Below, piece by piece: positions 1-64,000 of a DNA stretch of 64,000 nt. The stretch is from an uncultured Methanosarcinales archaeon (lineage in GTDB: Archaea > Nanobdellota > Nanobdellia > Woesearchaeales > GW2011-AR9). The stretch is taken from the NCBI GenBank assembly GCA_964344235.1, contig CAYFMJ010000003.1, positions 16,054 through 80,053 of the forward strand, given 5' to 3'. Numbering within the stretch: position 1 is the stretch's first letter; each line of letters starts with the position of its first letter. The notes beneath the pieces were generated by a model. The model made no database searches, had not been told where the DNA came from, and saw only the letters and a program-made list of their open reading frames with translations. A program made the position numbers and the translations under genes.

Positions 1-362
1 CAAGTCATGTCTTTCTTCTTTTGTTTAACGAAGTCTTTCAACCCAGCTTTCTCTGCACGTCTCAAAAATTCCGTAGCGATTTTCTTTAAGCGTAAACCGT
101 TAATGTCAACATCGGTCTGAAAGAATTCATAGCGGTCAAGTAATGTTTCAATGGCTTTTGCTTGTGTTTTGAGGTTTGTTTCTATTAATTTAGGAGAGGC
201 AACGTGAAATTCTTTCTCTAGCTCCTCTAATTTCTTTGCTTCTGTTCGAATAACTTCTTCATCAGTATGGATATCTTCCATGAATTCTTGGATTGCTTGG
301 ATGTCATCCAGGACTTTTTCATTTTTCTCGGGATGATGTTGGGCTTTCTTACGTTTAAACAT
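1..362 (-). CDS. Hypothetical protein, partial (C-terminus beyond the window start). The ATG is at 360-362 on the minus strand and the frame stays open to position 1 (MFKRKKAQHHPEKNEKVLDDIQAIQEFMEDIH...).
   Basis: Manual translation of the minus strand. It is absent from the ORF track because no stop falls inside the window. Charged, coiled-coil-like composition. Confidence 0.35.
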   Translation of the reverse strand, partial: MFKRKKAQHHPEKNEKVLDDIQAIQEFMEDIHTDEEVIRTEAKKLEELEKEFHVASPKLIETNLKTQAKAIETLLDRYEFFQTDVDINGLRLKKIATEFLRRAEKAGLKDFVKQKKKDMT

Positions 363-458
363 GAACAGAAGAGATATTTTACGCAATATAAACCTTTTGG
401 CAGAACATAGATAATAGAGAACAATAATGTATAAATTACAGAAAAATAGTTCGTAGTA

Positions 459-1073
459 ATGGTTTCATCACCGATTGATTTGCGTGAACGACCGTTGATT
501 CCAGTTGACCAAGTGGCGATAAGGCCGAAACACAGGGGGGATCTAGCAGGAATTCTCGTTACTGATTTGGAAATTCGTAATCGCATTTCAGAATTAGCAA
601 GGGATATTTATGCACAACATGGTGATAAGGAAGTCCTAGGAGTATGTATTCTCAATGGTGCAGTCTGTTTCTATTCTGATATGATACGGGCAATGCAAAC
701 ACCAGTTGAGGCAGCATTTTTTCCAGCAAGTAGTTATGGTAAAGGAACCGTTTCTAGTGGTGAAGTTGGAGTTGGAGAGTTTGATTATGGTTTAGTGCCA
801 GGAAGAAGAGTCCTTTTGTTTGAAGATATAGTTGAAACTGGGAGAACTATGCAAGCCCTTAAGAGACGACTTGAAGATCATGATCCAGTTAGTGTTGAGG
901 TTGTTGCATTATTTGATAAACCCACTAAAAGAGCGCCAGGCATTGAGCTTAGGCCGGATTATAATGGCTTTGTCATTGGGGATCCTTTTATTGTTGGGTT
1001 TGGGTTAGATTGTGCTAACCGGTATAGGGAACTACCACACGTTGGAGTTCTTAAACCAGGGGTGTATGAATAA
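459..1073 (+). CDS. hpt: Hypoxanthine/guanine phosphoribosyltransferase
   Basis: PRPP-binding PRTase motif VLLFEDIVETGRTM and a C-terminal GFGLDCANRYRELPHVGVL typical of HGPRT. ATG at 459. Confidence 0.85.
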   Translation: MVSSPIDLRERPLIPVDQVAIRPKHRGDLAGILVTDLEIRNRISELARDIYAQHGDKEVLGVCILNGAVCFYSDMIRAMQTPVEAAFFPASSYGKGTVSSGEVGVGEFDYGLVPGRRVLLFEDIVETGRTMQALKRRLEDHDPVSVEVVALFDKPTKRAPGIELRPDYNGFVIGDPFIVGFGLDCANRYRELPHVGVLKPGVYE

Positions 1074-1127
1074 ACTATATACTCATAACAAGAAATTCTT
1101 AAAAATAGTCTCTTGGAATTGGAAAGT

Positions 1128-1403
1128 ATGAACAAAAAAGCAGCTATTCCTTTCGTTCCCATTATCTTAGGACTTATTATCTTGGCGATTGTGTTAATCA
1201 ATTTTGCAGGAAGGGAGTGTAACAAGAATGCTGAATGTGGAGCAGACTCTTACTGTGGCAGTGATTACAAGTGCCATGCGTATCCAGATGAAGTAATTGT
1301 AGAGAAGTATAATTTCGTCTGGCCAGCGATTATTGTAGGGATTGCAGTTATTATAGCGGCATTGATTCAAAAGGGGAAGAAAATCCCGTTTGTTAAATGG
1401 TAA
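1128..1403 (+). CDS. Small membrane protein with two TM helices and a Cys-rich loop (CNKNAECGADSYCGSDYKC)
   Basis: Hydrophobic segments flank a cysteine-rich loop. ATG at 1128 follows a GGAAAG RBS; the track start at 1113 is TTG. Confidence 0.45.
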   Translation: MNKKAAIPFVPIILGLIILAIVLINFAGRECNKNAECGADSYCGSDYKCHAYPDEVIVEKYNFVWPAIIVGIAVIIAALIQKGKKIPFVKW

Positions 1404-1641
1404 GAAGTTAGTTGGGAAGTGTGATCCCCAGGCGTTTACAGATTTGTTTTTGATTCTCAGTTAAGCGGTGAGCGTTTTTACTCACAAATTCTTCAAATTC
1501 TCTGTCAATATCTTTTGTCAAATATACCACCTCGGTTATTGTGTTTTTCTGATTCCATTGGGATATATAAATGTTGTTTACCACTGCGAGAAGTAAAGGA
1601 ACGTTATTATCAAACAGGTAAAACTACTGTTGAGAATATTG

Positions 1642-2835
1642 CTAAAAAGCTGTGAGTTTTGTTTGATGTTTTCTTTCTTTCATTAATTTACTCTGTTGTA
1701 GGAAGACGGAGATGTCAACGCCGAATTTTCGTTTGGCGAATTGTTTTGCGTAATGTAGCATTAGTTCTTCAGAAGCAAAGTTGATGGGGTGGGATTGCAC
1801 ACTTTTTCTGGCTGATTCTCGACAAACCCATACTCCTAACGGGAGATTATACTGAGAGGTGATAAAGCGGAGGGCTAAACAGCTATGCTGCCGTTTGAGT
1901 TTCTTCATTTGTTCGAGGATTGGGAGACGTGCAGCGTAATAACCACCTGCAGTCTCGTCAGCGTATTTTTTTCTTCCTTTATAGTTCTCATAATCGGTTG
2001 AGTAGGAGAAGCCCTGTTTGCTCCAGGGATTACTTTTGAGGTAGAGGTATGTTTCAAATAATTCATAACTCCAGACTTCTGGGAAGAAGAGGAATAAGTA
2101 GTAATTCCCCCAACCACCACCAAAATACGCTTGATACTCTCCCGTAGGGAAGTCTTTAATTTCTTTGATTAGTTGTTTACCAATCGTATCATCAGTAGCG
2201 GTAATAGACCATCTGGTGGGAACGAGTTTTCTATTGTTTTTTAATCCTAAATTGCCAACCGAGAGTAGTTTGTGGAGAGTGTTTTCTTCAAAGCCCTTTT
2301 TGTAAAGGTTGAGGATTCCTAGGTTTGCTTTCAAATCTGTATCGTAGACGACTTTCTCTACTCTTGTATCTGTTTTGATGTTTTCTGTTACTCTAGCTTT
2401 CTGCACTTCACTCGCAGGACCGTACGGAATGATTTCTTTTTCTTGCTTTGTGGAAAGTTTCGGTGCTTTTTTTAGGGAGACTTCCAAGTCAGCAGCTTTC
2501 TTAGCCATGCCAACTTCCTGGACGATATCTAAGAATTTTCCACCCTTTTGTAATTGTTTGACAGACCATTTAGTTCTACTGTTCACTAAGCTGTATCTCT
2601 TACTAGCGATAGAACCAATAGAGGCGTTATTTTGACTCCATAATCGGGGAGAATCATATTCTTGCATTTCTCCGATAAATTGTGGGGAAAGAACACCAAT
2701 GTTTACGTGAGGGTAGCCATATCTACCAATGAATGGGGCAGGGGCTGAGCCTTGGAATTGTTGTTTGAAATGTGTGTTAACTTTTAATTGAGGAATTTGT
2801 TCAATATCTTTGAATTTGACACGGTGAATGTTCAT
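1642..2835 (-). CDS. nreA: NreA-like DNA repair protein (Nre_N/Nre_C, archaeal COG1602)
   Basis: N-terminal GSAPAPFIGRYGYPHVNIGVLSP matches the Nre_N hallmark GSsPPSVFVGRyGYP. Length ~400 aa. Confidence 0.55.
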   Translation of the reverse strand: MNIHRVKFKDIEQIPQLKVNTHFKQQFQGSAPAPFIGRYGYPHVNIGVLSPQFIGEMQEYDSPRLWSQNNASIGSIASKRYSLVNSRTKWSVKQLQKGGKFLDIVQEVGMAKKAADLEVSLKKAPKLSTKQEKEIIPYGPASEVQKARVTENIKTDTRVEKVVYDTDLKANLGILNLYKKGFEENTLHKLLSVGNLGLKNNRKLVPTRWSITATDDTIGKQLIKEIKDFPTGEYQAYFGGGWGNYYLFLFFPEVWSYELFETYLYLKSNPWSKQGFSYSTDYENYKGRKKYADETAGGYYAARLPILEQMKKLKRQHSCLALRFITSQYNLPLGVWVCRESARKSVQSHPINFASEELMLHYAKQFAKRKFGVDISVFLQQSKLMKERKHQTKLTAF

Positions 2836-3647
2836 AATTTATCATAGGGACTTTGGATGTTTAATAATTTCGGTGCTGCTAAATGAGTATAGATTAACGT
2901 AGTTTCTAAATTTTTATGGCCTAAAAGTGGTTGAACGTCAGTCACAGCATAGCCGTTTTCGATTAAGTGAGTAGCAAAAGAGTGACGCAACATGTGTGGA
3001 TGAACGTGTTTACTTATTTCGGCTTTCTTTTGTGCTTTACTGAGAATTCTCCGCACTGAGGAAGTCGTCATATGACTTTTATGTCCCCGGAATAGCCAAT
3101 CGTCATTTGTTAATTTATGTTCTTTAATCCATTGAGTGATTTCTTCTTTCAATTTCTCTGCAATAATAAAAATTCTATCTTTCCCTCCTTTACCGTTTCT
3201 CACCCAACCATAATTGCTGTCAAAGTGAAAGTGTTTAACTTTGAGGTGAACTAGTTCAGATACTCTCAATCCAGCTGAGTACATAAGGGTTATCATTAGC
3301 TTATGTTTTCTATTGTTGATGACTTTTAATAGTGATCGTACTTCATCTTGCTGTAAAAATCCTGGCAGAGATCTTCGTTGTTTTGCCATTGGAATGTTAA
3401 TTGTTAGCCTCTTATGCAAAACTTTTTCATACAGAAATTTGAGTGCACCTAAATGAACGTTCTGAGTGTTACCTGACTTGTGATATATACGCCGTAGGTG
3501 TTTCTCAATGTCTTTCTTTGTGACACTGTGGACATCTTTCTTGTATGTTCTCAGAAATTTTTGAATAACGCATATATATGTTTTAATCGTTCTTGGAGAA
3601 TAATTCCTTTTCAGTCCTTCTTTTCTAATTAACTCAGCAACATTCAT
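2832..3647 (-). CDS. xerA: Tyrosine recombinase, XerA/XerCD-like
   Basis: C-terminal catalytic region HPHMLRHSFATHLIENG ... LGHKNLETTLIYTHL (R..H..R..Y) and a SAM-like N-domain. Confidence 0.85.
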   Translation of the reverse strand: MNVAELIRKEGLKRNYSPRTIKTYICVIQKFLRTYKKDVHSVTKKDIEKHLRRIYHKSGNTQNVHLGALKFLYEKVLHKRLTINIPMAKQRRSLPGFLQQDEVRSLLKVINNRKHKLMITLMYSAGLRVSELVHLKVKHFHFDSNYGWVRNGKGGKDRIFIIAEKLKEEITQWIKEHKLTNDDWLFRGHKSHMTTSSVRRILSKAQKKAEISKHVHPHMLRHSFATHLIENGYAVTDVQPLLGHKNLETTLIYTHLAAPKLLNIQSPYDKL

Positions 3648-3688
3648 ATTACTTTGGGGATTTGTTAATTTAAATATTCTATCCGTAG

Positions 3689-3741
3689 TTGTCCAGTGGG
3701 GAGTGGCTACAAAGTGGGACAGAACTATAGAGAGTAGTAAC
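3689..3741. promoter_or_regulatory. Conserved upstream element, copy A. It comprises TTGTCCAGTGGGGAGTGG, a 12-nt insert, then CAGAACTATAGAGAGTAGTAAC; a third part, TAACGAAAATTC, lies at 3879-3890.
   Basis: Near-identical to 36010-36059 upstream of lhr. Both copies lie upstream of minus-strand recombination/repair genes. Confidence 0.5.
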
Positions 3742-3931
3742 AGTTTTTTGCGTTATGGGATTGAGTAGAGGCTTTGAATTCAAAGAATTTCACTAAGTGC
3801 AATAAAATTCTCATTAAAACGGAAACTACGTTGGGGTGCTCTTTGGATGTAAACTCTCTTCTTTAACTTGATAAAAACTAACGAAAATTCCACTTTAAAC
3901 TCAATGTAAAAAACTATATAGGCGGGAAGAT

Positions 3932-4666
3932 TTAAGGCTTCGCCATTCTCCACAAAAAATCAAAATAAATTCTAAAACCATCTGCGATATTTCTATTCTT
4001 AATGATAAAAGCATAGGGTGTTTCCTCCCATAACAAAATAAATACATACTCTTGAAAAATATCTATTGCTGCTGGACTCCTAAACCCTTTCTCCATAAAT
4101 CTAATTTGCCCCCACTTTTCTCTCTTTCTTTGTTCAAAAAACTTATTCTTTCTATTATCCAAAATCATTCTAAACTTATGCTTCTTTTGCTTTGATACTT
4201 TATTTACATCCCTCAGCAAAGCTGCTAATTTCTCATTTTTGTAAGCTTGATTTGAGAAACCAATAATATCTAATGTTTCACCAACAGGACATTCCTCAAC
4301 TAACCTATACAATGCAGACTTGAAACCTTGAAATCCCTCAAAAACGGCAGTTTCAGTTTCTTTCTTCTCTTTCAATTGAAGCGTTTTCAAATAGGGAATA
4401 GCTTCTTCAATTTTTTTCATTCGTTCTTTCATCACTTCACTGATGACATCAGGATCAAGAGCAGAATAAAGTTTTCCTTTTTGCCGTTTTTCATAAGTAA
4501 TAATTCCTTTCTGTACTAAAGTATCAAGAGCAGCATAAACTCGTGAATTTGCAATTCCAGTCTTCCGTCTAACCTCGGTTCCAGTACATTTACCTAATTT
4601 CAATATCAGGACATAAATCTTAATCTCGTTATCAGTTAGCCCTAATAATTTTAGTTTTTCTTCCAT
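3932..4666 (-). CDS. TrmB-family transcriptional regulator
   Basis: N-terminal wHTH LTDNEIKIYVLILKLGKCTGTEVRRKTGIANSRVYAALDTLVQKGII, typical of TrmB. Confidence 0.7.
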   Translation of the reverse strand: MEEKLKLLGLTDNEIKIYVLILKLGKCTGTEVRRKTGIANSRVYAALDTLVQKGIITYEKRQKGKLYSALDPDVISEVMKERMKKIEEAIPYLKTLQLKEKKETETAVFEGFQGFKSALYRLVEECPVGETLDIIGFSNQAYKNEKLAALLRDVNKVSKQKKHKFRMILDNRKNKFFEQRKREKWGQIRFMEKGFRSPAAIDIFQEYVFILLWEETPYAFIIKNRNIADGFRIYFDFLWRMAKP

Positions 4667-4724
4667 ATACTCCTAAATAGGAGAACTTATATTTAAATAT
4701 TTCTGTCACAACTTAATAGTAGAT

Positions 4725-5444
4725 ATGTCAAAAACTAACCCTTTTAATGAAATAGAACATGAAAGAACCAATCTTAACCTAGACAAACAATTCAGCATTT
4801 TACCTACTGTAATTCATTTACTCCGCCCATTGTCTGGAAAAAGAGTTATTGATGTTGGTTGTGGAGATGGCTTTTTTACTTTGCCAATTGCAGATCAATC
4901 ACCAACACATGTTTATGGCATTGACAATTGTGTTAGACAAATTGAAAAAGCGGAGAAAGAACCACATCCCAGAGTATCCTACTCTGTTACAGATATGTTT
5001 GATGAATTACCTCCAGCTGAGAGAGTAAATGCTCCATTTGTCTTGAATTACACTGAAACTACACGAGAACTGAGATTATTACTAAGAAATTTCTACCAAA
5101 GTCTAACAAAAGATGGAAAGTTAGTTGCCGTTGTTGATCTCCCTAAACCAAATTTTAACTCACAACAAAGAGAAAGAAAAAGACAATTGAGTGTAGTTAA
5201 AACATTAGCGGGAGAACTTCAAGATGAAACTGGAATAAAACTAGATTTCTATAACGGCAACGGAATTATGTTTAGCTTGTCAGCCACATATTACACGCCT
5301 CAAACAATCACTGGTGTTTTGTCTGATGTTGGCTTTACGAGAATACAATGGCACCAACCACTAATAGAGGAAAACTCTCCTCTTAGTTCTTGGCAAGATT
5401 ATCAAGAGTTATGCGAATTAGGATATATTACAGCTGAAAAATGA
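4725..5444 (+). CDS. Class I SAM-dependent methyltransferase
   Basis: Motif I VIDVGCGDGFFT. Confidence 0.65.
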   Translation: MSKTNPFNEIEHERTNLNLDKQFSILPTVIHLLRPLSGKRVIDVGCGDGFFTLPIADQSPTHVYGIDNCVRQIEKAEKEPHPRVSYSVTDMFDELPPAERVNAPFVLNYTETTRELRLLLRNFYQSLTKDGKLVAVVDLPKPNFNSQQRERKRQLSVVKTLAGELQDETGIKLDFYNGNGIMFSLSATYYTPQTITGVLSDVGFTRIQWHQPLIEENSPLSSWQDYQELCELGYITAEK

Positions 5445-6112
5445 TGGAAATAATAGTTTGGACAATTGGAACCTTATTAATCTTAACAATTAGTGCCTCT
5501 CTAGCAAAAAGATTTGGCTCAGTGTTCATCATTGGTTTATTTTCAGCTTTGTATGTAACTGCTAATATTCTTGCTAATAAAATTTTACAAATTGGACCTT
5601 ATAGTGTTCCTGCTGGAATCATTGCATTTTCTTTAACTTTCTATCTAACTGATCTTTTGTCAGAAATTTATGGAAAGAAAACTGCTTTGAAAGCTGTATG
5701 GATTGGCTTTTTCTCTCAAATAGTTCTCGTGTTCTCAATTTGGGTTGCAATCCAATGGCCTTCTGCACCATTTTGGCAAAATCAAGAAGCATTTGTTTCT
5801 GTTTTATCAAACACTTGGAGAATAGTGGGGGCTTCATTATTAACATATATTGTAAGTCAAAATCACGATGTGTGGGCTTATGATTTCTGGAGAAAAGTTA
5901 CAAATGGAAAACATTTATGGATAAGAAATAATGCTTCAACAATTGTAAGTCAAGCAATAGATACTTTTCTATTTACAACACTGGCATTTTATGGAGTATT
6001 TGAAATCCCAGCATTAATATCAATGATGATAGGTACTTTTATCATTAAGATGTTAATCGCAGTATTGGATACACCTTTCTTGTATATAATGAAGAGATAT
6101 TTTAAGAAATAA
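5441..6112 (+). CDS. yhhQ: Queuosine-precursor transporter, YhhQ/DUF165 (VUT) family membrane protein
   Basis: Conserved PAGIIAFSLTFYLTDLLSEIYGKK (A.G...FP..F..D...E.YG) and multiple TM helices. ATGA overlap with the upstream MTase. Confidence 0.65.
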   Translation: MMEIIVWTIGTLLILTISASLAKRFGSVFIIGLFSALYVTANILANKILQIGPYSVPAGIIAFSLTFYLTDLLSEIYGKKTALKAVWIGFFSQIVLVFSIWVAIQWPSAPFWQNQEAFVSVLSNTWRIVGASLLTYIVSQNHDVWAYDFWRKVTNGKHLWIRNNASTIVSQAIDTFLFTTLAFYGVFEIPALISMMIGTFIIKMLIAVLDTPFLYIMKRYFKK

Positions 6113-6113
6113 A

Positions 6114-6482
6114 CTAAGCACTAGCAGAAGCAACTAACGGACTTTGAAAATCAGCTTGAGCAAAAGCAGGCAATTTTTCTATAATCTTTTGGTTTCCGTG
6201 TTCAAAAGATAATGAAATAATCCAATAGTTGCGATAATTAGTAAACTGTAATTCTGCTTCTTGTAATCCAGAAAGCATTTCTTTACTGATATTCTCATTC
6301 AAAGTATGCAAAAATTTGTAGGCATCTAGTAACTCTACATTAGCAATTCTTCTATCTTTATCTAAATCAATTACTAATTCTTCAGTTACTTCTACGCTTT
6401 CAGAAACGGAAGCGTCCTCTCTATAAATAGTTAAGACATCTCCTTCTTTATCATACGAGACCTTAAATTTTTGACTAATCAT
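6114..6482 (-). CDS. DUF2283-domain protein (putative antitoxin-like partner)
   Basis: N-terminal SYDKEGDVLTIYRED matches the DUF2283 signature (compare 20789-21010). Confidence 0.5.
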   Translation of the reverse strand: MISQKFKVSYDKEGDVLTIYREDASVSESVEVTEELVIDLDKDRRIANVELLDAYKFLHTLNENISKEMLSGLQEAELQFTNYRNYWIISLSFEHGNQKIIEKLPAFAQADFQSPLVASASA

Positions 6483-6503
6483 ATTTACTTGAAATCCCCG
6501 CTA

Positions 6504-6851
6504 CTATTTAAACCTTTTTCTGTATCTTTTCAAAGTCGTTCTGCCTAGTGGAAATACAGTGATAATCTTGATTTGTTTGTCAAATTTGAGTACATAACGT
6601 CTGCCTCTATTATTTGAATATACAAAATAACATCTAAATCTCTCCTCCTTTTCGCCCCCATGCTCTATTTGCTGTTTCTCAGTAAATGTGAGATCTTTCG
6701 GATTTAAGACCTCTTCTTTCATTTTGTCAACAGTTGTATTATTCCTTTTGCACAACCAATCAAGAATACGAGATTTAGTAAAAAAGATTTGGTCTTTTGA
6801 ATATTTCTTAACTTTCTCTTTGACAACATCAGATTTATCTCTTTTAGCCAT
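6504..6851 (-). CDS. Putative toxin-like small basic protein (BrnT/DUF4258-like C-terminus)
   Basis: C-terminal EERFRCYFVYSNNRGRRYVLKFDKQIKIITVFPLGRTTLKRYRK resembles the E-ERf...vv..R..IRIISaRkAtk.Er toxin pattern. It is immediately upstream of a DUF2283 gene. Confidence 0.35.
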   Translation of the reverse strand: MAKRDKSDVVKEKVKKYSKDQIFFTKSRILDWLCKRNNTTVDKMKEEVLNPKDLTFTEKQQIEHGGEKEERFRCYFVYSNNRGRRYVLKFDKQIKIITVFPLGRTTLKRYRKRFK

Positions 6852-6995
6852 TATCTACAACAATTCAAACAGTAATATAAAAACATTCCTAAGAATTTTC
6901 TTCCCGCCTTTTCTAGAATGTAAAAACTAACTAAGTGGAATTTTTTCTTATGTAAGCTAAGATAGTTCAATGCTACACTGTGACGTGCTGGAAAA

Positions 6996-7048
6996 ACTTG
7001 CTCCGCTAACGCTACGCACCCCTACATAAAGTAGGGGGCACATAACCT
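6996..7048. repeat. 53-bp direct repeat, copy 1 (ACTTGCTCCGCTAACGCTACGCACCCCTACATAAAGTAGGGGGCACATAACCT), with an internal hairpin at 7019-7037 (CCCCTAC-ATAAA-GTAGGGG)
   Basis: Identical over 53/53 positions to 8041-8093 (direct comparison). Confidence 0.9.
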
Positions 7049-7112
7049 CTTATGTGCAATAAGCCTACGACGAGCAGTAGAAGTAAAACTTCTTCTTTAA
7101 TAAAAATGTAAT

Positions 7113-7126
7113 TGGGTGTCCGTTTC
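7113..7126. repeat. 14-bp inverted repeat, left arm GGGTGTCCGTTTCT (partner at 7969-7982)
   Basis: Exact reverse complement of AGAAACGGACACCC at 7969-7982. The two arms tightly bracket ORF 7133-7909. Confidence 0.85.
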
Positions 7127-7132
7127 TAAGAA

Positions 7133-7909
7133 CTATTCTACAACATAATGATAGAAAACTTTTGGTCCTTCTCTTAAATGTTCCTCAAAATGTTTATTCA
7201 ATTCTTTAAGAGAATCTCCACAAGCTCTTAAAAAAAGAGGATCTTTTACTTGAACATGTAACACAAATTTTCCAGATGGAACACTTTTATATCTAGAAGA
7301 GAAAAAATCTAAATCCACTATTTGCTTTCTATTCTTTTCTACCCTTTCTGTTTTCCAGAATAAAAATCGTCCTTCATGTCTTGTTTCGTGAATATGATAA
7401 ATTCTTACATATCCATCACCATCAATAGCATCGTATCCTCTTTTATAAGTATCTAAATCAAATTTATCAGTCGGTAATGAAGACCTAACAGAATCAATTA
7501 AAACATTACCATAAGTTTTAATGATTGCACCAAAACTAGGGATAGCTCCATGATCATATATATCGGCAAATTGTTGTTCAACTGTTGGATATCTTAAAGC
7601 GATTGCTCTTTCCATATAATCAGCAGAAATCCCTAAGCTCTGAGCAACTTCATAAGCAACAGAAACTGGAAAATTTCCTTCATGAACAAGTGTTCCTTCA
7701 ACCGCATCAAGAACTGCTTTATCTCCTTTTCTTTCATCAAACTGCCTTAAAGAATCAGCAAGTGCAATTAAATCTAAAAATTCTTTTTCAGGAAGATTTC
7801 TTTCTGATGGAGATAAAACTAATCTTTGATCTAGTGAATCTGTTCTTACTAAACTTGTTTCTTCATCTGAAGTCATTGTTAATTGAGCACCTTCTTGACT
7901 TTGCAACAT
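7133..7909 (-). CDS. Hypothetical protein (258 aa), cargo of the repeat-flanked cassette
   Basis: Long ORF with no recognisable motif. Bracketed by the 14-bp IR and the 53-bp DRs. Confidence 0.5.
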   Translation of the reverse strand: MLQSQEGAQLTMTSDEETSLVRTDSLDQRLVLSPSERNLPEKEFLDLIALADSLRQFDERKGDKAVLDAVEGTLVHEGNFPVSVAYEVAQSLGISADYMERAIALRYPTVEQQFADIYDHGAIPSFGAIIKTYGNVLIDSVRSSLPTDKFDLDTYKRGYDAIDGDGYVRIYHIHETRHEGRFLFWKTERVEKNRKQIVDLDFFSSRYKSVPSGKFVLHVQVKDPLFLRACGDSLKELNKHFEEHLREGPKVFYHYVVE

Positions 7910-7968
7910 ATATTCTTGAGAATCTAGTTCATTTAAAAAGTTTTCTGCCTGTAACTACTAAACAATAA

Positions 7969-7982
7969 ATAAGAAACGGACA
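7969..7982. repeat. 14-bp inverted repeat, right arm AGAAACGGACACCC
   Basis: Reverse complement of 7113-7126. Confidence 0.85.
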
Positions 7983-8040
7983 CCCCTTATTGCTTGCGCT
8001 TTAATTTTTAACTTGATGTAACTTGGCTCGTCTCCAGCTT

Positions 8041-8093
8041 ACTTGCTCCGCTAACGCTACGCACCCCTACATAAAGTAGGGGGCACATAACCT
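8041..8093. repeat. 53-bp direct repeat, copy 2 (identical to 6996-7048)
   Basis: Direct comparison. It is followed at 8100-8118 by a second hairpin, CATGGAC-ATGAA-GTCCATG. Confidence 0.9.
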
Positions 8094-8099
8094 TTCGGA

Positions 8100-8118
8100 C
8101 ATGGACATGAAGTCCATG
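8100..8118 (-). terminator. Hairpin (7-bp stem, 5-nt loop) downstream of gene 8161-9303
   Basis: Perfect inverted repeat CATGGAC/GTCCATG about 43 nt past the stop of the minus-strand gene. Confidence 0.3.
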
Positions 8119-8160
8119 CCACATAACACCAAAATTCAATAGAATAAGTGTGGAGGAAAA

Positions 8161-9303
8161 TTATTCTGGAGGGACTATCCCCTCAAGAGGAGGCTCTCCT
8201 TTGGGTACACAAACAAGATATGTACACCCGGTTACTTCATAATCTACTTCTTTTCTTGGCTCAACGTCATCTCCTTGGGCTAAGCAACTTTCCTCTTTAA
8301 GACTTAGTTCCTCCTCGGAGGGACATTCGCTACACCTAATTTGCCCACATGGCCAATCCTGTCCCTCAAACCACTCAGAGTATTTGTATGCTAAAAAGTT
8401 CTCTCCCTTAGCTTGACAGTCGATCGTAGCTTTCTCTAAAAGAGGTTCAGGAGTACATTGGCTTATTTCTCCGCCAGCACAATAAACCGTCTCACATCCA
8501 TTAGCATCGGGTAATGAGAATGGTTTCAGGTCACCACAATCTTGCTTCATTTCAGCTAGTGCTTCATCAGTAAAGCATCCATTCTTTCCTAACTTCGTTA
8601 AGTCTCCTTTCTTAGGAAGGATTGTAATCGGCGCTGCACAAATATCATTGTCATCTTTATCTGCAACTATCACAAAATATACGGTTTTAGTGGTGACGTC
8701 ACCCCAATCACAACTGGTGTCACTAATCTTTAAACTTGCTGGAACTGCTGTTTTATAGGGGTGGTCTGAACTCTTTCCATAACGTTCAAATTGATCGCAA
8801 GAAATGCTAACTTTTTCGTATTTTAATGTTTCATCTGTAAATGTAATATCAACTTTTACATTTTCATTCCCTTTTGCTTCTTCCTTGGCTAAATCTATTG
8901 TACATTTCGGATTTTTTACTGTAATATCGGCAAGTGCCATCTCTGCTGCCCGCTCTTCAACAACTTCAATCTGCTCCTCAATAGCTTCTTCTTTAATCTC
9001 TTCTACAGTTTTAGGTGGAGTAATAGATTCTGTTTCCATTTGCTTATCCGGTTCAACTACTTCTGCATCAATTATTGGTGGGCCACCCTCACCTTCTCCT
9101 CCAATCGAACTCACTTCATCACTGCTCTGGTCATAAGAATTTTCAGCAGACTTTTCGGAACCAGTAAACAACTCAATAAAAAAACTTTTCACTTTACAGA
9201 AAAAGCCACATTCTTCATCAGAACTAGATGTCGCTTCCGCGTGAACCATAAGTGTACTTACCATCAAAACTAATATACACACAACAACCAACCTCTTTTT
9301 CAT
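8161..9303 (-). CDS. Secreted cysteine-rich protein with a signal peptide and an acidic low-complexity linker
   Basis: N-terminal MKKRLVVVCILVLMVSTLMVHAEA, an E/I-rich linker, and more than 20 Cys in the C-terminal half. Confidence 0.55.
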   Translation of the reverse strand: MKKRLVVVCILVLMVSTLMVHAEATSSSDEECGFFCKVKSFFIELFTGSEKSAENSYDQSSDEVSSIGGEGEGGPPIIDAEVVEPDKQMETESITPPKTVEEIKEEAIEEQIEVVEERAAEMALADITVKNPKCTIDLAKEEAKGNENVKVDITFTDETLKYEKVSISCDQFERYGKSSDHPYKTAVPASLKISDTSCDWGDVTTKTVYFVIVADKDDNDICAAPITILPKKGDLTKLGKNGCFTDEALAEMKQDCGDLKPFSLPDANGCETVYCAGGEISQCTPEPLLEKATIDCQAKGENFLAYKYSEWFEGQDWPCGQIRCSECPSEEELSLKEESCLAQGDDVEPRKEVDYEVTGCTYLVCVPKGEPPLEGIVPPE

Positions 9304-9382
9304 ACAATTAGTAAACTATTTTTAATATATAAATATTCTCCTTTCTATTTTTACCACACTACAGAACTTTCTATGTGGAATA

Positions 9383-9772
9383 CTACTCGCGTTTCATATT
9401 CACTATCGTTTCAAAGCCGCCAACTGCCATGCGTTTCATATCAAATACTTTCATACACTCTTCCTTAGCTTTGTCTTGATCTTTCTTCATTTCTTTCATC
9501 ACGCTGGCGTTAACTTTATCCCTGTGTTTTCGGGATCTATATACAACATACGCAAAAATGATTGTTTCACCTATCTTTGGTTTCACCAATGTTGGGAATG
9601 GTAAACAACCCCATTTCTTGGCACTGTTTAGGTCCTCACCAACACATTCAACGTACTCTAAAGCCCCATGCTTAATCCAGAACTTTCCTGCTTCAGAAGC
9701 CATTTTCTTATATTTAGCCAAGTTCTTTGTAGGAACTGGCAAAACATATCCATCAACATACCGCTTTTTCAT
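9383..9772 (-). CDS. DUF1428 (YbaA-like) family protein
   Basis: N-terminal KRYVDGYVLPVPTKNLAKYKKMA matches the DUF1428 start M.YVDGFV.PVPK. Confidence 0.5.
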   Translation of the reverse strand: MKKRYVDGYVLPVPTKNLAKYKKMASEAGKFWIKHGALEYVECVGEDLNSAKKWGCLPFPTLVKPKIGETIIFAYVVYRSRKHRDKVNASVMKEMKKDQDKAKEECMKVFDMKRMAVGGFETIVNMKRE

Positions 9773-9817
9773 TGTACTTTAACTATAGTAATATTCTATT
9801 TAAATATTTGCAAATAG

Positions 9818-10945
9818 TTACTCTTGCAAGAATTGCATGAAATCACTCTTGTTCTCAAGCGGTGTTCTCGTTGGTCTTCCTAAATCTTTCCGTGCACCTT
9901 TGTTCACTTTGATCTCTAAAAGAACCGGCCCTTCCATATCCTTAATCTCTTTCATCTTTGCTTTAATCTCTTCCTCAGTTTCTGCAGAAAACGCTGCTTT
10001 GTACCCGTTTGCTACAGCGATCTGAGGGATATTAATAGCATCAGCCGCTGTCGGCTGCCCACCAACAGAATCGTGTGCAAAGTTGTTGAAGACAATATGT
10101 TTAAAGTTATGAGGTTGCATTTGTCCAACACTCGACAATGCCCCCATATGCATAATCAATGCACCATCACCATCAAAACAATAGACTTTCCGCTGAGGTT
10201 TTTGCAAGGCAATACTTAAAGCAATAGATGAGGAATGGCCCATACAACCAACTGTTAAGAAGTCACGATGATGACCAAGATCATTATTTGCACGAAATTC
10301 AAATAATTCCCTCGATGTTTTACCGGTGGTAGAAACAACAATATCAGAATCGTCTAGTAATGGAGCGACGAATTTGACTGCGTCTTCTCTATTAAACGCA
10401 TAATTGGTTACTTTCTTGTTTTGTAATTCGTATTTTTCAAAGGTTCCTTTCCTAACAACAATTGCAAATGGCTTGTTATGTTTTGTCATATGTGCCGTTG
10501 CTTTTGTCATAAGTTTTTGAGCTTCTTCAATGGAATCTGGAAGAATGCCATACTCGATGCCTAGTGTGTTTAATTGTCCTAATGTTACTAACCCCTGCTT
10601 AACATGTTGTGGTTCATCTTTTTTACCTGGTTCCCCACGCCAACCAATGATTAAAAGCATTGGAATAGAATACGCATGAGGGTCCGTTAGTGAAGTTAAC
10701 GGATTGACACAATTTCCCAAACCAGAATTTTGCATGTAGACAACTCCCATTTTTTTGGTTGCTAAATGGTATCCTGCAGCAAGAGCGATGGCATTCCCTT
10801 CATTTGCAGCAATAATGTTGTTACGTGGTTGAACATTATCTGTAATGAATGCACAAAAGTCTTTCAGTAATGAATCTGGGGCTCCTGCATAGAAAGTGAA
10901 ATGATATTGTTGGAATACGTCAAATAGTTCCTTTGGAGAGATCAT
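9818..10945 (-). CDS. ThDP-dependent phosphonopyruvate/sulfopyruvate decarboxylase family enzyme
   Basis: GAPDSLLKDF, IIAANEGNAIALAAGYHLATKKMGVVYMQNSGLGN and LLIIGWRGEPGKKDEPQH are hallmark blocks of Ppd/ComDE. Length 375 aa. Confidence 0.6.
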   Translation of the reverse strand: MISPKELFDVFQQYHFTFYAGAPDSLLKDFCAFITDNVQPRNNIIAANEGNAIALAAGYHLATKKMGVVYMQNSGLGNCVNPLTSLTDPHAYSIPMLLIIGWRGEPGKKDEPQHVKQGLVTLGQLNTLGIEYGILPDSIEEAQKLMTKATAHMTKHNKPFAIVVRKGTFEKYELQNKKVTNYAFNREDAVKFVAPLLDDSDIVVSTTGKTSRELFEFRANNDLGHHRDFLTVGCMGHSSSIALSIALQKPQRKVYCFDGDGALIMHMGALSSVGQMQPHNFKHIVFNNFAHDSVGGQPTAADAINIPQIAVANGYKAAFSAETEEEIKAKMKEIKDMEGPVLLEIKVNKGARKDLGRPTRTPLENKSDFMQFLQE

Positions 10946-10992
10946 TCACTTTAATCCAGGAATACCCCTTTTAAAATTAATGAAAAAAAGAC

Positions 10993-11400
10993 CTAAAACC
11001 AACTACCATCTTTATACTTGGTAATTAACTTCTTAAGAATCGTCATATCAACGTCTTCTAACTTTTTTATATGTAAACAACCTTTACCATGTGTGCATTT
11101 ACCGAGTTTTTTTATTAATGGTTCTTTCTCTAGATAACATGTTAAGTATAATGTTAATTTATCTTTTCGAGGAGCGAAGCCAACGTTAAACCATTCGTAT
11201 TCTTGTTTACTGCCTTTCCGTTTGTATTTGTATTTCCCAAAGCCAATGATGAAATTATCGCCCCAGATTCTTGGTTTCTTTCCGGTAATGTCTGTAATGA
11301 TTTTAAGCAATTGTTTTGCGTCTTTTTTTATTCGTTCATTTTCAATAGAATTAATCAGTTTTGATACACTTTTGTTTGTGGGGGTTGTTTTAAGAGTCAT
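10993..11400 (-). CDS. DUF1801 (YdhG-like) domain protein
   Basis: Size and general pattern only. Confidence 0.35.
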   Translation of the reverse strand: MTLKTTPTNKSVSKLINSIENERIKKDAKQLLKIITDITGKKPRIWGDNFIIGFGKYKYKRKGSKQEYEWFNVGFAPRKDKLTLYLTCYLEKEPLIKKLGKCTHGKGCLHIKKLEDVDMTILKKLITKYKDGSWF

Positions 11401-11642
11401 TTTCGGTGTTTACAACCAGGCCAACAACACGGCCGTCGTTTCCCTTTCATTAAATCGGAACACATCCAAGCAATTCGTTTGGTTCTGGTTTCTGATTTTT
11501 TAGCGGAGGTAATCCAACAGATCCACTCATTACGTGCTAAAAGAGTGATATCTTCCCATACTAATCGTACTGTTGGGTTTGAGAGCAGACTCTTCTGAAC
11601 ATCAGAAGGAATTCTGTGTACTACTCCAGATGAGATATTCAT
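11397..11642 (-). CDS. YdeI/OmpD-associated family small protein
   Basis: Weak similarity pattern. Overlapping stop/start with its neighbours. Confidence 0.3.
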   Translation of the reverse strand: MNISSGVVHRIPSDVQKSLLSNPTVRLVWEDITLLARNEWICWITSAKKSETRTKRIAWMCSDLMKGKRRPCCWPGCKHRK

Positions 11643-11893
11643 AATGCGTTAAATTCTCTTTTTTTAGATTCAAACCATTTCTGCATTTCTTCAGGGTTTT
11701 TCATTAATTCCATTATTTTTTGCATTGCTTCTTGATGTGCAGGATCGCTCATCATTTCCATGCCATGATGTTTACTTAATTCAGCTATTTCTTCGAATGT
11801 TTCTGCAGAGAATGTTTTATCACATGCTCCACCTAATTGTTTACAAGTCATTGTTTTCATGATATCACCGTTAATAATACTATGCTCCACCAA
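11639..11893 (-). CDS. DUF1059 family protein
   Basis: MKTMTCKQLGGACDKTFSAETFEEIAELSKHHGMEMM matches the DUF1059 consensus. Confidence 0.55.
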   Translation of the reverse strand: MVEHSIINGDIMKTMTCKQLGGACDKTFSAETFEEIAELSKHHGMEMMSDPAHQEAMQKIMELMKNPEEMQKWFESKKREFNAL

Positions 11894-12258
11894 CCAGTAA
11901 ATGAAATTATAAAACTTGCTGTGATTTTTGTTTGCATATTTGTTGGAATTAGTGTATTTTTCTTTACCGCATCCAAGCGAGGGCCGATGTAGAACGATAA
12001 GAACAGACCGTTTAATATTAGGACACCTATAATGATTGTTTTAATAATGTCAAGAGTATTGTTTGTGAATAAAAATAACCATGAGAAAATCATCAATAAA
12101 GTTCCGATCCAGATTAATGGTTTAGTGACGTGATGCGCTTTGACAGTTACTTGTGTCCATTCTTTTGATTTTCGAGAAATGAAACCCATTGTATCAATAA
12201 CAGTAACTGCTCCTAGGCCGATGATGATACCAGCAAGATGGAAGAATTCTGCAATCAT
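11857..12258 (-). CDS. Membrane protein (4 TM)
   Basis: Hydrophobic helices. The internal ATG at 12258 directly abuts the stop of the upstream gene. Confidence 0.45.
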   Translation of the reverse strand: MIAEFFHLAGIIIGLGAVTVIDTMGFISRKSKEWTQVTVKAHHVTKPLIWIGTLLMIFSWLFLFTNNTLDIIKTIIIGVLILNGLFLSFYIGPRLDAVKKNTLIPTNMQTKITASFIISFTGWWSIVLLTVIS

Positions 12259-13424
12259 CGTTGATACACCTCGGGACTTGTAAATTGTTCTGTCTCTGTG
12301 CATGTTCCACTTTGATGTTCAATCCGTAGTGTTTCTTCATCTAATAACTCTACTATAATTTTCCCGTCACCATTTTGATTGACATAGCCAACATCTTCTG
12401 ATTGGTAACAATAAATTGTTCCAGGAGTTGTTTGTGAAAAGTTACGGTTAATTGTTCCTTCATCACGTGGTGTGAAATGCCATAAACCTGGATTGGTAAA
12501 TTTCCCAGCAACGGAAACAACTTGCACGTTAGCGTATTCAAAATGATCTACGAACGCTAAGTAGAGATCCCATTCTACAACGTATTCTTCTTGAGCAGTC
12601 TTATGAAACCAATTTCCTTTTAGAGTTTCAGGTATATCCTGCATAACTTTCCCACACGTTCCATCGTGACGTTCTATCAAAGAGTAAAATGTATTTTTCA
12701 TTTTTTTCGGATAATAATCGAATGCACACTGTAAATAGCGGTCTCTTTCTGAGTGTCGTTCCGGTTTAATATAATTCAGGGGTTTACGTAGATCAATCAA
12801 ACCGAAATCCCAATTACCCTGCTTGTGTCCAACAGTTCCCATGACATTTCCTGCTTTAATTTGGTTGAGATCTAACACTTTAGTACAACCATCGCCAACA
12901 GAAAAGCTTTCACACTTTTTTGTGTCAAGAATTGCTTGTAATTCTGGGGAAACAGTTTTCACGTGATTATAATACGCAATAATATCTTGACAAAGAGCAA
13001 AGTAGATGGTGTAATCTCTCGGATCAGATGAGATACCATCACTCCACGCAACGGTTGTGAGGTAAACATCTGCCGGTGAATAAATATTGAAAGCAGTCCC
13101 ACTCCCATCAAAGTGGAGATGAGGATGTTGTGTGGGAAAGGTATGGCCTGGAGGACCGAGATTTCCTAAGGGAGTGATAGCAGTGACTTCATTCATATCA
13201 ACAGGAAATGTGGAGAATTTCATATCGCATTTAGGAAGAGTAGCACGTTCTGTTTCTGTGGGGATTTCTAAACGGAATTCTTTTTGTTGTGGTTCTTCAT
13301 ATACTTCTTGCTGGTGGGTTGGATGTTCTTCTTTGTAGACATTTACGGTGCCTTCTTCAAAACTTTCGTGTTGACAACTCGCTACTATGAGTAATAGAAT
13401 AATAAGGAACAACTCTTTTTTCAT
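12255..13424 (-). CDS. Putative secreted lipoprotein, function unknown
   Basis: Signal peptide with a lipobox-like LIVASC. Confidence 0.5.
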   Translation of the reverse strand: MKKELFLIILLLIVASCQHESFEEGTVNVYKEEHPTHQQEVYEEPQQKEFRLEIPTETERATLPKCDMKFSTFPVDMNEVTAITPLGNLGPPGHTFPTQHPHLHFDGSGTAFNIYSPADVYLTTVAWSDGISSDPRDYTIYFALCQDIIAYYNHVKTVSPELQAILDTKKCESFSVGDGCTKVLDLNQIKAGNVMGTVGHKQGNWDFGLIDLRKPLNYIKPERHSERDRYLQCAFDYYPKKMKNTFYSLIERHDGTCGKVMQDIPETLKGNWFHKTAQEEYVVEWDLYLAFVDHFEYANVQVVSVAGKFTNPGLWHFTPRDEGTINRNFSQTTPGTIYCYQSEDVGYVNQNGDGKIIVELLDEETLRIEHQSGTCTETEQFTSPEVYQR

Positions 13425-13454
13425 AGAATTAAGAAATAATAAAAGTATATAAAT

Positions 13455-13610
13455 TTACTGAGAATGTTCTTTTTGATACATTCTTGCAAGTCTAAGTGCA
13501 CCTTCTTCTGAAGTGTCAACACCAGCAAGTACTTCCCTTTCGTCTCGGAGGTAGGTATCAAGTTCCCTTGCTTTGTATGGTTCTCTGTCTTTTGGTTCGT
13601 ATGAATCCAT
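13455..13610 (-). CDS. Possible small acidic protein (51 aa)
   Basis: Manual translation MDSYEPKDREPYKARELDTYLRDEREVLAGVDTSEEGALRLARMYQKEHSQ. Below the ORF-track size cutoff. Confidence 0.25.
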   Translation of the reverse strand: MDSYEPKDREPYKARELDTYLRDEREVLAGVDTSEEGALRLARMYQKEHSQ

Positions 13611-13685
13611 TTTGCTGCAAAAGAGAGAAGATGTATTTAAACATTATCATATGTTTTATAAGTAGAGCTTGTTCTGACAAAAAAA

Positions 13686-14035
13686 TGAATATTTTCCATG
13701 TCTATCACGTTGATAAAACTGTTGGAGAAACAACAGAATCACATTATGCATTTGCTCCTCCTGGAGATATTGAAACTCTTTCTGTAGGAGAGCATGAAAT
13801 CCCTGGGACTAAACGGTTTGTGTCATTAACTGAGATGGTAGAGCATATTGGTGGAAGACATCCAGATATTATTTTCAAACTCCCACCAGACATGCCCGCA
13901 TATTCTTCAAGATGCGAAGAAGGAATGTTAGTAGAATATGTTAGGCGTGGTATTTCTCCTAGAGAACGAGATGATTTTGTAGCAAGGCGACGAGGAGTAT
14001 TCTCTAGCGAAACTTCTCTTCAAGAAACTGGATGA
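13686..14035 (+). CDS. Hypothetical protein (track ORF 13496-14035, trimmed to the internal ATG)
   Basis: The upstream part of the track ORF is Cys/Leu-rich and looks non-coding; MNIFHVYHVDKT begins at 13686. Confidence 0.35.
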
Positions 14036-14240
14036 TTATGTCAGATTCGCCAATATATTTGTCATCTATTTGTAGAACTGGAACGGTAAATACGCCAGAT
14101 TTCTCTGCAAGATCTTTTCGAATAGGATCTGCACGGTCCATCGGAACGTTAACTTTTTTGTATTCTACATTAAGTTCCTCTAATGTACTTCTAACTTTCG
14201 CACAGAACGGGCACTCTTCAAATTGATATAACGTAATCAT
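14004..14240 (-). CDS. Glutaredoxin-like protein
   Basis: CPFC active site in a ~78-aa thioredoxin fold, plus the TVP..F motif. Confidence 0.7.
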   Translation of the reverse strand: MITLYQFEECPFCAKVRSTLEELNVEYKKVNVPMDRADPIRKDLAEKSGVFTVPVLQIDDKYIGESDIIIQFLEEKFR

Positions 14241-14680
14241 GGTTCAAGAAAACTTTGTAATGACAAGTTTATAATATTTTCTTTTGCCTGCCGTTCTTTA
14301 AATTCCGGTTTTAATTGTAAGAAGACGTGATCGTTAAATGTGGAACGGATAAACGGAATGCCTTTCTCAATTAACGAAGCAATTGATTCTTGAATGATTG
14401 TTAATGAAAGATTTGTTTTCTCTGCAATTTCATTGTACGAAATTGGTGCTTCTTCTGTGTAGAAAATTAAGAACACTTTTTTCTCTGTTTGTGTTAATGG
14501 AGAAATGGTTTTTACTTCTTTGTGTAATTGTAATGAATCTAAACGAGAGGATACAGAATCAATTTTTTTTTCAAGTTGGTGGAGGTAGTCAAATAATGCT
14601 TGAATCTCTGAAGTGTTTTCGTTTATCGACGATAAATGTTCTTCCAAAGCACTTCGAATGAGTTCAAATTCTTTTTTCAT
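14237..14680 (-). CDS. Putative winged-helix transcriptional regulator
   Basis: C-terminal wHTH-like YNEIAEKTNLSLTIIQESIASLIEKGI and an N-terminal coiled coil. Confidence 0.4.
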   Translation of the reverse strand: MKKEFELIRSALEEHLSSINENTSEIQALFDYLHQLEKKIDSVSSRLDSLQLHKEVKTISPLTQTEKKVFLIFYTEEAPISYNEIAEKTNLSLTIIQESIASLIEKGIPFIRSTFNDHVFLQLKPEFKERQAKENIINLSLQSFLEP

Positions 14681-14804
14681 TGCTTCCGCTACCTGCTAAT
14701 TTTATTGTTAAGACAAAACGCAAGAAGACGTTCAACCACCTGCGTTCTTCTACCACCACACCCTGCTGTTAGTTATTTTTTTGGGGTTTAAATATCTTTC
14801 CATT

Positions 14805-14817
14805 TTGCACTGTGCAA
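14805..14817. promoter_or_regulatory. Perfect palindrome TTGCAC-T-GTGCAA in the divergent intergenic region; candidate operator
   Basis: A 6-1-6 palindrome flanked by an AAATATCT / AGATATATTT inverted pair, lying between divergent genes 14237-14680 and 14873-15424. Confidence 0.4.
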
Positions 14818-14872
14818 TCACTTGGGAGTTGTCAGCAGATATATTTAAATAACTGAAAATTTTCTTAGAAAT

Positions 14873-15424
14873 ATGGGCTTTAGAGATTGGTTAAGGGGTC
14901 GGTTTTCTAGGAAGGAGAAAAGAAAAGAGGGGTTGAGTGTGTATCAGCGTCAGCGGGCTGAGAGAACACGAAGAGTTAATACGAGAAAAGCAATTGCAGC
15001 TAAAAGAGACGGAACGTTTTTGTTACATGAATTACAAAAATCATCACAACGGTTTATCTTAGAAATGGAAGCATTTGGGGCGTTGTTCCGTAAGCGGTGT
15101 AATGCGTACAATTATGATGTCTGGAAGAAGAAGTTGCAGGCGCAAATTGTTCCAATGTACCAACAATATGCACGGGCGATGCTTACAGTACAGGCAAAGA
15201 GAGTTCCAGGTAGCGAGAAGTTGGGTGAAGTGCGCGCAATAACGGGGAATTTTAAGAAAGAGCTTGAGAAATTGTTGGCAATGGATAGTTATGGAGTTTT
15301 CAAAAAAGAAATGACCACATTTCTTGATACATGGATCTATAGAGTGCAGCGAAAACGCCAGATTATGGAACGATTAATTGTTCAACCGGTTGTGGAAGAA
15401 AGAGAGTTTAGAAGAGCAGCATGA
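14873..15424 (+). CDS. Hypothetical basic protein
   Basis: ORF only. Confidence 0.4.
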   Translation: MGFRDWLRGRFSRKEKRKEGLSVYQRQRAERTRRVNTRKAIAAKRDGTFLLHELQKSSQRFILEMEAFGALFRKRCNAYNYDVWKKKLQAQIVPMYQQYARAMLTVQAKRVPGSEKLGEVRAITGNFKKELEKLLAMDSYGVFKKEMTTFLDTWIYRVQRKRQIMERLIVQPVVEEREFRRAA

Positions 15425-16041
15425 TTCGTTCTCAGAAAGATTTAGCAGTACAATTGAGTAAGTTGGAAGATTTTGCAGAACATTCTTTAGAATTAGAGCA
15501 GTATAGTACTTCTTCTGATATTGCCGCAGAATGGGTGTGGTCGATGGCGTTACGTGGAGAAATTGCGGGAAAAGTAATATTAGATGCTGCTGCAGGGCCC
15601 GGGATTATTGGTATGGGTTTATTGTTAATGGGAGCTAAGAAAGTTATTTTTGTTGATAAGGATGAAAACGCAATGCAGATTTGTATGCGGAATTTCTCTC
15701 GGTTAGAGCAAGAGTATGAGATTGGAGAAGCAGAGTTTATTGTGGAGGATGTTAGGTTATTTGATTCTGACGTCGATATAGTTGCGCAGAATCCACCGTT
15801 TGGAACACAGGAGAAACATATCGACAAAGTGTTTTTGGAGAAAGCGTTTTCCGTTAGTACTGTGGTATATAGTATGCATAAGTGGAGTACGAAGAGTTTT
15901 GTAGAAGGAATTAGTAAAGATAATGGTTTTTCTATTACCAATGTGTGGCGTTTCTCATTTCCCATTAAGAAGCAATTTTTGCATCATAAAAAGCCAGTGC
16001 AGTATGTAGACGTAGGATTATGGCGGATGGAGAAGTTATAA
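15421..16041 (+). CDS. METTL5-like rRNA N6-adenine methyltransferase (archaeal COG2263)
   Basis: NPPFGT motif IV, motif I ILDAAAGPGIIG, ~200 aa. Confidence 0.65.
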   Translation: MIRSQKDLAVQLSKLEDFAEHSLELEQYSTSSDIAAEWVWSMALRGEIAGKVILDAAAGPGIIGMGLLLMGAKKVIFVDKDENAMQICMRNFSRLEQEYEIGEAEFIVEDVRLFDSDVDIVAQNPPFGTQEKHIDKVFLEKAFSVSTVVYSMHKWSTKSFVEGISKDNGFSITNVWRFSFPIKKQFLHHKKPVQYVDVGLWRMEKL

Positions 16042-16914
16042 TGTTCTTCTTTGGTAGAATCTATCTTTAGCTTTTCGAACAATTTCCTTACTTTGACCAA
16101 TATAGCCAAGAGGGTCAGAGATTTCACGTAACGTTTCTTCTGAAAGTCGTGCTGTGACTTCATCAGATTCTAATAACACGTCAATAAATGGTCTCCGTTG
16201 TTCGTACGCCGTTGTTGCTAAACTTGCCGTTAGATTGTGTGCTTCACTTCGTGTCATAGGTTGAGAGGTTCTTCTACCATCCGTGAGATATGTCATTACC
16301 TGCTGTGATGTGACAACACCAAAGCTTCTCACTACTCTTTCCCTAGATCTCTCTTCATTCAAACCGAGCCAGTATACTATGTTTGCTAGCCTCCTAATGC
16401 CGTGATCGAGATATTTAAAGCCATCTTCAAAGTTTATTCTTGCGTTTGAGGAAGCAGACAAATCCCGAGCATAAGGCATTTGACAATTAGCAAGAGCGGT
16501 TGTCATGTTTCCCATTAAGTAATTACGGACGGACATGAATTGTTCTTCAGCTGTGGGATTGCCGTTCTTCGCATCCTTATGAGGCATCGCTGAGGAGCCT
16601 TTCTTTCTTTTTGGATTAGTGTTGACAAAGATATTTACATCATCACTTCTTCCCCAAGCTATATAGCGAGCGAGGTTGTTCATCGTCTCTCCAAGTCTAC
16701 ATAATACAAAGAAGATGTCAGCTTCAAACTCTAATCCTGGGACTTGAGCTGGGGCAAGCATGTGGTTGACTTCCAAGTCATTACAGTATGTTTCTTGTAA
16801 TACTATTCCATCAAGTCGCCTAAAGCCACGAGAAGCTGCATGATCGGTCATTAAATTACTTGCAGCAGCAGTGGTATCATCGATTAACTGCATTACTGCG
16901 TCATCAACATGCAT
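16036..16914 (-). CDS. purB: Adenylosuccinate lyase, C-terminal ~2/3 (fumarate-lyase signature GSSAMPHK). The N-terminal part is anomalous: the frame stays open upstream to 17295 without a start codon.
   Basis: Signature GSSAMPHK plus C-terminal similarity (MPYARDLSASS, VVTSQQVMTYL). See the purD/purB junction finding. Confidence 0.6.
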   Translation of the reverse strand: MHVDDAVMQLIDDTTAAASNLMTDHAASRGFRRLDGIVLQETYCNDLEVNHMLAPAQVPGLEFEADIFFVLCRLGETMNNLARYIAWGRSDDVNIFVNTNPKRKKGSSAMPHKDAKNGNPTAEEQFMSVRNYLMGNMTTALANCQMPYARDLSASSNARINFEDGFKYLDHGIRRLANIVYWLGLNEERSRERVVRSFGVVTSQQVMTYLTDGRRTSQPMTRSEAHNLTASLATTAYEQRRPFIDVLLESDEVTARLSEETLREISDPLGYIGQSKEIVRKAKDRFYQRRTL

Positions 16915-17191
16915 TAACCCTTGAGCTTCTGCTCTTGAGATGTAACGGTCTTCTGGTTCATGCTTTGTACTATAATCTAAAACTGGTCTTAAGGCAGCCG
17001 GGATTTCATCTCCACGTTGAAAACCTTCAGGTAAACCAAGATCTTGCAGTGTGACAGACCCTTCATCAACCCTTCGCCAAACGGAAGAACTTTCTGGGAG
17101 CGCATTTCGTGATATAAATTCAATTGGTTGTACATAATGTTCAACAGGAGGATTGGCGAAAGCGTCATAATTCCATTCACCTACTGCTTCA

Positions 17192-18436
17192 TCAAATGTG
17201 GGTTTTAATCGGTGGCCATACTCGACTCGAATTGTTGTAGGTGCAACGCCCCGATTTATTGCATCTTTCGCTGAGATGAGTTCTCCCTCCTGCAGTTACC
17301 ACCCCTTCTTCACTATAACCGGAGCCTGCATGGAAGATTTCAACAGAGTCACCAAACCGTCCTAGTTCTTCCTGCGGAATCCCAATGCGCTTTCCTTTTT
17401 TAGGGCCTCCCGGGAGTGAGTAACCTTGTGATGCCAATACAACTGTCACTGTTTCACCTGGTTTTGCTGTAACATCAGCTGCTGTTAATGTGCCGTCAAG
17501 TGATTTGGTCATCATGTGATATAAATCACCGCCTAATTTCATCATTGTTGGTTGTGTTTCTGGATCACCCATGCGAACGTTGAATTCTAGGATTTGGGGG
17601 CCATCTTCCGTTAACATGAAACCCCCATAAAGAAAGCCAGTGTAAGGCGTGCCATTCGTTGCCATTTGGGTTACAGTTTGTTGCATCATGCCAACGGATT
17701 CTGCAAAAATTTCAGGTGTAACATAAGCAGGAGAAGTGTGTGCTCCCATCCCTCCGGTGTTTGGTCCTAAGTCATTATCTAATAGTCTCTTATAATCACG
17801 AGATGCAAAAGGAATCGGTACGACATGTTCACCATCGCAAAAAGCGAAAATAGAATATTCAGGTCCAGCAAGTCGTTCTGTTACAAGAATTTTTTCTCCA
17901 AATCGTAGAAATAATTCGGGAAGTAGCTGCTGTGCTTGTTCTAATGAATTGTAGACTTCAACCCCTTTACCGCTAGCAAGACCATCAAATTTAGCGACAA
18001 TACCCCTGTCATTTTGATGCTGTTCAGCAGCTGCTTGTGCTTCCTCTACACTATGACACAACGTCCAATTAGCGTGAGGGACCCCTGCTTCTATCATAAC
18101 TCTGTTAGCAAATACTTTACTTGCTTCTAATTGGGCAGCTGCTTGGCTTGGCCCATACACTGCATGGCCATGTTGTTGAAGATAATCTGCTAAACCAGCT
18201 ACTAATGGAGCTTCCGGGCCAACAACTGTTAAATCAATTTCAGCGCCATGTAAAAGATGTTCTAATCCTTCAAATGTTTCCATATCAAAAGTGTTCAAGA
18301 CATCTGCTTTCCCCACTCTAGCCATGCCGGGGTTAGGGTTAATTGTGTAGACTTTATCTACATCTGGACTTTGTGCTAATTTCCATGTTAATGCGTGTTC
18401 TCTACCGCCGTTTCCTACCACTAATACATTTGCCAT
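17192..18436 (-). CDS. purD: Phosphoribosylamine--glycine ligase (GAR synthetase). The last ~30 codons are atypical, suggesting a frameshift.
   Basis: N-terminal ANVLVVGNGGREHAL, an ATP-grasp core, and FHAGSGYSEEGVVTAGGR near the C-terminus. Confidence 0.8.
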   Translation of the reverse strand: MANVLVVGNGGREHALTWKLAQSPDVDKVYTINPNPGMARVGKADVLNTFDMETFEGLEHLLHGAEIDLTVVGPEAPLVAGLADYLQQHGHAVYGPSQAAAQLEASKVFANRVMIEAGVPHANWTLCHSVEEAQAAAEQHQNDRGIVAKFDGLASGKGVEVYNSLEQAQQLLPELFLRFGEKILVTERLAGPEYSIFAFCDGEHVVPIPFASRDYKRLLDNDLGPNTGGMGAHTSPAYVTPEIFAESVGMMQQTVTQMATNGTPYTGFLYGGFMLTEDGPQILEFNVRMGDPETQPTMMKLGGDLYHMMTKSLDGTLTAADVTAKPGETVTVVLASQGYSLPGGPKKGKRIGIPQEELGRFGDSVEIFHAGSGYSEEGVVTAGGRTHLSERCNKSGRCTYNNSSRVWPPIKTHI

Positions 18437-20163
18437 TATGCTACCTCCATGTATATCCCTTCTCCGGTGAAAGGGTTATGTAATTCAATCGTTTGCTCTC
18501 TACCTGGACCTACGCCAATTGAATAGATTCTTACACCAGTTAATTCCGCAATTCGTGTAACATATTTTCGTGCGTTTTCTGGTAACTCTTCAAATGTTCT
18601 AGCTTTTTCGACTTCTTTTGAATCCCAGCCTGCTAACGTTTCGTAATGAGCAACTGCTTTATCTAGTTGGTAGAGAGGAATTTCTTTGTGAACTTCACCA
18701 TCAACAGTGTAATGTGTTAAGATTTTAACTTCCTCAAAGTCTCCCAAACAATCAAGTTTTGTCAATGCTAAACCGGTTAAGCCGTTAACACGGACAGCAT
18801 GGCGTAATGAAGCAATGTCTAACCAACCAGTTCTTCTTGGTCGACCTGTTGTTGCACCATATTCCTGTGCTTTAACCATTGTAGCCATTCCGAGAATATG
18901 GTTATATGCATCTTGCAGGAAGAACTCCTGCTCATTATTTGCTGAAGATAATCGATCCTGAGTTTCATGAAGGATACTTAATATTCGACCAGTCACTCCA
19001 TCATATTCAAGATTAGTTGCAACCTCAATCATATTATCAACAATAAATTGATAATCGCTTGAAAGGGAATATTCTGAAGCCCAGTGTTTCCTAATTCTCC
19101 GTTGATCAGCTGTTTCAAGTTGATTGAAATCTTCAATGCTGATTCCCTCATTTTCACAAAGATAATCCATCAACTCTTTTTTCTGCAAATTTTCATTGAC
19201 TAATTCTGAAGGGAACGGACCATCTCCAACCCGAGTCATTGTAAGTTTTACAATACCAACAATATCATCAAGAGTTCCTGGACCAACGCCAGCACCAGTA
19301 CAAGCGCCACCAGCAATAGGATGAGAAGAGGTTACGTAACGATATGTTCCGTGTTTAACATCTAAGAACGTTCCTTGTGCTCCTTCATAAATAATATTTT
19401 TATTGTCATCACGAGCCAAATCTATTTTCTTGGAGCCATCAACAAACTGAATGCCCCTTCTTAGCAGCTCATTAACTTGTTTTTCTAGGTCTTTGAAGAT
19501 TTTTCTCGCTTCTCTAGTAACTCTTTTATCACCCACTCTACTTTTCTTACCGTAACGCCAATGCCGAACTTGCTTCTCAAGCATCTCTTGTGCAACTTCT
19601 GGTCGATGAATAATGTCCCCGTATGTTACAGCCCTCCTGCCAGCACGATCTTCATACGCAGGCCTAATACCATTACGTGTTGAGCCAACACCATTACCAG
19701 AAACTTCATGGGAGACATCTTCTTCCAAATGTAAAGGTGTAATAATATCAGTATTTTCAGACACATATAAGCGATTTTCGAGATCAAGAGGTTTTGTCAC
19801 CCCATCAACTGTCACGGTTTTACCATGAAGTTCATCAAGTTCAGTAATTATTTCATTGGGGCTAACAACAACACCATCACCCAGAAGAATGTCTGCTTCT
19901 AAATTCATGATACCAGAAGGAATAACGTGAAGAATGTATTTATCACCATTAATAACAAGGGTATGGCCAGCATTGCCGCCGCCATTGTATCGTACTATAA
20001 GGTCAGCTAAATCCACATACCTGTCTACTTCTTTCCCTTTGCCTTCATCTCCCCAAGCGGTTCCAACAATAACAACACTTTTTGATTCTTCAGGTTTGAT
20101 AGAAGGGAGTTCTGTAAGTTTATATTCAAGACTGATTAAAGGAGAGTCTGGGAGACGGGACAC
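18436..20163 (-). CDS. purA: Adenylosuccinate synthetase, long form with insertions (575 aa)
   Basis: P-loop GDEGKGK, NAGHTLV, and the GATTGRPRRTGWLD IMP/GTP-binding block. Confidence 0.85.
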   Translation of the reverse strand: MSRLPDSPLISLEYKLTELPSIKPEESKSVVIVGTAWGDEGKGKEVDRYVDLADLIVRYNGGGNAGHTLVINGDKYILHVIPSGIMNLEADILLGDGVVVSPNEIITELDELHGKTVTVDGVTKPLDLENRLYVSENTDIITPLHLEEDVSHEVSGNGVGSTRNGIRPAYEDRAGRRAVTYGDIIHRPEVAQEMLEKQVRHWRYGKKSRVGDKRVTREARKIFKDLEKQVNELLRRGIQFVDGSKKIDLARDDNKNIIYEGAQGTFLDVKHGTYRYVTSSHPIAGGACTGAGVGPGTLDDIVGIVKLTMTRVGDGPFPSELVNENLQKKELMDYLCENEGISIEDFNQLETADQRRIRKHWASEYSLSSDYQFIVDNMIEVATNLEYDGVTGRILSILHETQDRLSSANNEQEFFLQDAYNHILGMATMVKAQEYGATTGRPRRTGWLDIASLRHAVRVNGLTGLALTKLDCLGDFEEVKILTHYTVDGEVHKEIPLYQLDKAVAHYETLAGWDSKEVEKARTFEELPENARKYVTRIAELTGVRIYSIGVGPGREQTIELHNPFTGEGIYMEVA

Positions 20164-20235
20164 TCACCATTCACCCCAAATAGTAGAATCAATTATGTCC
20201 ATAGCGATCACTCTGGAAATGGTAATTTCATTTAA

Positions 20236-20505
20236 ATGCATTTATACAACGTAACATGGAGAATGCAGAACATAGTAAAAATTATAAACTCTATTTTGTT
20301 TCTTAGTGGGATGGTTGATAGAGAGTTTATTTTATGGAGTAATGTTGTGGTGTTTAGTGTTGTGTTAATTCTGCATCTCGTCAGAGGTATTTGGGGATTA
20401 GAGTTAACGTTAGGAACGTGGGGTGTGCCGGTATGGTTTAGTATTATTGCGGTATTGTTATTAGGATTTTTGGTTGTGGTAAACTGGAGGTTGTTACACA
20501 AATGA
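20236..20505 (+). CDS. Small membrane protein
   Basis: Two or three hydrophobic helices. Its stop overlaps the next start (ATGA). Confidence 0.35.
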   Translation: MHLYNVTWRMQNIVKIINSILFLSGMVDREFILWSNVVVFSVVLILHLVRGIWGLELTLGTWGVPVWFSIIAVLLLGFLVVVNWRLLHK

Positions 20506-20792
20506 AGGTTACTATTGATACTAAAGAGGATAGTCACGAAGATATTCAGAAAGTGATTCAGATTCTTACGAATATGTTACATCAGAAAGAAGTTGTTACG
20601 CCAACTGCCCCCGTGGAAGATACAACGAACATGATGAGTATGTTCGCTAATCCTACTGCGCATGTGAAAGAAGAAGTTCCAGTGGCTGCTGAACCCGTAC
20701 AGGAAAGTGCTCCTGATTTTAGTGCGTTTCTTAACCTCGCTGCAGAAGAGAAGAAAGAACCAGACGATGAAGCGAAGATTGAGTTTTTCTAA
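20502..20792 (+). CDS. Hypothetical acidic protein
   Basis: ORF translationally coupled to the preceding one. Confidence 0.35.
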   Translation: MKVTIDTKEDSHEDIQKVIQILTNMLHQKEVVTPTAPVEDTTNMMSMFANPTAHVKEEVPVAAEPVQESAPDFSAFLNLAAEEKKEPDDEAKIEFF

Positions 20793-21010
20793 GCTGTTGC
20801 AAGAATATTTTTAACATTAACATTGGTTAAAGATTCCATAGGGATTCTTTTACTTGCATCTAAAATTTCAATACCCAAAATATTTCCATCACTATCTAAA
20901 TCAATAATGGTAAAATCATCAATTTTTTTATTTGAGGCAAATGTTCCCTTACGGAACTCTATATACACTGCATCTGCTTCTTTATCGTAGCTAATTTCCA
21001 TTATGAGCAA
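20789..21010 (-). CDS. DUF2283 family protein
   Basis: MEISYDKEADAVYIEF is the canonical DUF2283 start. Confidence 0.6.
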   Translation of the reverse strand: MLIMEISYDKEADAVYIEFRKGTFASNKKIDDFTIIDLDSDGNILGIEILDASKRIPMESLTNVNVKNILATA

Positions 21011-21011
21011 T

Positions 21012-21476
21012 TTATTCCTTCTGTAAGTACGCTAGCTCTTCCGCAAGTATAACATGAAGAGACAACTTTTGGTCTTTTAGAAAATCCATCCCTAGTATTG
21101 ATGGAAGAGATTCCGCTATTTGCATATTCTTTTCTGAAGTTTTTGTTGTCTTTAAAGCTTTGAGGCTAACATCCAGTTCAATATGGCCCGTGCCTTTTCC
21201 TTCTTTTAACAAATACATTTTTATCTTAGGAATAGAGATGTGTTTAAAGCGGGATCCACCAAAATGCACTTCGCCGGAAGAGTTTCTACCTTTCAGAGGA
21301 ATTTGCAACACTTTAACGTCCTTGCCACTTAGATAAGAGTCGGGACTTCCAGTATCAATAACAAAGTTCATTAATCTTGGTTTGTGGATTCTAAGACTTT
21401 CACAGATTATCATTGAAGTTAAAACTAATCGCCCCTCGGAAATTTGTAATGGGATTCTTGTACCTAATTTAACCAT
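21012..21476 (-). CDS. Retropepsin-like (clan AA) aspartic protease
   Basis: The FVIDTGSPDSYLS D-T/S-G active-site motif falls in the expected position of a ~150-aa retropepsin fold. Confidence 0.55.
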   Translation of the reverse strand: MVKLGTRIPLQISEGRLVLTSMIICESLRIHKPRLMNFVIDTGSPDSYLSGKDVKVLQIPLKGRNSSGEVHFGGSRFKHISIPKIKMYLLKEGKGTGHIELDVSLKALKTTKTSEKNMQIAESLPSILGMDFLKDQKLSLHVILAEELAYLQKE

Positions 21477-21482
21477 TTTTAA

Positions 21483-21722
21483 TTAAAGAATAGCCTTTAC
21501 TTTGCTTACAAATCTAATGAATATATTAGAAGTATCAACACCATCTTTACGTAATTTAGCCATCAGGCCATCAAGGCTCTTATCAGAATCTACTACTCTC
21601 TTATTATGAAAGGCAATGAACTTATTATTATACTTTGATTTAATTAATGTAAGGTTCTTATCAAACCATTGTATATCTTCTCTTCCCTGAAGCAGAGTTT
21701 GGGCAATAATGTTACTTTCCAT
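21483..21722 (-). CDS. Small protein, first gene of the protease operon
   Basis: 79-aa ORF ending 6 nt before the protease start. Confidence 0.35.
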   Translation of the reverse strand: MESNIIAQTLLQGREDIQWFDKNLTLIKSKYNNKFIAFHNKRVVDSDKSLDGLMAKLRKDGVDTSNIFIRFVSKVKAIL

Positions 21723-21798
21723 AATAATGTTTCACTTTAGTGTTATAAATGGTTTTACTTTTTAATGGTTTCGTACTAGTATTATTCATTTCCATTTT

Positions 21799-23037
21799 CT
21801 AAATAAATAACAATCCAATTCCAGCTGCAATTAGTAGAGCAAAGGCACCTACAACGTATTTCCGGAATTGTGGTGTGCCAAACCAGAAGGCGATGCCGCC
21901 TTTCACTGCTACGTTTGTTAGGGTTGCTATGATAATTCCATTACGAGCTGTTTCTACTGAGATAGATGTCTTTGCTAATTGTGCTAGTGATAACGTAATT
22001 GCATCAACGTCAGCAAAGCCGGAAATGAAACTGGCGATGTAGATTCCTCTTGAGGAGAAGTAGACTTCTGCGATCTTTACTAATGCCAAAATAACAGCGA
22101 AGAATATTCCAAATGTTAACGCTGGTTTGATGGTAAATGGGGATTTGAGTGTAATTTTCTTTTTGGTTTTAGACGCTCCTCTCCAGAGAAGATAGGCAAA
22201 GAGAATCGTTAAACCAGCAAGGGAAAGCATGGGAATTAAGAGAGGTCGTAAGAGTGCTCTATTCACAACAAGCACTTCAAATAATATTCTAATAAACATT
22301 ATACCGTTGGCTAAGATAACTCCAAGTGCTAATGCTTTGGCTAGTTTCTTGTTACTGTTACTTCGTTGTGCAAAACTAATAGTGGTAGCAGTGCTGCTTG
22401 CCAATCCTCCAAGAATTCCAGTTAATGGAATCCCACGTTGACCGAACCATTTCATTAAGATGTATCCCGCAAAACTAATTCCTGAAATGAAAACGACCAT
22501 GAGCCAGATAATGAATGGATTAAAAATACCATGTGGCCCATACGCTTGGTTTGGCAGTAATGGTAAGATCAAAAAAGCGATCACTGCAAATTTTAATGTG
22601 TCTGCTAACTCTTGCTTTTTCATTTTCTCTGCAAAACGATGTAAAATAGAGCGAGAGTAGAGGAGAATCGTCATCACGATAGCAATGGTGATTGCAAGGA
22701 TAAGTTCGTTGTGAAAGGCGAGAATTCCTAAGAAATAGGTAACAAAACCAGCAACTTCTGACGTCGCACCGGTATCTCTATGTGATTGGTTTTTTACAAA
22801 ATACGCCACTATAATGAGGATGCCGATTAAAGCGGAAGTTGTGATAAGTATCCAAATATTAATTGTTTCACCAAAGAATGCTGCTAATGATCCGAGAAGG
22901 GCAATGAGAGGAAATGTTCTAATCCCTGCGTAATCGTGTCCTCTCTTTTTGTAGCGGGCGTATTCCCTCTCTAAGCCAACAAGTGCACCGAGGGCTAGCG
23001 CAATGATAAATGGTTGTAAGATTGAGAATGTTACCAT
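21799..23037 (-). CDS. MgtC/SapB-family membrane protein with a DUF4010 domain
   Basis: N-terminal LALGALVGLEREY MgtC motif and a polytopic C-terminal half. Confidence 0.6.
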   Translation of the reverse strand: MVTFSILQPFIIALALGALVGLEREYARYKKRGHDYAGIRTFPLIALLGSLAAFFGETINIWILITTSALIGILIIVAYFVKNQSHRDTGATSEVAGFVTYFLGILAFHNELILAITIAIVMTILLYSRSILHRFAEKMKKQELADTLKFAVIAFLILPLLPNQAYGPHGIFNPFIIWLMVVFISGISFAGYILMKWFGQRGIPLTGILGGLASSTATTISFAQRSNSNKKLAKALALGVILANGIMFIRILFEVLVVNRALLRPLLIPMLSLAGLTILFAYLLWRGASKTKKKITLKSPFTIKPALTFGIFFAVILALVKIAEVYFSSRGIYIASFISGFADVDAITLSLAQLAKTSISVETARNGIIIATLTNVAVKGGIAFWFGTPQFRKYVVGAFALLIAAGIGLLFI

Positions 23038-23165
23038 AGTACCTCTTTTTTCTAGAAAAGTATTTTGTGGTTAATAAATGTTTTTAGTGTTGGATTTTCA
23101 AAATTTTCTTTAAACTGTAGAAAGAAATGTTTATAGAAAAGAACTTAAAGTAATGAGGATATAAA

Positions 23166-24473
23166 ATGGTAATGAAAGAATATGATGTTGTAATTGTTGG
23201 GGGAGGAGTTACGGGAACTGCTATCTTGTATACTCTCAGTCATTTTACCAATGTTGGAAGAGTTGCATTAGTTGAGAAGTATGGGAAAATAGCTGCAGTC
23301 CAGAGTTCGAAGAATAATAATTCTCAGACTCTACACTTTGGCGATATTGAGACGAATTATACTGTTGCAAAAGCTGAGAAAGTAAAAGCGGGAGCGGAGT
23401 TGGTAGCGGCGTTTGTGGAGCAAAATAAACGAAACAATTTATTTCAGAAGTTTCAGAAGATGGTGCTTGCTGTTGGTTCTAATGAGGTAAAGAGGTTAGA
23501 AGAACGGTATGAAGATTTTAAAGAATTATTTCCACGGTTACGGAAAGTCTATCGGGAAGAATTGAAAAAGTTAGAACCGAAGATTGTGGAGGGAAGAGAT
23601 GAAAATGTAGAGTTAATGGCGTTGTATACGGACGAGGGGTATGCTGTTGATTATGGAATGTTGTCTGAGATTTTTGTCGAGAAAGCAAAGAGAGATAATT
23701 ATGATGTGTTTTTGAACTCTCCCGTGACAAAAATTACTCCAGTGGACGGAAAATATATTGTCACGACAAATAAAACAGAGTTTAAAGCAAAAGTCGTGAT
23801 GATTGCTGCATCTGCTAGTAGTCTTACGTTTGCTCACAAGTTAGGGTATGGCAAAGAGTTTATTCTTCTTCCAGTTGCAGGAGATTTCTTTTGTTCAAAG
23901 AAGAAACTTAATGGGAAAGTGTACATGATGCAGAAGCCGAAATTACCGTTTGCTGCAATTCATGGTGACCCTGCTGTGGATAATGTTAATATTACACGAT
24001 TTGGGCCAATTGCGAAAGTGTTACCGATCTTAGAGAAACGTAATGTACGATCATTTTTTGATTTCGTGAAATTATTTCGATTTAAGTGGAGTGCAATTAT
24101 GAGTATTTTGAATATTTTGAAAGATCCAATTTATTATCGCTTTGTGTTTTGGAATGTGTTGTATGGGATTCCCTATTTTGGTAAGTTTTTCTTTGTGAAA
24201 GAAGTACGAAAGATCACCCCATCAATGAAACCACAGGAATTACATTACGGCAGAGCTATTGGTGGTATTCGGCCCCAGGTAGTTGATACGAAGACGAAGA
24301 AAGTGGCGTTAGGGGAAGCAAAAATTATGGGAGACAACATAATTTTTAACATTACACCATCTCCTGGTGCGTCAACATGTTTACAGAATGCAGTGGTTGA
24401 TGTGAAAAGAATTGTTGGTTTTCTGGGGAAAGAATTTAATGAAGAGAGAATGCGGAAAGAGTTGCAGCGTTAA
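23166..24473 (+). CDS. FAD-dependent oxidoreductase, malate:quinone oxidoreductase (Mqo) family
   Basis: YDVVIVGGGVTGTAI Rossmann motif; SSKNNNSQTLHFGDIETNYT parallels the Mqo [21 protein letters not shown]. Confidence 0.5.
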   Translation: MVMKEYDVVIVGGGVTGTAILYTLSHFTNVGRVALVEKYGKIAAVQSSKNNNSQTLHFGDIETNYTVAKAEKVKAGAELVAAFVEQNKRNNLFQKFQKMVLAVGSNEVKRLEERYEDFKELFPRLRKVYREELKKLEPKIVEGRDENVELMALYTDEGYAVDYGMLSEIFVEKAKRDNYDVFLNSPVTKITPVDGKYIVTTNKTEFKAKVVMIAASASSLTFAHKLGYGKEFILLPVAGDFFCSKKKLNGKVYMMQKPKLPFAAIHGDPAVDNVNITRFGPIAKVLPILEKRNVRSFFDFVKLFRFKWSAIMSILNILKDPIYYRFVFWNVLYGIPYFGKFFFVKEVRKITPSMKPQELHYGRAIGGIRPQVVDTKTKKVALGEAKIMGDNIIFNITPSPGASTCLQNAVVDVKRIVGFLGKEFNEERMRKELQR

Positions 24474-25309
24474 CGATGCTGTATTAAACCATACTTTTCA
24501 CCCAAGCGAGCAGCAATGAGGTTTGCTCCTGCGAGGTTAACAACACCGGCAACTAATTGTGAACTCGGAACTGTATCAACCCTTTCTGATCGAAGAAAGT
24601 CTTTCGATAATGCGTACAGTGCTACTTCTGCTGGTTGCCGTGCGGAAGGAAAGACTAGTCCTAACCTTAGCTCTCTACCACCATGCACATGGGTATAGGC
24701 AATCATAATAGCATCCCGGCCAGAGTGCTGTGGAATAACTGTTAGATTCCTTTCAAGTGCTGTCCTAGTTTCTTCTAGGTGTTGCTCTGTAAGTGCAAGT
24801 GAACTGAAATCTCTCATAGACCCATGTTCTGGGGAAGTTCTTATTAGACTATCGTAAAAAGCAGCAGTGCTGTTATAACTCAAGTATGCCAAAGAAGCTT
24901 CACGACGGACGTCTGCGCAATCTATTTCATCAAGAGGATTTGAACGGTCAAGATATTCAAAACCATCGTCTCGAGTGACAATAGTAACTTCTGTGTCTGA
25001 TCCTTCTAATTGGGGTAATAGTTCCATTAACTCTACACAACGACGGGAACCATTATCGTCCAAATCGTGCCGTGACAATTCTTGCCCAGTTATATGGTGG
25101 CGTAAGTATTGTAATCGATCAGAAAGGGGAAGTGCTTCATAGCGTGCGACTTCCGCTTCTAATTCTGCCGTAAATAATTGTTCATCTGTTGGAGTGGTTG
25201 GTTTTGGCACAGTGGCACATGCTTCTACTACTGCAGCTAAGCCGCCGAAAGCTGTCACTACAGCACCAGCACCAAGCCTTCGTAACGCATCTCGTCTTGC
25301 GAATGTCAT
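24470..25309 (-). CDS. Secreted protein with a twin-arginine (Tat) signal; Ala/Arg/Leu-rich, compositionally atypical
   Basis: The N-terminus MTFARRDALRRLGAGAVVTAFGGLAAVVEA is Tat-like. The locus appears more GC-rich than its neighbours. Confidence 0.5.
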   Translation of the reverse strand: MTFARRDALRRLGAGAVVTAFGGLAAVVEACATVPKPTTPTDEQLFTAELEAEVARYEALPLSDRLQYLRHHITGQELSRHDLDDNGSRRCVELMELLPQLEGSDTEVTIVTRDDGFEYLDRSNPLDEIDCADVRREASLAYLSYNSTAAFYDSLIRTSPEHGSMRDFSSLALTEQHLEETRTALERNLTVIPQHSGRDAIMIAYTHVHGGRELRLGLVFPSARQPAEVALYALSKDFLRSERVDTVPSSQLVAGVVNLAGANLIAARLGEKYGLIQHR

Positions 25310-25369
25310 CTTAGTCTCATACCAGCGTATATTTTAAAAAACTTTCCGAGAAGAATCACTGAAGGGGAA

Positions 25370-27856
25370 CTAACCCCATTCATCTAAGCCTTTTTGTTCT
25401 TGTAATTTCTTCGCTTTTATTTTACGCATCATGTCATCATCTTTTTCTAAAATAGATTGCACTTCTTTTGCTCTTAGAACAACAGAAGCAGGTAAACCAG
25501 CTAATTCCGCAACATGAATCCCATAACTTTGATCCGTCCCGCCAGGAATTAATTTACGTAAGAAGATAATCTCTCCTCCCACATCTTTCACAGCGATGTT
25601 ATAGTTTTTGATGTTAGAGAATTTTTCTTCTAACTTATTCATGACATGGTAATGTGTCGCGAATAACGTTTTTGCTTTAATGTGGTTGTAAATATGTTCG
25701 GCAACACTCCATGCTATGGAAACGCCATCAAATGTTGAGGTCCCTCTACCAATTTCGTCTAAGATAAGTAGACTTCGTTCTGTTGCGTTGTGTAAGATAT
25801 TAGCGGTTTCACTCATCTCTACCATGAACGTTGATTGACCGGCGCTAAGATCATCACTTGCACCAACTCGTGTGAAGATTCGATCGGTAATGCCAAGTGT
25901 GCATTCATCGGCAGGAACGAAGCAGCCAATTTGTGCAAGTAGAACAATAAGTGCAGTTTGTCGCATGACTGTTGACTTCCCTGCCATATTCGGTCCAGTA
26001 ATGATCATCATCTCGCCGTGGTTGAGAATAATATCATTAGCAATGAAGCGTTGTTCGATTTTCTCTACAACAGGATGTCTACCGTTTGTGATGTGCAAAA
26101 CATTTTGTTCCGTAAATTGTGGTTTAACGTAATTATTTTCCATAGATACTTTAGAGAATGAGGAAAGTACATCAAGTACTGCAATTTTTCTTGCTGTGGA
26201 TTGAATTGTTTTGGTCTCCTTGGCTATTGTAACAAGAATCCCTTGAAAGAGGTTGTATTCTAATTCGTTGATTTTTTCCTGTGCTCCTAAAATTTTTTCT
26301 TCTTCGATTTTAAGCTCTTCAGTGATGTACCGTTCAGCATTTGCTGTTGTTTGTTTACGGATGTACGTTCCGGGAACGAGGTGGATATTTTTCTTAGTCA
26401 CCTCAATAAAATAGCCGAAGACTTTATTGTATTTTATTTTAAGAGAACTAATACCTGTTTTCTGCATTTCCTGCTGTTCTAATTGTTGTAAGAATGTTTT
26501 ACTGTTGGTTTTGATGTTATGTAATTCTGCTAACTCTTCGTTGTAGGACGGTTTGATGATATTACCTTCACGAATGGTAATAGAGGGTTCTTCTTTGATA
26601 GATTTGTGGAGAAGTGTTGTTAGTTCTGTCAAAGGGTTGATAGTGTTTATTTTTTGTAGTAGTGGAGTTTGAAATGTTGCGAGTTTTTCTTGTAAATGTG
26701 GAATAGTTTGTAATGATTGTTTTAATGCCAGAAGATCTTTAGGATTCGCAGTGCCTACATTAACTTTACCAATTAATCGCTCTAAATCATAGACACTTTT
26801 GAGGAGTGTGATGATTTCCTCTCGTTGAATAACATGTTGATTGAGTTCTTCCACTGCACTTAAGCGATGTTGAATACGTTCTGCTTGGAGAAGAGGTTGT
26901 TTTATCCATTGTTTTAATAATCTTGAACCCATTGGTGTGGTAGTTTTGTCAATGATGGAGAGAAGTGTTCCTCTACTAGAATTGTCTTTGAGGTTTTTGA
27001 TTAATTCTAAATTTCTAAACGTAGAAGAGTCGAGGAGCATGGTATTAGTGCTTTGTAAAGAAATGCGTTTGATGTGGGATAAAGCGTTTCGTTGCGTTTC
27101 TAAGAGGTATTGTAAGAGTGCACCTGAGGAGGAGATCAGTAACGGTTCCTCTAAGCCGAATTGTGTTAATGAGGAGATATTGAAATGGTTTTGGATAGTA
27201 GTAGTGGCGTTATCTTGCTTAAAGTAATAATCATCAAATGTATTGAGAAAACAACTGGTAGCAGTGATTTTTTCTGTAAGTTCTTTGTTTACTTGTAATG
27301 TTGTTGGAATAATACATTCCTTTGGTTGGTATTTGGTGATGTAACTGATAACGGTGGGAAGAGAAGAAGTGAGAGTTGTAAAGAATTCTCCTGTTGAAAG
27401 GTCGCAAAACGCTAAAGCATAATGATCTGCTTTAGCTGTGATTGTAAGGATGTAATTATTTTCTGTTTCATCTAACATGGACGATTCCATGATGGTTCCT
27501 GGAGTGACAATTCGTGTGAGGCCTCTTTTTACGAGTCCTTTTGCTTGCTTAGGATCTTCCAGTTGTTCGATAATCGCTACTTTGTAGCCTTTCTTTACCA
27601 GTCTGCCAAGATAATTGTCAAGAGCATGATAGGGAATGCCTGCTAATGGAGCGCGTTTTTCTCCTTTCCCTCGTGCGGTAAGCGTGATTTCTAATTCTTT
27701 TGCTGTTATGATGGCATCCTCATAGAATAATTCATAGAAATCCCCCATGCGCATCATGATAATGCAGTCAGGGTTTGCTTTTTTTGCATCTTGATACTGC
27801 CGCATCCCGGGGGTTAGTTTAGAAGTAGGGATAGTAAGGATTGAGACGGGTTCCAT
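25370..27856 (-). CDS. mutS: DNA mismatch repair protein MutS (MutS1 type)
   Basis: N-terminal mismatch-binding GMRQYQD...GDFYELF; ABC ATPase Walker A GPNMAGKST and DE box DEIGRGTS; ~830 aa. Confidence 0.9.
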   Translation of the reverse strand: MEPVSILTIPTSKLTPGMRQYQDAKKANPDCIIMMRMGDFYELFYEDAIITAKELEITLTARGKGEKRAPLAGIPYHALDNYLGRLVKKGYKVAIIEQLEDPKQAKGLVKRGLTRIVTPGTIMESSMLDETENNYILTITAKADHYALAFCDLSTGEFFTTLTSSLPTVISYITKYQPKECIIPTTLQVNKELTEKITATSCFLNTFDDYYFKQDNATTTIQNHFNISSLTQFGLEEPLLISSSGALLQYLLETQRNALSHIKRISLQSTNTMLLDSSTFRNLELIKNLKDNSSRGTLLSIIDKTTTPMGSRLLKQWIKQPLLQAERIQHRLSAVEELNQHVIQREEIITLLKSVYDLERLIGKVNVGTANPKDLLALKQSLQTIPHLQEKLATFQTPLLQKINTINPLTELTTLLHKSIKEEPSITIREGNIIKPSYNEELAELHNIKTNSKTFLQQLEQQEMQKTGISSLKIKYNKVFGYFIEVTKKNIHLVPGTYIRKQTTANAERYITEELKIEEEKILGAQEKINELEYNLFQGILVTIAKETKTIQSTARKIAVLDVLSSFSKVSMENNYVKPQFTEQNVLHITNGRHPVVEKIEQRFIANDIILNHGEMMIITGPNMAGKSTVMRQTALIVLLAQIGCFVPADECTLGITDRIFTRVGASDDLSAGQSTFMVEMSETANILHNATERSLLILDEIGRGTSTFDGVSIAWSVAEHIYNHIKAKTLFATHYHVMNKLEEKFSNIKNYNIAVKDVGGEIIFLRKLIPGGTDQSYGIHVAELAGLPASVVLRAKEVQSILEKDDDMMRKIKAKKLQEQKGLDEWG

Positions 27857-27899
27857 AGAGGATTTTTAGGAGAAATCATGTTTAAAAAGATTGTTGTGG

Positions 27900-28655
27900 T
27901 TAAGTGGTAATGGGTGAGGATCTTCCAATTGATTTATAGCAATCTGCAATAACACTTTTAACTCGGTCTTTCGTTGCTTCTGTTGTAAGATGGTTATTCG
28001 AGAACACATCGTAGAGAGACTCTAGAGCTCGAAGTCTTCTTTCAGTCCTTGGGAAAAGTTTACGTCTCCCTCTATTCTGCTCTTTTATTTCCCAAGCTCT
28101 AAATTCCAGCTGCATGGCTAAATCCGATTCCCCTTTGTAAGGGTAGCGCTGCATAACCGGGAGGCGAACCTGATGTCCAGTGCCATTTGTTTTACCACGA
28201 TATAACGAGTGAGTGTATACTCCACTATTTTTCTTTCTTGAATGTAATCCAATTTTCCAATGGCCCTGATCTTTTCCAAATACCCTACGTTCAGGCACGC
28301 CAATTGTTCTAGCTAGTTGGCCTAACTCAAAATCTCGTGGGATAACTCTACCAATTTCAAGTTTCTCAGCCATATACATTGCTGCAGCTAAAGCAAAGTA
28401 GGGAAGGTGGATTCGACTCGGATTAACAATTTTTTCCATATGTTCATCGTAACCACGCCAATGTTTAAGATCTCTGAAGAAGTCATAACCACATTCAATT
28501 GCATCAATGAATAAAACAGGTGATTGTTCACGATCCATACAAACAAAAGCTCGCATAAAGACAGAGAATTTTGCAGGAGGGACCTTAGGAACTGTTTTAT
28601 CAAGTCCTAAGATATAAATTGAGCCACCCATCTGAGCATCATGAAGGATTTTCAT
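27900..28655 (-). pseudogene. C-terminal piece of a gene that appears split by frameshifts across three consecutive frames (28945-29157, 28676-28951, 27900-28655)
   Basis: Three same-strand ORFs in different frames, separated or overlapped by at most 21 nt. No recognisable domain. Confidence 0.35.
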
Positions 28656-28675
28656 TCGTCCCCAAGTTGTTGACC

Positions 28676-29157
28676 TCAGATGATTATCGAGTGTTTCACA
28701 ACTAGAGGCATGGGAAAGGTATGTGAGAAAAAAACTCCTCTTTCTAAGTCATAAGGATTCATAAATGAAAAGGCCAGATTAGCAGAGTCTAGAGGGTGAT
28801 CAAAAACTGCAGTTAAGTCGTCACTATCTGCAAAGGTTTGGAATTTCTTCTCCAATATAGGGATTTTGTCTCTTTCAGTCTTATTAGGATCGGCCGTAAC
28901 TCCTTTCTGGAAAATTCTATATCTTTCTATTAAGGGCCAGACAGTTAGCATGGCAAGATGTTTTTGGAGTTCTTCAAGGGTATGGAAATCGGAGAACCCT
29001 CTACTCTAGCGGCCATAGTTCTTACTGTTTCCGGATGAGCTAAAAGGTTTCTTTGACCATAGTAGCTTATCATCTCCTCCAATGGAGGGATATCTTTGCG
29101 TGCCATAGCGGTGATTTGAGAAGCGCTTTTATAAAATTTCCTACTGTTTAGAGACAA
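28676..29157 (-). pseudogene. N-terminal and middle pieces of the same apparently frameshifted gene
   Basis: ORFs 28945-29157 and 28676-28951 overlap by 7 nt in different frames. Confidence 0.3.
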
Positions 29158-29188
29158 ATTTATATAGAGAGAGGTGTAATGAAGCGAG

Positions 29189-30403
29189 ATGGCACAATTA
29201 TCATTTGAGACTCTTAGGTTTAGAGAGAAAGAAGATGTTATTCAGGTAGATCTTCTTACATCATGGATGTGTGAAATTCCAAAAGAAGAAGTTGCTGCGA
29301 TTGCAGAGTTCGAAATTGTTGATGCGTCTACGATCTCTTTTGCGATGGAAGAGGAGAAAGCACGCGTGAAGTTTGGTTTTTTATTACAAAAATATTTTGA
29401 TAAGAATTTAGTAACAAAGATTACTGGAAATCCATGTACCTATATCCACCGTAATTCTGACATTCCATTAATTGGCCATGTGGCGTTTGGGATTGTTTAT
29501 AGAGGAAGTTCAATTATTGAAATTAAAACAAACAATGGTTGTAACTTAGATTGTGTCTATTGTTCCATTTCGGAAGGACTATCAAGTAAGAAGCATGATT
29601 TTGTGATTGAGAAAGATTATTTAATTGAGGAGTTAGAGAAGTTGATGGAGTATATTGGTGAAAGTGTTGAAGTTCATATCGGTGTGCAGGGAGAACCGTT
29701 TCTGTATGGGGATATGGAGAATCTGATTATTGATTTACAAGATATGGAGAACGTGCATACGATTTCTATTGATACAAATGGTTCATTGTTGAATAAAGAA
29801 AGGATCGATAGGTTGAGTGGGTGTAGGAAATTGCAGTTTAATTTATCGTTAGATGCAATTGACTCTGAAGTAGCCCGGAAAGTAGCGGGAACGAAAGTGT
29901 ATAACGTTGAACATGTAAAAAAGATGATTGCCTATGCTTCGGAGAAGTGTACTGTTATAGTAGCACCGGTGTTAACACAGGGATATAATGAGGAAGAAGT
30001 GGAGAAAATAGTAGCGTGGGTAGCTTCGTTAGAGCACAAACCAATTTTAGGGATTCAGAATTTTTTACGATACAAGACAGGGAGGAATCCAGCGAAGGAG
30101 ATGAAGTGGGATGATTTTTATGCATTGTTGGATAGATTAGAGAAAAAGTATGGCATCAAATTACGGCTGCGGAAAGAAGATTTTAACATTCGTAAAACTA
30201 AACCGTTAGAGAAACCGTTTGAGGTAGGAGATGAGGTTGCAGCAGTGATGAAATGTCCTGACCGGTTTAAAGATTCGGTGATTGCAGTTGCTCAAGGGAG
30301 AATTATCTCTGTTCCTGGTGTAAAGTTTGTTGCTGAAAAAAAGATACAAGTGAAGATAACAAGAGACAAACATAATATTTTTACTGGAAAGGTTGTTTAT
30401 TAG
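29189..30403 (+). CDS. Radical SAM protein with a C-terminal TRAM-like beta-barrel (archaeal COG2100-like)
   Basis: CNLDCVYCS (CxxxCxxC) cluster motif. The C-terminal block FEVGDEVAAVMKCPDRFKDSVIAVAQGRIISV is TRAM-like. Confidence 0.6.
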   Translation: MAQLSFETLRFREKEDVIQVDLLTSWMCEIPKEEVAAIAEFEIVDASTISFAMEEEKARVKFGFLLQKYFDKNLVTKITGNPCTYIHRNSDIPLIGHVAFGIVYRGSSIIEIKTNNGCNLDCVYCSISEGLSSKKHDFVIEKDYLIEELEKLMEYIGESVEVHIGVQGEPFLYGDMENLIIDLQDMENVHTISIDTNGSLLNKERIDRLSGCRKLQFNLSLDAIDSEVARKVAGTKVYNVEHVKKMIAYASEKCTVIVAPVLTQGYNEEEVEKIVAWVASLEHKPILGIQNFLRYKTGRNPAKEMKWDDFYALLDRLEKKYGIKLRLRKEDFNIRKTKPLEKPFEVGDEVAAVMKCPDRFKDSVIAVAQGRIISVPGVKFVAEKKIQVKITRDKHNIFTGKVVY

Positions 30404-31085
30404 AGAGGTTCATGGAACGTAAACCGTCAAGGGCACGTTCAAATTTGTTAAAGAGGAAAGGCATCAATTTCTGTTCTGCTTTTCGAAGATGCATCTGATA
30501 GGTTGAGAAAGAAACGTCCATTAACTTGGCTAATTCATTTAACGTAATGTGGCGAGGATATTCATAATAACCGTGTTCAATCGCTAGAAAAACCGCACGC
30601 CGTTGTTGCGGTGAGAGTTTGGGGTTGATGCCTATAAACAAAAAGTCGTCAATTGGAACGTCACGTACTTTAAGCAGTTTCCCAGCGAAATTTCCAAGCA
30701 TAAATTTACTTGTTGCTAGAATGTTATCTTTATTCCAGCTGCCTAATGACCAGAATTCTTGCCCATTGGAGCGAATTTCAACAGGCCTGAGACAGAATAT
30801 TTCAGGATTATATACGGCACTTGCTGCTTTGGACTCTTTTATTTGCAAGACAAGAAAGTTGTTATGAAGCTCTGCTTTTATTACTCGTTCATGATTGAGG
30901 AGGTTTTTATGGAATACGTCGCGTTCTTTCTCAGAACCACAGACGAAGCCTATAAAATGGACTAGGATAAAGTTATGAAAATGGTGATAAGAGGTTGGAT
31001 AGGCAATAAACGTAACATTTGCCGCTTTGGTCATACTTCCTAGAAGCCCCGGTGTACCGTCTATCTCAAACTCAGAAACCCACAT
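30381..31085 (-). CDS. Transcriptional regulator with a C-terminal HTH_10 (Bat/DmsR-type) domain
   Basis: LSPQQRRAVFLAIEHGYYEYPRHITLNELAKLMDVSFSTYQMHLRKAEQKLM matches the HTH_10 consensus. Confidence 0.6.
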   Translation of the reverse strand: MWVSEFEIDGTPGLLGSMTKAANVTFIAYPTSYHHFHNFILVHFIGFVCGSEKERDVFHKNLLNHERVIKAELHNNFLVLQIKESKAASAVYNPEIFCLRPVEIRSNGQEFWSLGSWNKDNILATSKFMLGNFAGKLLKVRDVPIDDFLFIGINPKLSPQQRRAVFLAIEHGYYEYPRHITLNELAKLMDVSFSTYQMHLRKAEQKLMPFLFNKFERALDGLRSMNLSNKQPFQ

Positions 31086-31197
31086 AAAATATCTCCAATA
31101 TTGTTCATTTTATACTTAGAAACGCTCCAGTAATAAAAATTTACTCCGATATATATCTGTGAAAGCTTTAATATGCCTATTAGAATAGCTATTTTTG

Positions 31198-31755
31198 ATG
31201 AGTTCTCCAATAATAATTGAGGTGCAAAAAGACCCAGCTGTGCGGGAGGTTGTGGAAAGTGGAACGTTAGATGATGTGTTAGAGGGTTATGAGAAGAAAG
31301 GGACTAGGTATGTTGATTCTGTTACGTATCTTGGCCAGGGAAGGGCTGAAGGACAGTTTACAGTTCATGGCCATTATCATTTTGATACAGAAGATCAGTT
31401 ATATCATTTAACAGAGGCAGACGTTGTGGTGTTATTTAACCAGTTTGGATACGCTGTGATGGCTCATTTGCTTCGGACAGGGAGAATTCCGCAAGTTGAT
31501 CTTGCAACATTTACAAATTTTAAAGATGATTTTAGAGATATAGAATTGAGGTCGTCCCCGATTAGAAGCAGTGGATATGACTATCCTAGGGGAATTGATT
31601 TGGCTGCAGATCCAACATTTCCAGGAAAGTTGTACATAAAACAGTTATCATATTTACAAAGACCAGATGATGTCTCGTTGCATACAGAGATGGTGCTTGA
31701 TTTAGCCGATGGTGCAATTCATGGAGAAAGAGACTGGCGTTTTTATTTGAAGTGA
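31198..31755 (+). CDS. Hypothetical protein (acidic; composition atypical for this genome)
   Basis: ORF; ATG at 31198 (the track start at 31195 is TTG). Confidence 0.4.
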   Translation: MSSPIIIEVQKDPAVREVVESGTLDDVLEGYEKKGTRYVDSVTYLGQGRAEGQFTVHGHYHFDTEDQLYHLTEADVVVLFNQFGYAVMAHLLRTGRIPQVDLATFTNFKDDFRDIELRSSPIRSSGYDYPRGIDLAADPTFPGKLYIKQLSYLQRPDDVSLHTEMVLDLADGAIHGERDWRFYLK

Positions 31756-31801
31756 TAGTGGTAGAGTAAAGTTTAAATAGTTTTTAGTAGATTCTTCTCT
31801 A

Positions 31802-32962
31802 ATGGAGCGGGGTGAACTAACGCAGAAGTATTTCTTTGAAGTGTATGGTGAAGATAGTAGAATCCCTATACGGTTCCACCATGGTCTAGACTCGGTTGTT
31901 TGGCATCCAGGAGATTATGAGGGAACTGAGGATGACAGACACAACCCCTGGAGTGATATTTATGAAGCGACGAATTTTGACGAGTTTGTGCACCTTGTGG
32001 TAGGTTCTTGGAATTTGCGTTCAGCATCAAGCATGACTGCGGTTCATACTCCAGACCAAGTAACTAATATGGGACCATTTGCAGAATTGTTGCATAGTGA
32101 ACCAGACTTAACTGATGTTGTAGCATACATTCTCAGGCATACCCCTGAGCCTTATGGTGTTAGGCAAAAAGCCACGGAGGCAGGAAAGAAACTGAATCCC
32201 TACAGGCCAGATACATTGATAGAGCGTTTAACGGAGGTTGATGAGCATGCCGCAGAATTATTTATTGAGGCGCTAAAGCGGCCAACACCAGACTATTTTG
32301 AAGCAGATGACAGGGCGATCTTTGATCCGCATTACAGAGAATGTGGGAGGATGTATGTTCCAGACAGAGATGGTGCTCACTTGGACATGATGTTTGGAAA
32401 GAGGGCCATCAGAACAGTGAAAGGGTTCCCACGTGACTTGTCAGTTGATTATGTTGAATTACCTTCTATTGCAGTGAAGAATCAAACAGGTTTTCGAGAC
32501 ACAGTGTTCCGTGTAGTAACCAAATTCCCTGGCCAATATACCATTCAAGTTCGGTTTCGAGAGACAAGTCATAAAGGAGGCACACACTATGGGGAGGGAA
32601 GAATTGAGCTGCTTTATGAGGAGAGAGTAAGCCCCCTTGTAAATCTACCCATGCGTGGCATGGCTCTTGATGATGACGAAGCGATCAGTGACCAAATGCA
32701 AGATACTGCCGGTTATTTTTTAAGAGAGCTAGAAAAAGATGCGAGAATTATAGTAAACGATGTGAGCTGCAAAACTACTGACAATGGAGCTATTGCTACT
32801 TTTGAAGTTAGAAAAAGAAGTGATGAGAAAGCCCAGGCAGAAACATACCCTTCTGCAGCACAATGCCGAAGAGATTTAGTTGAAGAAGCAACAGGATATT
32901 TCCCTGGATTAAAAGATCGACCAGATGTGGCACTTGCTGCGCTAAATGGGGAGCCATTATAA
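31802..32962 (+). CDS. Hypothetical protein (386 aa, Asp/Glu/Arg-rich)
   Basis: Long ORF with no recognised motif. Confidence 0.4.
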   Translation: MERGELTQKYFFEVYGEDSRIPIRFHHGLDSVVWHPGDYEGTEDDRHNPWSDIYEATNFDEFVHLVVGSWNLRSASSMTAVHTPDQVTNMGPFAELLHSEPDLTDVVAYILRHTPEPYGVRQKATEAGKKLNPYRPDTLIERLTEVDEHAAELFIEALKRPTPDYFEADDRAIFDPHYRECGRMYVPDRDGAHLDMMFGKRAIRTVKGFPRDLSVDYVELPSIAVKNQTGFRDTVFRVVTKFPGQYTIQVRFRETSHKGGTHYGEGRIELLYEERVSPLVNLPMRGMALDDDEAISDQMQDTAGYFLRELEKDARIIVNDVSCKTTDNGAIATFEVRKRSDEKAQAETYPSAAQCRRDLVEEATGYFPGLKDRPDVALAALNGEPL

Positions 32963-35809
32963 TTGTTTTAATGTAAGTTCTTTTATTTCATCCGGCCAGT
33001 CTTCGATAAATTCTCTATATTGTTTTAATTCCGTTTTCACTTTCTGTTTCAGCGAACCAGTTTCGATAAGTTTAATGAGTGCTTCTTTGACATAGACAGG
33101 GACTTTCTTAAGATTCCAGACTTGTAATTTCATTTTTTCTTTCGCCATGTCTTTCTGTTCATCCTGTTTCTTTTTTGTCTCTTCCCAGTATTGTTGGTAG
33201 GAAAATTCTTTTTCTTGCTTGATTTTCTTTTTTCCTTCTTTCAGATTTATCTTAGCTAAGACTTGCTGATGCATTCGTCGGAGGAATTCATGTTTGTCTT
33301 CGATTCTAATAACGTCGCTGTAACCAGAGGCGATTAAACCGAAAGCAAATGGAGAAGGCATCTCTGTTGAGGTTTGGACTATTTCAATCTGATTTTGATT
33401 GACTTTGTCAATAATCTCTTGTGCATGTTGGTAATCCATTAAGTCTTCAAGTACTTCTCTTCTCGCTTCTTTGAGAATAGGGAAGTGGTTATCGATTCTC
33501 TTGACTGCGTTGAATAAAATTTTACTGCCTATTTGCATCCTGCCTGTTTTCTTTTGTCGTCCCATATAGTTTCGGAGGATCATTAGTGATCTCGCAGCAC
33601 AGTGTCTGAAGCGTCTCTTGAGAACTTCACTACGTTCGATGGCTTCTTCGAGTAGTTCTCTTAGGTTTTCTTCTTTGAGGAGGTTGAACGCCCTAGGCGC
33701 GTTAAATGGTTTTTCTGCCGCCAAGTAAAATGCGTTATCGGAAATACCAACTTCAACATCGCGATGTTGGGAACGGCCAATGATGAATGCTAATGCTCGA
33801 GAGAGACAATCGTTAACTCTTCTGCCAAATAATGTATGGAAGATGACATAGGTTCTACCTCGGTCAACGTATGTTTCAATGACAATCTTTTTGTTTGAGG
33901 GAACGATGCTAAAGTTATATTGTTCATAGAAGTATTGATAGAGACTTTCTGCTGCTTTATTTCCGACATAGAGATATTCGTTAATGAATTCTTTAATTTG
34001 TTTCTTCGTGTGTTTATTTTTGAAGCGATCTTCCATCAAGTAACGGAAGCGGGAGATTTCTGTGGCGAGGTCAAAGGAGAGAGGTAGCATCTCTGAGAAC
34101 CAGGAAGGGACAGTTGGTGGTCTGTTTACTGACGTGGAGACCTGCGCTGTCATACCTCGGGAGAATTTAAACATGTAGACATTTCCTCCCAGAACGAAAA
34201 CGTCACCTGGTTTTAATCTTTCCAGAAAACCCTCATCAATCATTCCCACAACTTGATCTTTGATCTTGACTTTCACATAGGATTCTTCAGGAATAGTTCC
34301 AATATTCGTCATGTAAATAATCCTCGCCATTTTTCCTCTTTTCCCGATTTGACCGGTTTCTTCATCGTACCAAATTCTAGCGAAGACATATCGTTCCTCT
34401 AAGCTCACGTAATAGCCTGAGAGGTATTTGATCGTTTCAAAGAAGTCGTGCCATTCTAAGTTTTGATAGCAGTACGATTGTTTGACTAATTGGAAGAGTT
34501 CCTTGATGTGGATAATGTCGTTGATTGCTATGCCGTAAATATGTTGTGCTAAGACGTCTAATGCGTTTTCAGGGATGTGCACTCTGTCGATTTTCTTTTC
34601 TATTGCCGATTTTAGGAGGAGGGAACATTCTACTAAGTCATCTCGGTCCATGACGATGATTCGTGCTTTAACAGTGGAGTGTAATTGGTGGCCTGCTCGT
34701 CCAGCTCGTTGTAAGAATCGTGCAACTGATTTCGGTGAGCCTAAGCAGAGAACTAAATCAATGTATCCGATGTCTATACCAAGTTCTAAAGAAGTTGAGG
34801 AGACAACAACTTTAAGACTACCATCTCGTAAATCTTGTTCAGTTTTGAAACGGACTTCTTTACTTAATGAACCGTGATGTGCTGCTATATTATTATGGTT
34901 GTAATGTTGTGGGAACATTTCTTTGAGGTTGTGGACGACTCTTTCGGTAGCAGCTCTAGTGTTGGTGAAGACAACAGTTGTTTTATGTTTTTGAATTTGT
35001 TTGTCAATTAATTCATACATCTTTTTGTGTTTGAGCATGTAATCAAGATCAACTAAACTTCTCACGGGTGAGAGAACTTTGAGATCCATGTCTTTGATAA
35101 ATTGCACGTCAACAACGCCGCAGTTTCTATTTGCTCCTACTAAGTACTGGGCAATTTTTTCTAGTGGTGCGATGGTAGCGGAGAGGCCTACTCTCGTTAA
35201 TCCGGGTGAGACTCTTTGTAGCCGTTCCATTGTTAGCGAGAGGTGTGTGCCTCGTTTGTTTTCTGCTAGGGAGTGGATTTCATCTACTAAAAGCCATTGT
35301 GTGTCTTTGAGATGAAGTTTGAATTTAGGAGAGTTGATCATGATGGCTAATGATTCAGGTGTGGTGATGAGAATGTGTGGTGGTTTCTTGAGCATCTTTT
35401 GCTTTTGGTATGCTGTTGTATCACCCGTTCTGACACCTACACGGATGTTAAGTGGTTTGCCGTTAAGTTCTTCTAGTTCTTTGAGTGGTTTGAGAAGGTT
35501 TTGTTCAATGTCGTAGTTAAGTGCTTTTAATGGGGAAACGTAGACGCAGTAGACTTTGTCTTCTAACGCTAACTTCTTTGTTGAGTCAACAAGTTCGTTG
35601 AGGATTGCGAGGAAGGCTGTTAATGTTTTTCCTGAACCTGTTGGAGCGGAGATGAGGACGTTTTTTCTGTTATGGATTTCCATCACCCCGAAGAGTTGTG
35701 GTGGGGAGAAGGTTTTGAATTTGTTGAAGAACCATTTATTGATTAATGGATGTAGAATAGACTTAAGATGGAGTTCTTTGTACGGTTCAGTTAAATGTGT
35801 GATGGACAT
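32957..35809 (-). CDS. lhr: Lhr-like ATP-dependent helicase (large helicase-related, SF2)
   Basis: Walker A APTGSGKT, DEIH box (LVDEIHSL), and the long Lhr-core C-terminal extension. Start trimmed to MSITHLTEPYK (ATG at 35809); the upstream 53 codons look like a spurious extension. Confidence 0.8.
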   Translation of the reverse strand: MSITHLTEPYKELHLKSILHPLINKWFFNKFKTFSPPQLFGVMEIHNRKNVLISAPTGSGKTLTAFLAILNELVDSTKKLALEDKVYCVYVSPLKALNYDIEQNLLKPLKELEELNGKPLNIRVGVRTGDTTAYQKQKMLKKPPHILITTPESLAIMINSPKFKLHLKDTQWLLVDEIHSLAENKRGTHLSLTMERLQRVSPGLTRVGLSATIAPLEKIAQYLVGANRNCGVVDVQFIKDMDLKVLSPVRSLVDLDYMLKHKKMYELIDKQIQKHKTTVVFTNTRAATERVVHNLKEMFPQHYNHNNIAAHHGSLSKEVRFKTEQDLRDGSLKVVVSSTSLELGIDIGYIDLVLCLGSPKSVARFLQRAGRAGHQLHSTVKARIIVMDRDDLVECSLLLKSAIEKKIDRVHIPENALDVLAQHIYGIAINDIIHIKELFQLVKQSYCYQNLEWHDFFETIKYLSGYYVSLEERYVFARIWYDEETGQIGKRGKMARIIYMTNIGTIPEESYVKVKIKDQVVGMIDEGFLERLKPGDVFVLGGNVYMFKFSRGMTAQVSTSVNRPPTVPSWFSEMLPLSFDLATEISRFRYLMEDRFKNKHTKKQIKEFINEYLYVGNKAAESLYQYFYEQYNFSIVPSNKKIVIETYVDRGRTYVIFHTLFGRRVNDCLSRALAFIIGRSQHRDVEVGISDNAFYLAAEKPFNAPRAFNLLKEENLRELLEEAIERSEVLKRRFRHCAARSLMILRNYMGRQKKTGRMQIGSKILFNAVKRIDNHFPILKEARREVLEDLMDYQHAQEIIDKVNQNQIEIVQTSTEMPSPFAFGLIASGYSDVIRIEDKHEFLRRMHQQVLAKINLKEGKKKIKQEKEFSYQQYWEETKKKQDEQKDMAKEKMKLQVWNLKKVPVYVKEALIKLIETGSLKQKVKTELKQYREFIEDWPDEIKELTLKQL

Positions 35810-36009
35810 GAGTAGAAAACATCTATCTCTTACTATTTTGTTGTGTTTTTTATAATGATTGTGTTTACAGCGGCAGGGACGGGATTTCCGTGGTTGGCAA
35901 TTCGAACCCGTGTGACGTGGGAACGTCAACCGATTATCAATCGGTTGCTTTTGGCCTTTCTTGGCCACTTCTTTTTGTTGTGGAATTTGTTTATAAGAAT
36001 TAGGGATGG

Positions 36010-36059
36010 TTGTCGAGTGGGGAGTGGGGCAGAATTATAGAAAGGAGTAACGAAAATTC
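36010..36059. promoter_or_regulatory. Conserved upstream element, copy B (TTGTCGAGTGGGGAGTGG-GG-CAGAATTATAGAAAGGAGTAACGAAAATTC)
   Basis: Homologous to 3689-3741 plus 3879-3890, upstream of xerA. Confidence 0.5.
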
Positions 36060-36216
36060 AACCTTAACGACTAATTGATTTTTAGGGGGACTTAAGAAAA
36101 ATATTGTTAATCAAAGGACCAGCACCTGTACATTTCTGGGTTAGATAGATTATGAATTCATCTTTCTGATCTTGGCAAGATTTTCCAAAAATCAGAGAAT
36201 GGCACATTCAATGCCT

Positions 36217-36230
36217 GGCCCTATAGGGCC
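36217..36230. terminator. Perfect 14-bp palindrome GGCCCTATAGGGCC, 14 nt downstream of gene 36244-37002
   Basis: Seen in the sequence; position is consistent with a terminator or protein-binding site. Confidence 0.25.
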
Positions 36231-36243
36231 GATACCCATAATT

Positions 36244-37002
36244 CTACTCTTTGGCTCTTAACTTTTTTACAGTATTGAAGCTAAATATGTCCCCCTCTAA
36301 ACCCAATTTTTTTGCTATTAATCGAGCTTTCTTTTCTCCACCAACATAGGAATACATCTTCGCAATATTTTTATCAAACCGATACTTCTCTAGGTATTTT
36401 AAACCAAGAAAAAGTTCCTGAATTTCCTCTCTTGGAGGGGGTTGAAAACCCCTCGACATAAACCTAATGCAAGCGTAAAGATCTGATCCAAAAACTTTTT
36501 CTCTGCCTGGGTTTAGACGAAGTTTTTTTGCTTTCATATCTTTAAATGAACCATCTAAAGCAATCAGACTATCGAACCAATTATTAAGAAAAATATCTTT
36601 AAGGTTAATTGCAAAAGCATTTATTGTAAAATTTATTTTCTCTTTTAAGATATTTTCAATATTTTGCCCTTTGTAAAAGGAGATATCTAAGACTAAGTAA
36701 TCCTCAATAGATTTAGCTTTGGGAAATTTCCTCTTTTTAAGGACCAATTGTTTTTGTCTTCTAATCTTTCCATAAAGAAAACCCTTTTTCCTAAGATTTC
36801 TAATAAATAATTCTTTATTCCCAATAAAGATAACATCATAATCTCTTTGGGGGAGTTCCTTTTTGAAGTAATAGTAAAAAACGGTATTTCTTAATGTTCC
36901 TCCAATAAGAAAAAGTTTAGATTTTTTTGGCATCGATGAAATTACACCCCTTAGAATTCTGTCTACGTTTTTATCTCGCAAAAAATGAGGGTATTTTTCC
37001 AT
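36244..37002 (-). CDS. Short class-II nucleotidyltransferase (poly(A) polymerase / CCA-enzyme head-domain family)
   Basis: LIGGTLRNTVF...DYDVIF (GG.[VL]R[DN]...D.D) and INFTINAFAIN (FTINA motif) match the PolyA_pol head domain. Confidence 0.45.
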   Translation of the reverse strand: MEKYPHFLRDKNVDRILRGVISSMPKKSKLFLIGGTLRNTVFYYYFKKELPQRDYDVIFIGNKELFIRNLRKKGFLYGKIRRQKQLVLKKRKFPKAKSIEDYLVLDISFYKGQNIENILKEKINFTINAFAINLKDIFLNNWFDSLIALDGSFKDMKAKKLRLNPGREKVFGSDLYACIRFMSRGFQPPPREEIQELFLGLKYLEKYRFDKNIAKMYSYVGGEKKARLIAKKLGLEGDIFSFNTVKKLRAKE

Positions 37003-37123
37003 ATCCAGTGATTAGTTTAATCAGTTTTAATACTTTCTTTTTTGAGCCAAGAATATTAAAACCATAAAAACTAAACTATGCCTAATCCAAACTTTTAAAT
37101 AACCAAAAACACTACTGTAAGTC

Positions 37124-37348
37124 ATGAAGAAGAAATCTACAAAAGGGAAACCAAAAGCAGAGAAGTGTTGTTGGAATATGGAGAGTTGTTCGTCGGGCGG
37201 TTTTATCTATGGCTTAGGAGCGATTGGCGCTGCTGTGTACTTCGTCTCTACGGCAACAGGTTTCTGGATGGGTGTACTTGGTGTATTGAAAGCGATTGTT
37301 TGGCCAGCGTTTTTAGTGTTTGAACTACTAAAGTTCTTAGGGATGTAG
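37124..37348 (+). CDS. Small membrane protein (2 TM) with a basic N-terminus
   Basis: Hydrophobic helices follow a KKKSTKGKPK tail. Confidence 0.35.
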   Translation: MKKKSTKGKPKAEKCCWNMESCSSGGFIYGLGAIGAAVYFVSTATGFWMGVLGVLKAIVWPAFLVFELLKFLGM

Positions 37349-37392
37349 TTTCCCTCGAAAAGTTATAAAAAAATGGCTACTTTTTTGTAGGT

Positions 37393-38070
37393 ATGGGAAC
37401 AGATGCCTATTATGAAGATCTTGCAGGTAAGTACTTATATCTAGCGAGACGATATGTTAGGAGATATGACGAGCTGGTGCAGCTTGTCGCTGATACGGTG
37501 TTAGAAGCGAGTCCTTCTACTGTTTTAGATGTAGGTCAAGGGCCAGGTCATATTGATCAAATGATTTTAGATAGGAATCCATCTGTCCATATTGATTGTA
37601 TTGATGCACAAGAAGGGATGGTAAACGTTGCAAGAAGAGCACTTGCGGCATATGGAGAAAGAGTCAGTGTCGTGCATGCGGATGTGCGTCAATATCAACC
37701 AGAAAGGCAATATGATGTTGTTTTGTGTAATCTGGTGATTCATAATATCCCTTACGATCAAAAGTTAGAAGTTCTTAAAGCAATATATCAACATCTTGAA
37801 GCAGGAAAGCCGTTTATTTGGGGGGACATGGTAGGGTTTGAGGATCCACAAAAAGTAAAAGCGGCGTTTGACGCACGGAAGAGGTTTGCTGTGAGTAACG
37901 GAGAAGATCCCGAGTCAGAGTTTTTTAGAACGAGTTTTCATAAAGAAGAACACTCAGATTATACGCTCACTCCAGAGCAAACAATGGATTTAATGAAACA
38001 GGCTGGTTTTCAAAGTCCTCGTCAGATTTGGGAGTATGATAATTTTGCGTTATTCATAGCCCAAAAGTAA
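37393..38070 (+). CDS. Class I SAM-dependent methyltransferase
   Basis: Motif I VLDVGQGPGH. Confidence 0.6.
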   Translation: MGTDAYYEDLAGKYLYLARRYVRRYDELVQLVADTVLEASPSTVLDVGQGPGHIDQMILDRNPSVHIDCIDAQEGMVNVARRALAAYGERVSVVHADVRQYQPERQYDVVLCNLVIHNIPYDQKLEVLKAIYQHLEAGKPFIWGDMVGFEDPQKVKAAFDARKRFAVSNGEDPESEFFRTSFHKEEHSDYTLTPEQTMDLMKQAGFQSPRQIWEYDNFALFIAQK

Positions 38071-38108
38071 ACCACAATCTTTTTTAACAACCTCATTATC
38101 CGAAACGT

Positions 38109-38711
38109 ATGAAACTGATTTTATTAGGGCCGCCAGGTTCAGGAAAAGGAACTGTAGCGGAAAAACTAGCAAAGGATTTCAATCTAAAACACATCTCAAC
38201 CGGCGCATTATTACGAGAGGAGATTGCTAAAGATACCCCCATTGGTAGGGATGTTAAGAAGTATGTGGAAGCGGGAGAGTTCGTGCCAAGTACGTTCATA
38301 TTAGAAATGATGAAGTTAGAGATTACTGACAAAGATGATTACATTCTGGATGGTTTTCCTCGGTCTCTTGATCAAGCAGAGGCAATGACTGAGGTTGATG
38401 CGGTGATTTATTTAGAAGTACCAGATGAAAATTTAATAGAGCGGTTTGCAGGAAGAAGAATTGATCCAGTCACAAAGAAAGGGTATCATTTGAAGTATAT
38501 CCCTCCACCAGATGAGATAAAAGATAGGTTGATTCAACGGAAAGATGATAAACCAGAAATTGTAAAAGAGAGATTAGCAGAGTACCACGAAGTTACACAA
38601 CCGTTAGTTGCATTCTATAAAGAGAAAGGACTTCTGAAAACTGTTGATGGTGCACCACTGCCGGATGAAGTATATGAATCCGTTAAAGCAGTAGTTGAAC
38701 AGATTCAGTAA
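38109..38711 (+). CDS. adk: Adenylate kinase (short form)
   Basis: P-loop LLGPPGSGKGT, NMP-binding region, ~200 aa. Confidence 0.85.
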   Translation: MKLILLGPPGSGKGTVAEKLAKDFNLKHISTGALLREEIAKDTPIGRDVKKYVEAGEFVPSTFILEMMKLEITDKDDYILDGFPRSLDQAEAMTEVDAVIYLEVPDENLIERFAGRRIDPVTKKGYHLKYIPPPDEIKDRLIQRKDDKPEIVKERLAEYHEVTQPLVAFYKEKGLLKTVDGAPLPDEVYESVKAVVEQIQ

Positions 38712-38965
38712 ACCCGTTCTCGTTTGTCTATATCTTCAATGTAAACGGTTAAATTTTGATAATTCACAAAGTATAGAATTCTGAAGCTGCCAACTCTCAC
38801 TCTGAATACTTTTGGTTCAGTATAACCTTCAACTCTTTTAGCGTCTGAAGGGAATGGGTTCTCAGCTAATTTCTCGATTGCATTAATAATTCTTTTACGG
38901 TCATTGGCAACTGCTAGCTTCTTCAAAAATCTAGAAGCTTTCTTCTTTAGCTTAACGGAATACAT
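38705..38965 (-). CDS. relE: RelE/ParE-family type II toxin
   Basis: An ~86-aa basic protein with the RelE-like pattern (...KRVEGYTEPKVFRVRVGSFRILYFVNYQNLTVYI). Confidence 0.6.
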   Translation of the reverse strand: MYSVKLKKKASRFLKKLAVANDRKRIINAIEKLAENPFPSDAKRVEGYTEPKVFRVRVGSFRILYFVNYQNLTVYIEDIDKRERVY

Positions 38966-39118
38966 CTAAAGACCAAGTTCTTGCTTAAGGTCTTTCAAAG
39001 AAACAAAATCAGATTCATCGCCGGCTTTGACTTTAGCAATAGATTCGTCCAACATTCTTTTCTCTTCTGCAGACAATTTTGTATCTGGATCTTCTAAGAC
39101 CTTGCCAACTGACGTCAT
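38966..39118 (-). CDS. Putative antitoxin (50 aa) immediately upstream of relE
   Basis: Manual translation MTSVGKVLEDPDTKLSAEEKRMLDESIAKVKAGDESDFVSLKDLKQELGL. Its stop abuts the relE start. Confidence 0.45.
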   Translation of the reverse strand: MTSVGKVLEDPDTKLSAEEKRMLDESIAKVKAGDESDFVSLKDLKQELGL

Positions 39119-39218
39119 GTGAACTAAATAGGCGTTATTCTATAAATATTTATTGCCGATATCGTAACAAAACAATTAAATACCTCTTCTCTCAATCATA
39201 CACAAAAGAGTTGATTAT

Positions 39219-41144
39219 ATGAAATTCCACGATTTTACATTAGATCCATTTCAGGAACAGTCGATTAAAGCGATTGAGAAGAATCATTCTGTTGTTGTTT
39301 CCGCTCCTACAGGAAGTGGAAAGACGTTGGTAGCGGATTATATTATTCATAAAACGTTGAAAGGAAAGAAGCGAATTATTTACACCGCTCCGATTAAAGC
39401 GCTTTCTAACCAGAAATTTAAAGATATCACACGGGAACATGGTGCGGATAAAGTTGGCTTGATGACAGGAGATATAGTCATTAACCCACACGCACAACTG
39501 CTGATTATGACCACTGAGATTTATCGAAATATGGTGGTGAGTAATGATGAGGAAGTGAAAGATGTGGCGTACGTTGTATTTGATGAAGTGCATTACATTA
39601 ATGATATTGAGCGAGGCTATGTGTGGGAGGAATCGATTATCTACAGCCCTGCAATGGTACGGTTTCTTTGTTTATCTGCAACAATTCCAAATGCACAGGA
39701 GTTCGCTGCTTGGATTCAATCGATTAAAAAGCATGAAGTAGAAACGGTTGTAGCAGTAAAAAGAAATGTGCCACTCAAACATATGTTCTATGATTATGAG
39801 TTAGGTATCACAACGTTAGAGAAGATTCGGAAAGCAAAAGATATTCCAGGGTATGATAATGTGTTTCGCAGAAGAGGCAGAAAGCGAGAACGAACACCTG
39901 CTCCTGATCACGTTGCGTTACTAAGAGAGTTGGGAAAAGATAAGTTACCCTGTTTATTCTTCTCATTTTCACGAAGAGATTGCCAGATGAAAGCAGCGGA
40001 GTTAGCGAAGACAAACATGTTCAAACCAGAAAAGAGGATTCAGGAGTTTGTGGCGAAGATGTTACAGGATGCTCCTACTGGAATCACTCAGTTAAAGACA
40101 ACACAGACATTGAGGAGAACAATTGCGAAAGGAATTGCGTTTCACCATGCTGGTTTACTACCAATATTAAAAGAAATTGTAGAGGAATTATTCAGTAGAG
40201 GATGGATTAAAGTTCTCTATACTACCGAAACGTTCGCAGTAGGAATTAACATGCCTGCTAAGACTGTCTGTTTTGCTGCATTGCGGAAGTATGATGGGAT
40301 TAGTTTTAGAGCATTGAATACAAAGGAGTATTTTCAAATTGCAGGAAGAGCTGGGAGAAGAGGTATCGATACGGTTGGGTATGTCGTCAGTATGATTTTC
40401 CGTCCAACGTTTCGATATAGAGAAGTAAAGAAGTTAACTGCGAAAGATGTAGAACCAATTAAATCACAGTTTAAGTTAGGTGTGAATACAGTATTGAATT
40501 TAATTGATCAGAAAACGCCGGAAGAGATTGAACATATTTTACGGTTGAGTTTCTTTTCGTATCAGAAATTTGGAGAGGAATATGAAACGATTCCAACGAA
40601 GAAGTTGTTAGCTCGGTACAATAGTATTCGACGAAAGTTGGAGAAGTTACAATATGTTGTTGATGGGAAATTAACAGCAAAAGGACAATTCTCTTCCAAA
40701 ATATTTGCCCATGAGATTGCGATAGGAGAAATCTTTGCAACCCCTATAAACAGTAAGTTAGATGAGTATCAGATTTTATTGGTATTAGCTGCATTAGTGT
40801 ATGAACCTCGTGATACGTATAAGTTTAAACAGAAATTCCGCAATGAAGCTCTGAAGAAGTTGAAGATTATTTTGCGAAAGAATGAGTTTCTGGCAAAGGA
40901 GAAACATTTACTTGAGTTGGATACGATGACGACGATCATTAATCCAATGTATAATGGGAAAACGTTTTTTGAAGTGCTTGAGTTAACAAATTTATTAGAG
41001 GGCGATTTGATTCGGTTGTATTTGCAAGTGTTAGATCGGTTAGGGCAAATTAGAAAAGCGTCGACTGATCATAAATTGTTAGCGAAAGTTGAGAATTGTG
41101 AAGGGATTGTGCATAAGATTCTGGAAGGGATTTATGAGATTTAG
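39219..41144 (+). CDS. Ski2-like/DEAD-DEAH (DEVH) box SF2 helicase
   Basis: Walker A APTGSGKT, DEVH box (VVFDEVHYI), SAT motif LSAT, and HAGL/QIAGRAGRRG motifs. Confidence 0.8.
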   Translation: MKFHDFTLDPFQEQSIKAIEKNHSVVVSAPTGSGKTLVADYIIHKTLKGKKRIIYTAPIKALSNQKFKDITREHGADKVGLMTGDIVINPHAQLLIMTTEIYRNMVVSNDEEVKDVAYVVFDEVHYINDIERGYVWEESIIYSPAMVRFLCLSATIPNAQEFAAWIQSIKKHEVETVVAVKRNVPLKHMFYDYELGITTLEKIRKAKDIPGYDNVFRRRGRKRERTPAPDHVALLRELGKDKLPCLFFSFSRRDCQMKAAELAKTNMFKPEKRIQEFVAKMLQDAPTGITQLKTTQTLRRTIAKGIAFHHAGLLPILKEIVEELFSRGWIKVLYTTETFAVGINMPAKTVCFAALRKYDGISFRALNTKEYFQIAGRAGRRGIDTVGYVVSMIFRPTFRYREVKKLTAKDVEPIKSQFKLGVNTVLNLIDQKTPEEIEHILRLSFFSYQKFGEEYETIPTKKLLARYNSIRRKLEKLQYVVDGKLTAKGQFSSKIFAHEIAIGEIFATPINSKLDEYQILLVLAALVYEPRDTYKFKQKFRNEALKKLKIILRKNEFLAKEKHLLELDTMTTIINPMYNGKTFFEVLELTNLLEGDLIRLYLQVLDRLGQIRKASTDHKLLAKVENCEGIVHKILEGIYEI

Positions 41145-41204
41145 TTTGTATCCACTGGCAAGTTACATTTTTTAAGCAAATTTTATAAAAAAATAATCAT
41201 TCTT

Positions 41205-41780
41205 ATGCGTAAAATGTCAAAGGAAGACCATAGTGGAAATGTTTTAAGAAGACTTGATGCAACTCCCTACAACGACAACATATGTCCTGAAGCTGAAGGA
41301 ACATTTAGAGGAGACTTAGTTGCTGCTATAACACTTCGAAATAATCTGGGAGATACTACATTTGCACCTTATGTTAACCCTGATTATGTTCGCGGACAAG
41401 TTGTATCTGCTGCACCGTTTCCAAACCAAGTTAGGGATCCAATGTTTAGTACTAGAGAAGTATATTACGGTTCACATTTTGCATTTCTCGTTCGTCCGGT
41501 AGATGAGGGGGGGCGCTCTACTCAACGATTTTATGGAGTACCGTTAGTGATGCAGGACATAGTCTCTTTAGAGGATAGTGGAATTCTCGATCGGGAAATT
41601 AGTACGGTTCGAGTACAGGGAAACCTTACAGTTAGGGATGATAAACTTCTTGGCTATTTAAGTGAAATTGCTGGTGAAAGCGAACCCAGGAGACGTAATC
41701 AGGACGTTCTATTAAATCTAACCTATAGACAATTTTCGAAGCTTATGAAAGGGAAGAAAGCCCGCCCTTCGAAGGGGTAG
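41205..41780 (+). CDS. Hypothetical protein (Gly/Arg/Val-rich, atypical composition)
   Basis: ORF only. Confidence 0.35.
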   Translation: MRKMSKEDHSGNVLRRLDATPYNDNICPEAEGTFRGDLVAAITLRNNLGDTTFAPYVNPDYVRGQVVSAAPFPNQVRDPMFSTREVYYGSHFAFLVRPVDEGGRSTQRFYGVPLVMQDIVSLEDSGILDREISTVRVQGNLTVRDDKLLGYLSEIAGESEPRRRNQDVLLNLTYRQFSKLMKGKKARPSKG

Positions 41781-41881
41781 AAGTACAGAGAGTCACGGCA
41801 TTAATTCCGGTTAACGGGGCTGCATACCAAACCGAGGCACGAGGTTTTGCAATACAAACAGACTCCGAAGAACAACATTCG

Positions 41882-42322
41882 ATGTGTTTTGCCTATGGAA
41901 TTGGAGATACGGTCTTCCGGGGTAGACCAATCGTGGGAGGGGGCACTGCAAACTTCGGAAATGGGAGAGCATTAACAGATATTGATTCTGGAGGAAGAGA
42001 AGCCTTTTTTGATGTTAGAACTTTACAAGATCATGGCGGTTCTGGTGGGGAAGCTGCTGTTGGGAATCTCGTTGTCGTAGCACTGCCATTAGTTGGTGAA
42101 AAAAGAGTTCCGCCACCATCTTTACGCACGCCTAGTACCCACTCTCTTACGATGGGAGTAGATCTTGCTCAGCTGGCAACCGGGAGGAGGACGGGGACTT
42201 CAAGCAGATTGGTCCCTGGAACATTTGATACAACAAGAAGAATTAGTATCATGGATGTAAGACTTCTCACAGTAAGCCCCGAGGAAATGATTCCCGAAGG
42301 CATTGAAATGTTGCTTAGTTAA
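41882..42322 (+). CDS. Hypothetical Gly-rich protein; its 3' end overlaps thrS convergently
   Basis: ORF only; higher local GC. Confidence 0.3.
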   Translation: MCFAYGIGDTVFRGRPIVGGGTANFGNGRALTDIDSGGREAFFDVRTLQDHGGSGGEAAVGNLVVVALPLVGEKRVPPPSLRTPSTHSLTMGVDLAQLATGRRTGTSSRLVPGTFDTTRRISIMDVRLLTVSPEEMIPEGIEMLLS

Positions 42323-44483
42323 TGGATCTCCCTTCAATTTCTTTTACTACATCAGCAATAAAATCTTTGGTGGGCATGTCGAACTTTGTTTCGCCGTTGC
42401 GTAATCGAACTGCAACGGTGTTGTTCTCTTGCTCTTTATCGCCAATCGTCACAATATAATTAACGTGTTCCATTTGGGCATCACGAACTTTCTTGCCCAT
42501 AGATTCAACACGATCGTCTAACTCAACTCGAATGCCAACCAATTTCATTTCAGTTACCAATTTCTCTGCTGCGTCTTTGTTTCTATCGGTAATCGTTAAC
42601 ACTTTAACTTGCACAGGAGATAACCACGTGGGGAATTTACCGGCAAAATGTTCGATCAAGACAGACATAAATCGTTCTAAAGATCCAGAAATAGCACGGT
42701 GAATCATCACGGGCCGTTCTTTCACGCCTTCTTTATTCATGTAATGTAATTCAAATCGCTCAGGCAGGTTGAAATCTAATTGAACTGTAGCAAGTTGCCA
42801 TTCTCTTCCTAAAGCATCTTTAAACATGAAGTCTAATTTAGGACCGTAAAATGCTGCTTCTCCCAGAATTTTTTTGAATGGTAAGTTGTTTTCTTGTGCA
42901 GCTTCTTCTAATGAAGATTCAGCGATGTTCCATACTTTTTCTTCACCGAGGTATTTTGACTTGTCCTCTCCTCGAACGGAAAGCGATACCCAGTAATCTT
43001 TATCCATACCAAGTGTTTTATAGAATTGTAAGATGATGTTCACGATCGTTTTTACTTCTTGTTTAATCTGATCTATTCGACAGAAGATATGGCCATCATC
43101 CTGTGTAATGGAACGTACACGAGATAATCCAGTCAATTGACCTGCTTTCTCATCTCTGTATACGGTTGTTGGTTCAAAGAATCGGATTGGAAGGTCACGG
43201 TAGCTGTAGTTAAAGTTGTCAAAAATTTGAATGTGGTGAGGACAGTTCATTGGTTTCATCACAAAATTTTCATGTGCTCCTTTCACGTGGAATAGTTCTT
43301 CACCGAATTTATCCCAATGGCCTGACTTTTTGTAGAGGGAATCTTTGGCAATATGGGGAATAGATACTTTTTGATAGCCTTTGTCTTGATGGAGAGACCA
43401 AAGGAAGTCCGTAATTGCATCTTTGATAATCATTCCTTTTGGTGCGATTAATGGTAAACCAGCTCCTACTAAGTCAGATACTAAGAAGAGGCCCTGCTCT
43501 TTTCCAATCTTTAAATGGGAACGATTTGCTGCAGCTTCTTGTTCTTTTTTGTATTCCTGTAATTTTTCTTGTGAGTCAAATGCAACCAAATTAATACGGG
43601 TTAATTGTGTATTTTTCTCATTATTTTTCCAATACGCGCTAGAGATGGAGAGTAATTTTATTGCATTGATTGGCGTTGTGGTGAAAGGTTTAGGGAATAA
43701 TGGGGTGACTGTTGTGTTTGCTGCAGTATAGAAAGTTGGTTCTTTCAAATCGTGAGCGATTTGTTGCTGTAATCCGGTTGGATTCCCTTCTGGTTGGAAT
43801 GTTGTGTCTTTCCGTAGTTCTTTAACTTTCTTTGTAATTCTATTAAGGTCGTCCTGTCGTAGTTTAACGTTAGAGACGTCAACATATGCTTGATCGTGAT
43901 AAAAGCCAACAGCGCCCATTTCAGCATTTTCATATAATTGTGTTACGGCGATTCCTGTTAGGTAGGCAGCGGTTAATTTTACTTTTTGATCATCTGTTAA
44001 TGCTTCTGTGTTAAATGTGAACGGCTCGTCTTTGTAATCTCTCTTGAGAGAGGTTGCTTGTTCTTCACCGCTAAATTCCCTACTTAATTCTGATAATGGA
44101 TGGCCTTTACATGCAATAGTGAAAGATTTATACCAGCCAAAAGGCGCTCGATAGACAGAGAATTTTTGCTGTAGTTCCTGTTGTGCGTCTTTGAGAAATT
44201 GTTCCGCTATTTTAGGAGATGCTAAGTCTGAACTCAGATGTGCGTACGGGTACAAAACAATATGTTGTGGATTAACTTGCTGCGCAATATTTTTGATTTC
44301 CTGCAAATAGCGTTTCATCACTGCTTCTATGTTCTTCTCATCTCGCTTTTCAACAGCGGTGAAGATAACTAAACATTCTTCTACTTTTTCCTGTTCTGTG
44401 GAGATATTTTCCTCAGCGCCTTTGAAGGCCTGCTTTTTCGCTTGAAATTCGATGAAATCTGCGTGGATTGCTAGGATTTTCAT
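42315..44483 (-). CDS. thrS: Threonine--tRNA ligase, archaeal type with the N-terminal archaea-specific editing domain
   Basis: N-terminal MKILAIHADFIEF...VIFTAVEKRDE, class II motif 3 HRAISGSLERF, and a C-terminal anticodon-binding domain. Confidence 0.85.
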   Translation of the reverse strand: MKILAIHADFIEFQAKKQAFKGAEENISTEQEKVEECLVIFTAVEKRDEKNIEAVMKRYLQEIKNIAQQVNPQHIVLYPYAHLSSDLASPKIAEQFLKDAQQELQQKFSVYRAPFGWYKSFTIACKGHPLSELSREFSGEEQATSLKRDYKDEPFTFNTEALTDDQKVKLTAAYLTGIAVTQLYENAEMGAVGFYHDQAYVDVSNVKLRQDDLNRITKKVKELRKDTTFQPEGNPTGLQQQIAHDLKEPTFYTAANTTVTPLFPKPFTTTPINAIKLLSISSAYWKNNEKNTQLTRINLVAFDSQEKLQEYKKEQEAAANRSHLKIGKEQGLFLVSDLVGAGLPLIAPKGMIIKDAITDFLWSLHQDKGYQKVSIPHIAKDSLYKKSGHWDKFGEELFHVKGAHENFVMKPMNCPHHIQIFDNFNYSYRDLPIRFFEPTTVYRDEKAGQLTGLSRVRSITQDDGHIFCRIDQIKQEVKTIVNIILQFYKTLGMDKDYWVSLSVRGEDKSKYLGEEKVWNIAESSLEEAAQENNLPFKKILGEAAFYGPKLDFMFKDALGREWQLATVQLDFNLPERFELHYMNKEGVKERPVMIHRAISGSLERFMSVLIEHFAGKFPTWLSPVQVKVLTITDRNKDAAEKLVTEMKLVGIRVELDDRVESMGKKVRDAQMEHVNYIVTIGDKEQENNTVAVRLRNGETKFDMPTKDFIADVVKEIEGRSIN

Positions 44484-44592
44484 ATTGTGGTGGGAGTAGA
44501 GAGGAGTTTAAAAAGATAGCGGGGGAAGAAGTGACTACTTTTTAGGGGTTAATTGGGAAAATTTTATAAAATAAGCCCATTTGTAATGTATT

Positions 44593-44856
44593 ATGGTTAA
44601 TAGTTCCGATATCCCTCGAAACGCAATACATGCCTCTGCTAGTCCGGGAGATGTGGTTGAAGTTCTCTTTCAAACACCTGATGGAATGGAGAGGTTTTAT
44701 TTCACAGAAGAAGGTTTAGTCAACCCTTTTGGAGCAGCATATCCTCACACTGGAACTCCAACCATTTCATTAGATGGAGTTGTTGTAGAAGGTGATGGCA
44801 GGGAATATCATTCCGGGGAGGAAGGATTTCACTTGCAGAGTATATCGCTTATATAA
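44593..44856 (+). CDS. Hypothetical protein ending 2 nt before the island's left repeat cluster
   Basis: ORF only. Composition resembles the fragmentary ORF at the island's right flank. Confidence 0.35.
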   Translation: MVNSSDIPRNAIHASASPGDVVEVLFQTPDGMERFYFTEEGLVNPFGAAYPHTGTPTISLDGVVVEGDGREYHSGEEGFHLQSISLI

Positions 44857-44977
44857 ATTTTTCGTTACTTATGAGTGAAAAAAGTCACGAATCCCCAAAA
44901 ATTCGTTTTTCATTACTTTAAGTGGTTACAGAGTGCCGAGATTTTCGTTACTTTTTTGCCAAAAAGAGGTGAAAAAG

Positions 44978-45298
44978 ATGACTGACACGACCAAATTGTA
45001 CCATGAATTGCTAGAAAAGAGCGTATATGCGGTTCTCAGGGGAAACCTGCAGCGAAATGGCCTTCTGATGGAAGAAACAGATCAGACTGTCAAAATTATA
45101 GGGAATTCTAGAATTTCTATTATCCCCAAAGCGGAGATAATTGTTATAGACCTAGATAAGGAAGGGGCAGATATTACGCCAGAACAACAGACAGAGCTGC
45201 AGAAGATCAAAGCCTATCTTGAAGAGAAAAATAGGGCTACCAGGGAGAAAATAAAGGGGGATAATGAACCCCAATTTTCACTTAATAACTCAAGTTAA
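44978..45298 (+). CDS. Hypothetical protein, first gene of the island
   Basis: ATG at 44978 follows GAGGTG. The track start (GTG at 44933) lies inside the boundary motif. Confidence 0.4.
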   Translation: MTDTTKLYHELLEKSVYAVLRGNLQRNGLLMEETDQTVKIIGNSRISIIPKAEIIVIDLDKEGADITPEQQTELQKIKAYLEEKNRATREKIKGDNEPQFSLNNSS

Positions 45299-45517
45299 TA
45301 CAATTTCAGGACTAAACGGTATGTAGTCGGATTTTGCGGTTACATATCAAAAAGAGGTGGTAAAGGAGGCTTCAACAATAGATTTGAGGCTAAAAAAAAG
45401 AGCATTTTGTGGAGCATTTTGCTCAACTTGTCTTGAAAATTAACAAAAATTCACAACACCATCAAGGCTCGCTGAGAAATATGAAGTTGAGTTATTAACA
45501 AAAAAGAGGTATCAAAT

Positions 45518-45820
45518 GTGGGTAAACCAAAGAAGTATGATGTAAGAAGTATCAATTTTGGCGAAGTAGGCCATCCAGCCAGGATATTAGTAGATAAATT
45601 CGTTAGTTTGCATGGAAAAACTGCACTTTCTCGCTTAATTAGACGTCTAGTGATGATCTATCTTATGGAAAAGCCAGAGTATAGAGATTGGAAGGCTCAG
45701 AAGCTCATCTATGAGAGAAAAGAGCTAGGAAAGAAAGTTGCTCAGATCTTGGAAAGAAGGAGAAAGGTGGACGAAGAATTGAGAGACCTTGGAGTGAATC
45801 CAGATGAACTGATTTACTGA
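45518..45820 (+). CDS. Small basic protein, possible DNA-binding
   Basis: GTG start after GAGGT; Lys/Arg-rich helical C-terminus. Confidence 0.35.
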   Translation: MGKPKKYDVRSINFGEVGHPARILVDKFVSLHGKTALSRLIRRLVMIYLMEKPEYRDWKAQKLIYERKELGKKVAQILERRRKVDEELRDLGVNPDELIY

Positions 45821-45982
45821 AAATGAAGGGGCTAAAACGATTCAAATGTGGGCACTGCTCAAGGAAATACACGGGCCTGAATAAATGGATCTTCAAGCAT
45901 TTGGAGAAAAAACATCCTGACAAACCACCAAGGGCGCGTGCAATTGACCTAAAATTTAGGTATCATCACGGAGGATAGAACA

Positions 45983-46390
45983 ATGAAGGAAGATGAAAAA
46001 ATAAAACAAGATTTCAACCAGAGAGTTCCAATCAATTTAGTTGACGAGCTTCTAATACTACCAGGAGACATGAAGTCTAAAGAGAATAAGATTCAAGCTA
46101 TAAAATTCAAAATAGCAGACCTTAAGAAAAAAGTTGAGAAGTGGGAGTTAAATGAACTAGAGAAAATTTATCTTCAGGTTGGCAGTGATGGAAAAAGAGT
46201 TTATTCTAATGAGAAGCTAAGGGAAGCAGAACTAGAGCGAAGAAAAGATGCTTCTCCTGAGATTAAGAAATTATACGCAGAATTGTATGAGAATGAAATC
46301 AAGCTAGAATCTGAATTAATCGAATTTCGATATATGGATCGCAGATATAGTGCACTTAGAAACATTGCTAACATATTTTGTACTAGATAA
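45983..46390 (+). CDS. Coiled-coil protein
   Basis: Heptad-rich K/E sequence. Confidence 0.35.
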   Translation: MKEDEKIKQDFNQRVPINLVDELLILPGDMKSKENKIQAIKFKIADLKKKVEKWELNELEKIYLQVGSDGKRVYSNEKLREAELERRKDASPEIKKLYAELYENEIKLESELIEFRYMDRRYSALRNIANIFCTR

Positions 46391-46392
46391 AA

Positions 46393-47748
46393 ATGGAAAA
46401 CGAATCAATCAAAAGCATGAGGATAGAGAAGTTGAGCATAAGTTCTATTACTCCGGCCAATTATAATCCTAGAAAGATAAGTCCAGATGAACTTAACAAG
46501 TTAAGGAATAGCATACAGAAGTTTGGTTATGTTGAACCTATAATCTACAATAAGAGAACAGGGAAAATAGTTGGGGGACATCAAAGATTCAAGATACTTA
46601 AAGAAATTCTTGCTCCTGAAGAGCTCGTAGATGTTGTTATTGTTGATTTGGATGAGAATGAAGAAAAAACCCTTAACGTTGCGCTGAATAGAATTGGTGG
46701 AGAGTGGGATGACAATAAGTTATCAGAATTACTAAAGAATATTCACGATAATGAAGAAGACCTGCTAGAATTTACTGGGTTTAATGATAAAGAAATTGAA
46801 CTCCTTTTGAATCAATTAGAATACGAAGACATATCCAAGGAAGAGAGATTTTTTTCCATCAATAGGGAAGACATCAAAGAATCAAAAATAAAGACAGGGG
46901 ACATAGTTGTTCTAAATGATAAGCACAAAATAATTTGCGGCGATTCTTCTGATTCTTCAATATTCAAAAAATTATTTGTTAATAGAAAATTTGATTTAAT
47001 GGTGACTAGTCCGCCATATAATGTAAACATTGCTTATGGTAAATATAAAGATAACAAGAAATGGAATGAATACATTGACTTGATAAAAAAGATTTTTGAT
47101 AATTCTAAACAATTCTTGAACGATTACAGATTTTTATGCATCAATATTGGTGATATGACGAAGAACAATTTATCTGCTCATTATAGCATAATATTGGAGA
47201 ATCTTGATTACAAATACTGTAAAACAATCTATTGGGTCAAACCTTCTGCCTCAGCAAGAGGAACAAATGTATTGAAAACTCCCTATCCGCGATGGTATAG
47301 GCCAAAGGTCAACACGGAAACAATCTTGGTTTATGAATTTGGAGAAAAAGAACCAGAGATAGCTAATGTGATGTTGACATACTCAAAAGGAGAACTAACT
47401 TCTAAAACTAAGCCGGACAAAGGAGAAGCACAGGTAATTAGCAAGAGGTTGCTGAAACAATTTTTGACTAATGTTTGGTACATGCAACCTGAGACTACGC
47501 TCAGCAGAGATCATCCCGCACCTTATCCTGTTCAGTTACCTCTTAATTGTCTTAAGTTTTTCAGTTTGGAGAACGAAAGGGTATTTGATCCTTTTACTGG
47601 AAGCGGAACTAGTTTGCTAGCAGCCGATCTTCTTGGACGGGAATTTTACGGTATAGAGTTAGATCCAAAATATGTTCAGTTGGTGATTGAGCGATATAAG
47701 AGGTATAAACCTGAATCAAAGATTGAGATAATAAAAAATGAAAATTGA
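46393..47748 (+). CDS. ParB-like nuclease domain fused to a beta-class N6-adenine/N4-cytosine DNA methyltransferase
   Basis: N-terminal ParB box (IVGGHQRF); MTase motif IV SPPY before motif I FDPFTGSGTS (beta-class order). Confidence 0.75.
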   Translation: MENESIKSMRIEKLSISSITPANYNPRKISPDELNKLRNSIQKFGYVEPIIYNKRTGKIVGGHQRFKILKEILAPEELVDVVIVDLDENEEKTLNVALNRIGGEWDDNKLSELLKNIHDNEEDLLEFTGFNDKEIELLLNQLEYEDISKEERFFSINREDIKESKIKTGDIVVLNDKHKIICGDSSDSSIFKKLFVNRKFDLMVTSPPYNVNIAYGKYKDNKKWNEYIDLIKKIFDNSKQFLNDYRFLCINIGDMTKNNLSAHYSIILENLDYKYCKTIYWVKPSASARGTNVLKTPYPRWYRPKVNTETILVYEFGEKEPEIANVMLTYSKGELTSKTKPDKGEAQVISKRLLKQFLTNVWYMQPETTLSRDHPAPYPVQLPLNCLKFFSLENERVFDPFTGSGTSLLAADLLGREFYGIELDPKYVQLVIERYKRYKPESKIEIIKNEN

Positions 47749-48481
47749 AGAAGGAGATTTAGTTTATTTGGATAAGCACAGGCTTTTATGTGGAAATAGT
47801 TTGAAGTATTCAGTATTAAAAAAGTTACTTGGTGACAAAAAAGTTTCTATGTTGTTTACGGATCCACCTTATAATATAAGTTATGTTCCGGAAGATAGAC
47901 CAATTGGGGGCCGGAGAAGGTCAAAAAATAAACTTGGCGGGATTATTGGTGATACTAACTTTGATTTTAATAAATTTTTCAAGATTCTTGAGATTGGTTT
48001 TATAAAAGGAGCCATCTACGTTTGTGGGAGCACAAAGAACTACTGCGATGTTTACAAATGGATGACTAATTTCTTTGACAGAGAACCGATTGTAATTGTT
48101 TGGAACAAGAATAACTACAGCATTGGAAGAAGAGATTATCATAGACAACACGAATTTCTATTTTACTCTTGGTTTAAAGAAAAGGTTTGGAATGGTGACA
48201 AGGAAAGAAATCAGTCTGATGTTTGGAATGTTAAAAGAGTTCCATCAACAAAATACATTCATCCTACTCAGAAACCAGTTATCTTAGTTAAGAAAGCTAT
48301 TTTGAACAGCAGCAACAAAGGGGAGATTGTTCTAGATTTATTTGGCGGTAGCGGAAGCACTTTGATAGCAGCTGAATCGTCTGGAAGGATATGTTATACT
48401 GTCGAATTGGATCCTCATTATTGCGAGAAGATGGTAGAGCGATGGGAAGCATTTACTGGAAAAAAAGCGGTTAAGGTCTGA
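47738..48481 (+). CDS. Beta-class N6-adenine/N4-cytosine DNA methyltransferase (second, tandem copy)
   Basis: Motif IV DPPY (LFTDPPYNI) then motif I DLFGGSGST. Its N-terminus parallels the MTase half of the preceding gene. Confidence 0.75.
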   Translation: MKIEEGDLVYLDKHRLLCGNSLKYSVLKKLLGDKKVSMLFTDPPYNISYVPEDRPIGGRRRSKNKLGGIIGDTNFDFNKFFKILEIGFIKGAIYVCGSTKNYCDVYKWMTNFFDREPIVIVWNKNNYSIGRRDYHRQHEFLFYSWFKEKVWNGDKERNQSDVWNVKRVPSTKYIHPTQKPVILVKKAILNSSNKGEIVLDLFGGSGSTLIAAESSGRICYTVELDPHYCEKMVERWEAFTGKKAVKV

Positions 48482-48483
48482 AA

Positions 48484-48816
48484 ATGATTGAATCTTATTT
48501 GAGAAAGCAAGAGAAGTGGGAGGAAACATCCACTGTTGAAGGGATGGATGCTTTAGAAGGAGAAACTATCACAAAAATTATTCCCTTAGATAAAGACAAG
48601 TATATGATTTTAATGAAAAGTGGGGCTAGTTGCGTTGTTCACACAGCTGGATCATTTACGATTTATACAAAAGAAAAGACAACTAAGATACTGCAAGAAG
48701 TAACTGCCAAAAGTAAGAATTTCAGCATAATTCATTCAAGGGCTAAACTAGCTTTAGATCAGTTGGCACAAGAAAACCAACAGAAGAACGAACAGAATAA
48801 AACGGGGGCTGAATAA
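48484..48816 (+). CDS. Hypothetical protein
   Basis: ORF with tight spacing. Confidence 0.4.
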   Translation: MIESYLRKQEKWEETSTVEGMDALEGETITKIIPLDKDKYMILMKSGASCVVHTAGSFTIYTKEKTTKILQEVTAKSKNFSIIHSRAKLALDQLAQENQQKNEQNKTGAE

Positions 48817-48819
48817 AAG

Positions 48820-51792
48820 ATGGGTGTTTTTAGAGGAGTTAAATATGAGCTTTCGGATGAGGACAGAGTACTTGGCGGAAAGAGTAGAAGCCCAGCAAAA
48901 ATAGCAGCTGCTAAAGTCAATGCTTTAAAGCATGGAAAATCATCTAAGGACCCCACAATAAAAGAAGCAATTACTCCTACATCTAAAGAGAAAGCACTAG
49001 GAATTACGACTTCTGATAAAATCAAGCAGCTTAAGAGATTAAACCCTTTATTTGCAAGTGAAAATAGATTCAATTATTTATATGGGGTTCAGGAGTTCTT
49101 AGGGGAATTACTAGTTTCTGCATTGAGAAAGAAAAAGGAAGGTAAGTCAACAGATTATGAATATAGGCAACTTACTAGATTGAGTTTAGAGTTGTTTGAT
49201 AGATTCTATGGCAAGCCAGATACTATTGTGAATGTACAGCAAAATTTGGAAGTTACGGAAAGTGTTTTACTTACTCCTACGGCTGCACCTGTAGCAGCAA
49301 AAGGATTAATCTACTTTGACAGCACAGCCAATAAGATCAAAGTTTCGGAAGATGGAGCTACGTTTGTAGATCTTGGTGGAGATGTTACAGAAGTAATTGC
49401 TGGTTCTGGATTGACGGGCGGAGGAACTGGTGGAAGTATTACTCTTGATATAGGTTCAAGTACTGGGATAATAGTTAATGCTAATGATATTGCCGTTGAT
49501 GTTGGTACAGGACCAAACCAAATTGTCCAGTTAGATGGGACTTCCAAACTTCCCGCAGTGGATGGAAGTCAATTAACAAACTTACCTTCAACGCCAGGGG
49601 AAACAACAACTGGCGTTAATAGAGAACTTAAGCAACAAATTGAGGTAGTAGAATTATTAGAGGTTAGTAGTTTAACATCTTTAGTTGGTGTTAGTGAAGA
49701 TATAATTGTTGAAACATTCTCTGACGCTGATGGATTTAACAATTTAGTTAATGTTAGTAATACGGATGCTACTCATGATTTGCCTAGCAAAAGATACAAA
49801 GCAGAATTTGTTGCTGGCGGTGGTGGTTTAATCATTGATGATTTTGACAGAGCCGATAGTGCTACCGTAGGAAACGGCTGGACTGAAGTTGAAACAACAG
49901 GAAGTACATGGTCAATAGTAAGTAACAGAGTTAAATGTGATTATGAAGGAAGCAGTGATCCAAATATTCATAAAAATATTGGAAATCAGCCAGCATTTGA
50001 TATCAAGGTTAAGTGGGAATCTACAAATGTTAATATAACAAGGCCCTCTTTAGCGGTAAATGGTGATGGAATCGCACCACAAAATGGTTTATCGATGAGG
50101 GCTACTTCTAGTAGTGGTTTTGGAATTACAAGAAATGGAAGTGTACTTGCTTCTACATCTTTCACTTTCTTAGACAACACTGAGTATTTCTATAGACTAC
50201 AGTGGAACGGCTCTACTTTGAAAGGAAAAGTATGGAAAGCAACAGATGCAGAACCTGGAAGTTTTCAACTAAGTACAAGCACCACTACGGTTACGGACAA
50301 TGAAGTTACTTTATCCTGTATAGCAAATGCAAGTGGTTCTGAGGATGTGTTCTTTGAAGATTTACAATTCGTAGGAGAAACAATAGAAACGATTGATGAT
50401 TTTAATAGAGCAAACTCTGCTACTGTCGGCAATGGATGGACAGAGGATGAAGGTTTTGGGACATGGCAAATTCTTTCAAATAAAGTAAGAGGAGAAAGGA
50501 CATCGGATGGGAAAGTGACTATGTTTAAAACACTGGGTAATAAAAGTAGTATGATTCTTAAATCAAAGGTTAATCGTACAACGACAGTCGCTACTCTCAA
50601 TTTCAGAATGGGATTTAATTCTACTTCCGGAGATGTTAATGCAAGTGGATTAACTCTCCTTGTTGAAGATAGTGGGTCTATTTTAAGTCTATTAAGAGAA
50701 GGTGTAAGTTTAGCTAGTACCACTTTCACAGTTGATGAGAGTACAGATTATTTTATGCAATTATCTTGGGACGGTTCAACGTTCAAAGGAAAAATCTGGA
50801 AAACTTCTGAAAGCGAGCCATCTGGTTACCAACTCTCCGCAAGTACTACAAATTCAACTGGAGATAAAATTGGATTCACTATCAGTGGTGGTGGACCTGC
50901 AACTGGAACAATTGATTGGGATGATGTGGAGATTCCTGCCAATACTGGACTTGCCGCAACCATAGATGACTTTAACAGGGCCAATTCAACAACAATTGGA
51001 AATGGATGGACAGAAGATGTGGGAAACTGGGAAATTTCTGGTAATGAACTAAAGGGGCCAGTTGATAACAGCAATCCGCGAATTACTAAAGACATAGGAA
51101 ATAGAGGGACATTTAACGTAAAAGCAAAGATTAGAAGAGAAGATACTAGTTTTAGATTTAGCATGGAGATCAACAATACAACTCCTAATTTATCTACTGG
51201 AATGAAAATTGCATATGATGATAGTACTTTTAGCATTGGTAGAGCCGCTACAGGACTTGCATCTACACCTCTTTCTTTTCCAGCAAACACAGACCATTTT
51301 ATGAGATTGCAGTTTGATGGAACTGATTTGAAAGGAACCCTCTGGGACGCTTCCGGAGCTGAACCAAGTCCTCAACTTTCTGCAACTACTACAAACACAT
51401 CTGGGACAGGTATCTTACTTCGTAATGATAAAGCTGGAGGAGGCATTGGTCTATCACAGTTTTGGGATGAAATAATCGATGAGAGTATTACTGGCACTGG
51501 ACCGGGGATAACAGAAAGAAAAGTAGAATTAGATTTACCAACTATAAGCGGAACAGTCACTGATACTCAACTTGCTTCCCGATTTAATTTGGAAACTGGA
51601 AATGAAATTAAGTATGAATTGGAAGATGCAAGTGCTAACAAAGATACCGACTTAGCATTTGATACCAAGAATACTCTCACAAATCTTGTATCAAACCCAA
51701 CAAAGTTAAGGATATTGTTAAAACGAGGAACAGGTGGTTCAGTTGACGAACCAAATGTTAAATCAATAGCAATGAGATTATTCAAATCATAA
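48820..51792 (+). CDS. Large tail-fibre-like repeat protein (990 aa)
   Basis: The segment GSGLTGGGTGGSITLDIG...IVQLDGTSKLPAVDGSQLTNLPS resembles the phage tail-fibre / chlorovirus glycoprotein repeat. It is followed by three ~200-aa tandem repeats (IDDF[DN]RA[DN]S.T[VI]GNGWTE... G[ST].[LF]KGK[VI]W...EP...LS.ST). Confidence 0.6.
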   Translation: MGVFRGVKYELSDEDRVLGGKSRSPAKIAAAKVNALKHGKSSKDPTIKEAITPTSKEKALGITTSDKIKQLKRLNPLFASENRFNYLYGVQEFLGELLVSALRKKKEGKSTDYEYRQLTRLSLELFDRFYGKPDTIVNVQQNLEVTESVLLTPTAAPVAAKGLIYFDSTANKIKVSEDGATFVDLGGDVTEVIAGSGLTGGGTGGSITLDIGSSTGIIVNANDIAVDVGTGPNQIVQLDGTSKLPAVDGSQLTNLPSTPGETTTGVNRELKQQIEVVELLEVSSLTSLVGVSEDIIVETFSDADGFNNLVNVSNTDATHDLPSKRYKAEFVAGGGGLIIDDFDRADSATVGNGWTEVETTGSTWSIVSNRVKCDYEGSSDPNIHKNIGNQPAFDIKVKWESTNVNITRPSLAVNGDGIAPQNGLSMRATSSSGFGITRNGSVLASTSFTFLDNTEYFYRLQWNGSTLKGKVWKATDAEPGSFQLSTSTTTVTDNEVTLSCIANASGSEDVFFEDLQFVGETIETIDDFNRANSATVGNGWTEDEGFGTWQILSNKVRGERTSDGKVTMFKTLGNKSSMILKSKVNRTTTVATLNFRMGFNSTSGDVNASGLTLLVEDSGSILSLLREGVSLASTTFTVDESTDYFMQLSWDGSTFKGKIWKTSESEPSGYQLSASTTNSTGDKIGFTISGGGPATGTIDWDDVEIPANTGLAATIDDFNRANSTTIGNGWTEDVGNWEISGNELKGPVDNSNPRITKDIGNRGTFNVKAKIRREDTSFRFSMEINNTTPNLSTGMKIAYDDSTFSIGRAATGLASTPLSFPANTDHFMRLQFDGTDLKGTLWDASGAEPSPQLSATTTNTSGTGILLRNDKAGGGIGLSQFWDEIIDESITGTGPGITERKVELDLPTISGTVTDTQLASRFNLETGNEIKYELEDASANKDTDLAFDTKNTLTNLVSNPTKLRILLKRGTGGSVDEPNVKSIAMRLFKS

Positions 51793-51807
51793 TGGAGGTA
51801 GATAATA

Positions 51808-52086
51808 ATGGCAGATAGATGGTTTAGAGTACCACAAATTGGAGCTGGAACGACAGCTGATCCATTTAGACCTGAAACAAATGGATTGAATCAATGGGCT
51901 AGTGCTGGACAATACGGAGACAACGACTTTCTCGTACGAGTTTATGGGACCACGGCAGAACTTGACGCTTTAGCACTAGTGACTGGAGTAACTGAAGTGA
52001 CAGCAACATTTGATACTGAATACAATACTCTATGGACTACAAGTTTAGGCAAACCCGACATTGAGGCAAAAGTTTTTGCTGCTTAA
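51808..52086 (+). CDS. Hypothetical protein
   Basis: ORF 16 nt after the big gene. Confidence 0.4.
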   Translation: MADRWFRVPQIGAGTTADPFRPETNGLNQWASAGQYGDNDFLVRVYGTTAELDALALVTGVTEVTATFDTEYNTLWTTSLGKPDIEAKVFAA

Positions 52087-52191
52087 GAATGGATCTGTTC
52101 AAATGGTTACAAGAAATAAAGCGGAACACATACTTTCATTTGAAAGAACTAATCGAGAAACTCCACAAAAAATACTTCCAAGAAGTATGGA

Positions 52192-52491
52192 TTGAAGTTG
52201 GACACAATGGTAACAGATACTGGAAAAATAAACGGTAATGTCATCAGAATGGCTGAATTTAAAGGAGAAGTTCTTGCTACTTTGAGGTATCTTAAGGAAC
52301 AGCAACGCGAACATAGAGATGAAGTAAAAACAGGATTTAAAGAACAAAGCGAGGATATTAAGAAAATTTCACGAAACTTGGAAAAGCATCTTAAAAAGTC
52401 AGCTATTCAGAAATGGGTAACTGGTTCAATAGTAGTATGGTTAAGTGCCCTTACTGGTGTTCTTGTTAAAATATTTGTACTTGGAGGTTGA
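52192..52491 (+). CDS. Small protein with a C-terminal TM helix (holin-like topology)
   Basis: Charged N-terminus and a hydrophobic C-terminus. An alternative 50-aa ORF at 52089-52238 overlaps. Confidence 0.3.
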   Translation: MKLDTMVTDTGKINGNVIRMAEFKGEVLATLRYLKEQQREHRDEVKTGFKEQSEDIKKISRNLEKHLKKSAIQKWVTGSIVVWLSALTGVLVKIFVLGG

Positions 52492-52493
52492 AA

Positions 52494-52661
52494 ATGAAAA
52501 AAGACTGGTGGAAATCACGGATGATTTGGATTAATGTTCTAGTTACAGTTAGTGGTATTGCAACTGCTCTTGCAGATCATTTGACAGCAGGAGGAGCATT
52601 GACGGGAATAGGAGTTGTTAATATTGTATTAAGAGTCCTTACAAAACAACCAGTGAAGTAA
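52494..52661 (+). CDS. Small 2-TM membrane protein (55 aa)
   Basis: Manual translation MKKDWWKSRMIWINVLVTVSGIATALADHLTAGGALTGIGVVNIVLRVLTKQPVK. Confidence 0.3.
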   Translation: MKKDWWKSRMIWINVLVTVSGIATALADHLTAGGALTGIGVVNIVLRVLTKQPVK

Positions 52662-52768
52662 TTATTTTTATAAATCTCTTTTCACACAGAAGCCTATACC
52701 ACCTCTTTTTCCCTATTTGGAGTCGAATCCCTACTCCATCAATCTGGCGAGGGAAAGTAGCGCCAGAT

Positions 52769-53224
52769 TTAGGGTTTTTTTAATCGTTCTCCCACATCCT
52801 TCCTTAACGTAGAAACATACAATTTCAATTGCACTTCAACTTCTCGCCATTCTTTATCTGTGATTGACTTTCCTTCATAATGTGTTCTGTTTCTCATAAA
52901 ACGGACTTTCTCAAAGAAATTCCAATCTAATTCTAGTTCAGGAAACTTAACACAGATATATGCAAAACATCCCTGATGGTTACTACATTTGACTTTTTGC
53001 AGGCGAAGCAGAATGTCACACAATTCCCTTAGTGAATCATAATAAAGAAGAAAAATTACACGCCAGTTAATGACTTTCTTAGTAATAAGGGTTTCTGCAA
53101 ACTGTACATTATCAGCAGCAATATCGTACATTCTTTGAAGAGCAAGTTCATCTATATCTTTTTCTCTATACTCTCCTGCTACTGTTACTTTATCATAAAT
53201 TTCTTCAGCTGTCTTTTCAGGCAT
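52769..53224 (-). CDS. HEPN-domain protein (HepT-like toxin)
   Basis: RNRTHYEG is an Rx4-6H-type motif near the C-terminus of a ~150-aa helical protein. Overlaps the MNT gene by 8 nt. Confidence 0.55.
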   Translation of the reverse strand: MPEKTAEEIYDKVTVAGEYREKDIDELALQRMYDIAADNVQFAETLITKKVINWRVIFLLYYDSLRELCDILLRLQKVKCSNHQGCFAYICVKFPELELDWNFFEKVRFMRNRTHYEGKSITDKEWREVEVQLKLYVSTLRKDVGERLKKP

Positions 53225-53759
53225 GAATGCTCACCGTAAATGGTTCTATTTTTCCTTTAACATGTATTCCTGCAAGGATATTAGGTATAACATTCTCAAT
53301 CCTTTTTAATTTTTGCGGGTCTTCGTATTCAAAAAGTTGAATTTCCCTCTTAAAAATGCGTTCAAACTTTCCTTGTTCAAATTCATCAGCATTACCATAG
53401 ATAAATAGATCAATATCACTCTCATAATCCCAATCAGCTCTAGCAAAACTGCCAAAAATAATGACTGTTTTGGCCTTGGGTAAGGAACTGAGGTGTTCTA
53501 AAAATCCTGTCTTTTCAAATTGCTGGAAAGCATAGAGCCTTTTCTCCATCTTGAATTTTACATTTGTGTAGTTAGCAATATAATATGGCATTTTGCCTTT
53601 AGGTCTAAATTTTTTTATGAGCTCTTCCTTAGTTAATTTTTTAAGCCATTTATTGGTGCTAGTTCTACTTAATCCAGACTTCTTTACAAGGTCGTCAAAG
53701 TGCCAGTGCTTCGTTGAATAATTGAAGAATAGCTCTTTAATATTCTCTTTTTGTCTCAT
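53217..53759 (-). CDS. Minimal nucleotidyltransferase (MntA-like) with an N-terminal HTH
   Basis: GSFARADWDYESDIDLFI = GS.AR.....SDIDL signature. Confidence 0.65.
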   Translation of the reverse strand: MRQKENIKELFFNYSTKHWHFDDLVKKSGLSRTSTNKWLKKLTKEELIKKFRPKGKMPYYIANYTNVKFKMEKRLYAFQQFEKTGFLEHLSSLPKAKTVIIFGSFARADWDYESDIDLFIYGNADEFEQGKFERIFKREIQLFEYEDPQKLKRIENVIPNILAGIHVKGKIEPFTVSIHA

Positions 53760-53873
53760 ATTTTAGTACATATATGTGTACTACTTTATAAAGTTTTTGT
53801 TCCTAAATCGCTGTAGTTGTACCTCAGAATAAGTAACAAGCTTTTTAAATGAGCTAAATTATAACAAAATAAA

Positions 53874-55937
53874 ATGAAGTTTACAAGGAATTTATCGGAA
53901 TTGGACAAGGATGATGTCTCATTAGCGGGAGGAAAAGGGGCATCATTAGGAGAAATGATTAAAGCAGGTATCCCTGTGCCAGGCGGATTTGTTGTTCTCT
54001 CTACGGCATTTGAGGATTTTATCGAAAAAACAGATTTAAACGTAGAAATTGACTCTATTTTACATTCTGTTGATCTTAAGAAAATGCATACCATTGAAGA
54101 GGCATCAGAAAAAATTAATGCTCTTATTCTTAATGCAAAGATTCCAAATGAGATAGTGAGAGAAATAAAAGAATTATTCAAAAAAATGGGAGCCTCATTT
54201 GTTGCAGTTCGTTCTAGTGCTACTGCTGAAGACAGCTCAACAGCTGCATGGGCTGGTCAATTAGAGACCTATCTTAATACTACTGAAGAAAATCTTATTG
54301 AGAATATTAAAAAGTGTTGGGCTTCACTGTTTACACCAAGAGCAATATTCTATCGCTTCGAAAAAGACCTGCATAAGCAAAGAATTTCTGTTGCTGTTGT
54401 TGTGCAGAAAATGATTCAAAGTGATGTTTCGGGAATAGCATTCTCGGTTCACCCCGTTACTGAAGACAGGAATCAACTTATTATAGAAGCAGGATATGGC
54501 TTAGGTGAAGCAATTGTTTCTGGTTCTATAACTCCTGATAGTTATGTAGCCGAAAAAGAACCACTGAAGATTCTTGATAAAAACGTGTATGCTCAAGAAA
54601 AATCACTTGTCAAATCAGAAGAAGGTGGTACAGAATGGAAAGAAGTTGCTCAGGCAGATGTTGAAAAGCAAAAATTAACAGATAATCAGGTACTTGAGCT
54701 TACAAAAATCATAATCAACATTGAGGATCATTATGGATTTCCTGTTGATGTTGAATGGGCTTTAGAAAATGGAAAATTCTACCTAACGCAATCTAGACCA
54801 ATTACCACACTTTCAGCGGATACAGGATCTAAGGAAAAATTTTCAGGAGTTCCCGATATTGCAAACGATGATCTTCAGTATCTTCTTGAGCGAAATGAAC
54901 TTTACTTTGTATCTTCTATTTTAGCAGGCGGGTTTTGTGGTGAAGAAAATGTAAAGAAAATATTTGACATTTCTCCTCCAGCGGGAATAGTTCAACGCAA
55001 TGATGACTTTTTCTTAATTAAATCAACATTGATACCATTTACAAAAAAACTGAAAGAGAAAATAAAACAAGAGGGTTATGTAAGAAGAATTATTGAAGAA
55101 TGTCATCAAGCTGGAGCGCAATTACAGGCAGAACTCAAAGAGATTGGAGAGAGGGCTGCAAAAGTAAGAACAAAAGAAGAGATAGCAAGGTTATTAGAAG
55201 AATTTTTTGAAAAAGCAAAAACCTATTGTTCTTTTTATCCAATTGCCCTTTTTGAGAAACCAATGACTGAATTTGCAGAAAAAATTGCTAAGAAATACAC
55301 TAAGGATGACAATGAGATGCAAGAGATTTTTAACTTAATAACAACTCCAAGTCATACTACAGAAGCTGATAAAGAAAGAGATGATTTTCTAAAGTTATGT
55401 GCTCTTGCAGACAAAGGTGAAGATATAAGTCACTTGGCAGAAGAACATGCAAGAAAATATGGTTGGATAGCAATTAGATATCTCAGAGGAAATTTATGGA
55501 AGAAAGAAGATATCCTAAAAAGAGTTGCAGAAGCTGACCTTACCCTTGCAGAACAAGAACTCAAATCAAGGAAAAAACATAGAAAAGGAGTAGAAGAAAA
55601 GTTGCAAGAATTCATTAAAAAAGTGTCAAATGAAGATAAAGAAAGAATTCAACAAATAAGAGAAATTGTGTACTTACGAACACAACGGGCTGAGTATTTA
55701 GACATGTCAACACAGTATATAATTGGATTTCTACATAGGGTTAATGACGAGTTGGGTTTAGACTATGAGGACATGCTTCAATGTAATCTGCGTGAAATTG
55801 TCGATATGCTAACCACTGGTATTAATTTAAAAGAAGAAATTGCAGCTAGGCATAAGGAGCTGCTTGTTTTTCATAATGCTGGAGGGGTTTGTCTTTCTGG
55901 AGAAGATGCTGAGGAGTATATGGAGCTTCTGGATTAA
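53874..55937 (+). CDS. PEP synthase / pyruvate-phosphate dikinase N-terminal (ATP-grasp, PPDK_N) domain protein with a long all-helical C-terminal region; no phospho-His or PEP-utilising domains recognised
   Basis: The N-terminal ~310 aa match PPDK_N blocks (LAGGKGASLGEM, VAVRSSATAEDS, FPVDVEWAL). The C-terminal ~370 aa are K/E-rich helices. Confidence 0.6.
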   Translation: MKFTRNLSELDKDDVSLAGGKGASLGEMIKAGIPVPGGFVVLSTAFEDFIEKTDLNVEIDSILHSVDLKKMHTIEEASEKINALILNAKIPNEIVREIKELFKKMGASFVAVRSSATAEDSSTAAWAGQLETYLNTTEENLIENIKKCWASLFTPRAIFYRFEKDLHKQRISVAVVVQKMIQSDVSGIAFSVHPVTEDRNQLIIEAGYGLGEAIVSGSITPDSYVAEKEPLKILDKNVYAQEKSLVKSEEGGTEWKEVAQADVEKQKLTDNQVLELTKIIINIEDHYGFPVDVEWALENGKFYLTQSRPITTLSADTGSKEKFSGVPDIANDDLQYLLERNELYFVSSILAGGFCGEENVKKIFDISPPAGIVQRNDDFFLIKSTLIPFTKKLKEKIKQEGYVRRIIEECHQAGAQLQAELKEIGERAAKVRTKEEIARLLEEFFEKAKTYCSFYPIALFEKPMTEFAEKIAKKYTKDDNEMQEIFNLITTPSHTTEADKERDDFLKLCALADKGEDISHLAEEHARKYGWIAIRYLRGNLWKKEDILKRVAEADLTLAEQELKSRKKHRKGVEEKLQEFIKKVSNEDKERIQQIREIVYLRTQRAEYLDMSTQYIIGFLHRVNDELGLDYEDMLQCNLREIVDMLTTGINLKEEIAARHKELLVFHNAGGVCLSGEDAEEYMELLD

Positions 55938-56130
55938 GACATTTCACTAACCTTTTCTTTCTTAGTTCTCCAAGTGTTACAGATACTTTTACTAATTGTA
56001 TCTTAAGAGATTTACTGATTTCTGTAGGCGTTATGGGCTCTTCGTATTCATCCAAAATATTCAGCACTTTCTTCCTGCGATAACCTCTTCGTAGCCACGC
56101 CACCAAACGGTAATCAATAGATAAGTCCAT
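55846..56130 (-). CDS. Winged-helix DNA-binding protein
   Basis: The PITPTEISKSLKIQLVKVSVTLGELRKKRLVK helix-turn-helix pattern. Its 3' end converges on and overlaps the preceding gene by ~90 nt. Confidence 0.35.
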   Translation of the reverse strand: MDLSIDYRLVAWLRRGYRRKKVLNILDEYEEPITPTEISKSLKIQLVKVSVTLGELRKKRLVKCLNPEAPYTPQHLLQKDKPLQHYEKQAAPYA

Positions 56131-56212
56131 AGAAAGAACAGGTATCCTATCGGATAAAAGACAGGTTTACCGTTAGATATAACTATTTAACAAGGGCAAC
56201 TTATTTAAAGAA

Positions 56213-56473
56213 ATGAGAAAACAAAAACTAACGAGGTGGTTATTTATGGAAGAAAATAAATTTATGAATAAAGAGGATCTAAGCAAGCTAGCTAAAGAAG
56301 TTGTGAAAATTTTGAAGAATGACGAAGAGTATGCTCAATTTGTTGGTAGCGAAGTTCAAGATTATCTTGAAAAAACTAAAATACGAGAACATATTAATGA
56401 AATTGATGAACTAAAAAAAGAATTTAAACAATTATTATCTGAAGTAAAAGGCAAAGCTAGACAAGAACCATGA
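56213..56473 (+). CDS. Hypothetical small protein
   Basis: ORF only. Confidence 0.3.
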   Translation: MRKQKLTRWLFMEENKFMNKEDLSKLAKEVVKILKNDEEYAQFVGSEVQDYLEKTKIREHINEIDELKKEFKQLLSEVKGKARQEP

Positions 56474-56998
56474 TTTTTACTTCTTTCTTTTCATATACTG
56501 ATTAATGAATCTTTCTAGTACTGTCCAGACTTTTTCTCTTCTTTTCTTGACTTCATGAGTAAAATCAATCCATTTATCTCTATTCCCTCGGAAGGACAAT
56601 GAATCATCCTCGGACGAACCCTTTTTTTTTGCCATGTGGTACAATGCTATTGTCTTACTATATAAATATTTACATTAATTTAGGGCAATCTTTATATATC
56701 TCCTATGTCCCACAGTGACAAAGTGCTACAAATAAAAAAGTACGTAAATGGAAGAAATTTAGGCTTATTTATCCCAAAAAAGAGAAATATAGTATTATTC
56801 TCTCAGAAAGGGATAAGGATAAGTGAAAATTGTACCATGTTAGTGGTGAAAAAGGCAACACAATATCAACCATGCCGTAATCCTAGTTTAAAGGGGGCGG
56901 TATGTGATAGCAAGAGCCCCAACATCTGTTTTTACTTGTTGGGTAGTTAAGAGTTGGAGCTGTGCCTGCTGTCTCCAAAAAAAATGGAGGTGGTAGGT

Positions 56999-57850
56999 AT
57001 GCTACCAAATAGAATAAGGTATGTGAAAATGGGTAAATCAACCCTAGCGAAAAAAATAACGGAAGAGGAATTGCAGACATTCTTTGACGCAATTCCAAGA
57101 GTGACAAAAAGGAGCACGTATTGGCTCACATTGTTTATGACTCTAAGCGATGCTGGGCTTAGAGCAGGTGAGGCAGTGAGATTGAAAATAAATGATATCC
57201 ATCAGGAGAAGAATATCATTACAGTACACCAGCAAAAGAATGGCGTAGATCATGAAGATACGCCTTTTACTCAAAGGTTGAGAGAACAACTCAACAAATT
57301 TATTGCCTTATATCATAAACAAATCAAAGAGAGTGGGGACTATATGTTCTTCACTCAATATACAGTTAGGGGTCAAGATGTTATAGGCGAGGGTGAGCAC
57401 ATTAAGACTTCTAATTTACGAAAGATGTTCAATAAAGTAAGGGCTGAAGCAGCCACTGTCATGCCAAGCATAGGAAGAGCTTATACAAAGAGGACAACAA
57501 AAGACGTTACCAATGGTAATGCTCCATGTAAGGCACTTGGCAGGCCTCTGATGGTAATTACGCCCCACACTTTAAGACATCGCTTTATACAGCGAATAGC
57601 GGACCAGGAGGGACTCTTTAAGGCCCAACAGTGCGCTAGACACCTACATTTTTCTTCTACCTTAGTCTATGCAAAAAAGAGCATGAAAGCAAAAGTTGAA
57701 GCAATAAACAACACGTTTGATTCCGAGAAGAAGGACCAAGCAGAAGAGATTAATGAATTAAAAGAACAGGTTGCAAGCCTTACAAAAATGCTTCAGGATA
57801 ATATGAATATTCTGAAGTTCATTAAGGGGGTGAATGGAGGAAATGAATAA
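56999..57850 (+). CDS. int: Tyrosine recombinase / phage-type integrase
   Basis: Catalytic residues in GLRAGEAV (R), HTLRHRFI (H..R) and LVYAKKS (Y). ATG at 56999 after GGAGGTGG; the track start at 56954 is TTG. Confidence 0.75.
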   Translation: MLPNRIRYVKMGKSTLAKKITEEELQTFFDAIPRVTKRSTYWLTLFMTLSDAGLRAGEAVRLKINDIHQEKNIITVHQQKNGVDHEDTPFTQRLREQLNKFIALYHKQIKESGDYMFFTQYTVRGQDVIGEGEHIKTSNLRKMFNKVRAEAATVMPSIGRAYTKRTTKDVTNGNAPCKALGRPLMVITPHTLRHRFIQRIADQEGLFKAQQCARHLHFSSTLVYAKKSMKAKVEAINNTFDSEKKDQAEEINELKEQVASLTKMLQDNMNILKFIKGVNGGNE

Positions 57851-58118
57851 GCAAGAAACCAAATATCTCTTAGAAGTTTACAAAGATTGTCTAAAACTTG
57901 AAAGGCAGAACCAATTAACAGAGCATGGTGCTGGAATGGGCGAATTAGCTTCTATTCTTCTCAAGAAGCACAGAGAATTCAAGCATCTGAAAGAAAGGGA
58001 GAAATTGAAATGCCTATCTTGTAAGAAGGCTTATTGGGTATCTAATGAAGAGAGATGCGTTTTTTGCGATTCAAAAAAGGTAGTGAAGGCAAATGCCCCT
58101 CTACCAGTTAAACACTAA
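57834..58118 (+). CDS. Small zinc-ribbon protein (CLSCKK...CVFCDSKK)
   Basis: C-x2-C...C-x2-C motif. Confidence 0.4.
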   Translation: MEEMNKQETKYLLEVYKDCLKLERQNQLTEHGAGMGELASILLKKHREFKHLKEREKLKCLSCKKAYWVSNEERCVFCDSKKVVKANAPLPVKH

Positions 58119-58134
58119 CTTGGAGGTAATACCA

Positions 58135-58440
58135 ATGAAAGAAAACAAAAAACTAGCCGTAGGCATAAAAAAGGACTTTACTAAGAAGAAATCCGGAAGA
58201 AAAAGAGTATCACACAGGGAAGTGTGTTATAGAATTCTAAAGGAGAGAGGTAAGCCAATGCATTACAAAAAAATAACGGAAGAAGTTCTAAAGGAATGTA
58301 AGTCAGTAGGTAAGACTCCGCAAAATACAATGTATGCTAGAATGTTAACAGACAAGAAAAGATTCAAACTTCTTGGCAAGGGAAAGTTTGCTCTCTTAGA
58401 ATGGGAAAACAAAGCGAAGGTGATTAAGAATGCCAAATGA
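58135..58440 (+). CDS. Winged-helix (Mrr_N/HARE-HTH-like) small DNA-binding protein
   Basis: VSHREVCYRILKERGKPMHYKKITEEVLK pattern; ATG at 58135 after GGAGGT. Confidence 0.35.
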   Translation: MKENKKLAVGIKKDFTKKKSGRKRVSHREVCYRILKERGKPMHYKKITEEVLKECKSVGKTPQNTMYARMLTDKKRFKLLGKGKFALLEWENKAKVIKNAK

Positions 58441-58786
58441 AATTGGAATTGTATCTAAAGTCAAACCACGGGACAAAACTTACAGTGTTGCAGTAAACAA
58501 ACAATGGTTTGGTGGTTTCGGTAAGTGTCCTGTACTTGAAGGAGAAACAGTGAAAATTGAATGGAAGCAGAAAGGTGACTTTAAGAATATATTAAAAATA
58601 GAGAAAGTAGAACCTGTATTTCAAGATGAGCTACAACAAGCTCCTGAAATTGATTCTAGGATCAATGATATAAGGCTTCAGGTTTGTGTAAAAGCTGCAG
58701 CCGGAGTGTTTGCAGGAACAAAAATCAACCCATCAGAAATTGCTGAGTATTCAAGGAACTTGTTTAAGGAATTGTGGGGGAAGTAA
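58430..58786 (+). CDS. Hypothetical protein
   Basis: ORF overlapping its neighbours by a few nt. Confidence 0.35.
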   Translation: MPNEIGIVSKVKPRDKTYSVAVNKQWFGGFGKCPVLEGETVKIEWKQKGDFKNILKIEKVEPVFQDELQQAPEIDSRINDIRLQVCVKAAAGVFAGTKINPSEIAEYSRNLFKELWGK

Positions 58787-58787
58787 T

Positions 58788-58970
58788 ATGACTAAAGCAA
58801 CAGAAGAGCTAACAAATGAGAAACAAGACAGCATAAAATTAAGCAAGAATTCAAAGGGTTATGTCTGGGAAATCAAACGATATTACGATTTCTCAAAGAC
58901 AAAGCCAGAAGATGTAATTAAACAGCTTGGAGAGATAGATAAAGAGCTTAAAGAGAAATTTGGAGGTTGA
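58788..58970 (+). CDS. Hypothetical small protein
   Basis: ATG immediately follows the previous stop. Confidence 0.3.
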   Translation: MTKATEELTNEKQDSIKLSKNSKGYVWEIKRYYDFSKTKPEDVIKQLGEIDKELKEKFGG

Positions 58971-58976
58971 ATTATC

Positions 58977-59234
58977 ATGAGTGAATGGTTTAAGAAAAAG
59001 TTTCCTGGGCTTACTAGTGAAGTTGGAGAAGTGACTCAGAGAGAGTGGAAGGAGGCAAAGAAAGCTTACTTAGAATGGAAGAAACAGGAAATGTTGTCTC
59101 CGGAGAACATTGAAAAACATTGTCTTGATAAAGAGCTGGTAAGGAAAGCAGTGGGAAAATTAATTTTATTGAATCAAGAGGATCCAAAATTAAGAAAGTG
59201 GTACAATGTTATCACAAAAGAACTGGGCCTTTGA
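58977..59234 (+). CDS. Hypothetical small protein
   Basis: ORF only. Confidence 0.3.
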   Translation: MSEWFKKKFPGLTSEVGEVTQREWKEAKKAYLEWKKQEMLSPENIEKHCLDKELVRKAVGKLILLNQEDPKLRKWYNVITKELGL

Positions 59235-59403
59235 GAGCAAAAATGCGGAAACCGAAAAGCATAAATAGATGTACTACTTTACTCATTCTAGACATGCACT
59301 TAAAATTAAGTGTGTGTAAAAAGTAACGAAACACCACAAAAAAAGTAACGAAAACTGAAAAATGCCAAGCGTAACGGAAATGTGGGAACTCGTGAATTCT
59401 TAA

Positions 59404-59997
59404 GCAACGGAAATAGGCAATTATCGTGACTTTTTGAGTTTACCAATAATTCAAGGAGAACTTCGTATAAATATTGATGGGCGTTTTTTAGCAAGTCCCG
59501 ACAATGATTTCTTAGCTGTAATAAGGGATGATGATTAGAGAGTTGGTTGCTTATATGGCCAGGGAAGTAGGTTTTTTCGAGCTGGAGATTTTGGAAACCA
59601 AGAAGCTGCAAGAAGATATTTACAGGAGTTAGAACCCGAAGTCGCCAGGTTTTTTGGTTATGGAAGAAGGTTACCATGGCAAGTTAAAAAATTGAGAGAT
59701 TTGTCTCAAGGAAAGGATCTGCCACATGACCCCAAGATGGATGGTGGGAGTGATGTTGTTAGAAGAGAAACTATCGATACACTACTTCTAACCACAATTA
59801 TTTTTGAGACGGAGCCAGGGAAGAGTGCTTTTGCTACAGTTTATGCAACTCCCGCACCTCTTGAGCAAGGAGTAGTTGACAGAGGGTGTTTATATCTTGA
59901 CGTAGCACAGATATCTGACCCGGGAGGCATGCACATGCCTGCAGCTTCTGTATTTGAACGAAAGGCCAGGAGAAGGTGTATAAGAGAAGTGTGGTAA
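59404..59997 (+). pseudogene. Gene remnant at the island's right flank: one frame is open from 59404 to 59997 but is interrupted by an in-frame TAG at 59536-59538 and has no ATG (the track ORF 59692-59997 begins at TTG)
   Basis: Manual frame tracing. Composition resembles the left-flank ORF 44593-44856. Confidence 0.3.
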
Positions 59998-60037
59998 TGA
60001 GCATACATTTTTAAATCTTGAGAATCTCTTTAGAATC

Positions 60038-60697
60038 ATGCCAAAAAAGAGGTCTAAAGAAACTATTGTGGTGATGAGTGCCCACACAGATGATTTTGTA
60101 ATAGGGGCAGGTGGAACTATTCTAAATTATTTGAAAGAGGGGAAAGAAGTGATTGCCGTTGTTTTCTCATTAGGAGAAAAGTCGCATCCCTGGTTAAAAG
60201 ATGGTGTGATTAAAGATATTCGAAAGAAGGAAACGTTTGATGCGTTAAATATTATGCCCTGTAAGATTCGTTTTTTAGATTTAGGTGATCAAGCTATTTA
60301 CAAAGATTTTACAAAGCAGAAAAAAGTAAGAGAAAAATTGCAGAAAGTATTTGATAAAAAACCAACGAAAATTTTTACACATAGTAGTGAAGATCCCCAT
60401 CCAGATCACCGGGCGGTACACAAGATAACATTAGAGATGTATGAGAAGCTTAATGGGAAAAAAAAGCCAGAGGTGTATATTTACTCTGTTTGGAATCCAG
60501 TATCGTTTAAAACACAATTTCCATCGTTATATGTTAATGTGACGAAGACGTTTTTCAAGAAATTAAAAGCGTTAAAGACGTTTGAAAGTCAGAAATTTGC
60601 AGTTGTTTACCCAACGTTCTTACTGATGTGGCGGGCGTTTAAGGATGGGTTCAAAATCCGAACGTGGTTTGGGGAGCATTTTTTTAGGATAAAATGA
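60038..60697 (+). CDS. PIG-L/LmbE-family N-acetylglucosaminyl deacetylase
   Basis: SAHTDDFVIGAGGT (H.DD...G.GG) and HPDH zinc-site motifs. Confidence 0.7.
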   Translation: MPKKRSKETIVVMSAHTDDFVIGAGGTILNYLKEGKEVIAVVFSLGEKSHPWLKDGVIKDIRKKETFDALNIMPCKIRFLDLGDQAIYKDFTKQKKVREKLQKVFDKKPTKIFTHSSEDPHPDHRAVHKITLEMYEKLNGKKKPEVYIYSVWNPVSFKTQFPSLYVNVTKTFFKKLKALKTFESQKFAVVYPTFLLMWRAFKDGFKIRTWFGEHFFRIK

Positions 60698-61836
60698 CAG
60701 AGAAAGCAACGGTGTTAATGGTAGCGGATAGATATTTTCCGAAGGTAGATGGCGTGCTGATATTTATGGAAGAGTTCATGAAACGGGCCCAGGATTCGTT
60801 TGAGTTACGTGTGCTTGTTCCAAAGATGAAAGGAAAGAGTTCTAAATTCAAAAAAATTCCAACAGCGTACTTAGAAGTATCAGAGAAGTGGAAATTGGCT
60901 GGCTATCCAAGTATTAAATTCTCATCTAAGAATAGAACGGCGATTAAGAAAGCAGTAAAAGCAGCAGATATTGTGTTTGTGCAAGAGATAGCTCCGACAG
61001 GATATTATGCAGCAAAATATGCAAAGCGGTTCAAAAAGAAAAGTGTGTTATATATTCACAATACACATTGGGATTTTATTATCCAATATTTCTCACTCTC
61101 GCCATTACTTGCTGGTATTGTGAAACGGTTTTTTGTGAGGGTGTTCAATAAATTCTCATTGTTATTGTTACCATACCCTGATCTTGAAAGGGAAATGAGG
61201 GAGGCAGGTGTGAAAAGCCCATGCAAGATTGCTCGGTTGGGTGTTGATATTCAACGATTTTCTCCAGCTAAGGACAAAAGTGCAGCGAAAAAAGCAATAA
61301 AGTTAGATCCAACAAAAACAGTTGTAGGATATGTGGGCAGGGTTTCCACAGAGAAGAATATTCCTGTTCTCTTATCAGCGTTCAGAAAGTTACATGATCC
61401 AGAGAAATATCATTTGTTAATTGTCGGTGACGGTTCTCCAGAGATTATTGCAAAGTGTAAGAAACTGCGTAATTGTACCGTCACTGGGTTTGTGGAGAAC
61501 GTAGAGAAGTATGTAAAAGCAATGGACATTTTTGTGATGCCGTCGCGGACAGAAACTACGTCTTTGGCTACACTCGAAGCAATGGCGTCGGGTGTTGCAG
61601 TGATCTCTTCCCGCGTAGGGTTTATGCAGACGTATATTAGAAAAGATCAAAATGGGATGTTCTTCCCGAAGAATAATCCTGCGACGTTGGCGTTGAAAAT
61701 AGAGAAGTTACGGAAAGATGAAGAATTACGGGAAACGCTTGCAAATAACGGGAGGAGAATGGTTGCTTATAGCTTCTCTTGGGAGCGATCGATTAATAGG
61801 GTTATCAGGTTGCTGATGGATGTGTTTCATAAATAA
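60694..61836 (+). CDS. GT4-family (GT-B) glycosyltransferase
   Basis: C-terminal E..S.TE..SLATLEAMASGVAVISSRVG (EX7E-like). ATGA overlap with the deacetylase. Confidence 0.7.
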   Translation: MTEKATVLMVADRYFPKVDGVLIFMEEFMKRAQDSFELRVLVPKMKGKSSKFKKIPTAYLEVSEKWKLAGYPSIKFSSKNRTAIKKAVKAADIVFVQEIAPTGYYAAKYAKRFKKKSVLYIHNTHWDFIIQYFSLSPLLAGIVKRFFVRVFNKFSLLLLPYPDLEREMREAGVKSPCKIARLGVDIQRFSPAKDKSAAKKAIKLDPTKTVVGYVGRVSTEKNIPVLLSAFRKLHDPEKYHLLIVGDGSPEIIAKCKKLRNCTVTGFVENVEKYVKAMDIFVMPSRTETTSLATLEAMASGVAVISSRVGFMQTYIRKDQNGMFFPKNNPATLALKIEKLRKDEELRETLANNGRRMVAYSFSWERSINRVIRLLMDVFHK

Positions 61837-61920
61837 ACCCCATATATATCGCCCCCAGAGCATATAGATATAGAGCATAAACGAAACATTTAAAAGACCT
61901 TTACAACCGTTGTGATTTTC

Positions 61921-62157
61921 ATGGAAGACTTTCTATTAGATACAGGAAATGAAGAGACACCCTCCATCGAGGATGGCGCAGTAGACTCTTCAGAAGAAGC
62001 GTTCATGAAGGGCTATGAAGACGAAGGAAACGCAAAAGCATGTCCAGAATGTGGCATGGCCTTTGACGAAGGTGTGACAAAAGAGGTTGATGGAGAAGTC
62101 CAGACATTTTGCTCGACCGGATGTGCGGAAGATTACGAAGAAAGTCTTGGTGCTTAA
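61921..62157 (+). CDS. Small acidic TRASH-type zinc-ribbon protein
   Basis: CPEC-x19-CSTGC fits C-x2-C-x19-22-C-x3-C. Confidence 0.45.
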   Translation: MEDFLLDTGNEETPSIEDGAVDSSEEAFMKGYEDEGNAKACPECGMAFDEGVTKEVDGEVQTFCSTGCAEDYEESLGA

Positions 62158-62447
62158 TGCATTGAAAGGATCTCTTTTAATTCATCGGTTGGTTGCCAGG
62201 GTGGGTTGAATGTTATTTCAATCTCAACGTTTGCAACACCTGCTTCTTTCATTTTTTCTTTTAATGATTTTACTAACTCCGGCCCGAACGGACAGAACGG
62301 AGAGGTAAAGGTCATTTTAATCCACACGTTATTTTCTTCAATTTTTTTATCGTAAATTAACCCTAAAGTCCAAATATCAATATTTAATTCAGGATCTTCA
62401 ACTTGTTTACAGGCTTCGATAAATTGTCCTTCACTAAGCATGTGCAA
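62154..62447 (-). CDS. DUF59/MIP18-family Fe-S cluster assembly protein (SufT-like)
   Basis: VEDPELNIDIWTLGLIY motif. Confidence 0.6.
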   Translation of the reverse strand: MHMLSEGQFIEACKQVEDPELNIDIWTLGLIYDKKIEENNVWIKMTFTSPFCPFGPELVKSLKEKMKEAGVANVEIEITFNPPWQPTDELKEILSMH

Positions 62448-63165
62448 TCATCCCCGTAAAGCCTGTTTCTTCAATCTCATGTGCGAGGTCTGCATCTCCT
62501 TGTTTGATGATTTTTCCTTCATAGAGAATGCTCACTTCATCCGGTTGCAGGTACTCCAAGAAACGCTTGTAGTGTGTAATTACAATAATTGCCCTATCCT
62601 TCTTGACTTTGTTGATTCCTTCTGCGACAATTCTGATTGCATCGACATCAAGACCAGAATCTGTTTCATCGAGTAAAGCGTACTTTGGTTCTAATACCAT
62701 TAGCTGTAACATTTCTGCTTTCTTCTTCTCTCCACCAGAAAATCCGTCGTTAAGATATCTGCGGCTGAATGAAGAGGGAATGTGCAGTTCGGCCATCTTT
62801 TCTTTGAGAAGTGCGTGGAATTCTACCACAGAGTACGGTGTTTCTCGTTTGGTGTTGACTGCAGCGCGGAGGAATTTGCCGATTGTTACACCAGTGATAG
62901 CAGAGGGGTATTGAAATGATAAAAATAATCCTGCTTTCGCCCGGTCTTCTGGGGTGGCATGGGTAATATCTTTGCCATCAAGAAGTATTTGGCCTTCCGT
63001 GATGATATATTTAGGATGTCCCATGATTGCCTGTGCTAGAGTTGATTTCCCAGAACCGTTAGGGCCCATCAACGCATGGACTTTTCCAGGAGTAAATGTG
63101 AGAGAGATGCCTTTAATGATTTCGGTGTTATCAACGGATACATGGAGGTTTTTAATTTCTAACAT
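62434..63165 (-). CDS. sufC: Fe-S cluster assembly ATPase SufC
   Basis: ABC Walker A GPNGSGKST, signature FSGGEKKK, Walker B ALLDETDSGLD. Start trimmed to MLEIKNLHV. Confidence 0.85.
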   Translation of the reverse strand: MLEIKNLHVSVDNTEIIKGISLTFTPGKVHALMGPNGSGKSTLAQAIMGHPKYIITEGQILLDGKDITHATPEDRAKAGLFLSFQYPSAITGVTIGKFLRAAVNTKRETPYSVVEFHALLKEKMAELHIPSSFSRRYLNDGFSGGEKKKAEMLQLMVLEPKYALLDETDSGLDVDAIRIVAEGINKVKKDRAIIVITHYKRFLEYLQPDEVSILYEGKIIKQGDADLAHEIEETGFTGMIAHA

Positions 63166-63536
63166 AATGCACCTCGGACTGTTTTTATGGAAAGTGTTGC
63201 ACATTTCATTCTGGTGTGGCTAATAGGTATGCCAAGAAGTTCGATGATCGTTTGATCGCTGATTTGTTTTATTTGGTCTACTGTTTTGTTTTTGATATGG
63301 TCGGTTAACATAGAAATAGCTGCTTGACTAATTGCACAACCATGCCCGTCAAATGTTGCTTCTGTTATGATGTTGTTTTCTACGTGTAAGAAAATGGTAA
63401 TTTCATCGCCACATAATGGATTTAATTCGCGATGGGAATGCGTTGCATGTTCCAATGTCCTTTTATTACGAGGGTTTTTGTAGTGATCTAACACGTTCTC
63501 TTTGTACATTTCCTGTTCTTCTGTCACAGCCATCAT
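63159..63536 (-). CDS. sufU: SufU/IscU-type Fe-S scaffold (NifU-like N-terminal domain)
   Basis: NPLCGDEI ... DGHGCAISQAAISMLT cysteine ligand motifs. Confidence 0.75.
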   Translation of the reverse strand: MMAVTEEQEMYKENVLDHYKNPRNKRTLEHATHSHRELNPLCGDEITIFLHVENNIITEATFDGHGCAISQAAISMLTDHIKNKTVDQIKQISDQTIIELLGIPISHTRMKCATLSIKTVRGALC

Positions 63537-64000
63537 GCGAACACCACCTGCACTTTTTTGAGTGTGTTACATAATGCGTCAATCTCTTCTTTCGTATTGT
63601 AGAGGTAGAACGATGCTCTTGTGGTTCCAGGAAGGGTTAGTTGTTTCATCAACGGCATTGCGCAATGATGACCCGCCCGTACAGCAATGTTACTTCTGTT
63701 CAAAATCTCAGCAACATCGTGAGGATGGATGCCGTCAATGGTAAATGAGATAACAGGACCACGGTTTTCGGTCGTTGGTCCGACGATGGTGATTGATGGA
63801 TTCTCTGAAAGTTTCTGTAATGCGTACTGTGTTAGTTCTTTAGTGTGGTTTTCAAGTTCTTGCATACCAATAGTTTGTAAAAAATCAATAGCAGCTGCCA
63901 AACCGATAGCTCCAGCGATATTCGGTGTGCCTGCTTCAAATTTTGTTGGGGAAGTGGTCCAAGTTGAGTCTTCTGTCGTGACTTCGTGAATCATTCCACC
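63533..64000 (-). CDS. sufS: Cysteine desulfurase SufS, C-terminal part (N-terminus beyond the window end)
   Basis: RAGHHCAMPLM active-site Cys loop in a class V aminotransferase C-domain. The frame is open to position 64000. Confidence 0.75.
   Translation of the reverse strand, partial: GGMIHEVTTEDSTWTTSPTKFEAGTPNIAGAIGLAAAIDFLQTIGMQELENHTKELTQYALQKLSENPSITIVGPTTENRGPVISFTIDGIHPHDVAEILNRSNIAVRAGHHCAMPLMKQLTLPGTTRASFYLYNTKEEIDALCNTLKKVQVVFA

Follow-up and report, generated by a model that had tools for sequence, protein, structure and literature searches.

A candidate integron-like cassette array with dif-like sites beside a XerA-type recombinase gene in DPANN archaea

Integrons are the textbook case of gene capture, and their integrases are believed to descend from Xer-like recombinases. 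The VCR, the repeats of the Vibrio superintegrons, are near-identical, measure some tens of nucleotides and flank small genes in a chromosomal array, as do the repeats described here; unlike the latter, they are canonical attC sites of a true IntI, and bacterial. In attC sites, the R'' (RYYYAAC) and R' (GTTRRRY) motifs lie at the extremities of a hairpin with the crossover at R'. The integron integrase is a tyrosine recombinase with an IntI-specific additional domain around patch III (PMC9668308). Archaeal integrons and CALINs (cassette arrays without an adjacent integrase) were reported only in 2022, and the integrons were defined strictly by IntI together with attC (Ghaly et al. 2022; PMC9668308).

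The second relevant group is that of the Xer/dif systems. Archaeal dif has two imperfect 11-bp inverted arms and a 6-bp spacer, with TAA(N)6-8TTA as its hallmark (PMC4640148, PMC11840125), and is present as a single copy per chromosome, at the replication terminus or skew switch. Elements which rely on Xer/dif include IMEX such as CTX-phi and the pdif modules or xrs cassettes of Acinetobacter (PMC11705084, PMC6449649).

We analysed 64,000 nucleotides from an uncultured archaeon (the window, in what follows), in which a first-pass annotation had singled out one gene between direct repeats. We consider it probable, at about 0.7, that this 1,045-bp unit is a gene cassette in a small site-specific recombination array, belonging to an integron-like capture system of DPANN (Nanoarchaeia-type) archaea. 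An integron-like system with such sites does not seem to have been described previously.

The repeat-bounded unit and its surroundings

The two 53-nt direct repeats (6996-7048 and 8041-8093) are identical at 53/53 positions, with a spacing of 1045 nt, and each includes the CCCCTAC-ATAAA-GTAGGGG hairpin (7019-7037 and 8064-8082), as originally described. The 1,045-bp unit which they delimit is present once in the window, and no further copy of the repeat with up to 3 mismatches occurs elsewhere in it (shuffled sequences also give 0). Both repeats are identical in ENA assemblies of other samples (L004, L005), so that an assembly artefact can be discarded. As first described, the 14-nt inverted repeat is perfect, but its arms lie at 7114-7127 and 7972-7985 and not at 7113-7126 and 7969-7982, where they had been placed. 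The downstream arm begins 5 nt past the stop codon of the cargo gene. The upstream arm precedes the TATA box of the gene; its distance is 62 nt to the annotated ATG (7909) and 95 nt to the conserved one (7876). This gene was rightly recognized as the sole substantial ORF between the repeats (7133-7909, minus strand, 258 aa); from the conserved start it encodes 247 aa. The features of the region are as follows:

8128-8140, minus: degenerate left-arm box ATTGAATTTTGGT before truncated site E'; matches the ATTGAA left flank of the family, without TAAC
8097-8127, minus: third site (E'), truncated and overlooked in the first-pass annotation, GTTATGTG-GC-ATGGAC-TTCAT-GTCCAT-GTCC; built like the rest of the family but with a different hairpin, of a type like that of site L015:5930
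8041-8093, minus: direct repeat 1, with which the 247-aa cassette begins; made up of a site's right arm, its covarying hairpin and its tail; 68 bits with the covariance model (hit 8036-8118)
8025-8046, minus: GCAAGTAAGC and GACGAGC, two segments of the 5' flank that are complementary to segments of the 3' flank (7056-7077) in the circular-junction fold
7972-7985, minus: upstream arm of the 14-nt inverted repeat, GGGTGTCCGTTTCT; perfect and cassette-specific
7931-7944, minus: AAAACTTTTTAAAT, a BRE/TATA-like promoter for the cargo gene that is conserved among orthologues (L001, L003, L007, L032, L033)
within 7885-7897: Shine-Dalgarno-like AAGGTG of the cargo gene
7133-7876, minus: cargo gene of an uncharacterised family; 247 aa when read from the conserved start, 258 aa for the ORF to 7909
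7114-7127, minus: downstream arm of the 14-nt inverted repeat, AGAAACGGACACCC
7047-7077, minus: cassette tail, with GCTCGTC and GGCTTATTGC stems followed by left arm ATTGCACATAA; altered 4-nt spacer GAGG (CGATG in the family)
6996-7048, minus: direct repeat 2, with which the unit carrying the 115-aa and DUF2283 genes begins; made up of the next site's right arm, hairpin and tail; 82 bits with the covariance model (hit 6991-7075)
6114-6851, minus: 115-aa gene and DUF2283 gene downstream of repeat 2, a toxin-antitoxin-like pair syntenic with L012
3785-3803, minus: ATTGCACTTAGTGAAATTC, a half-site with a left arm only, some 140 nt upstream of xerA; similar half-sites lie upstream of xerA in L038, L036 and L040
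2832-3647, minus: xerA-type tyrosine recombinase gene, 271 aa, candidate enzyme for the sites; 4-nt overlap with nreA (1642-2835)

To the left of direct repeat 1, GTCCGAAAG stands in place of a proper left arm and core, and truncated site E' is joined to the next site through a shared GTTA. A T5 run (6991-6995) immediately follows direct repeat 2. The 80 nt preceding the cassette tail are 92.5% identical to L001. The flanks of the cargo gene are long imperfect inverted copies of each other, and the circular junction of the cassette folds at -82.2 kcal/mol (z = -8). The neighbours are as first reported: the DUF2283 protein, its 115-aa partner and a Cys-rich protein (380 aa) with a signal-peptide-like N-terminus.

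The cargo protein is a member of a widespread uncharacterised family. Neither Pfam, NCBIfam and PDB-sequence searches nor a Foldseek search with a model of pLDDT 84 gave a match, and the transposase or nuclease fold which had been proposed as a check found no support there, nor did a recombinase. The unit is a single-gene unit without its own recombinase, located in an accessory stretch, and the term non-autonomous cassette from the first-pass annotation can be retained. Orthologous genes without repeats occur in four relatives (L003, L007, L032, L033).

A family of dif-like composite sites

The 53-nt repeat is the right-hand part of a site of about 75 nt, in which a dif-like palindromic core is followed by a 7-bp hairpin that covaries and by a conserved tail with GAGCAAGT at its end. 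The core includes a left arm (ATT-N3-CATAAC), a GAT spacer and a right arm (GTTATG). Aligned as ATTnnnCATAA-CGATG-TTATGTGCCCC, it reads TAA-N5-TTA with a central region of 5 nt, in contrast to the arms and spacer of archaeal dif. In the window, the repeat-2 site has an N4 central region and the repeat-1 site is without left arm. The core carries the ATAA/TTAT motif (cf. PMC11705084), and up to 10/11 positions of the left arm match P. abyssi ATTGGATATAA (P. abyssi sequence from PMC4640148, Table 2).

The core of the 53-mer is found at 98–100% identity in other archaeal genomes which lack the cargo gene, and the same 51 nt are 96–100% identical in several genomes (L012, L009, L016 and others). 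The identity of the two repeats therefore reflects constraint on the site and not necessarily recency, and it does not carry the recent duplication or insertion that had been read from it. Site sampling is biased towards the window's own subtype, from which the covariance model (R1) was built. Site subtypes are more alike within one genome. The canonical subtype appears once per contig by exact-pattern search, but a single-copy conserved element was rejected since exact patterns catch only the most conserved subtype while the covariance model reveals arrays. One match, in a Brocadiales contig (L011), is a chance hit within coding sequence.

The hairpin is paired at 98% and shows compensatory changes at 6 of its 7 pairs (36 sites), a score reached by none of 500 shuffles. 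An extended 16-bp hairpin with G.U pairs was rejected, as the GCG[T/G/A]AGC variation is uncompensated. No covariation is seen at the variable position of the palindromic core, and it is the neighbouring right arm, and not the distal GTTAG, with which the left arm pairs.

Such a pattern might be expected of a small structured RNA gene, or of an RNA-level intergenic signal (terminator, insulator or processing site), which has multiplied, with the direct repeats arising by homologous recombination between copies. In addition to the hairpin covariation, G.U pairs occur on the gene-orientation strand only, promoter-like A/T-rich boxes are found upstream, about half of the copies have a T-run after the tail, and ultra-conservation of the right part persists in sites with a damaged core. 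However, Rfam (at gathering and permissive thresholds) returned nothing and ARAGORN (default and relaxed/intron modes) nothing consistent with a tRNA or split-tRNA target; boxes of C/D or H/ACA guide RNAs were absent on inspection by eye. Moreover, the sites in arrays are uniformly oriented whatever the orientation of the genes, cassette boundaries fall exactly in the core, which does not covary at its variable position, 6 of 7 loci are linked to xerA, and an RNA offers no reason for the cassette-specific inverted repeats at cassette ends (see below). We regard this reading as quite unlikely. The orientation and the boundaries within the palindromic core also dispose of the repeated terminator element suggested at first. 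The site family is in fact widespread at unrelated loci and orthologues of the gene in the four relatives lack the repeats, the two outcomes which the first-pass annotation had held against a cassette; together they indicate a recombination-site array and not a trivial terminator. The RNA-like properties nevertheless count against the preferred reading: the ultra-conserved right part, the covarying hairpin, the one-strand G.U pairs and the T-run could reflect a function at the RNA level.

Arrays, cassette ends and boundaries

With the covariance model, same-strand copies number 7 in 8.4 kb of L015, 9 in L040 and 3–4 in L038, and second copies are present in L016, L017, L020 and L022. In the related archaeal contigs, successive sites are separated by 1–3 accessory genes, and all copies of an array share one orientation regardless of that of the genes. 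The window includes two full sites and one truncated site; the model detects no full site between repeat 2 and xerA. The window, L015, L040 and L038 thus each have at least two same-orientation sites separating cassettes, as in integrons. As is usual in accessory regions, the arrays carry genes for toxin-antitoxin pairs, methyltransferases and small proteins without annotation. Unlike integron cassettes, the cargo genes occur in both orientations and that of the window has its own promoter.

Cassette boundaries could be located in L040, where a cassette encoding a 236-aa methyltransferase is present twice. Homology between the copies extends from GCATAAC-GAT-GTTATG to CATAAC-GAT-GTTA, that is, it ends in the core, which places the crossover inside the 13-nt core CATAACGATGTTA. 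Left- and right-arm variants assort independently (A/T 10, T/T 7, A/A 3 and T/A 2), as expected if sites are hybrids.

The ends of a cassette are complementary to each other. Exact complementarity of at least 10 nt is found in 15 of 21 cassettes compared to 1.2% of non-cognate flank pairs (p = 1.3e-10), and the sequence of the inverted repeat differs in every cassette. Cassette-specific terminal inverted repeats are therefore the rule across cassettes. Long inverted repeats flanking native loci were considered and rejected: there are none around single sites, and the complementarity belongs to cassette ends.

A cassette orthologous to that of the window is present in another genome (L001) at a different position, about 144 kb from xerA and with degenerate copies of the same flanks, which we count as evidence of mobility. 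No excised circle or empty site was found. Nor was the site found on viral contigs, where six hairpin-only matches are unrelated phage terminators.

These observations bear on another option of the first-pass annotation, a MITE-like element or non-autonomous transposon in which the inverted repeats would be terminal and the direct repeat a long target-site duplication. Inverted and direct repeats do bracket a single ORF whose flanks are long imperfect inverted copies. However, MITEs combine terminal inverted repeats at their ends with a short target-site duplication and many copies, and here the direct repeat is a pre-existing conserved site, which other genomes have without the gene. The orthologous cassette is homologous beyond the inverted-repeat arms, whose sequence is not shared between cassettes, and there is no transposase in cis or transposase or nuclease fold in the cargo. 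We also know of no precedent for a 53-bp target duplication. We give this explanation almost no weight. IS200/IS605-like ends were likewise rejected, given the xerA-linked arrays and the absence of TnpA and TnpB.

The linked recombinase and a proposed capture mechanism

A XerA homologue is encoded downstream of the sites, in the same orientation, in the window and in L009, L038, L040, L043 and L044. This represents six of the seven loci with readable upstream sequence. One xerA locus (L042) has no detectable site. The xerA-nreA operon is also found in L040 and L043. The 271-aa protein scores 219.4 bits against NCBIfam recomb_XerA_Arch (cutoff 220), and its best PDB relatives are XerA of P. abyssi and T. 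acidophilum (4a8e and 5hxy). Its integrase_gron score is 195 bits (cutoff 265), in two stretches. When aligned with VchIntIA (2a3v), residues 174-190 span IntI residues 181-239, so that about 42 residues are missing; judged from the sequence, the window recombinase lacks the IntI-specific insert. NCBI names such recombinases 'tyrosine recombinase/integron integrase'.

The resemblance to integrons is considerable. Both systems have a tyrosine-recombinase gene adjoining an array of directly oriented foldable sites, which separate toxin-antitoxin pairs and accessory genes that are mostly single, poor in promoters or without annotation. Both also include a cassette-specific imperfect palindrome in the site sequences, a terminal half-site next to the recombinase gene (the half-site at 3785-3803 is a possible attI-like site) and ectopic cassettes with decayed sites. 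The segment from repeat 2 to this half-site was rejected as a single large cassette, as it has no end complementarity. An ordinary CALIN, with the sites being attC for an IntI encoded elsewhere, would explain same-orientation folded sites between such genes and the within-genome likeness of subtypes, and is in line with the NCBI name and with the integrons and CALINs reported in Nanoarchaeota (PMC9668308). We nevertheless consider it unlikely. The linked enzyme is XerA-like, lacking the insert of about 42 aa and scoring well below the integron-integrase cutoff, and its gene is downstream of and co-oriented with the array, whereas that of integrons is divergent. The site anatomy is inverted relative to attC: RYYYAAC- and GTTRRRY-like motifs, which agree only partly with the R''/R' consensus, are adjacent at the centre (CATAAC-GAT-GTTATG), the palindrome and crossover are central and the variable inverted repeats lie outside. 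The pairing of the two adjacent arms, without the distal GTTAG, and the empty Rfam search of the sites also count against attC.

Xer/dif elements share other properties with the array: the ATAA-central region-TTAT core and the Pyrococcus-like left arm, small adaptive gene modules bounded by Xer-type sites on which a chromosomal Xer-family enzyme would act in trans, and direct repeats with an identical central region, a configuration permitting excision. A less probable but serious alternative to the reading we favour is that the locus is a chromosomal dif region with tandem IMEX-type insertions using the housekeeping XerA and without a dedicated platform, a view which shades into the capture system proposed here. 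In addition to the core and the nearby xerA, it could account for an ultra-conserved canonical subtype found once per contig by exact pattern, and xerA/dif modules in some archaea as well as IMEX arrays at dif in Vibrio are known (PMC5357621). Yet the central region is 5 nt and not 6–8 nt (PMC11840125; PMC4640148), and neither window copy has an intact core. Up to nine copies per locus, with single genes between them and their own terminal inverted repeats, exceed any known IMEX and differ from a single dif at the terminus, and no copy was found on viral contigs. GC and tetramer skew in the window gave no terminus location. The one-sided extension of about 45 nt (covarying hairpin and tail) further distinguishes these sites from those of Xer/dif elements. 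Whereas pdif modules are mostly inverted or have divergent central regions and were not excisable in tests, the present arrays are chromosomal with all sites facing the same way; neither pdif modules nor IMEX have cassette-specific terminal inverted repeats.

The site family, its arrays with their common orientation and linkage to xerA, the cassette boundaries, the hairpin covariation and the end complementarity are direct observations. Under the capture reading, the sites, in direct orientation upstream of the xerA-nreA operon, recombine in pairs by crossover in the 13-nt core, a reaction presumably catalysed by the neighbouring XerA-type enzyme. An integrated cassette therefore begins with right arm, hairpin and tail, followed by its gene or genes, and ends with a left arm. 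Every array site is then a hybrid of two adjoining cassettes, and the two 53-mers are the right-hand parts of two array sites. The 14-nt inverted repeat is the cassette's own terminal pair, which would flank the lone reconstituted site in an excised circle; we infer that cassettes pass through such a circular form. The window cassette itself is probably now immobile and fixed in place, since site 1 has no left arm and the central region of site 2 is 4 nt instead of 5 nt. We count against our reading that no recombination was observed and neither circle nor empty site found, the defective cores of both window sites, the 5-nt central region (6–8 in described Xer sites), the small number of window sites, none of which lies between repeat 2 and xerA, the bias in site sampling and the site-less L042.

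More tentatively, and at somewhat less than even odds, we suggest that Nanoarchaeia/Woesearchaeota-type DPANN possess a capture platform distinct from IntI/attC, with an insert-less Xer enzyme in a xerA-nreA operon, chromosomal arrays of single-gene cassettes, composite sites and outer inverted repeats which become neighbours in the circular form alone. Integron logic would then either have been invented independently in these archaea or survive in them as a relic of the passage from Xer to IntI. The site model and the end-complementarity rule can be used to search metagenomes for such cassettes. If the interpretation is correct, the logic of cassette arrays would need neither the IntI-specific domain nor attC anatomy, genome-reduced DPANN archaea would have a concrete route for the exchange of accessory genes, and the system would represent a testable intermediate between chromosome-dimer resolution and gene capture.

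The repeated locus and its gene

Two perfect copies of a 53-nt direct repeat, spaced by 1045 nt and each including the hairpin CCCCTAC-ATAAA-GTAGGGG, surround a single open reading frame as the first-pass annotation had described. The 14-nt inverted repeat reported between them is also perfect, although it lies a few bases from the position first given. All features of the locus read naturally on the minus strand, which is the orientation of the gene:

8041-8093: repeat 1
7972-7985 and 7114-7127: arms of the 14-nt inverted repeat
7931-7944: BRE/TATA-like, promoter-like box (AAAACTTTTTAAAT)
7133-7909, minus strand: ORF of 258 aa
7133-7876, minus strand: the same ORF from its conserved start (MTSD..., 247 aa)
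6996-7048: repeat 2

No third full copy of the 53-nt repeat occurs in the window at up to three mismatches, and shuffled sequence gave none. The whole structure recurs in ENA assemblies from other samples of the same project (L004 and L005) and is thus not an assembly artefact. In a further sample, an 850-bp contig (L006) equivalent to 7119-7968 of the window is broken beside both arms of the inverted repeat, which could reflect low coverage or an effect of the repeat on the assembly graph.

The first ATG of the ORF (7909) is located upstream of the likely transcription start, and all orthologues begin at the equivalent of 7876. A Shine-Dalgarno-like box (AAGGTG) and the promoter-like box precede this start and both are kept in orthologues. 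As judged by sequence searches, the protein is not an orphan and belongs to a widespread uncharacterised family: a word-indexed search retrieved only five clusters, and an exhaustive profile search 208 cluster representatives at E <= 1e-3, nearly all of 200-270 aa. It matches no family in Pfam or NCBIfam, has no relative among PDB sequences, and Foldseek, run with its AlphaFold model (pLDDT 84.3), gave nothing better than E = 0.02 or TM 0.26; these searches gave no hint of a transposase, nuclease or recombinase. Orthologues are found among core genes (aRF1, histone, aIF5A) at two of the loci compared (L003 and L007) and elsewhere at two others (L032 and L033), and the 53-nt repeat is absent from all four. 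In L007 (77-2692), an intein with a LAGLIDADG homing-endonuclease domain is present in the aRF1 gene adjoining the orthologue.

A family of sites delimiting cassettes

A degenerate pattern search located the core of the 53-mer, 98-100% identical, in two other archaeal genomes (L012 and L009), with no gene for the 247-aa protein near it in either. The identity of the two copies (53/53) had been taken to imply a recent event, and this is unsupported given such conservation between genomes; nor is there support for a MITE-like element or a target-site duplication, since the core is a conserved site that occurs without the gene. A second pattern search returned 13 metagenome contigs with the element. 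That it is single-copy proved to be an artefact of exact patterns: a covariance model built on 14 copies detects seven same-strand copies in 8.4 kb of one contig (L015), nine in L040, three to four in L038 and second copies in L016, L017, L020 and L022.

The hairpin is 98% paired over 36 sites, with double changes at six of the seven pairs. In the copies from the pattern searches, changes in its arms are compensated (CTAC/GTAG to CAAC/GTTG, AGAC/GTCT or CCTGAGG/CCTCAGG) and its flanks are invariant. The best-conserved block is ATT-N3-CATAAC-GAT-GTTATG, and the region terminates in a tail, GAGCAAGT, frequently with a T-run after it. No Rfam family matches the element; it was rejected as a tRNA by negative tRNA searches, and its sequence was not found in the searchable literature. 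Several hairpin subtypes (CAGGGGG/CCCCCTG, CCCAGAC/GTCTGGG, CCTAGGG/CCCTAGG) recur across genomes (sites in L040, L038, L015, L017, L019 and L022), as would be expected if right-hand site halves travel with cassettes between genomes. Sites can also be translated into spurious ORFs of 43 aa (window 8008-8139, minus strand) and 73 aa (L015 5885-6106), which share the motif VMWHG.H.HVR because both translate conserved site sequence, a trap for gene callers.

Array copies are always intergenic and share one orientation regardless of that of the genes between them which, together with boundaries located in the core, leaves a repeated terminator unsupported as an explanation. The intervening genes are of accessory type: RHH+PIN and ParE pairs, methyltransferases, Fic, NUDIX and many unannotated small proteins. 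The boundaries are defined by a 236-aa methyltransferase cassette present twice in the L040 array (93% identical over 919 nt). Homology between the two copies starts, on the left, at GCATAAC-GAT-GTTATG, with unrelated left arms outside it, and runs rightwards as far as ...AAATTAAACATAAC-GAT-GTTA, beyond which right arm and hairpin are unrelated. These limits place the crossover within the shared 13-nt core, so that a cassette runs from right arm, hairpin and tail through its gene to a left arm, and every array site is a hybrid of two neighbouring cassettes. For this reason A/T variants of the left and right arms assort independently (10, 7, 3, 2), as expected of protein half-sites but not of an RNA stem. 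In addition, L012 (1954-2076) and L017 (6930-7052) are alike immediately rightwards of the site, with 72 nt at 87.5% identity and a homologous membrane-protein gene, and have nothing in common on the left, so that the site marks a synteny breakpoint.

The window maps exactly onto this scheme. Its copies are identical rightwards from the break in AG-GTTATG and different to the left; repeat 1 is the head of the 247-aa cassette, which ends in ATTGCACATAA-GAG, and repeat 2 is the head of the next unit (115-aa and DUF2283 genes), syntenic with L012. The original suggestion of a non-autonomous cassette was thus right in kind. Elsewhere in the window, 20849-20995 (minus strand) encodes another, distant DUF2283 homologue (37% identity over 49 aa). 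Only the L001 orthologue (59% aa identity) has flanks in common with the window gene: identity is 87% in the 70 nt leading up to the ATG and 92.5% in the 80 nt past the stop, higher in both cases than in the coding sequence. In L001 a degenerate repeat copy (22 bits with the covariance model) is located upstream and the left arm ATTGCACATAA downstream. As this cassette lies ~144 kb from the xerA of its genome, the same cassette occupies different places in two genomes.

Complementary ends and the state of the cassette

When the cassette ends were joined in silico as in an excised circle and folded, the 14-mer, a 7-bp stem (GCTCGTC/GACGAGC) and a ~9-bp stem (GCTTATTGC/GCAAGTAAGC) nested symmetrically around the site, extending 85 nt and 88 nt on its two sides (-82 kcal/mol, z = -8). 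Such flanking stems are absent around native single sites. For 21 cassettes bounded by two model matches, we examined how far the 70 nt that follow the first site are complementary to the 70 nt that precede the second.

Complementarity between cassette ends (number of pairs; median longest exact complement; pairs with at least 10 nt; mean duplex energy)
Cognate, same cassette: 21; 11 nt; 15/21 (71%); -32.9 kcal/mol
Non-cognate control: 420; 6 nt; 1.2%; -19.2 kcal/mol

The difference is significant for both exact stretch (p = 1.3e-10) and duplex energy (p = 1.9e-10). The end repeats differ in sequence from cassette to cassette, each having its own, so that the 14-nt inverted repeat exemplifies a general rule.

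Repeat 1 is without a left arm and is preceded, in gene orientation, by a truncated third site (8097-8127) fused to it at a shared GTTA; the spacer of repeat 2 is 4 nt, GAGG, instead of CGATG. From this sequence, the window cassette is probably no longer excisable. The GAT spacer is missing in 6 of the 36 sites, all of an ultra-conserved "canonical" subtype. Conservation of the right-hand part of the site must have a separate cause, candidates being a putative accessory-protein site or a putative small RNA.

Linkage to XerA and comparison with known systems

The window includes a tyrosine recombinase gene and, upstream of it, a half-site:

2832-3647, minus strand: xerA, 271 aa
3785-3803, minus strand: left-arm-only half-site ATTGCACTTAGTGAAATTC, ~140 nt upstream of the xerA start

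The recombinase scores 219.4 bits against the NCBIfam archaeal XerA equivalog (cutoff 220) and only 195 bits against the integron-integrase model (cutoff 265). Its closest solved relatives are the XerA proteins of P. abyssi and T. acidophilum, and its alignment with Vibrio IntI skips ~42 residues at the IntI-specific domain. Sites occur upstream of, and on the same strand as, a xerA homologue at six (window, L009, L038, L040, L043 and L044) of the seven loci with upstream sequence, which leaves out L036; none is detectable upstream at the seventh, L042. Four genomes have a half-site 140-230 nt upstream of xerA in which the left arm is good and the right side divergent; those of L038, L036 and L040, comparable to ATTGCACTTAGTGAAATTC, have family left arms. 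The window half-site may be a terminal, attI-like site, attI occupying the same position in integrons. A CACTGGTC(A)GGT-like motif occurs twice just upstream of xerA in both L040 (~9890-9980) and L038 (~9890-9960), with CCCACTGGACAAC (~3685-3700) as its window counterpart, and might serve in the regulation of that gene. The nreA start lies 4 nt inside xerA, overlapping its stop codon (2832-2835). L040 and L043 keep this gene pair with a phosphoribosyltransferase gene after it, suggestive of a core operon beside a variable array.

We put at roughly 70% the probability that the unit is a cassette in a XerA-linked, integron-like array; XerA would act on the sites and the cassette would pass through a circular intermediate. 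The family core (ATTGGACATAA-CGATG-TTATGTGC...) resembles archaeal dif, which in P. abyssi is ATTGGATATAA-TCGGCC-TTATATCTAAA (PMC4640148, Table 2), and has the ATAA/TTAT motif on which Xer binding and cutting depend (PMC11705084). However, described archaeal dif sites, TAA(N)6-8TTA, have a central region of 6-8 nt (PMC11840125), whereas that of the present family is 5 nt and its sites are multi-copy, so that they do not belong to dif proper. The idea of Xer-type sites around adaptive genes is common to the Acinetobacter pdif modules; most of these are inverted or diverge in the central region, and they were not excisable on testing (PMC11705084). The array logic is that of integrons (PMC9668308), and these arrays may overlap the archaeal CALINs already reported. 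The recombinase, however, has no IntI domain, and the sites are built the other way round, with conserved core and crossover in the centre and variable repeats outside.

Follow-up and report, generated by a model that had tools for sequence, protein, structure and literature searches.

A probable gutted provirus of a tailed virus, with marked ends and a conserved short integrase, in a Woesearchaeota-like archaeon

The window (the whole 64-kb stretch of DNA that was analyzed) contains an island of 14.6 kb, at positions 44,859-59,436, lodged between two housekeeping genes in the genome of a Woesearchaeota-like archaeon (DPANN). On one side lies thrS (42315-44483, minus strand) and on the other a PIG-L/LmbE gene (60038-60697) accompanied by GT4 and SUF genes, which agrees with the housekeeping flanks of the original prediction. 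The host assignment is based on the best ThrRS matches, which have 64-69% identity and come from archaeal and Woesearchaeota MAGs. The distance from thrS to LmbE/GT4 is 15.5 kb in the window versus 0.6-1.2 kb in two relatives that keep the neighborhood: 631 bp separate thrS from LmbE-GT4-81aa in L004 (ThrRS 69% identical) and 1213 bp in L006 (64% identical). Judged by synteny with these relatives, which are distant (ThrRS 64-69%) and unequal in their own thrS-LmbE gap, the interval is an insertion. Composition, which had been proposed as a check, departs modestly from that of the host over the whole island (tetranucleotide z +0.3 to +3.2; GC 0.32-0.39 vs ~0.38). The 13 contigs of the same population, which come from 8 samples, all run collinear with the integrated state; none of them has an empty site, a circular junction or an inverted form. 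Of the att sites and circular junctions suggested as a further check, neither att direct repeats nor excision products could be shown; a flanking direct repeat of at least 11 nt, an att core repeat at the island ends and a tRNA target were likewise not found.

The predicted boundaries fall on motif arrays (9-10 nt per motif) that are present at exactly these two places. The left-end array (44859-44957) lies directly 3' of the stop codon of an 87-aa flank ORF and ~20 nt upstream of the first island gene, o2; it comprises TTTTCGTTACTT at 44859-44870, an inverted copy AAAAAGTCACGA at 44879-44890 and TTTTCGTTACTTTTTT at 44942-44957. At the right end, a conserved non-coding array (59258-59436) carries GYAACGRAA copies that face opposite to those on the left, four of them direct (59323, 59345, 59371 and 59404) and one inverted (59424-59435). 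Half of the GYAACGRAA sites in 64 kb (6/12) fall within the two island ends, against an expectation of 1.7 for the whole window, and the exact 10-mer TTCGTTACTT is confined to the left and right ends. A 16-nt perfect inverted repeat pairs the left-end array with 59339-59354. The motifs mark both island ends and are inverted relative to each other.

Close to the right end is a tyrosine recombinase gene of 283 codons (56999-57850, plus strand; 273 aa if started at the ATG at 57029). Its product matches Pfam Phage_integrase at E 3e-16, which, together with the thrS-LmbE synteny, bears out the integrase-bearing island that had been proposed. The catalytic motifs LRAGE, HTLRH and LVY are all present. 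The protein consists of the catalytic domain and a C-terminal coiled coil without an N-terminal DNA-binding domain, and its residue 6 corresponds in the alignment to residue 92 of P. abyssi XerA (4a8e). Its single detectable relative, in L072, is 80% identical, shares the short architecture and is likewise accompanied by the motif array; there, integrase and array adjoin a different Woesearchaeota-like gene, i.e. they occupy another genomic context. Positions 59262-59415 retain 77% identity to the sequence immediately 3' of the L072 integrase, although synonymous sites in the integrase gene are saturated (pN 0.14, pS saturated). These comparisons indicate that the integrase and the adjacent array are under purifying selection and that the GYAACGRAA array travels with the integrase as a conserved unit.

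Several small genes surround the integrase. Upstream and divergent is a gene for a 52-aa basic protein (56477-56635, minus strand), the positional counterpart of a 45-aa ORF beside the L072 integrase (tblastx 32% over 34 aa), which may encode a recombination directionality or regulatory factor. Before it lies o17 (75 aa, 56246-56473, plus strand), called in L001, L002 and L073 and with weak PHROG matches only. Overlapping the end of the integrase gene is o19 (94 aa, 57834-58118, plus strand), with a CxxC...CxxC zinc ribbon, followed by o20 (101 aa, 58135-58440, plus strand), a HARE-HTH DNA-binding protein (Pfam E 1e-11), and by the small, tightly packed plus-strand genes o21 (118 aa), o22 (60 aa, 58788-58970) and o23 (85 aa, 58977-59234), which together span 58430-59234. 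Neither o19 nor o21-o23 has a family match or a counterpart in L072. Of the zinc-ribbon and winged-helix mini-proteins originally proposed, the HARE-HTH protein is firm; a 94-aa winged-helix regulator (55846-56130, minus strand) is suggested by weak matches to MarR_2, HTH_Crp_2 and phrog_2440 (transcriptional regulator, E 8e-4).

A recombinase reduced to its catalytic domain is also typical of tyrosine invertases, and the integrase has a weak match to PRK09870. The island might then be a fixed chromosomal variable region of horizontally acquired genes, no longer mobile, with a FimB-like invertase or regulator acting on the inverted end motifs. The inverted rather than direct end motifs, the lack of observed excision products and a thrS-LmbE gap that also varies in relatives would fit; nevertheless, both junctions are in a single orientation in all contigs from the 8 samples, the related integrase and array stand in a different genomic context, an invertible segment of 14.5 kb has no obvious purpose, and the gene content described below is viral in origin. 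We regard this as very improbable.

At the left end, o2 (106 aa, 44978-45298, plus strand) is called in the same-population contigs L083, L085 and L086 and belongs to no known family, with no significant Pfam or PHROG match. It is followed on the same strand by o3 (100 aa, 45518-45820), a putative ribbon-helix-helix-like DNA-binding protein without a significant family match; by o4 (51 aa, 45823-45978), with a C2H2-type zinc-finger pattern CxxC...HxxxxH and weak zf-C2H2 matches (E 0.009-0.04); and by o5 (135 aa, 45983-46390), charged and coiled-coil-like, with no matches. The predicted fusion of a ParB nuclease domain to a DNA methyltransferase, followed by a second methyltransferase, is confirmed by Pfam. 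The fusion (451 aa, 46393-47748, plus strand) matches ParB_N at E 5e-7 and N6_N4_Mtase at E 8e-39, with PADLOC MTase_II; its end is overlapped by the start of the second N6/N4 enzyme (247 aa, 47738-48481, plus strand; N6_N4_Mtase E 6e-24, also detected by PADLOC). Full-length homologues of the fusion, at ~33% identity, are present in 171 phage genomes, and Pfam and PADLOC revealed no restriction enzyme in the island, in keeping with the suggestion that these are phage-typical orphan methyltransferases.

The genes that follow link the island to tailed viruses. Between the methyltransferases and a 990-aa ORF (48820-51792, plus strand) lies o8 (110 aa, 48484-48816, plus strand), and the first ~145 aa of the long ORF (48820-49260), here called the N-domain, are homologous to stand-alone proteins of 165-205 aa (27 homologues, the best 56% identical at E 1e-36), of which the last 25-45 residues are missing in the window. 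The block of ParB/MTase, o8 and N-domain recurs in six independent virus-like loci. Shared neighbors are seen in L095-98, L099/100, L101, L093 and L094, the GC of the comparison contigs is 0.30-0.46, and the o8 homologue is always upstream of the N-domain homologue. By tblastn, o8 has 51% identity to L095-L098 and 48% to L099 (E 1e-26 to 3e-35), with weaker matches to L094 (E 9e-14) and L093 (E 1e-6); the ParB-MTase is 30% identical to that of L095, where gene order is the same. Three of the six loci have a large terminase (TerL) downstream of the N-domain homologue, overlapped by it by 14 nt in L101 and 2.5-3.4 kb away, beyond several small ORFs, in L093 and L094; in L093 a portal gene is also downstream. 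The N-domain family thus holds the position of a small terminase (TerS), and is a candidate TerS by position, size and helical prediction: its AF2 model is all-helical with low confidence (pLDDT 57), and neither Pfam, PHROGs, the AF2 model nor a fold search returned a TerS fold or family. The sharing of this block with tailed-virus-like loci supports a viral ancestry of the island.

In the 990-aa ORF, the N-domain is joined in frame to a fiber-like remainder (49261-51792) with a tail-fiber motif at aa ~160-270, three ConA-like lectin/CBM repeats of ~190 aa each at aa ~337-900 (in tandem, at intervals of 558 and 570 nt) and a C-terminal stretch of ~90 aa. Both the motif and the three repeats that had been noted were recovered: residues 226-258 share 76-81% identity with annotated podovirus tail-fiber proteins (over 31-33 aa), and all database homologues of the remainder are restricted to aa 160-270. 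The AF2 model of the fiber (pLDDT 77.6, pTM 0.80) matches CBM66 and L-type lectins in Foldseek at prob 1.0, and also phage minor tail and DUF7257 proteins. The protein has neither a TM helix nor a signal peptide. No second example of the N-domain::fiber architecture was found; a natural fusion, rather than the product of a deletion, is possible.

Downstream of the fiber gene, on the plus strand, are o10 (92 aa, 51808-52086), with no matches, and the two proteins predicted to be holin-like. A coiled coil and one clear C-terminal TM helix (aa 71-94) in o11 (94 aa, 52207-52491; phrog_9415 E 1e-4) invite comparison with XhlA or a holin accessory protein; o12 (55 aa, 52494-52661; phrog_29088 E 0.002) has two short, borderline hydrophobic segments, and the PHROG matches of both are weak. 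With its size of ~15 kb, its integrase, its C2H2, RHH and wHTH mini-proteins and its large fiber gene beside genes for small hydrophobic proteins, the island resembles fusellovirus or pleolipovirus layouts, and most of its ORFs lack homologues. It could accordingly be read as an intact small non-tailed archaeal virus (spindle-shaped or pleomorphic) or an integrative plasmid with unrecognizable capsid and replication proteins, in which o12 and o11 would serve as membrane or capsid components of the virion, with the 990-aa protein as a terminal fiber or spike. The informative relatives, however, all point to tailed viruses: the block of ParB, o8 and terS-position gene beside TerL, the podovirus fiber motif and the minor-tail-like lectin domains. 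The fiber has no signal peptide or membrane anchor, no archaeal virus genome in INPHARED matched the island, Rep and conjugation genes were not found in it, and the integrase gene is not split, unlike in SSV-type integration. An intact element of this kind is therefore improbable.

The remaining genes are cargo. An MNT-type nucleotidyltransferase (180 aa, 53217-53759, minus strand; NTP_transf_2 E 1e-9, Polbeta E 2e-8; PADLOC PDC-M05A E 2e-10 and a weak MntA_antitoxin match), preceded by a weak MarR-like match (E 7.5e-4, under the Pfam cutoff), overlaps by 8 nt the gene of a 151-aa partner (52769-53224, minus strand). The MNT half of the predicted HEPN/MNT pair is thereby upheld; the partner is a HEPN-like candidate by position and an R..H motif, and found no match among Pfam HEPN models or PDB sequences. 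The defence-like cargo amounts to this pair and the methylases. The predicted PPDK_N-only protein (687 aa, 53874-55937, plus strand) is clear (Pfam E 1e-100, NCBIfam and PDB PEP synthase); an ATP-grasp domain of the PEP synthase/rifampin phosphotransferase type spans aa 1-320, the C-terminal half is uncharacterized, and the protein is rare in phage genomes. Most small island ORFs are without any homologue.

As originally predicted, no capsid, portal or terminase is recognizable: no island ORF matched MCP, portal or TerL in Pfam or PHROG, and TerL, portal and head proteins of four viruses left no tblastn trace anywhere in the window. Head, tail and packaging-motor genes are lost from the island and the fiber chimera is kept. 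This could reflect a satellite-like integrative element, comparable to PICI- or P4-type satellites, which lacks a capsid by design and exploits a tailed virus of its host as helper, its terS-like domain redirecting packaging and its own fiber setting host range. A size of 14.6 kb, the missing capsid genes, the regulators, a terS-position domain without TerL, purifying selection on the integrase and adjacent site, and a related integrase module at another locus in another genome are all consistent with this. Yet searches of the island recovered neither a primase/replicase nor any further replication gene, and the truncation and fusion of the terS-like part look like an accident, not like design. 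A helper virus is not known, neither an excised nor an over-represented form was observed, and no second element of the same content was found. We consider a satellite unlikely. The satellite and integrative-plasmid options of the original prediction have less support than its first, a degraded provirus, which is favored by the tailed-virus block and the missing morphogenesis genes.

The island is thus probably what remains of a tailed-virus provirus (Caudoviricetes type), cryptic and gutted by deletion of the morphogenesis module; we call it degraded because the window holds no terminase, portal or capsid gene and the gene in the terS position runs on in frame into the fiber gene. A single deletion, with one breakpoint at the 3' end of the terS-like gene and the other within the fiber gene, would have removed the whole module, leaving early and accessory genes, the fiber chimera, two small membrane proteins, cargo (the nucleotidyltransferase pair and PPDK_N) and the integration module. 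The element would have integrated by means of the tyrosine recombinase that it encodes, acting on the GYAACGRAA arrays now inverted at both ends; in a circular form, these arrays would face one another across the crossover point. Since only the catalytic domain is present, the integrase probably relies on small DNA-binding partners, for which the HARE-HTH protein and the 52-aa product of the divergent gene are candidates. Because the integrase and the adjacent array appear to be under purifying selection, the integration module may still function though virion building has been lost. The element is solid and fairly ordinary in kind, in a host that is poorly studied; its integrase is unusual and still conserved, and the island ends are marked.

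The island (44,859-59,436, ~14.6 kb) lies between thrS and the LmbE/GT4 and SUF genes of a genome whose host had been guessed to be a DPANN-type archaeon. The threonyl-tRNA synthetase (ThrRS) beside it has an archaeal editing domain, and its best matches, at 64-69% identity, are in archaeal MAGs including Candidatus Woesearchaeota; the guess was therefore right. Two relatives keep this neighborhood, both of them distant (64-69% ThrRS identity), and in each thrS is the divergent neighbor of an LmbE-GT4-81aa gene set, separated from it by 631 bp (contig L004) or 1213 bp (contig L006) versus 15.5 kb in the window. This presence/absence comparison, proposed in the original prediction, favors gain of the island by insertion between genes that adjoin in relatives. 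The gap in each relative holds a single ORF, of 135 aa in L004 (9511-9918) and ~426 aa in L006 (8650-9930), and the two are different, unrelated genes, so what lies between thrS and LmbE varies within the lineage. Tetranucleotide deviation is mild but consistent over the island (z +0.3 to +3.2).

The flanking pieces carry small ORFs of their own: an 87-aa ORF between the left end and thrS (44593-44856, + strand), and a 123-aa ORF (- strand) and a 98-101-aa ORF (+ strand) in the right-hand piece at 59440-60037. On both sides these are without homologues and without counterparts in L004 or L006, and the ORFs at 44593-44856 and 59692-59997 have neither nucleotide nor protein homology to the gap ORFs of those relatives; they may be host DNA, older insertions or parts of the element. 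A second stretch of deviant composition, at ~3000-8000 of the window (GC 0.33, tetranucleotide z up to +2.7), encodes a wHTH regulator, a methyltransferase-like protein, a membrane protein and small ORFs and may be another acquired region. The gene beside it (2832-3647, - strand) encodes a tyrosine recombinase of XerA/XerC type, full-length at 271 aa and including the N-terminal SAM-like domain. This protein presumably resolves host chromosome dimers and is clearly a different enzyme from the short integrase of the island.

The boundaries originally drawn for the island coincide with arrays of a short motif. There are exactly four copies of the 10-mer TTCGTTACTT in the 64 kb, at 44861 and 44944 on the + strand and at 59321 and 59343 on the - strand, and a 16-nt perfect inverted repeat pairs 44942-44957 with 59339-59354. 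The 9-nt motif GYAACGRAA has 12 sites in the window against 1.7 expected, half of them within the two end zones, a clustering with a post-hoc binomial P of ~3e-12. Similarity to L072, a contig bearing a related integrase, ends at ~59418, and the right boundary is therefore fixed within ~20 nt. The search for exact att sites gave no direct repeat of at least 11 nt between the two ends and no tRNA or Rfam ncRNA integration target at either. A shorter core of 6-8 nt is possible; a speculative 6-nt candidate, ATAAAT, is common to the left junction of the window and the L072 junction and was not confirmed at the right junction of the window. An 18-mer taken from the right-end array and scanned against metagenomes gave nine matches, all by chance. 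Between the last small ORF (o23) and the right-end array, a match to the DUF805b RNA motif falls below threshold (59243-59269, + strand; 27.6 bits, gathering score 35.6) and is probably a chance hairpin.

The tyrosine recombinase of the island (56999-57850) consists of a catalytic domain with the R..HxxR..H/W..Y residues (Pfam Phage_integrase, E 3e-16) followed by a C-terminal coiled coil of ~40 aa. Aligned to XerA (4a8e), it conserves the LRAGE, HTLRH and LVY motifs; its residue 6 matches XerA residue 92 and position 84 of the XerA model, and since the alignment begins only at XerA residue 92, the enzyme lacks the N-terminal core-binding domain. Only one relative emerged from a word-indexed search of 5.8 billion proteins, P0122 of contig L072, which is 80% identical, equally short and has the same motifs; in IMG/VR, close relatives were found neither for the integrase nor for the right-end DNA. 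The L072 contig, from SRR22387952 and 1.7 kb long, has a small divergent ORF upstream of its integrase, as in the window, and directly 3' of the gene a 155-nt non-coding stretch that is 77% identical to window 59262-59415 and keeps all four motif copies. The five small genes that fill the integrase-to-array interval of the window (o19-o23, 57834-59234) are missing from L072. Past its array, unrelated sequence encodes the C-terminus of a PHP/PolX-like protein, 49% identical to a Woesearchaeota MAG gene. Two Woesearchaeota-like genomes thus carry the integrase module, each at a different locus. Comparison of the two integrase genes gives a pN of 0.14 versus a saturated pS of 0.755, which indicates constraint on both the integrase and the array next to it. 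The integrase ORF is intact when integrated, in the window and in L072, and is not an SSV-type split integrase with attP within the gene. An 81-aa ORF (56705-56950, + strand) stops 4 nt ahead of the TTG at which the long integrase ORF begins; it is called by no assembly's gene caller, and because the corresponding ~220 nt are missing from L072 the segment is probably a non-coding spacer.

We infer a role for the arrays in recombination, as its sites, and not as operators. The arrangement resembles lambda-type integrase/att systems with arm-type sites in having a tyrosine recombinase beside a non-coding region of multi-copy short motifs, and motif copies that flank the element once integrated. 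Unlike lambda integrase, the island enzyme lacks both arm-binding and core-binding N-terminal domains, and the island has no identifiable core direct repeat and an intergenic target instead of a tRNA gene. With FimB/FimE-type invertases the enzyme shares a length of about one catalytic domain, inverted candidate sites and, likely, dependence on accessory DNA-binding proteins; it differs in its weak match to them (E 1.6e-4, far below cutoff), in the extra C-terminal coiled coil, and in being tied to a 14.6 kb insertion of which no inverted form was seen. Eight samples yielded 13 same-population contigs, every one collinear with the integrated form; no empty site, circular junction or inverted form was seen among them, which speaks against an active element, and the lack of inverted junctions speaks against an invertible segment. 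Two independent MEGAHIT contigs from the same population, L084 and L001, end at 44871 and 59322, inside the first motif copy of the left end and of the right end, respectively; this might stem from branching of the assembly graph at an alternative junction, or be chance.

Nearly all the genes originally named within the island were borne out by the ORF listing and profile searches. A ParB_N::N6_N4 methyltransferase (46393-47748) is overlapped by a second N6_N4 methyltransferase (47738-48481), and both are orphan enzymes: they are N6_N4_Mtase genes (Pfam), and no restriction endonuclease was found among neighboring ORFs in Pfam and PADLOC scans. Fusions of ParB and methyltransferase are common in phages, and in IMG/VR this one gave only a single contig, of an ordinary tailed phage. 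A 990-aa ORF (48820-51792) follows, and a 16-nt unit is repeated 1.9 times (51789-51820) across its stop and the start of the next small ORF, o10. Of two membrane proteins predicted as holin-like, o11 (52207-52491) has one clear TM helix and o12 (52494-52661) is borderline hydrophobic, with weak PHROG matches behind the label. The predicted HEPN/MNT pair held for its second member, a nucleotidyltransferase (53217-53759, - strand) with a weak MarR-like match ahead of its NTase domain; the 151-aa partner (52769-53224, - strand) matches no HEPN profile or PDB entry, and an R..H motif and overlap with the NTase gene are its sole HEPN-like traits. The next gene (53874-55937) encodes PPDK_N as its only domain with a 360-aa uncharacterized tail. 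PPDK_N was considered as a phage gene and rejected, being rare in phages and represented by only a handful of dubious phage records. A winged-helix protein (55846-56130, - strand) and a HARE-HTH protein (58135-58440) were also identified. Many densely packed ORFs of 50-135 aa span the island, most of the small ORFs having no homologue in Pfam, PHROGs, NCBIfam, PADLOC or INPHARED; 15 of them, concatenated, likewise gave no match in INPHARED.

The tailed-virus affinity of the island comes from the block that leads into the 990-aa ORF. With residues 1-155 as the query, a full HMMER search recovered 27 homologues of its N-terminal ~145 aa (the N-domain), all stand-alone proteins of 165-205 aa, the best 56% identical (E 1e-36). 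In the virus-like loci L095-98, the order is MTase, ParB-MTase, a 61-aa ORF, a homologue (51% identical) of o8, the 110-aa ORF at 48484-48816, and then the N-domain; locus L099 has ParB, an o8 homologue (48%), small ORFs and the N-domain. Locus L093 (JGI 3300062818) continues from ParB, an o8-like gene and the N-domain through nine small ORFs to a large terminase (TerL; phrog_2, E 3e-23) and portal/MuF, and L094 has an o8-like gene, the N-domain, small ORFs and a TerL fragment. In L101 (ERZ27247320), ParB and a 56-aa ORF precede an N-domain gene that overlaps by 14 nt a TerL-like protein; the latter matches large terminases in 2,245 phage genomes as well as PDB TerL structures. The window order of ParB-MTase, MTase, o8 and N-domain is that of the virus-like loci. 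The o8 and N-domain proteins form an unnamed family pair, with no Pfam or PHROG family for either, that is conserved beside ParB and TerL in tailed-virus contigs differing widely in GC (0.30-0.46). The N-domain has no close relatives in IMG/VR.

The position of the N-domain gene is that of a small terminase (TerS), with the 14-nt TerL overlap in L101 and mere proximity to TerL in L093 and L094, and from this position, the size of 165-205 aa and a helical prediction we infer that the N-domain may be TerS. It matches no TerS profile; its AF2 model, helical but poor at a pLDDT of 57, has no Foldseek match, and a GKPDT.N.Q motif that it shares with a phage ORF is of only weak significance. In the window, the N-domain lacks the last 25-45 residues of the family and continues in frame into a fiber motif and three repeats of ~190 aa. 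Every database homologue of the 990-aa protein itself matches residues 160-270 only, which correspond to this widespread motif, 76-81% identical over 31-33 aa to annotated podovirus tail fibers. One repeat was modeled by AF2 as a ConA-like lectin/CBM66-type sandwich (pLDDT 77.6, pTM 0.80), for which Foldseek gave the ConA-like/CBM66 fold with prob 1.0 and also matched phage minor tail and DUF7257 proteins. The protein thus combines a fiber motif with distal carbohydrate-binding domains, as in tail-fiber or receptor-binding proteins; an N-terminal tail-attachment domain was not identified in it, and IMG/VR holds no close relatives.

Virion genes are otherwise missing. No island ORF has a Pfam or PHROG match to terminase, portal or head/capsid proteins, and tblastn with the TerL, portal and head proteins of L093, L094, L101 and a further comparison virus, L092, showed no similarity anywhere in the window. 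With no TerL, portal or HK97-fold major capsid protein found, the island therefore does not qualify as a functional Caudoviricetes provirus. It is similar to defective Caudoviricetes proviruses of archaea and bacteria in being integrated between host genes and in its integrase, moron-like cargo, phage-type ParB-MTase and orphan MTase, terS-position gene, tail-fiber-type protein and small membrane proteins after the fiber. It departs from them in lacking the whole packaging, head and tail module, in the fusion of the terS-like gene to the fiber, in its size of only 14.6 kb, in having neither a tRNA target nor a detectable att direct repeat, and in its Woesearchaeota-like DPANN host.

The size and content of the island also recall phage satellites (PICI, cfPICI, P4-like), which at 10-15 kb carry an integrase and regulators, no capsid genes, and a small-terminase-like function without a large terminase. 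A live satellite-like element of Woesearchaeota, with a new lineage of catalytic-domain-only integrase acting on inverted 9-nt motif arrays with small accessory proteins, might exploit a helper tailed virus through the terS-like::fiber chimera. We consider this improbable: the island has no known helper virus and no capsid-size redirection genes, profile searches found no satellite-type replication module (initiator, primase/replicase) among its ORFs, its terS-like part is truncated and fused, and it carries a fiber, which classical satellites do not. A third likeness is to SNJ2-type temperate pleolipoviruses, in which the ends join to form an operon, one continuous gene array across the junction (PMC13107129). 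Circularization of the island would similarly join the integrase and o19-o23 with o2-o5 and beyond into one co-directional array on one strand, with the two motif arrays facing each other. Unlike SNJ2, the island has no pleolipovirus spike or membrane proteins, its informative genes are of tailed-virus affinity, and a replication module of that type was rejected, as no Rep-Arvir/DUF7845 protein is present.

The island is most simply explained as a temperate tailed virus that, some time after integrating, lost its morphogenesis genes. Such a virus would have integrated using its own recombinase, and a later loss would have run from the 3' end of the terS-position gene to a point inside the fiber gene, a single deletion probably creating the terS-like::fiber fusion. 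Left behind would be early and accessory genes, the chimeric ORF, the integration module, two small membrane proteins at the usual post-fiber (lysis) position and, as cargo, the NTase pair and the PPDK_N protein.

As a decayed prophage carrying orphan methylases and a fiber gene, the island would be of a familiar kind. Less ordinary are the DPANN host, the orphan, domain-minimal and selected integrase with its conserved inverted arrays, and the terS-like::fiber chimera. Despite lacking an N-terminal DNA-binding domain and having a single detectable relative, the integrase is clearly selected together with its adjacent site. The chimera would be a case of prophage decay making a new large ORF, which automated annotation would call an adhesin. 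DPANN viruses have been reported as mostly lytic (PMC12647753), and surveys of DPANN viruses and mobile genetic elements exist, according to citations in PMC13573593. Records of viruses integrated in DPANN archaeal genomes are rare. The block of ParB, o8 and terS-position genes, together with the GYAACGRAA end arrays, offers handles for finding live relatives, and a provirus remnant at this locus would mean that Woesearchaeota-like genomes have served as integration targets for tailed temperate viruses.

Follow-up and report, generated by a model that had tools for sequence, protein, structure and literature searches.

Inverted motif arrays flanking a provirus-like island in a Woesearchaeota-like archaeal genome: candidate attachment sites of a small tyrosine integrase

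A 14.5-kb island (ca. 44.9-59.4 kb) in a Woesearchaeota-like DPANN archaeal genome bears TTTCGTTAC-type motifs repeated at both of its ends, which raises the question of what these motif clusters are and which protein they serve. Unless another contig is named, coordinates below refer to the window, by which we mean the whole 64-kb stretch of DNA that was analysed. An earlier, sequence-only reading of the same DNA had described the clusters and offered several explanations for them; its claims are taken up where our results bear on them.

Motif arrays at both ends of the island

Each end of the island held 5-6 copies of the motif, mostly directed inward. The copies and the sites associated with them were as follows.

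44859-44874, + strand: L1, motif copy TTTTCGTTACTTATGA, core CGTTAC at 44863-68, the outermost copy at the left end
44878-44893, - strand: L2, motif copy GATTCGTGACTTTTTT, a CGTGAC variant
44899-44929, + strand: degenerate stretch of the left end, containing ATTCGTTTT, L3 and GGTTAC
44901-44909, + strand: weak copy ATTCGTTTT, with CGTTTT at 44904
44907-44922, + strand: L3, degenerate motif copy TTTTCATTACTTTAAG, with CATTAC at 44911
44924, + strand: weak copy GGTTAC
44942-44957, + strand: L4, exact 16-mer TTTTCGTTACTTTTTT at the left end
59317-59332, - strand: R2, motif copy GTTTCGTTACTTTTTA at the right end
59339-59354, - strand: R1, exact 16-mer TTTTCGTTACTTTTTT at the right end
59365-59380, - strand: R3, degenerate copy, with GTAACG at 59371-76
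59387-59414, no strand assigned: core-like site ACTCGTGAATTCTTAAGCAACGGAAAT, with inverted half-sites CGTGAA (+) and GCAACG (-) around a 7-bp TTCTTAA
59391, + strand: half-site CGTGAA
59404, - strand: R4, GCAACG at the right end
59421-59436, + strand: R5, motif copy TTATCGTGACTTTTTG, a CGTGAC variant

All of the end strings that the sequence-only reading had listed were present, displaced by at most 1-3 nt, and the weak copies ATTCGTTTT and GGTTAC and the half-site CGTGAA were additional to its list. The left-end copies that start at 44859 and 44907, both on the + strand, read TTTTCGTTACTT and TTTTCATTACTT. Direct reading of both ends bore out the claim of a 16-nt core that is identical in inverted orientation, with TTTTCGTTACTTTTTT occurring once per end on opposite strands. 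The CGTGAC variant was found only in L2 and R5, which are mirror images of each other with inverted identity over 12 nt, and the core-like site contained a 19-bp imperfect palindrome with a 7-bp centre (59391-59409). The motif contains T4 and T6 runs and, unlike parS, is not palindromic. On the left, L4 ended 8 nt 5' of a GAGGTG ribosome-binding site and 20 nt 5' of the ATG (44978) of the first island gene. TATA-like TATAAAT boxes directed inward lay just outside both clusters, at 44852 and 59466.

The inverted motif sets were real and non-random. With up to three mismatches allowed, the 16-mer matched the 64-kb window 17 times against 3.7 expected, a count that 0 of 100 shuffles reached, and four of the five copies of CGTTACTT in the 64 kb sat at the two island ends. 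Gapped local alignment of the right end with the reverse complement of the left end gave a score of 63 over ca. 100 colinear bp, whereas the highest control score was 50, among 1,916 random window pairs as well as among 2,000 shuffles. The claim that the 9-mer TAACGAAAA is overrepresented held as to enrichment and fell short in its figures: there were five occurrences rather than about six, against 1.3 expected rather than fewer than one, and 2 of 100 shuffles reached five. A ubiquitous promoter element, the finding that would have overturned the sequence-only reading, was not what we saw, as only two weaker copies (at 3872 and 36041) occurred elsewhere in the 64 kb; no copy was found in other intergenic regions inside the island. 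A scan for bacterial promoters and terminators gave no matches, its models being bacterial and not applicable to an archaeal host, and structured RNA at the right end was not significant (z-scores of -1.6 and -0.95).

The gene content between the clusters, nearly all of it on the + strand, looks like that of a provirus-like or integrative element. The main features of the island interior were as follows.

46393: phage-type ParB_N-methylase, from the Pfam/PHROG scan of island ORFs
47738: second methylase of the island
48820-51792: 990-aa protein with weak matches to a virion structural PHROG and DUF7257
52769-53759, - strand: NTase (PF01909)/HEPN-like pair inside the island, the partner being 151 aa
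56999-57850, + strand: tyrosine integrase of 283 aa (PF00589, E = 3e-16), the only recombinase of the island
59240-59415, + strand: conserved non-coding block, 75% identical in nucleotides to contig L123 (see below), holding R2, R1, R3 and the core-like palindrome

The island also encodes a PPDK_N protein and several small HTH proteins, including HARE-HTH (58093) and wHTH (55846) types, and the fusion of a ParB_N domain to a methylase is a common phage arrangement. The 990-aa protein was made up in part of three tandem repeats of ~190 aa (DNA repeats 558 and 570 nt apart) and had a fibre-like G-rich segment. None of the island ORFs scanned against Pfam and PHROG was recognised as a DDE transposase, Cas1, protein-primed polymerase or Rep; a Rep might still be hidden among the island's ORFans. 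DDE-transposon ends, Tn7/Mu-type ends and casposon TIRs were not supported, with no DDE transposase or Cas1 in the scanned ORFs and no flanking direct repeat. The same applies to the transposon or casposon TIRs of the sequence-only reading and to its suggestion of linear-element termini, the latter because the island has no protein-primed polymerase and is chromosomally embedded with the same junctions in 7 samples.

The host setting was given by the neighbouring ThrRS gene (42315-44483), whose product has an archaeal editing domain and whose best named matches were Candidatus Woesearchaeota and Nanoarchaeota, at no more than 68% identity. In a relative with 67% ThrRS identity, an NTase and 152-aa pair lay directly upstream of ThrRS; by this synteny, the NTase/HEPN-like pair may be host-type cargo and the island composite. 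No tRNA or Rfam target was found in the 64 kb, and the 87-aa and 98-aa ORFs flanking the island were not halves of a known protein, as checked for insertion into a gene. Several observations concern other parts of the window. Two regions (41205-42322 and 59700-60000) had a G+C content of 44-50%, above that of their surroundings, and oddly composed ORFs with no Pfam match; in one relative, a 292-aa gene unrelated to the window ORFs occupied the 41.2-42.3 kb position. A strong SD-like AAAAAGAGGTGG with no obvious ORF stood at 45349-45378, in a 220-bp gap 3' of the first island gene, and a G+C-rich hairpin followed by T7 (52743-52790) marked the end of the small gene at 52.5 kb.

The integrase and the conserved block near its gene

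Translation of the integrase probably starts from the ATG at 56999, which yields a protein of 283 aa; the N-terminus M-x-x-NRI-x-YVKMGKS is kept in a homologue of 80% identity. Its AlphaFold model (pLDDT 89) consisted of one catalytic domain and a C-terminal helix of ~50 aa, and the neighbours of the model found by Foldseek in the PDB were archaeal XerA, as the best match, along with IntI4, Tn1549 Int, Cre and lambda Int. The island integrase carries the catalytic R-K-H-R-H/W-Y set by which tyrosine recombinases are recognised: R45, K70, H180, R183, R204 and Y214 were invariant across 23 relatives, as was H184, and H205 was kept in at least 90%. When 1.84 billion cluster representatives were searched exhaustively with HMMER, only 24 clusters came out with E < 1e-10, and nearly all aligned members of the family were short (220-350 aa). 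Compared with the PDB, the family profile aligned from residue ~7 at residues 96-134 of XerA, XerC and XerD, where the catalytic domain starts. As the profile begins where the catalytic domain of XerA and XerD begins, the family is catalytic-domain-only, with neither a core-binding nor an arm-binding domain, and the integrase lacks the N-terminal arm-binding and core-binding domains of lambda-type heterobivalent enzymes. No close integrase relatives were found in viral contigs, and the phage database held no related integrase or DNA. Archaeal single-domain tyrosine recombinase families have been catalogued as uncharacterised (PMC8371274).

Elsewhere in the window, a full-length XerA-like recombinase with a SAM-like N-terminal domain and a catalytic domain was encoded at 2832-3647 (- strand). 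The sequence AAAAACTAACGAAAATTCCAC at 3872-3887, ~225 bp upstream of this gene, was similar to R2, both that of the window and that of L123, over more than the core motif, and it is possibly a secondary or pseudo-att site, or else a chance resemblance. The integrase gene (57050-57065) and the HARE-HTH gene (58267-58282) shared the 16-mer AAAAAAATAACGGAAG, which encodes KKITEE in both.

The only close relative of the integrase in the searchable data was P0002, the 80%-identical homologue, encoded on L123, a 1,727-bp contig from an unrelated run (SRR22387952). This contig covers the right end only, so that the comparison bears on the right array. In L123 a 176-bp block that is homologous to window positions 59240-59415 came right after the integrase stop codon, and the identity of the block (75%) was about equal to that of the integrase gene (74%). 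In the window, the integrase gene and the block are set apart by five genes (57834-59234), so it is as a cis-element, not through mere adjacency, that the block has been kept. Five hexamer cores were the same in the window and in L123, in the arrangement GTAACG-22-GTAACG-26-GTAACG-20-CGTGAA-13-GCAACG. Identity was 15/16 in R1 and 24/26 in the core-like site (TCGTGAATTCTTAAGCAACGRAAAT), 64-71% in the stretch between them (59355-59388) and 48% beyond 59415, where homology stopped. Conservation fell on the GTAACG cores and the distances between them, whereas the A/T runs were not kept. R5 was absent from L123, the flank of which has a different gene on the opposite strand. This pattern is the footprint left by a cis-acting site that goes with the integrase. 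The conserved 20-mer TCGTGAATTCTTAAGCAACG had no matches in viral or JGI contigs.

Directly left of R2, a 12+2+12-bp imperfect palindrome (ACATGCACTTAA AA TTAAGTGTGTGT, 59292-59317) was observed, and in the same position L123 had a palindrome (11+2+11, CATACAACCCA AA TGGGCTGTATG, 1314-1337) whose sequence is quite unlike that of the window. The structure beside R2 has thus been kept, whereas its sequence has diverged.

Three distant relatives of the integrase (~30% identity), on contigs L126, L124 and L127, had related TTCGT/CTTAAG sites just 3' of the integrase gene. On the virus-like contig L126 (14.3 kb), TTAACG-N17-CATTGAATTCTTTAAAGATACGG lay 3' of the integrase gene and aligned with R3, the core-like site and R4; the core of R3 was kept in L126 as well as in L123. 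In L124, an archaeal MAG, the integrase gene stood at the edge of an ORFan block beside Nop5/fibrillarin, and TTTTCGTTAATTACCTTAAGTAATTAA, the top motif match in 20.8 kb, overlapped the 3' end of the adjacent host CBS gene. In L127, TTTTTCGTTTTCTTTTTGCC was located right 3' of the integrase gene and resembled L4 and its flank. These sites point more weakly than L123 to an integrase-linked site. L124 also had a tRNA-Thr (9143-9214) 790 bp upstream of the integrase gene, and between the two (9320-9910) TATTGTGTTACTATTGTG and TGTTACGTAACA were repeated, with a common GTTAC core.

Candidate attachment sites and competing explanations

The explanation that we favour, and that we hold to be probable by a modest measure, is that the two clusters represent the attachment sites, attL and attR, of a provirus-like element of ~14.5 kb that has integrated, with the motif as binding sites for the integrase or accessory proteins. 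Each cluster would be an array of predicted binding sites of the type TTTCGTKAC, to which the element's own tyrosine integrase would bind, possibly together with a small HARE-HTH or wHTH protein. The sites face inward at both ends, and the ends would resemble inverted repeats for that reason. One motif would provide both core half-sites and accessory arm sites, a dual use that we infer because the integrase is catalytic-domain-only. The core half-sites would be weak inverted variants, such as CGTGAA-TTCTTAA-GCAACG at 59391-59409, and the strong copies, R1, R2 and L4, would form a direct array of arm sites. Core and arm sites would together build a multimeric synapse, and L2 and R5 would form the two arms of a palindromic target. 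In lambda-type prophages, the attL arm sites are inverted relative to the attR arm sites. As in att sites, the motif here was repeated in both arms and inverted between the junctions, and it was co-inherited with the integrase in related elements (in L123, and more weakly in L124, L126 and L127). Arm sites of an integrase had been among the options of the sequence-only reading, and this option fits, as the island encodes a tyrosine integrase and the right array travels with the integrase in L123.

An alternative of low probability, and the first to be weighed, is that the motifs are operators for a transcription factor of the element (wHTH, HARE-HTH or another small protein) or T-rich insulating terminators. 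In that case they would govern how transcription enters at both ends, and L4 would act as a repressor site for the first operon. In favour are the several small HTH proteins of the island, the position of L4 close upstream of the first ATG and abutting the ribosome-binding site, and the TATAAAT boxes that point inward from outside both clusters. Oligo-T tracts are termination signals in archaea, and the T4 and T6 runs of the motif would suit this role. However, the motif was absent from the other intergenic regions and promoters inside the island, and the right array faces the 3' end of a convergent gene, where there is no ORF to control. What L123 preserved was the GTAACG cores and their spacing rather than the A/T runs, in a block that is physically tied to the integrase gene. 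It is possible that operator and att functions coexist at the clusters.

We regard as unlikely, too, that the island is a tyrosine-recombinase transposon of the Tn916/CTnDOT type, with multi-site TIRs, staggered breaks and no need for overlap homology, which had inserted in the L2/R5 palindromic target. In its favour, the two ends can be aligned as imperfect inverted repeats of ~100 bp, the Int of Tn1549 ranks among the closest structural matches, and the lack of an identical overlap or direct repeat is expected for heterology-tolerant enzymes. Contigs from three other samples ended inside L1 and R2 with 4-5-bp overlaps, which might represent staggered breaks, but low coverage would account for these breaks just as well, they do not coincide with the boundaries that L123 suggests, and in ERR2281799 they affected one end only. 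The integrase has no N-terminal arm-binding domain, and a second insertion site of the same element is not known. A bolder extension of this idea is that a minimal archaeal recombinase family moves DPANN proviruses in a transposon-like manner, by way of arrays of a single 9-16-bp motif and a palindromic target made of motif copies, with no identical overlap and with the contig ends representing staggered cuts beside CGTTAC; we consider this speculative and improbable.

Still less probable is a role in replication or partition, with the repeats being either origin iterons or centromere-like sites that serve the ParB-domain methylase, in a split or duplicated form at the two ends; the sequence-only reading had raised this option, and it did not hold up. 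The distance of 22 bp between R2 and R1 is typical of iterons, and a protein with a ParB_N domain is encoded at 46393. Iterons form a single cluster in direct orientation, not two inverted clusters at the ends of an element, whereas the clusters found here are inverted and 14.4 kb apart, and no Rep was recognised. The ParB_N domain here is part of a methylase fusion, the motif lacks the palindromic form of parS, and the array of L123 is linked to the integrase instead. Lastly, a chance likeness of A/T-rich intergenic DNA, to which a genome of 38% G+C, a T-rich motif and a 9-mer statistic that is weak on its own might incline, has a very small probability and is effectively refuted by the 16-mer shuffles, by the ~3,900 alignment controls, none of which reached the observed score, and by the cores and spacing conserved in L123.

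Element boundaries and comparison with known systems

If the clusters are attL and attR, the boundaries of the element most likely lie at ~44893-44900 and ~59415-59420. We place them there because homology with L123 ends at 59415 and because L2 and R5 are the sole CGTGAC copies, in a 12-nt mirror arrangement. The sequence-only reading had set the element ends at the two clusters, and the exact ends are probably different. R5 and, by symmetry, L1 and L2 may be target-side DNA, so that L1 may be on the host side of the left junction, and L2 and R5 are candidates for the left and right arms of a palindromic target site. No direct repeat of at least 9 nt was common to both ends, the longest shared direct word being the 8-nt A-run word AAAAAAGT, and the target-site duplication for which the sequence-only reading had advised a search was thus not present at the ends. 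None of the hexamer pairs formed a core whose overlap was the same at both ends: convergent half-site pairs had a spacing of 21 on the left and 13 on the right, divergent pairs had 20 and 21 with the centres CCCCAAAA and AGGCAA, and the 59391-59409 palindrome had no partner with the same centre at the left end. This would reflect either a heterology-tolerant recombinase, or a fixed element with a decayed core, or a misidentified core.

Flanking regions were looked up with the exact proteins of ThrRS, of the 87-aa and 106-aa genes on the left, and of the 85-aa and PIG-L genes on the right. No empty site or circular junction occurred in any assembly with the flanking genes, which yielded only island-bearing or broken contigs, and the junction-spanning contigs from 7 samples all carried the island. 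In the nearest relatives (ThrRS at most 68% identical), synteny had eroded too far to fix the boundaries, and one of them retained the helicase side only. The contig ends inside L1 and R2, which came from other samples of the same project, were at 44871|44868 (ERR2281799) and 59322|59318 (ERR2281804), with a contig start at 59326 (ERR2281803); they had 4-5-bp overlaps and lay immediately 3' of CGTTAC, and they could be due to low coverage or to site-specific breaks. Scans for the motif-pair pattern returned 23 viral, 79 genome and 120 metagenome loci, none with a related integrase or island protein; the genome scan covered species representatives, and the genome of the window was not among them. 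A homology search with eight small end-proximal proteins, concatenated, gave no matches.

The candidate sites share several traits with lambda att, among them a tyrosine integrase encoded by the element, a short motif that occurs several times within ~100-180 bp of each junction and is inverted between the ends, and a total site of ~275 bp, similar in size to attP. They differ in that the island integrase has neither an arm-binding nor a core-binding domain, that the arm sites and core-like sites appear to be variants of one motif, and that no common core was found at both ends; the host is an archaeon and the window contains no tRNA target. In the TnpI/IRS system of Tn4430, a single recombinase-binding motif forms an inverted pair around a short spacer, with adjacent direct repeats. 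The island has a comparable order, with CGTGAA-7 bp-GCAACG followed by R3, R1 and R2, and likeness extends to Cre-lox, XerA-dif and an FRT with a third repeat. By this analogy, the site arrangement of the island would resemble TnpI/IRS of Tn4430 more than the two-domain Int and attP of lambda. However, these systems resolve or invert DNA within one site, whereas the island sites flank a 14.5-kb element, and both TnpI and Cre have the core-binding domain that the island integrase lacks.

Among archaeal elements, the SNJ2, pNOB8 and SSV types are likewise integrated viruses or plasmids with a tyrosine integrase of their own. SNJ2 combines conserved P/P' arms with small accessory proteins, one of them a wHTH protein that is proposed to bind the arms (PMC5861418), and by analogy it offers an archaeal precedent for conserved arms combined with small accessory proteins. 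The SNJ2 and pNOB8 integrases have SAM-like N-terminal domains, tRNA targets and direct repeats of at least 14 bp, none of which was found in the island, and integrase genes of the SSV type are split by integration, whereas the island integrase gene is intact. Tn916, Tn1549 and CTnDOT resemble the island in their imperfect inverted terminal repeats, in a tyrosine recombinase (the Int of Tn1549 being a structural neighbour) and in needing no homologous overlap, but their N-terminal arm-binding domain and conjugation genes are both absent from the island.

Integrase sites at the ends of prophages are known; what stands out here is mainly the minimal integrase family and its occurrence in an uncharted DPANN lineage. 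Next to nothing has been described of the machinery by which viruses of DPANN archaea integrate, and the single-domain integrase families of archaea have been listed but not investigated. The locus brings together a compact integrase (283 aa), a defined candidate site of ~275 bp and a second element that shows which bases matter. Binding and recombination assays can be designed from it, by which it could be learned how a recombinase without a core-binding domain recognises its DNA.

Follow-up and report, generated by a model that had tools for sequence, protein, structure and literature searches.

A probably virus-derived pair of DNA methyltransferases, one fused to a ParB domain, in a Woesearchaeota-like archaeon

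Two overlapping genes, M1 and M2, encode intact β-class amino-methyltransferases (MTases) in a 64,000-nt stretch of DNA (hereafter the window) whose host is a DPANN, Woesearchaeota-like archaeon. We consider that M1, which carries an N-terminal ParB_N domain, and M2 probably form a virus-derived orphan MTase pair of the phage "ParB-terminase locus" class, with no restriction enzyme. The cassette is real but ordinary, as it belongs to a known virus-type orphan methylase kind.

Results

Architecture of M1 and M2

Both open reading frames (ORFs) lie exactly where a first-pass annotation of the window had placed them.

46393-47748, + strand: M1, 451 aa; ParB_N domain and β-class MTase; full-length phrog_498 match
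46423-46665, + strand: ParB_N (ParB/Srx-fold) domain of M1, residues 11-91; Pfam PF02195
46993-47685, + strand: N6_N4 MTase domain of M1, residues 201-431; Pfam PF01555
47738-48481, + strand: M2, 247 aa; stand-alone β-class MTase without ParB; Pfam PF01555
47738-47748, + strand: overlap of M1 and M2, 11 nt ATGAAAATTGA, M1 stop codon included

M1 consists of an N-terminal ParB/Srx-fold domain, a helical linker, and a β-class amino-MTase with SPPY. The ParB_N domain, already recognized at the N-terminus of M1 in the first-pass annotation, scores 30.1 bits against a cut-off of 26.3, and the MTase domain scores 134.3 bits (E = 8e-39) against a gathering cut-off of 26.7. M2 reaches 85.7 bits (E = 6e-24) against the same MTase cut-off, and the Pfam and motif matches of both proteins are far above the chance level. 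The ParB domain contains the NPR motif (46465-46473) and GGHQR (residues 61-65, 46573-46587), the latter including the G-x-x-R phosphate/active-site loop of the ParB/Srx fold, and N25, P26, R27, G62, and H63 are invariant in the alignment of 37 homologs.

Motif IV is located N-terminal to motif I in both MTases: SPPY (residues 206-209, 47008-47019) precedes FDPFTGSGTS (residues 398-407, 47584-47613) in M1, and DPPY (residues 42-45, 47861-47872) precedes LDLFGGSGST (residues 199-208, 48332-48361) in M2. This circularly permuted order is that of the β class, consistent with the earlier class assignment. The catalytic and SAM motifs are intact in both proteins, and every clade-invariant residue is retained. 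The predicted AF2 model of M1 has a mean pLDDT of 77.6, with values of ~90 across residues 10-130. An identical public protein (P0001, 443 aa) starts at Met9 of M1, and since both this annotation and the homolog alignment begin there, Met9 (46417) may be the true start.

The best PHROG match of M1, over its full length, is phrog_498 (E = 8e-92). Together with 557 GenBank phage records containing relatives and the reported enrichment of the ParB and N6_N4 MTase fusion in phages and prophages (PMC12704722), this match agrees with the earlier view that such fusions are typical of phages. M2 matches only the MTase half of phrog_498 (profile positions 191-430, E = 3.5e-65), and therefore M2 is not a ParB fusion. 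The overlap of the two genes had been given as 10 nt, which is essentially right; it is 11 nt with the stop codon counted. The same kind of overlap occurs in four relatives (L001, L002, L170, and L172), and the 11-nt overlap suggests translational coupling of M1 and M2.

Predicted target bases

SPPY is common to most N4C MTases, and DPPY is typical of N6A MTases (PMC8885841). M1 has SPPY in place of DPPY, as N4-cytosine MTases have SPP(Y/F). Because of this difference, M1 is predicted to form m4C and M2 to form m6A, SPPY being a correlate and not a proof, and the two target specificities suggested in the first-pass annotation are likely. The nearest solved structures to M1 are TTHA0409 (2ZIE), an SPPY protein, and rotifer N4CMT (8S9M-O), an m4C enzyme, followed by m6A β enzymes, and the best PDB sequence matches of M2 are the m6A enzymes M1.HpyAVI/DpnA-type, M.BceJIV, and M.RsrI. 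Some promiscuity between the adenine-N6 and cytosine-N4 targets can occur among amino-MTases. M1 and M2 share the fold and the order of motif IV before motif I with the solved β-class amino-MTases, which also include M.PvuII on the m4C side and M.MboIIA and CcrM among the m6A enzymes, but the identity is only 16-24%. The top structural matches, with aligned lengths of 255-290 columns, leave the N-terminal ParB domain uncovered. Since the target recognition regions are unrelated to those of the solved enzymes, their sequence specificity is not transferable to M1 and M2.

The ParB domain of M1

Current work regards the ParB/Srx fold as a ParB-CTPase fold that binds NTPs and serves primarily as an NTP-binding switch, and in the same PNAS 2025 survey the N6N4-MTase fusions are among the candidates and are absent from the NTP binders named in the text (PMC12704722). 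The ParB domain of the B. cereus ParB-methylase BCE_0392 has been reported to nick DNA non-specifically, the only relative with such a report; among other ParB/Srx domains, Osa and GmrS have DNase or NTPase activity (PMC5512222). For a DNA-modifying dioxygenase, a phage ParB-like protein is a dsDNA-specific activator (PMC13229309). Where the first-pass annotation had spoken of a "ParB-like nuclease domain", the domain itself stands (Pfam ParB_N), but "nuclease" is a domain label and not a demonstrated property.

M1 shares the N-terminal ParB/Srx (CTPase-type) fold and the G-x-x-R phosphate-binding motif with the ParB proteins of ParABS systems, but its domain is fused to an enzyme. Besides the MTase, ParB_N is the only Pfam domain detected in M1, with no HTH or C-terminal dimerisation domain, and the scan of neighbouring ORFs turned up no ParA gene. 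M1 thus lacks the recognisable features of a ParABS partition protein.

Relatives of the pair

All eight sampled relatives of M1, at 45-47% identity, have an M2 ortholog as well (47-62%), and in each of these tailed-virus contigs the large terminase and portal genes lie downstream of the pair. The terminase is immediately 3' of the pair in most relatives, with a few small ORFs between them in L169 and L176; the slot after M2 holds a terminase-small-subunit-sized gene, followed by the large terminase.

M1 and M2 are ~29% identical to each other, in two partial BLASTP segments, and share the leader GD(I/L)V..KH..(I/L)CG(D/N)S ahead of motif IV. The N-terminal parallel quoted in the first-pass annotation, GDIVVLNDKHKIICGDS / GDLVYLDKHRLLCGNS, is a real BLASTP segment with 46% identity over 48 aa (E = 2e-11). 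In a neighbor-joining (NJ) tree, a fast distance method applied here to 240 columns and thus unreliable in the deep branches, M1 and M2 belong to separate clades with bootstrap values of 93 and 95, respectively; SPPY occurs in all seven M1-clade domains and DPPY in all seven M2-clade domains. M2 resembles the MTase domain found in ordinary bacterial-prophage ParB-MTases more than it resembles M1. Its alignment with the corresponding domain of one bacterial ParB-MTase spans the full length of M2 at 36% identity and is better than its match to M1, and with the bacterial ParB-MTase domains it reaches 130-180 bits, against 60-100 for M1. Since the orthologs of M1 and M2 lie in separate clades across the eight relatives, any duplication is older than the divergence of these viruses.

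Among the matches listed, a profile scan of contigs gave bacterial prophage ParB-MTases at ~30-35% identity, with one short fragment at 40%, and the IMG/VR scan likewise gave bacterial prophage ParB-MTases at ~30-35%. A single-protein scan of genome contigs gave no match, and the protein search together with contig look-ups was the only route to the close SPPY clade.

Comparison with known systems

M1 has the same architecture, from end to end, as the phage ParB-MTase fusions of PHROG 498 (PADLOC MTase_II PDLC03229; PMC12704722). The NPR and G-H-x-R motifs, the T-G-F linker motif, the GD.. KH..CGDS leader, the virus/mobile-element setting, and the lack of a restriction enzyme are common to both. 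On the other hand, M1 has an archaeal host, SPPY where bacterial ParB-MTases usually have DPPY, and an extra insertion of ~50 residues in the MTase core, and it is only 28-36% identical to the bacterial phage/prophage ParB-MTases among the matches listed.

[quoted passage not shown] All eight relatives match this layout, with ParB and modification genes adjoining the large terminase. In the bacterial loci L088 and L092, two ParB-MTases precede the large terminase, and L088 also contains amidoligase and GGACT genes. The window differs from this layout: what follows the cassette is an ORF of 110 aa and then the 990-aa fibre-like protein, and terminase, portal, and capsid genes were all absent. 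The window cassette is thus considered a derivative of Tls loci rather than a Tls locus itself.

Bacterial prophages also contain pairs in which a ParB-MTase with SPPY is followed by one with DPPY or DPPW, the same order as M1 and M2. Such SPPY-first/DPPY-type-second pairs were found in ~13 of ~160 loci, for example in Tepidanaerobacter (L088), Thermoanaerobacter (L090), and a Burkholderiales MAG (L092), and are close to the terminase in L088 and L092. Both genes of the bacterial pairs have their own ParB domain, whereas M2 has none. Since the NJ tree does not group the M1 clade with the SPPY clade of bacteria, the pairs may have arisen independently.

Genomic setting of the cassette

M1 and M2 are the fourth and fifth genes of a tightly packed operon within an island identified by synteny with a related Woesearchaeota-like genome (L174).

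45518-52086, + strand: eight-gene operon holding M1 and M2; all on the same strand, gaps of -11 to +15 nt
44484-60037, no strand assigned: island (insertion) of ~15.5 kb
56954-57850, + strand: tyrosine recombinase (phage integrase family) inside the island; Pfam PF00589, E = 3e-16

The operon encodes, in order, a 100-aa protein, a 51-aa C2H2 zinc finger, a 135-aa protein, M1, M2, a 110-aa protein, a 990-aa fibre-like repeat protein, and a 92-aa protein. In the homolog search, the 990-aa protein has in common with tail-fibre/adhesin-like proteins only a short fibre motif (3-17% coverage). The island is flanked by a ThrRS gene on one side and by PIG-L/GT4/TRASH genes on the other, and its GC content is 36.4%, compared with 38.4% in the remainder of the window. 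The locus, including the adjacent ThrRS fragment, was assembled in several samples of one project.

No att direct repeat of at least 11 nt joining the two island ends was found, and the window contains no detected tRNA and no Rfam family at the gathering score. A tblastn search of the window with five large terminase (TerL), three portal, and three capsid proteins of the relatives detected none of these genes. No similarity was found between the window neighbours of M1 and M2 and their neighbours in the related viruses; the element is thus not simply a copy of those viruses, and this possibility was rejected. The first-pass annotation had not touched on the terminase-adjacent position in the relatives, the lack of packaging and capsid genes in the window, the DPANN host, or the 15.5-kb island.

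The first-pass annotation had stated that no cognate restriction enzyme accompanies the MTases and had called for a search of the flanks for an endonuclease. This search, run by Pfam and PADLOC, detected none, and the statement also holds for the eight related viral contigs and two bacterial prophage loci. Pfam, PHROGs, and PADLOC gave no restriction-enzyme or nuclease family in the scanned island ORFs, and none was found in the eight relatives either, where the exceptions were HNH genes of the packaging type and a single Vsr-like gene at a distance of 6 kb. As far as recognisable families go, the MTases are not adjoined by a cognate endonuclease as in a Type II restriction-modification (R-M) system.

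Discussion

The features of M1 and M2 described above are consistent with a virus-derived orphan MTase pair, but other origins and functions of the pair have to be weighed. The provirus may have decayed and M1 and M2 may have been retained by the archaeon as orphan MTases for its own chromosome, in which case epigenetic regulation, protection from incoming elements that carry R-M systems, or the camouflaging of DNA that passes between the archaeon and a host cell are possible roles. Both ORFs are intact, with all clade-invariant residues, in an island that lacks terminase, portal, and capsid genes, and the recurrent assembly of the locus with the ThrRS fragment also fits such a domesticated function. 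However, the genes reside in a lower-GC insertion that is missing from the related genome, share an operon with zinc-finger and fibre-like proteins next to an integrase, and have all their closest relatives in viral packaging contexts; we regard domestication as unlikely. A recent local tandem duplication, in which the second copy lost its ParB domain in this lineage, might seem to follow from the common leader before motif IV and the match of both proteins to phrog_498, and tandem duplication had been proposed in the first-pass annotation. This proposal does not hold for a local or recent event: the M1-M2 identity is too low (~29%), the tree contradicts it by assigning the two proteins to different clades, both of which have orthologs throughout the eight relatives, where the pair is itself orthologous, and bacterial ParB-MTase domains (36%, full-length) are a closer match for M2 than M1 is. 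Such a duplication is thus highly improbable.

The remaining alternatives give the cassette a restriction function. The ParB domain could be a DNase or nickase that attacks unmethylated host or rival DNA while the MTases protect the element, making the system restriction-like without a classical enzyme. The non-specific nicking by the ParB domain of BCE_0392, the DNase or NTPase activities of Osa and GmrS (PMC5512222), and the conserved NPR and G-H-x-R motifs favour this idea, but methylation could not protect against the reported nicking since it is sequence non-specific. Moreover, NTP-dependent switching is the primary role of the fold (PMC12704722), the ParB protein of a phage activates a DNA-modifying enzyme and does not serve as a nuclease (PMC13229309), and the M2 orthologs have no ParB domain, so that we consider a nuclease-methylase weapon very unlikely. 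Restriction enzymes are notoriously hard to recognise from sequence, and the enzyme of a classical Type II R-M system might be hidden in one of the small ORFs that adjoin the MTases, at 45983-46390 (135 aa) and 48484-48816 (110 aa), neither of which has a family match. Both are short for a restriction enzyme, since typical Type II enzymes are longer than this, and neither is conserved beside M1 and M2 in the relatives, where the slot after M2 is taken by the terminase-small-subunit-sized gene and the large terminase. The probability of this reading seems close to negligible.

In the preferred reading, a virus-derived orphan pair, M1 and M2 would be produced together via translational coupling and would methylate the DNA of their own element at two target bases, N4-cytosine by M1 (SPPY) and N6-adenine by M2 (DPPY). 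In complete viruses, the replicated genome would be methylated around the time of packaging, and the doubly methylated DNA would resist restriction by the next host that it enters. The ParB domain would most likely serve as a DNA-loading or NTP-gated accessory that aids the MTase on double-stranded DNA, and would act neither as a partition protein nor as a restriction nuclease. Since terminase, portal, and capsid genes are absent from the window, methylation before packaging cannot apply directly here. A more far-reaching version, in which M1 and M2 form an obligate coupled heteromer, one ParB domain loads both on dsDNA, m4C and m6A are co-written, and the pair, left behind by a decayed virus, still works for the DPANN archaeon in epigenetics or self-marking, seems quite doubtful.

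The cassette reveals no new kind of system. Its value lies in extending a cassette found mainly in bacterial phages to an archaeon (DPANN, Woesearchaeota-like), and the finding that an SPPY ParB-MTase and its DPPY partner travel as a conserved two-gene unit provides a testable lead on the role of the ParB domain. If expressed in the archaeon, the cassette would methylate the host chromosome too, and M1 and M2 are a candidate m4C and m6A enzyme pair for the methylomes of DPANN archaea and their viruses.

M1 and M2 encode overlapping beta-class methyltransferases

Both open reading frames (ORFs) of the cassette coincide exactly with those proposed in the first-pass annotation, and they overlap by 11 nt (ATGAAAATTGA).

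46393-47748, forward strand: M1, ORF of 451 aa
47738-48481, forward strand: M2, ORF of 247 aa

M1 carries a Pfam ParB_N domain at residues 11-91 (30.1 bits; cut-off 26.3) and an N6_N4_Mtase domain at residues 201-431 (E = 8e-39), and M2 carries the latter domain only (E = 6e-24). GGHQR (61-65), SPPY (206-209), and FDPFTGSGTS (398-407) are present in M1, and DPPY (42-45) and LDLFGGSGST (199-208) in M2; motif IV comes before motif I in both proteins, the arrangement of the beta class. These domains and motifs confirm a ParB-fused methyltransferase (MTase) followed by a second MTase. The N-terminal parallel noticed earlier is a genuine local alignment (46% identity over 48 aa) with a common leader, GD(I/L)V..KH..(I/L)CG(D/N)S. 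Since the public annotation of M1 (P0001, 443 aa) and its homologs begin at Met9 (46417), this residue may be the true start. The AlphaFold2 model of M1 has a mean pLDDT of 77.6, with the ParB domain (10-130) at ~90 and a confident MTase core.

SPPY is kept in M1 and its whole sampled clade, and DPPY in M2 and the M2 clade. SPPY is described as common to most bacterial N4C MTases and DPPY as the N6A form (PMC8885841). The best sequence and structure matches of M1 are TTHA0409 (SPPY) and a rotifer N4-cytosine MTase, followed by m6A beta enzymes and M.PvuII, and the best PDB sequence matches of M2 are m6A enzymes (M1.HpyAVI/DpnA-type, M.BceJIV, and M.RsrI). On the basis of this motif split and the nearest matches, M1 probably produces m4C and M2 m6A, the motif being a correlate of the product, and the two specificities suggested for the pair hold as a prediction.

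The ParB domain of M1

The ParB fold and its motifs (N25-P26-R27, G62-H63-x-R65, and E91/N95/N99) are conserved in the homolog alignment. Since neither an HTH nor a dimerisation domain was found in M1, nor a ParA gene nearby, we ruled out a partition protein. The earlier term "nuclease" for this domain derives from an old Pfam label and is not supported as stated. The ParB-methylase BCE_0392 of B. cereus is reported to nick DNA non-specifically (PMC5512222), many ParB-fold fusions bind NTP (PMC12704722), and a thymine dioxygenase is activated by a phage ParB on dsDNA only (PMC13229309). The most economical reading is a putative accessory or loader role of the ParB domain for the MTase.

M1 and M2 belong to a large phage family

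PHROG 498 ("DNA methyltransferase") is the home family of both proteins; the match of M1 covers the profile from end to end (E = 8e-92) and that of M2 the MTase half alone (profile positions 191-430, E = 3.5e-65), in agreement with the PADLOC model PDLC03229. Among scored candidates the family exceeds 2,291 clusters at E ≤ 1e-3. Relatives of M1 and M2 occur in 557 and 956 GenBank phage records, respectively, and family members are present in hundreds of prophage loci, from Bacillota as well as other bacteria, among the matches listed. The fusion of ParB with an N6_N4 MTase is an architecture enriched in phages and prophages (PMC12704722), and the reading of a phage-type ParB-MTase with a second MTase holds. 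One ParB-MTase cluster of 721 aa (P0064, 52 member sequences) contains Hint/intein domains.

The pair is an old two-gene unit

The first-pass annotation took the similarity of the pair as consistent with a tandem duplication, which stands in a remote sense only. M1 and M2 share ~29% identity, and BLASTP aligns only two partial segments. M2 aligns over its full length with the MTase domain of a Clostridium ParB-MTase (36%, E = 2e-44), and the resident MTase domains of ~160 bacterial and viral loci score ~110-180 bits with M2 versus ~60-100 with the MTase domain of M1. In a neighbor-joining tree of 52 MTase domains, M1 and six relatives form an SPPY clade (bootstrap 93), and the M2-type proteins form a separate DPPY clade (bootstrap 95) nested among ordinary DPPY ParB-MTase domains.

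We sampled eight independent M1 relatives with 45-47% identity (viral contigs L001, L002, L003, L169, L170, L172, L175, and L176), and an M2 ortholog (47-62% identity) was present in all eight. M1-M2 is therefore a two-gene unit that is old and co-inherited. The ortholog directly adjoins the M1 relative in L002, L170, and L172; a third, DPPY-type MTase lies between them in L001 and L175, and at least one small ORF in L003, L169, and L176.

An SPPY ParB-MTase followed by a DPPY/DPPW MTase was found in ~13 of ~160 loci from bacteria or IMG/VR. The gene order in L088 (Tepidanaerobacter) and L092 (a Burkholderiales MAG) parallels M1-M2, with the large terminase downstream, but each MTase gene has its own ParB domain (Pfam), whereas M2 has none. 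In the L088 prophage (8001-15398), amidoligase and gamma-glutamyl cyclotransferase-like genes stand between the tandem ParB-MTases and the large terminase, which hints at a more elaborate route of DNA modification at loci of this type. The related virus L001 (logan SRR35358855 contig, 1-12676) encodes four DNA MTases: the ParB-MTase, a C5 type, and two others of the N6_N4 type. Two radical SAM enzymes, several glycosyltransferases, and an archaeal/eukaryal-type ribosomal protein S27e-like ORF are also encoded there. Hint/intein domains occur at the large-terminase position in L172 (11524-13656) and L176 (10509-12716), the latter gene having no terminase Pfam domain on record.

No restriction enzyme was found with the pair

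No nuclease or restriction-enzyme family was found in the scanned island ORFs (Pfam, PHROGs, and PADLOC), as the first reading had it, nor any restriction enzyme in the precomputed Pfam lists of the eight viral relatives. The only nuclease-type genes in these relatives are a small HNH gene beside the terminase (L172 and L176), which is the usual phage packaging arrangement, and a Vsr-like gene 6 kb upstream (L176); no restriction endonuclease was found adjoining the MTases there. The unannotated ORFs flanking the MTases (135 and 110 aa) are not kept beside M1 or M2 elsewhere. The observation of an orphan MTase pair is correct, and its main interpretation stands.

The cassette lies in an island of an archaeal genome

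The host is a DPANN archaeon: the window encodes an Nre protein and a ThrRS with an archaea-specific editing domain, and every named relative of this ThrRS (~47-65% identity) is assigned to Candidatus Woesearchaeota, Nanoarchaeota, or unclassified "archaeon".

42315-44483, reverse strand: ThrRS
45518-52086: eight-gene operon with the zinc-finger ORF, M1, M2, and the fibre-like protein (gaps -11 to +15 nt)
45823-45978: C2H2 zinc-finger ORF, 51 aa (C..C...H....H; weak Pfam match), two genes upstream of M1
48820-51792: fibre-like protein, 990 aa, three ~190-aa repeats
52769-53759, reverse strand: nucleotidyltransferase (NTP_transf_2/Polbeta; PADLOC PDC-M05A matches) and overlapping 151-aa partner ORF
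53874-55937: 687-aa protein, PPDK_N (PEP/pyruvate-binding, ATP-grasp) as sole domain, long helical C-terminus
56954-57850: tyrosine integrase
60038-60697, 60694-61836, and 61912-62157: PIG-L, GT4, and TRASH-like genes (synteny with L174)

In L174, a related Woesearchaeota-like genome (638-kb contig; ThrRS 65% identical), ThrRS lies only ~500 bp from the PIG-L, GT4, and TRASH-like genes, and synteny extends to a DEAD/DSHCT helicase and adenylate kinase on the opposite flank. Judged by this synteny on both sides, 44484-60037 is an insertion of ~15.5 kb between ThrRS and PIG-L, absent from L174. Its GC content is 36.4%, against 38.4% in the rest of the window, and it also contains small ORFs, including a HARE-HTH protein. 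The repeats of the 990-aa protein (DNA positions 49830, 50388, and 50958; spacing 558 and 570 nt) each start with DDF(D/N)RA(D/N)S.T(V/I)GNGWTE, and a fibre-like stalk motif is the sole part in common with tail-fibre/adhesin proteins. On the related P0247 contig, two nucleotidyltransferase pairs, one with a HEPN partner, directly adjoin ThrRS; such pairs may have a hotspot in this region.

Searches for an att repeat, a tRNA, or an Rfam RNA marking the island ends found none. A sub-threshold DUF805b RNA match lies just inside the right end (59243-59269, forward strand; 27.6 bits, gathering score 35.6; E = 1.6e-5 in a 901-nt search). The 10-mer AGTAACGAAA has five exact copies in the 64-kb window, four of them in two inverted clusters near opposite island ends (44860-44869 and 44943-44952, reverse; 59322-59331 and 59344-59353, forward), with a one-mismatch copy at 44908 (reverse); allowing one mismatch gives 14 matches versus 6.2 expected. 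These clusters may serve as binding sites, either terminal or regulatory.

No terminase, portal, or capsid gene was found in the window, and the neighbours of the cassette showed no resemblance to those in the related viruses; thus, the M1-M2 cassette was transferred, or stayed behind, as one block within an integrated element. The system belongs to a well-populated, previously described kind. Modestly new are the conserved association between an SPPY ParB-MTase and a DPPY partner that lacks ParB, the archaeal DPANN host, and the occurrence of the cassette apart from the packaging module.
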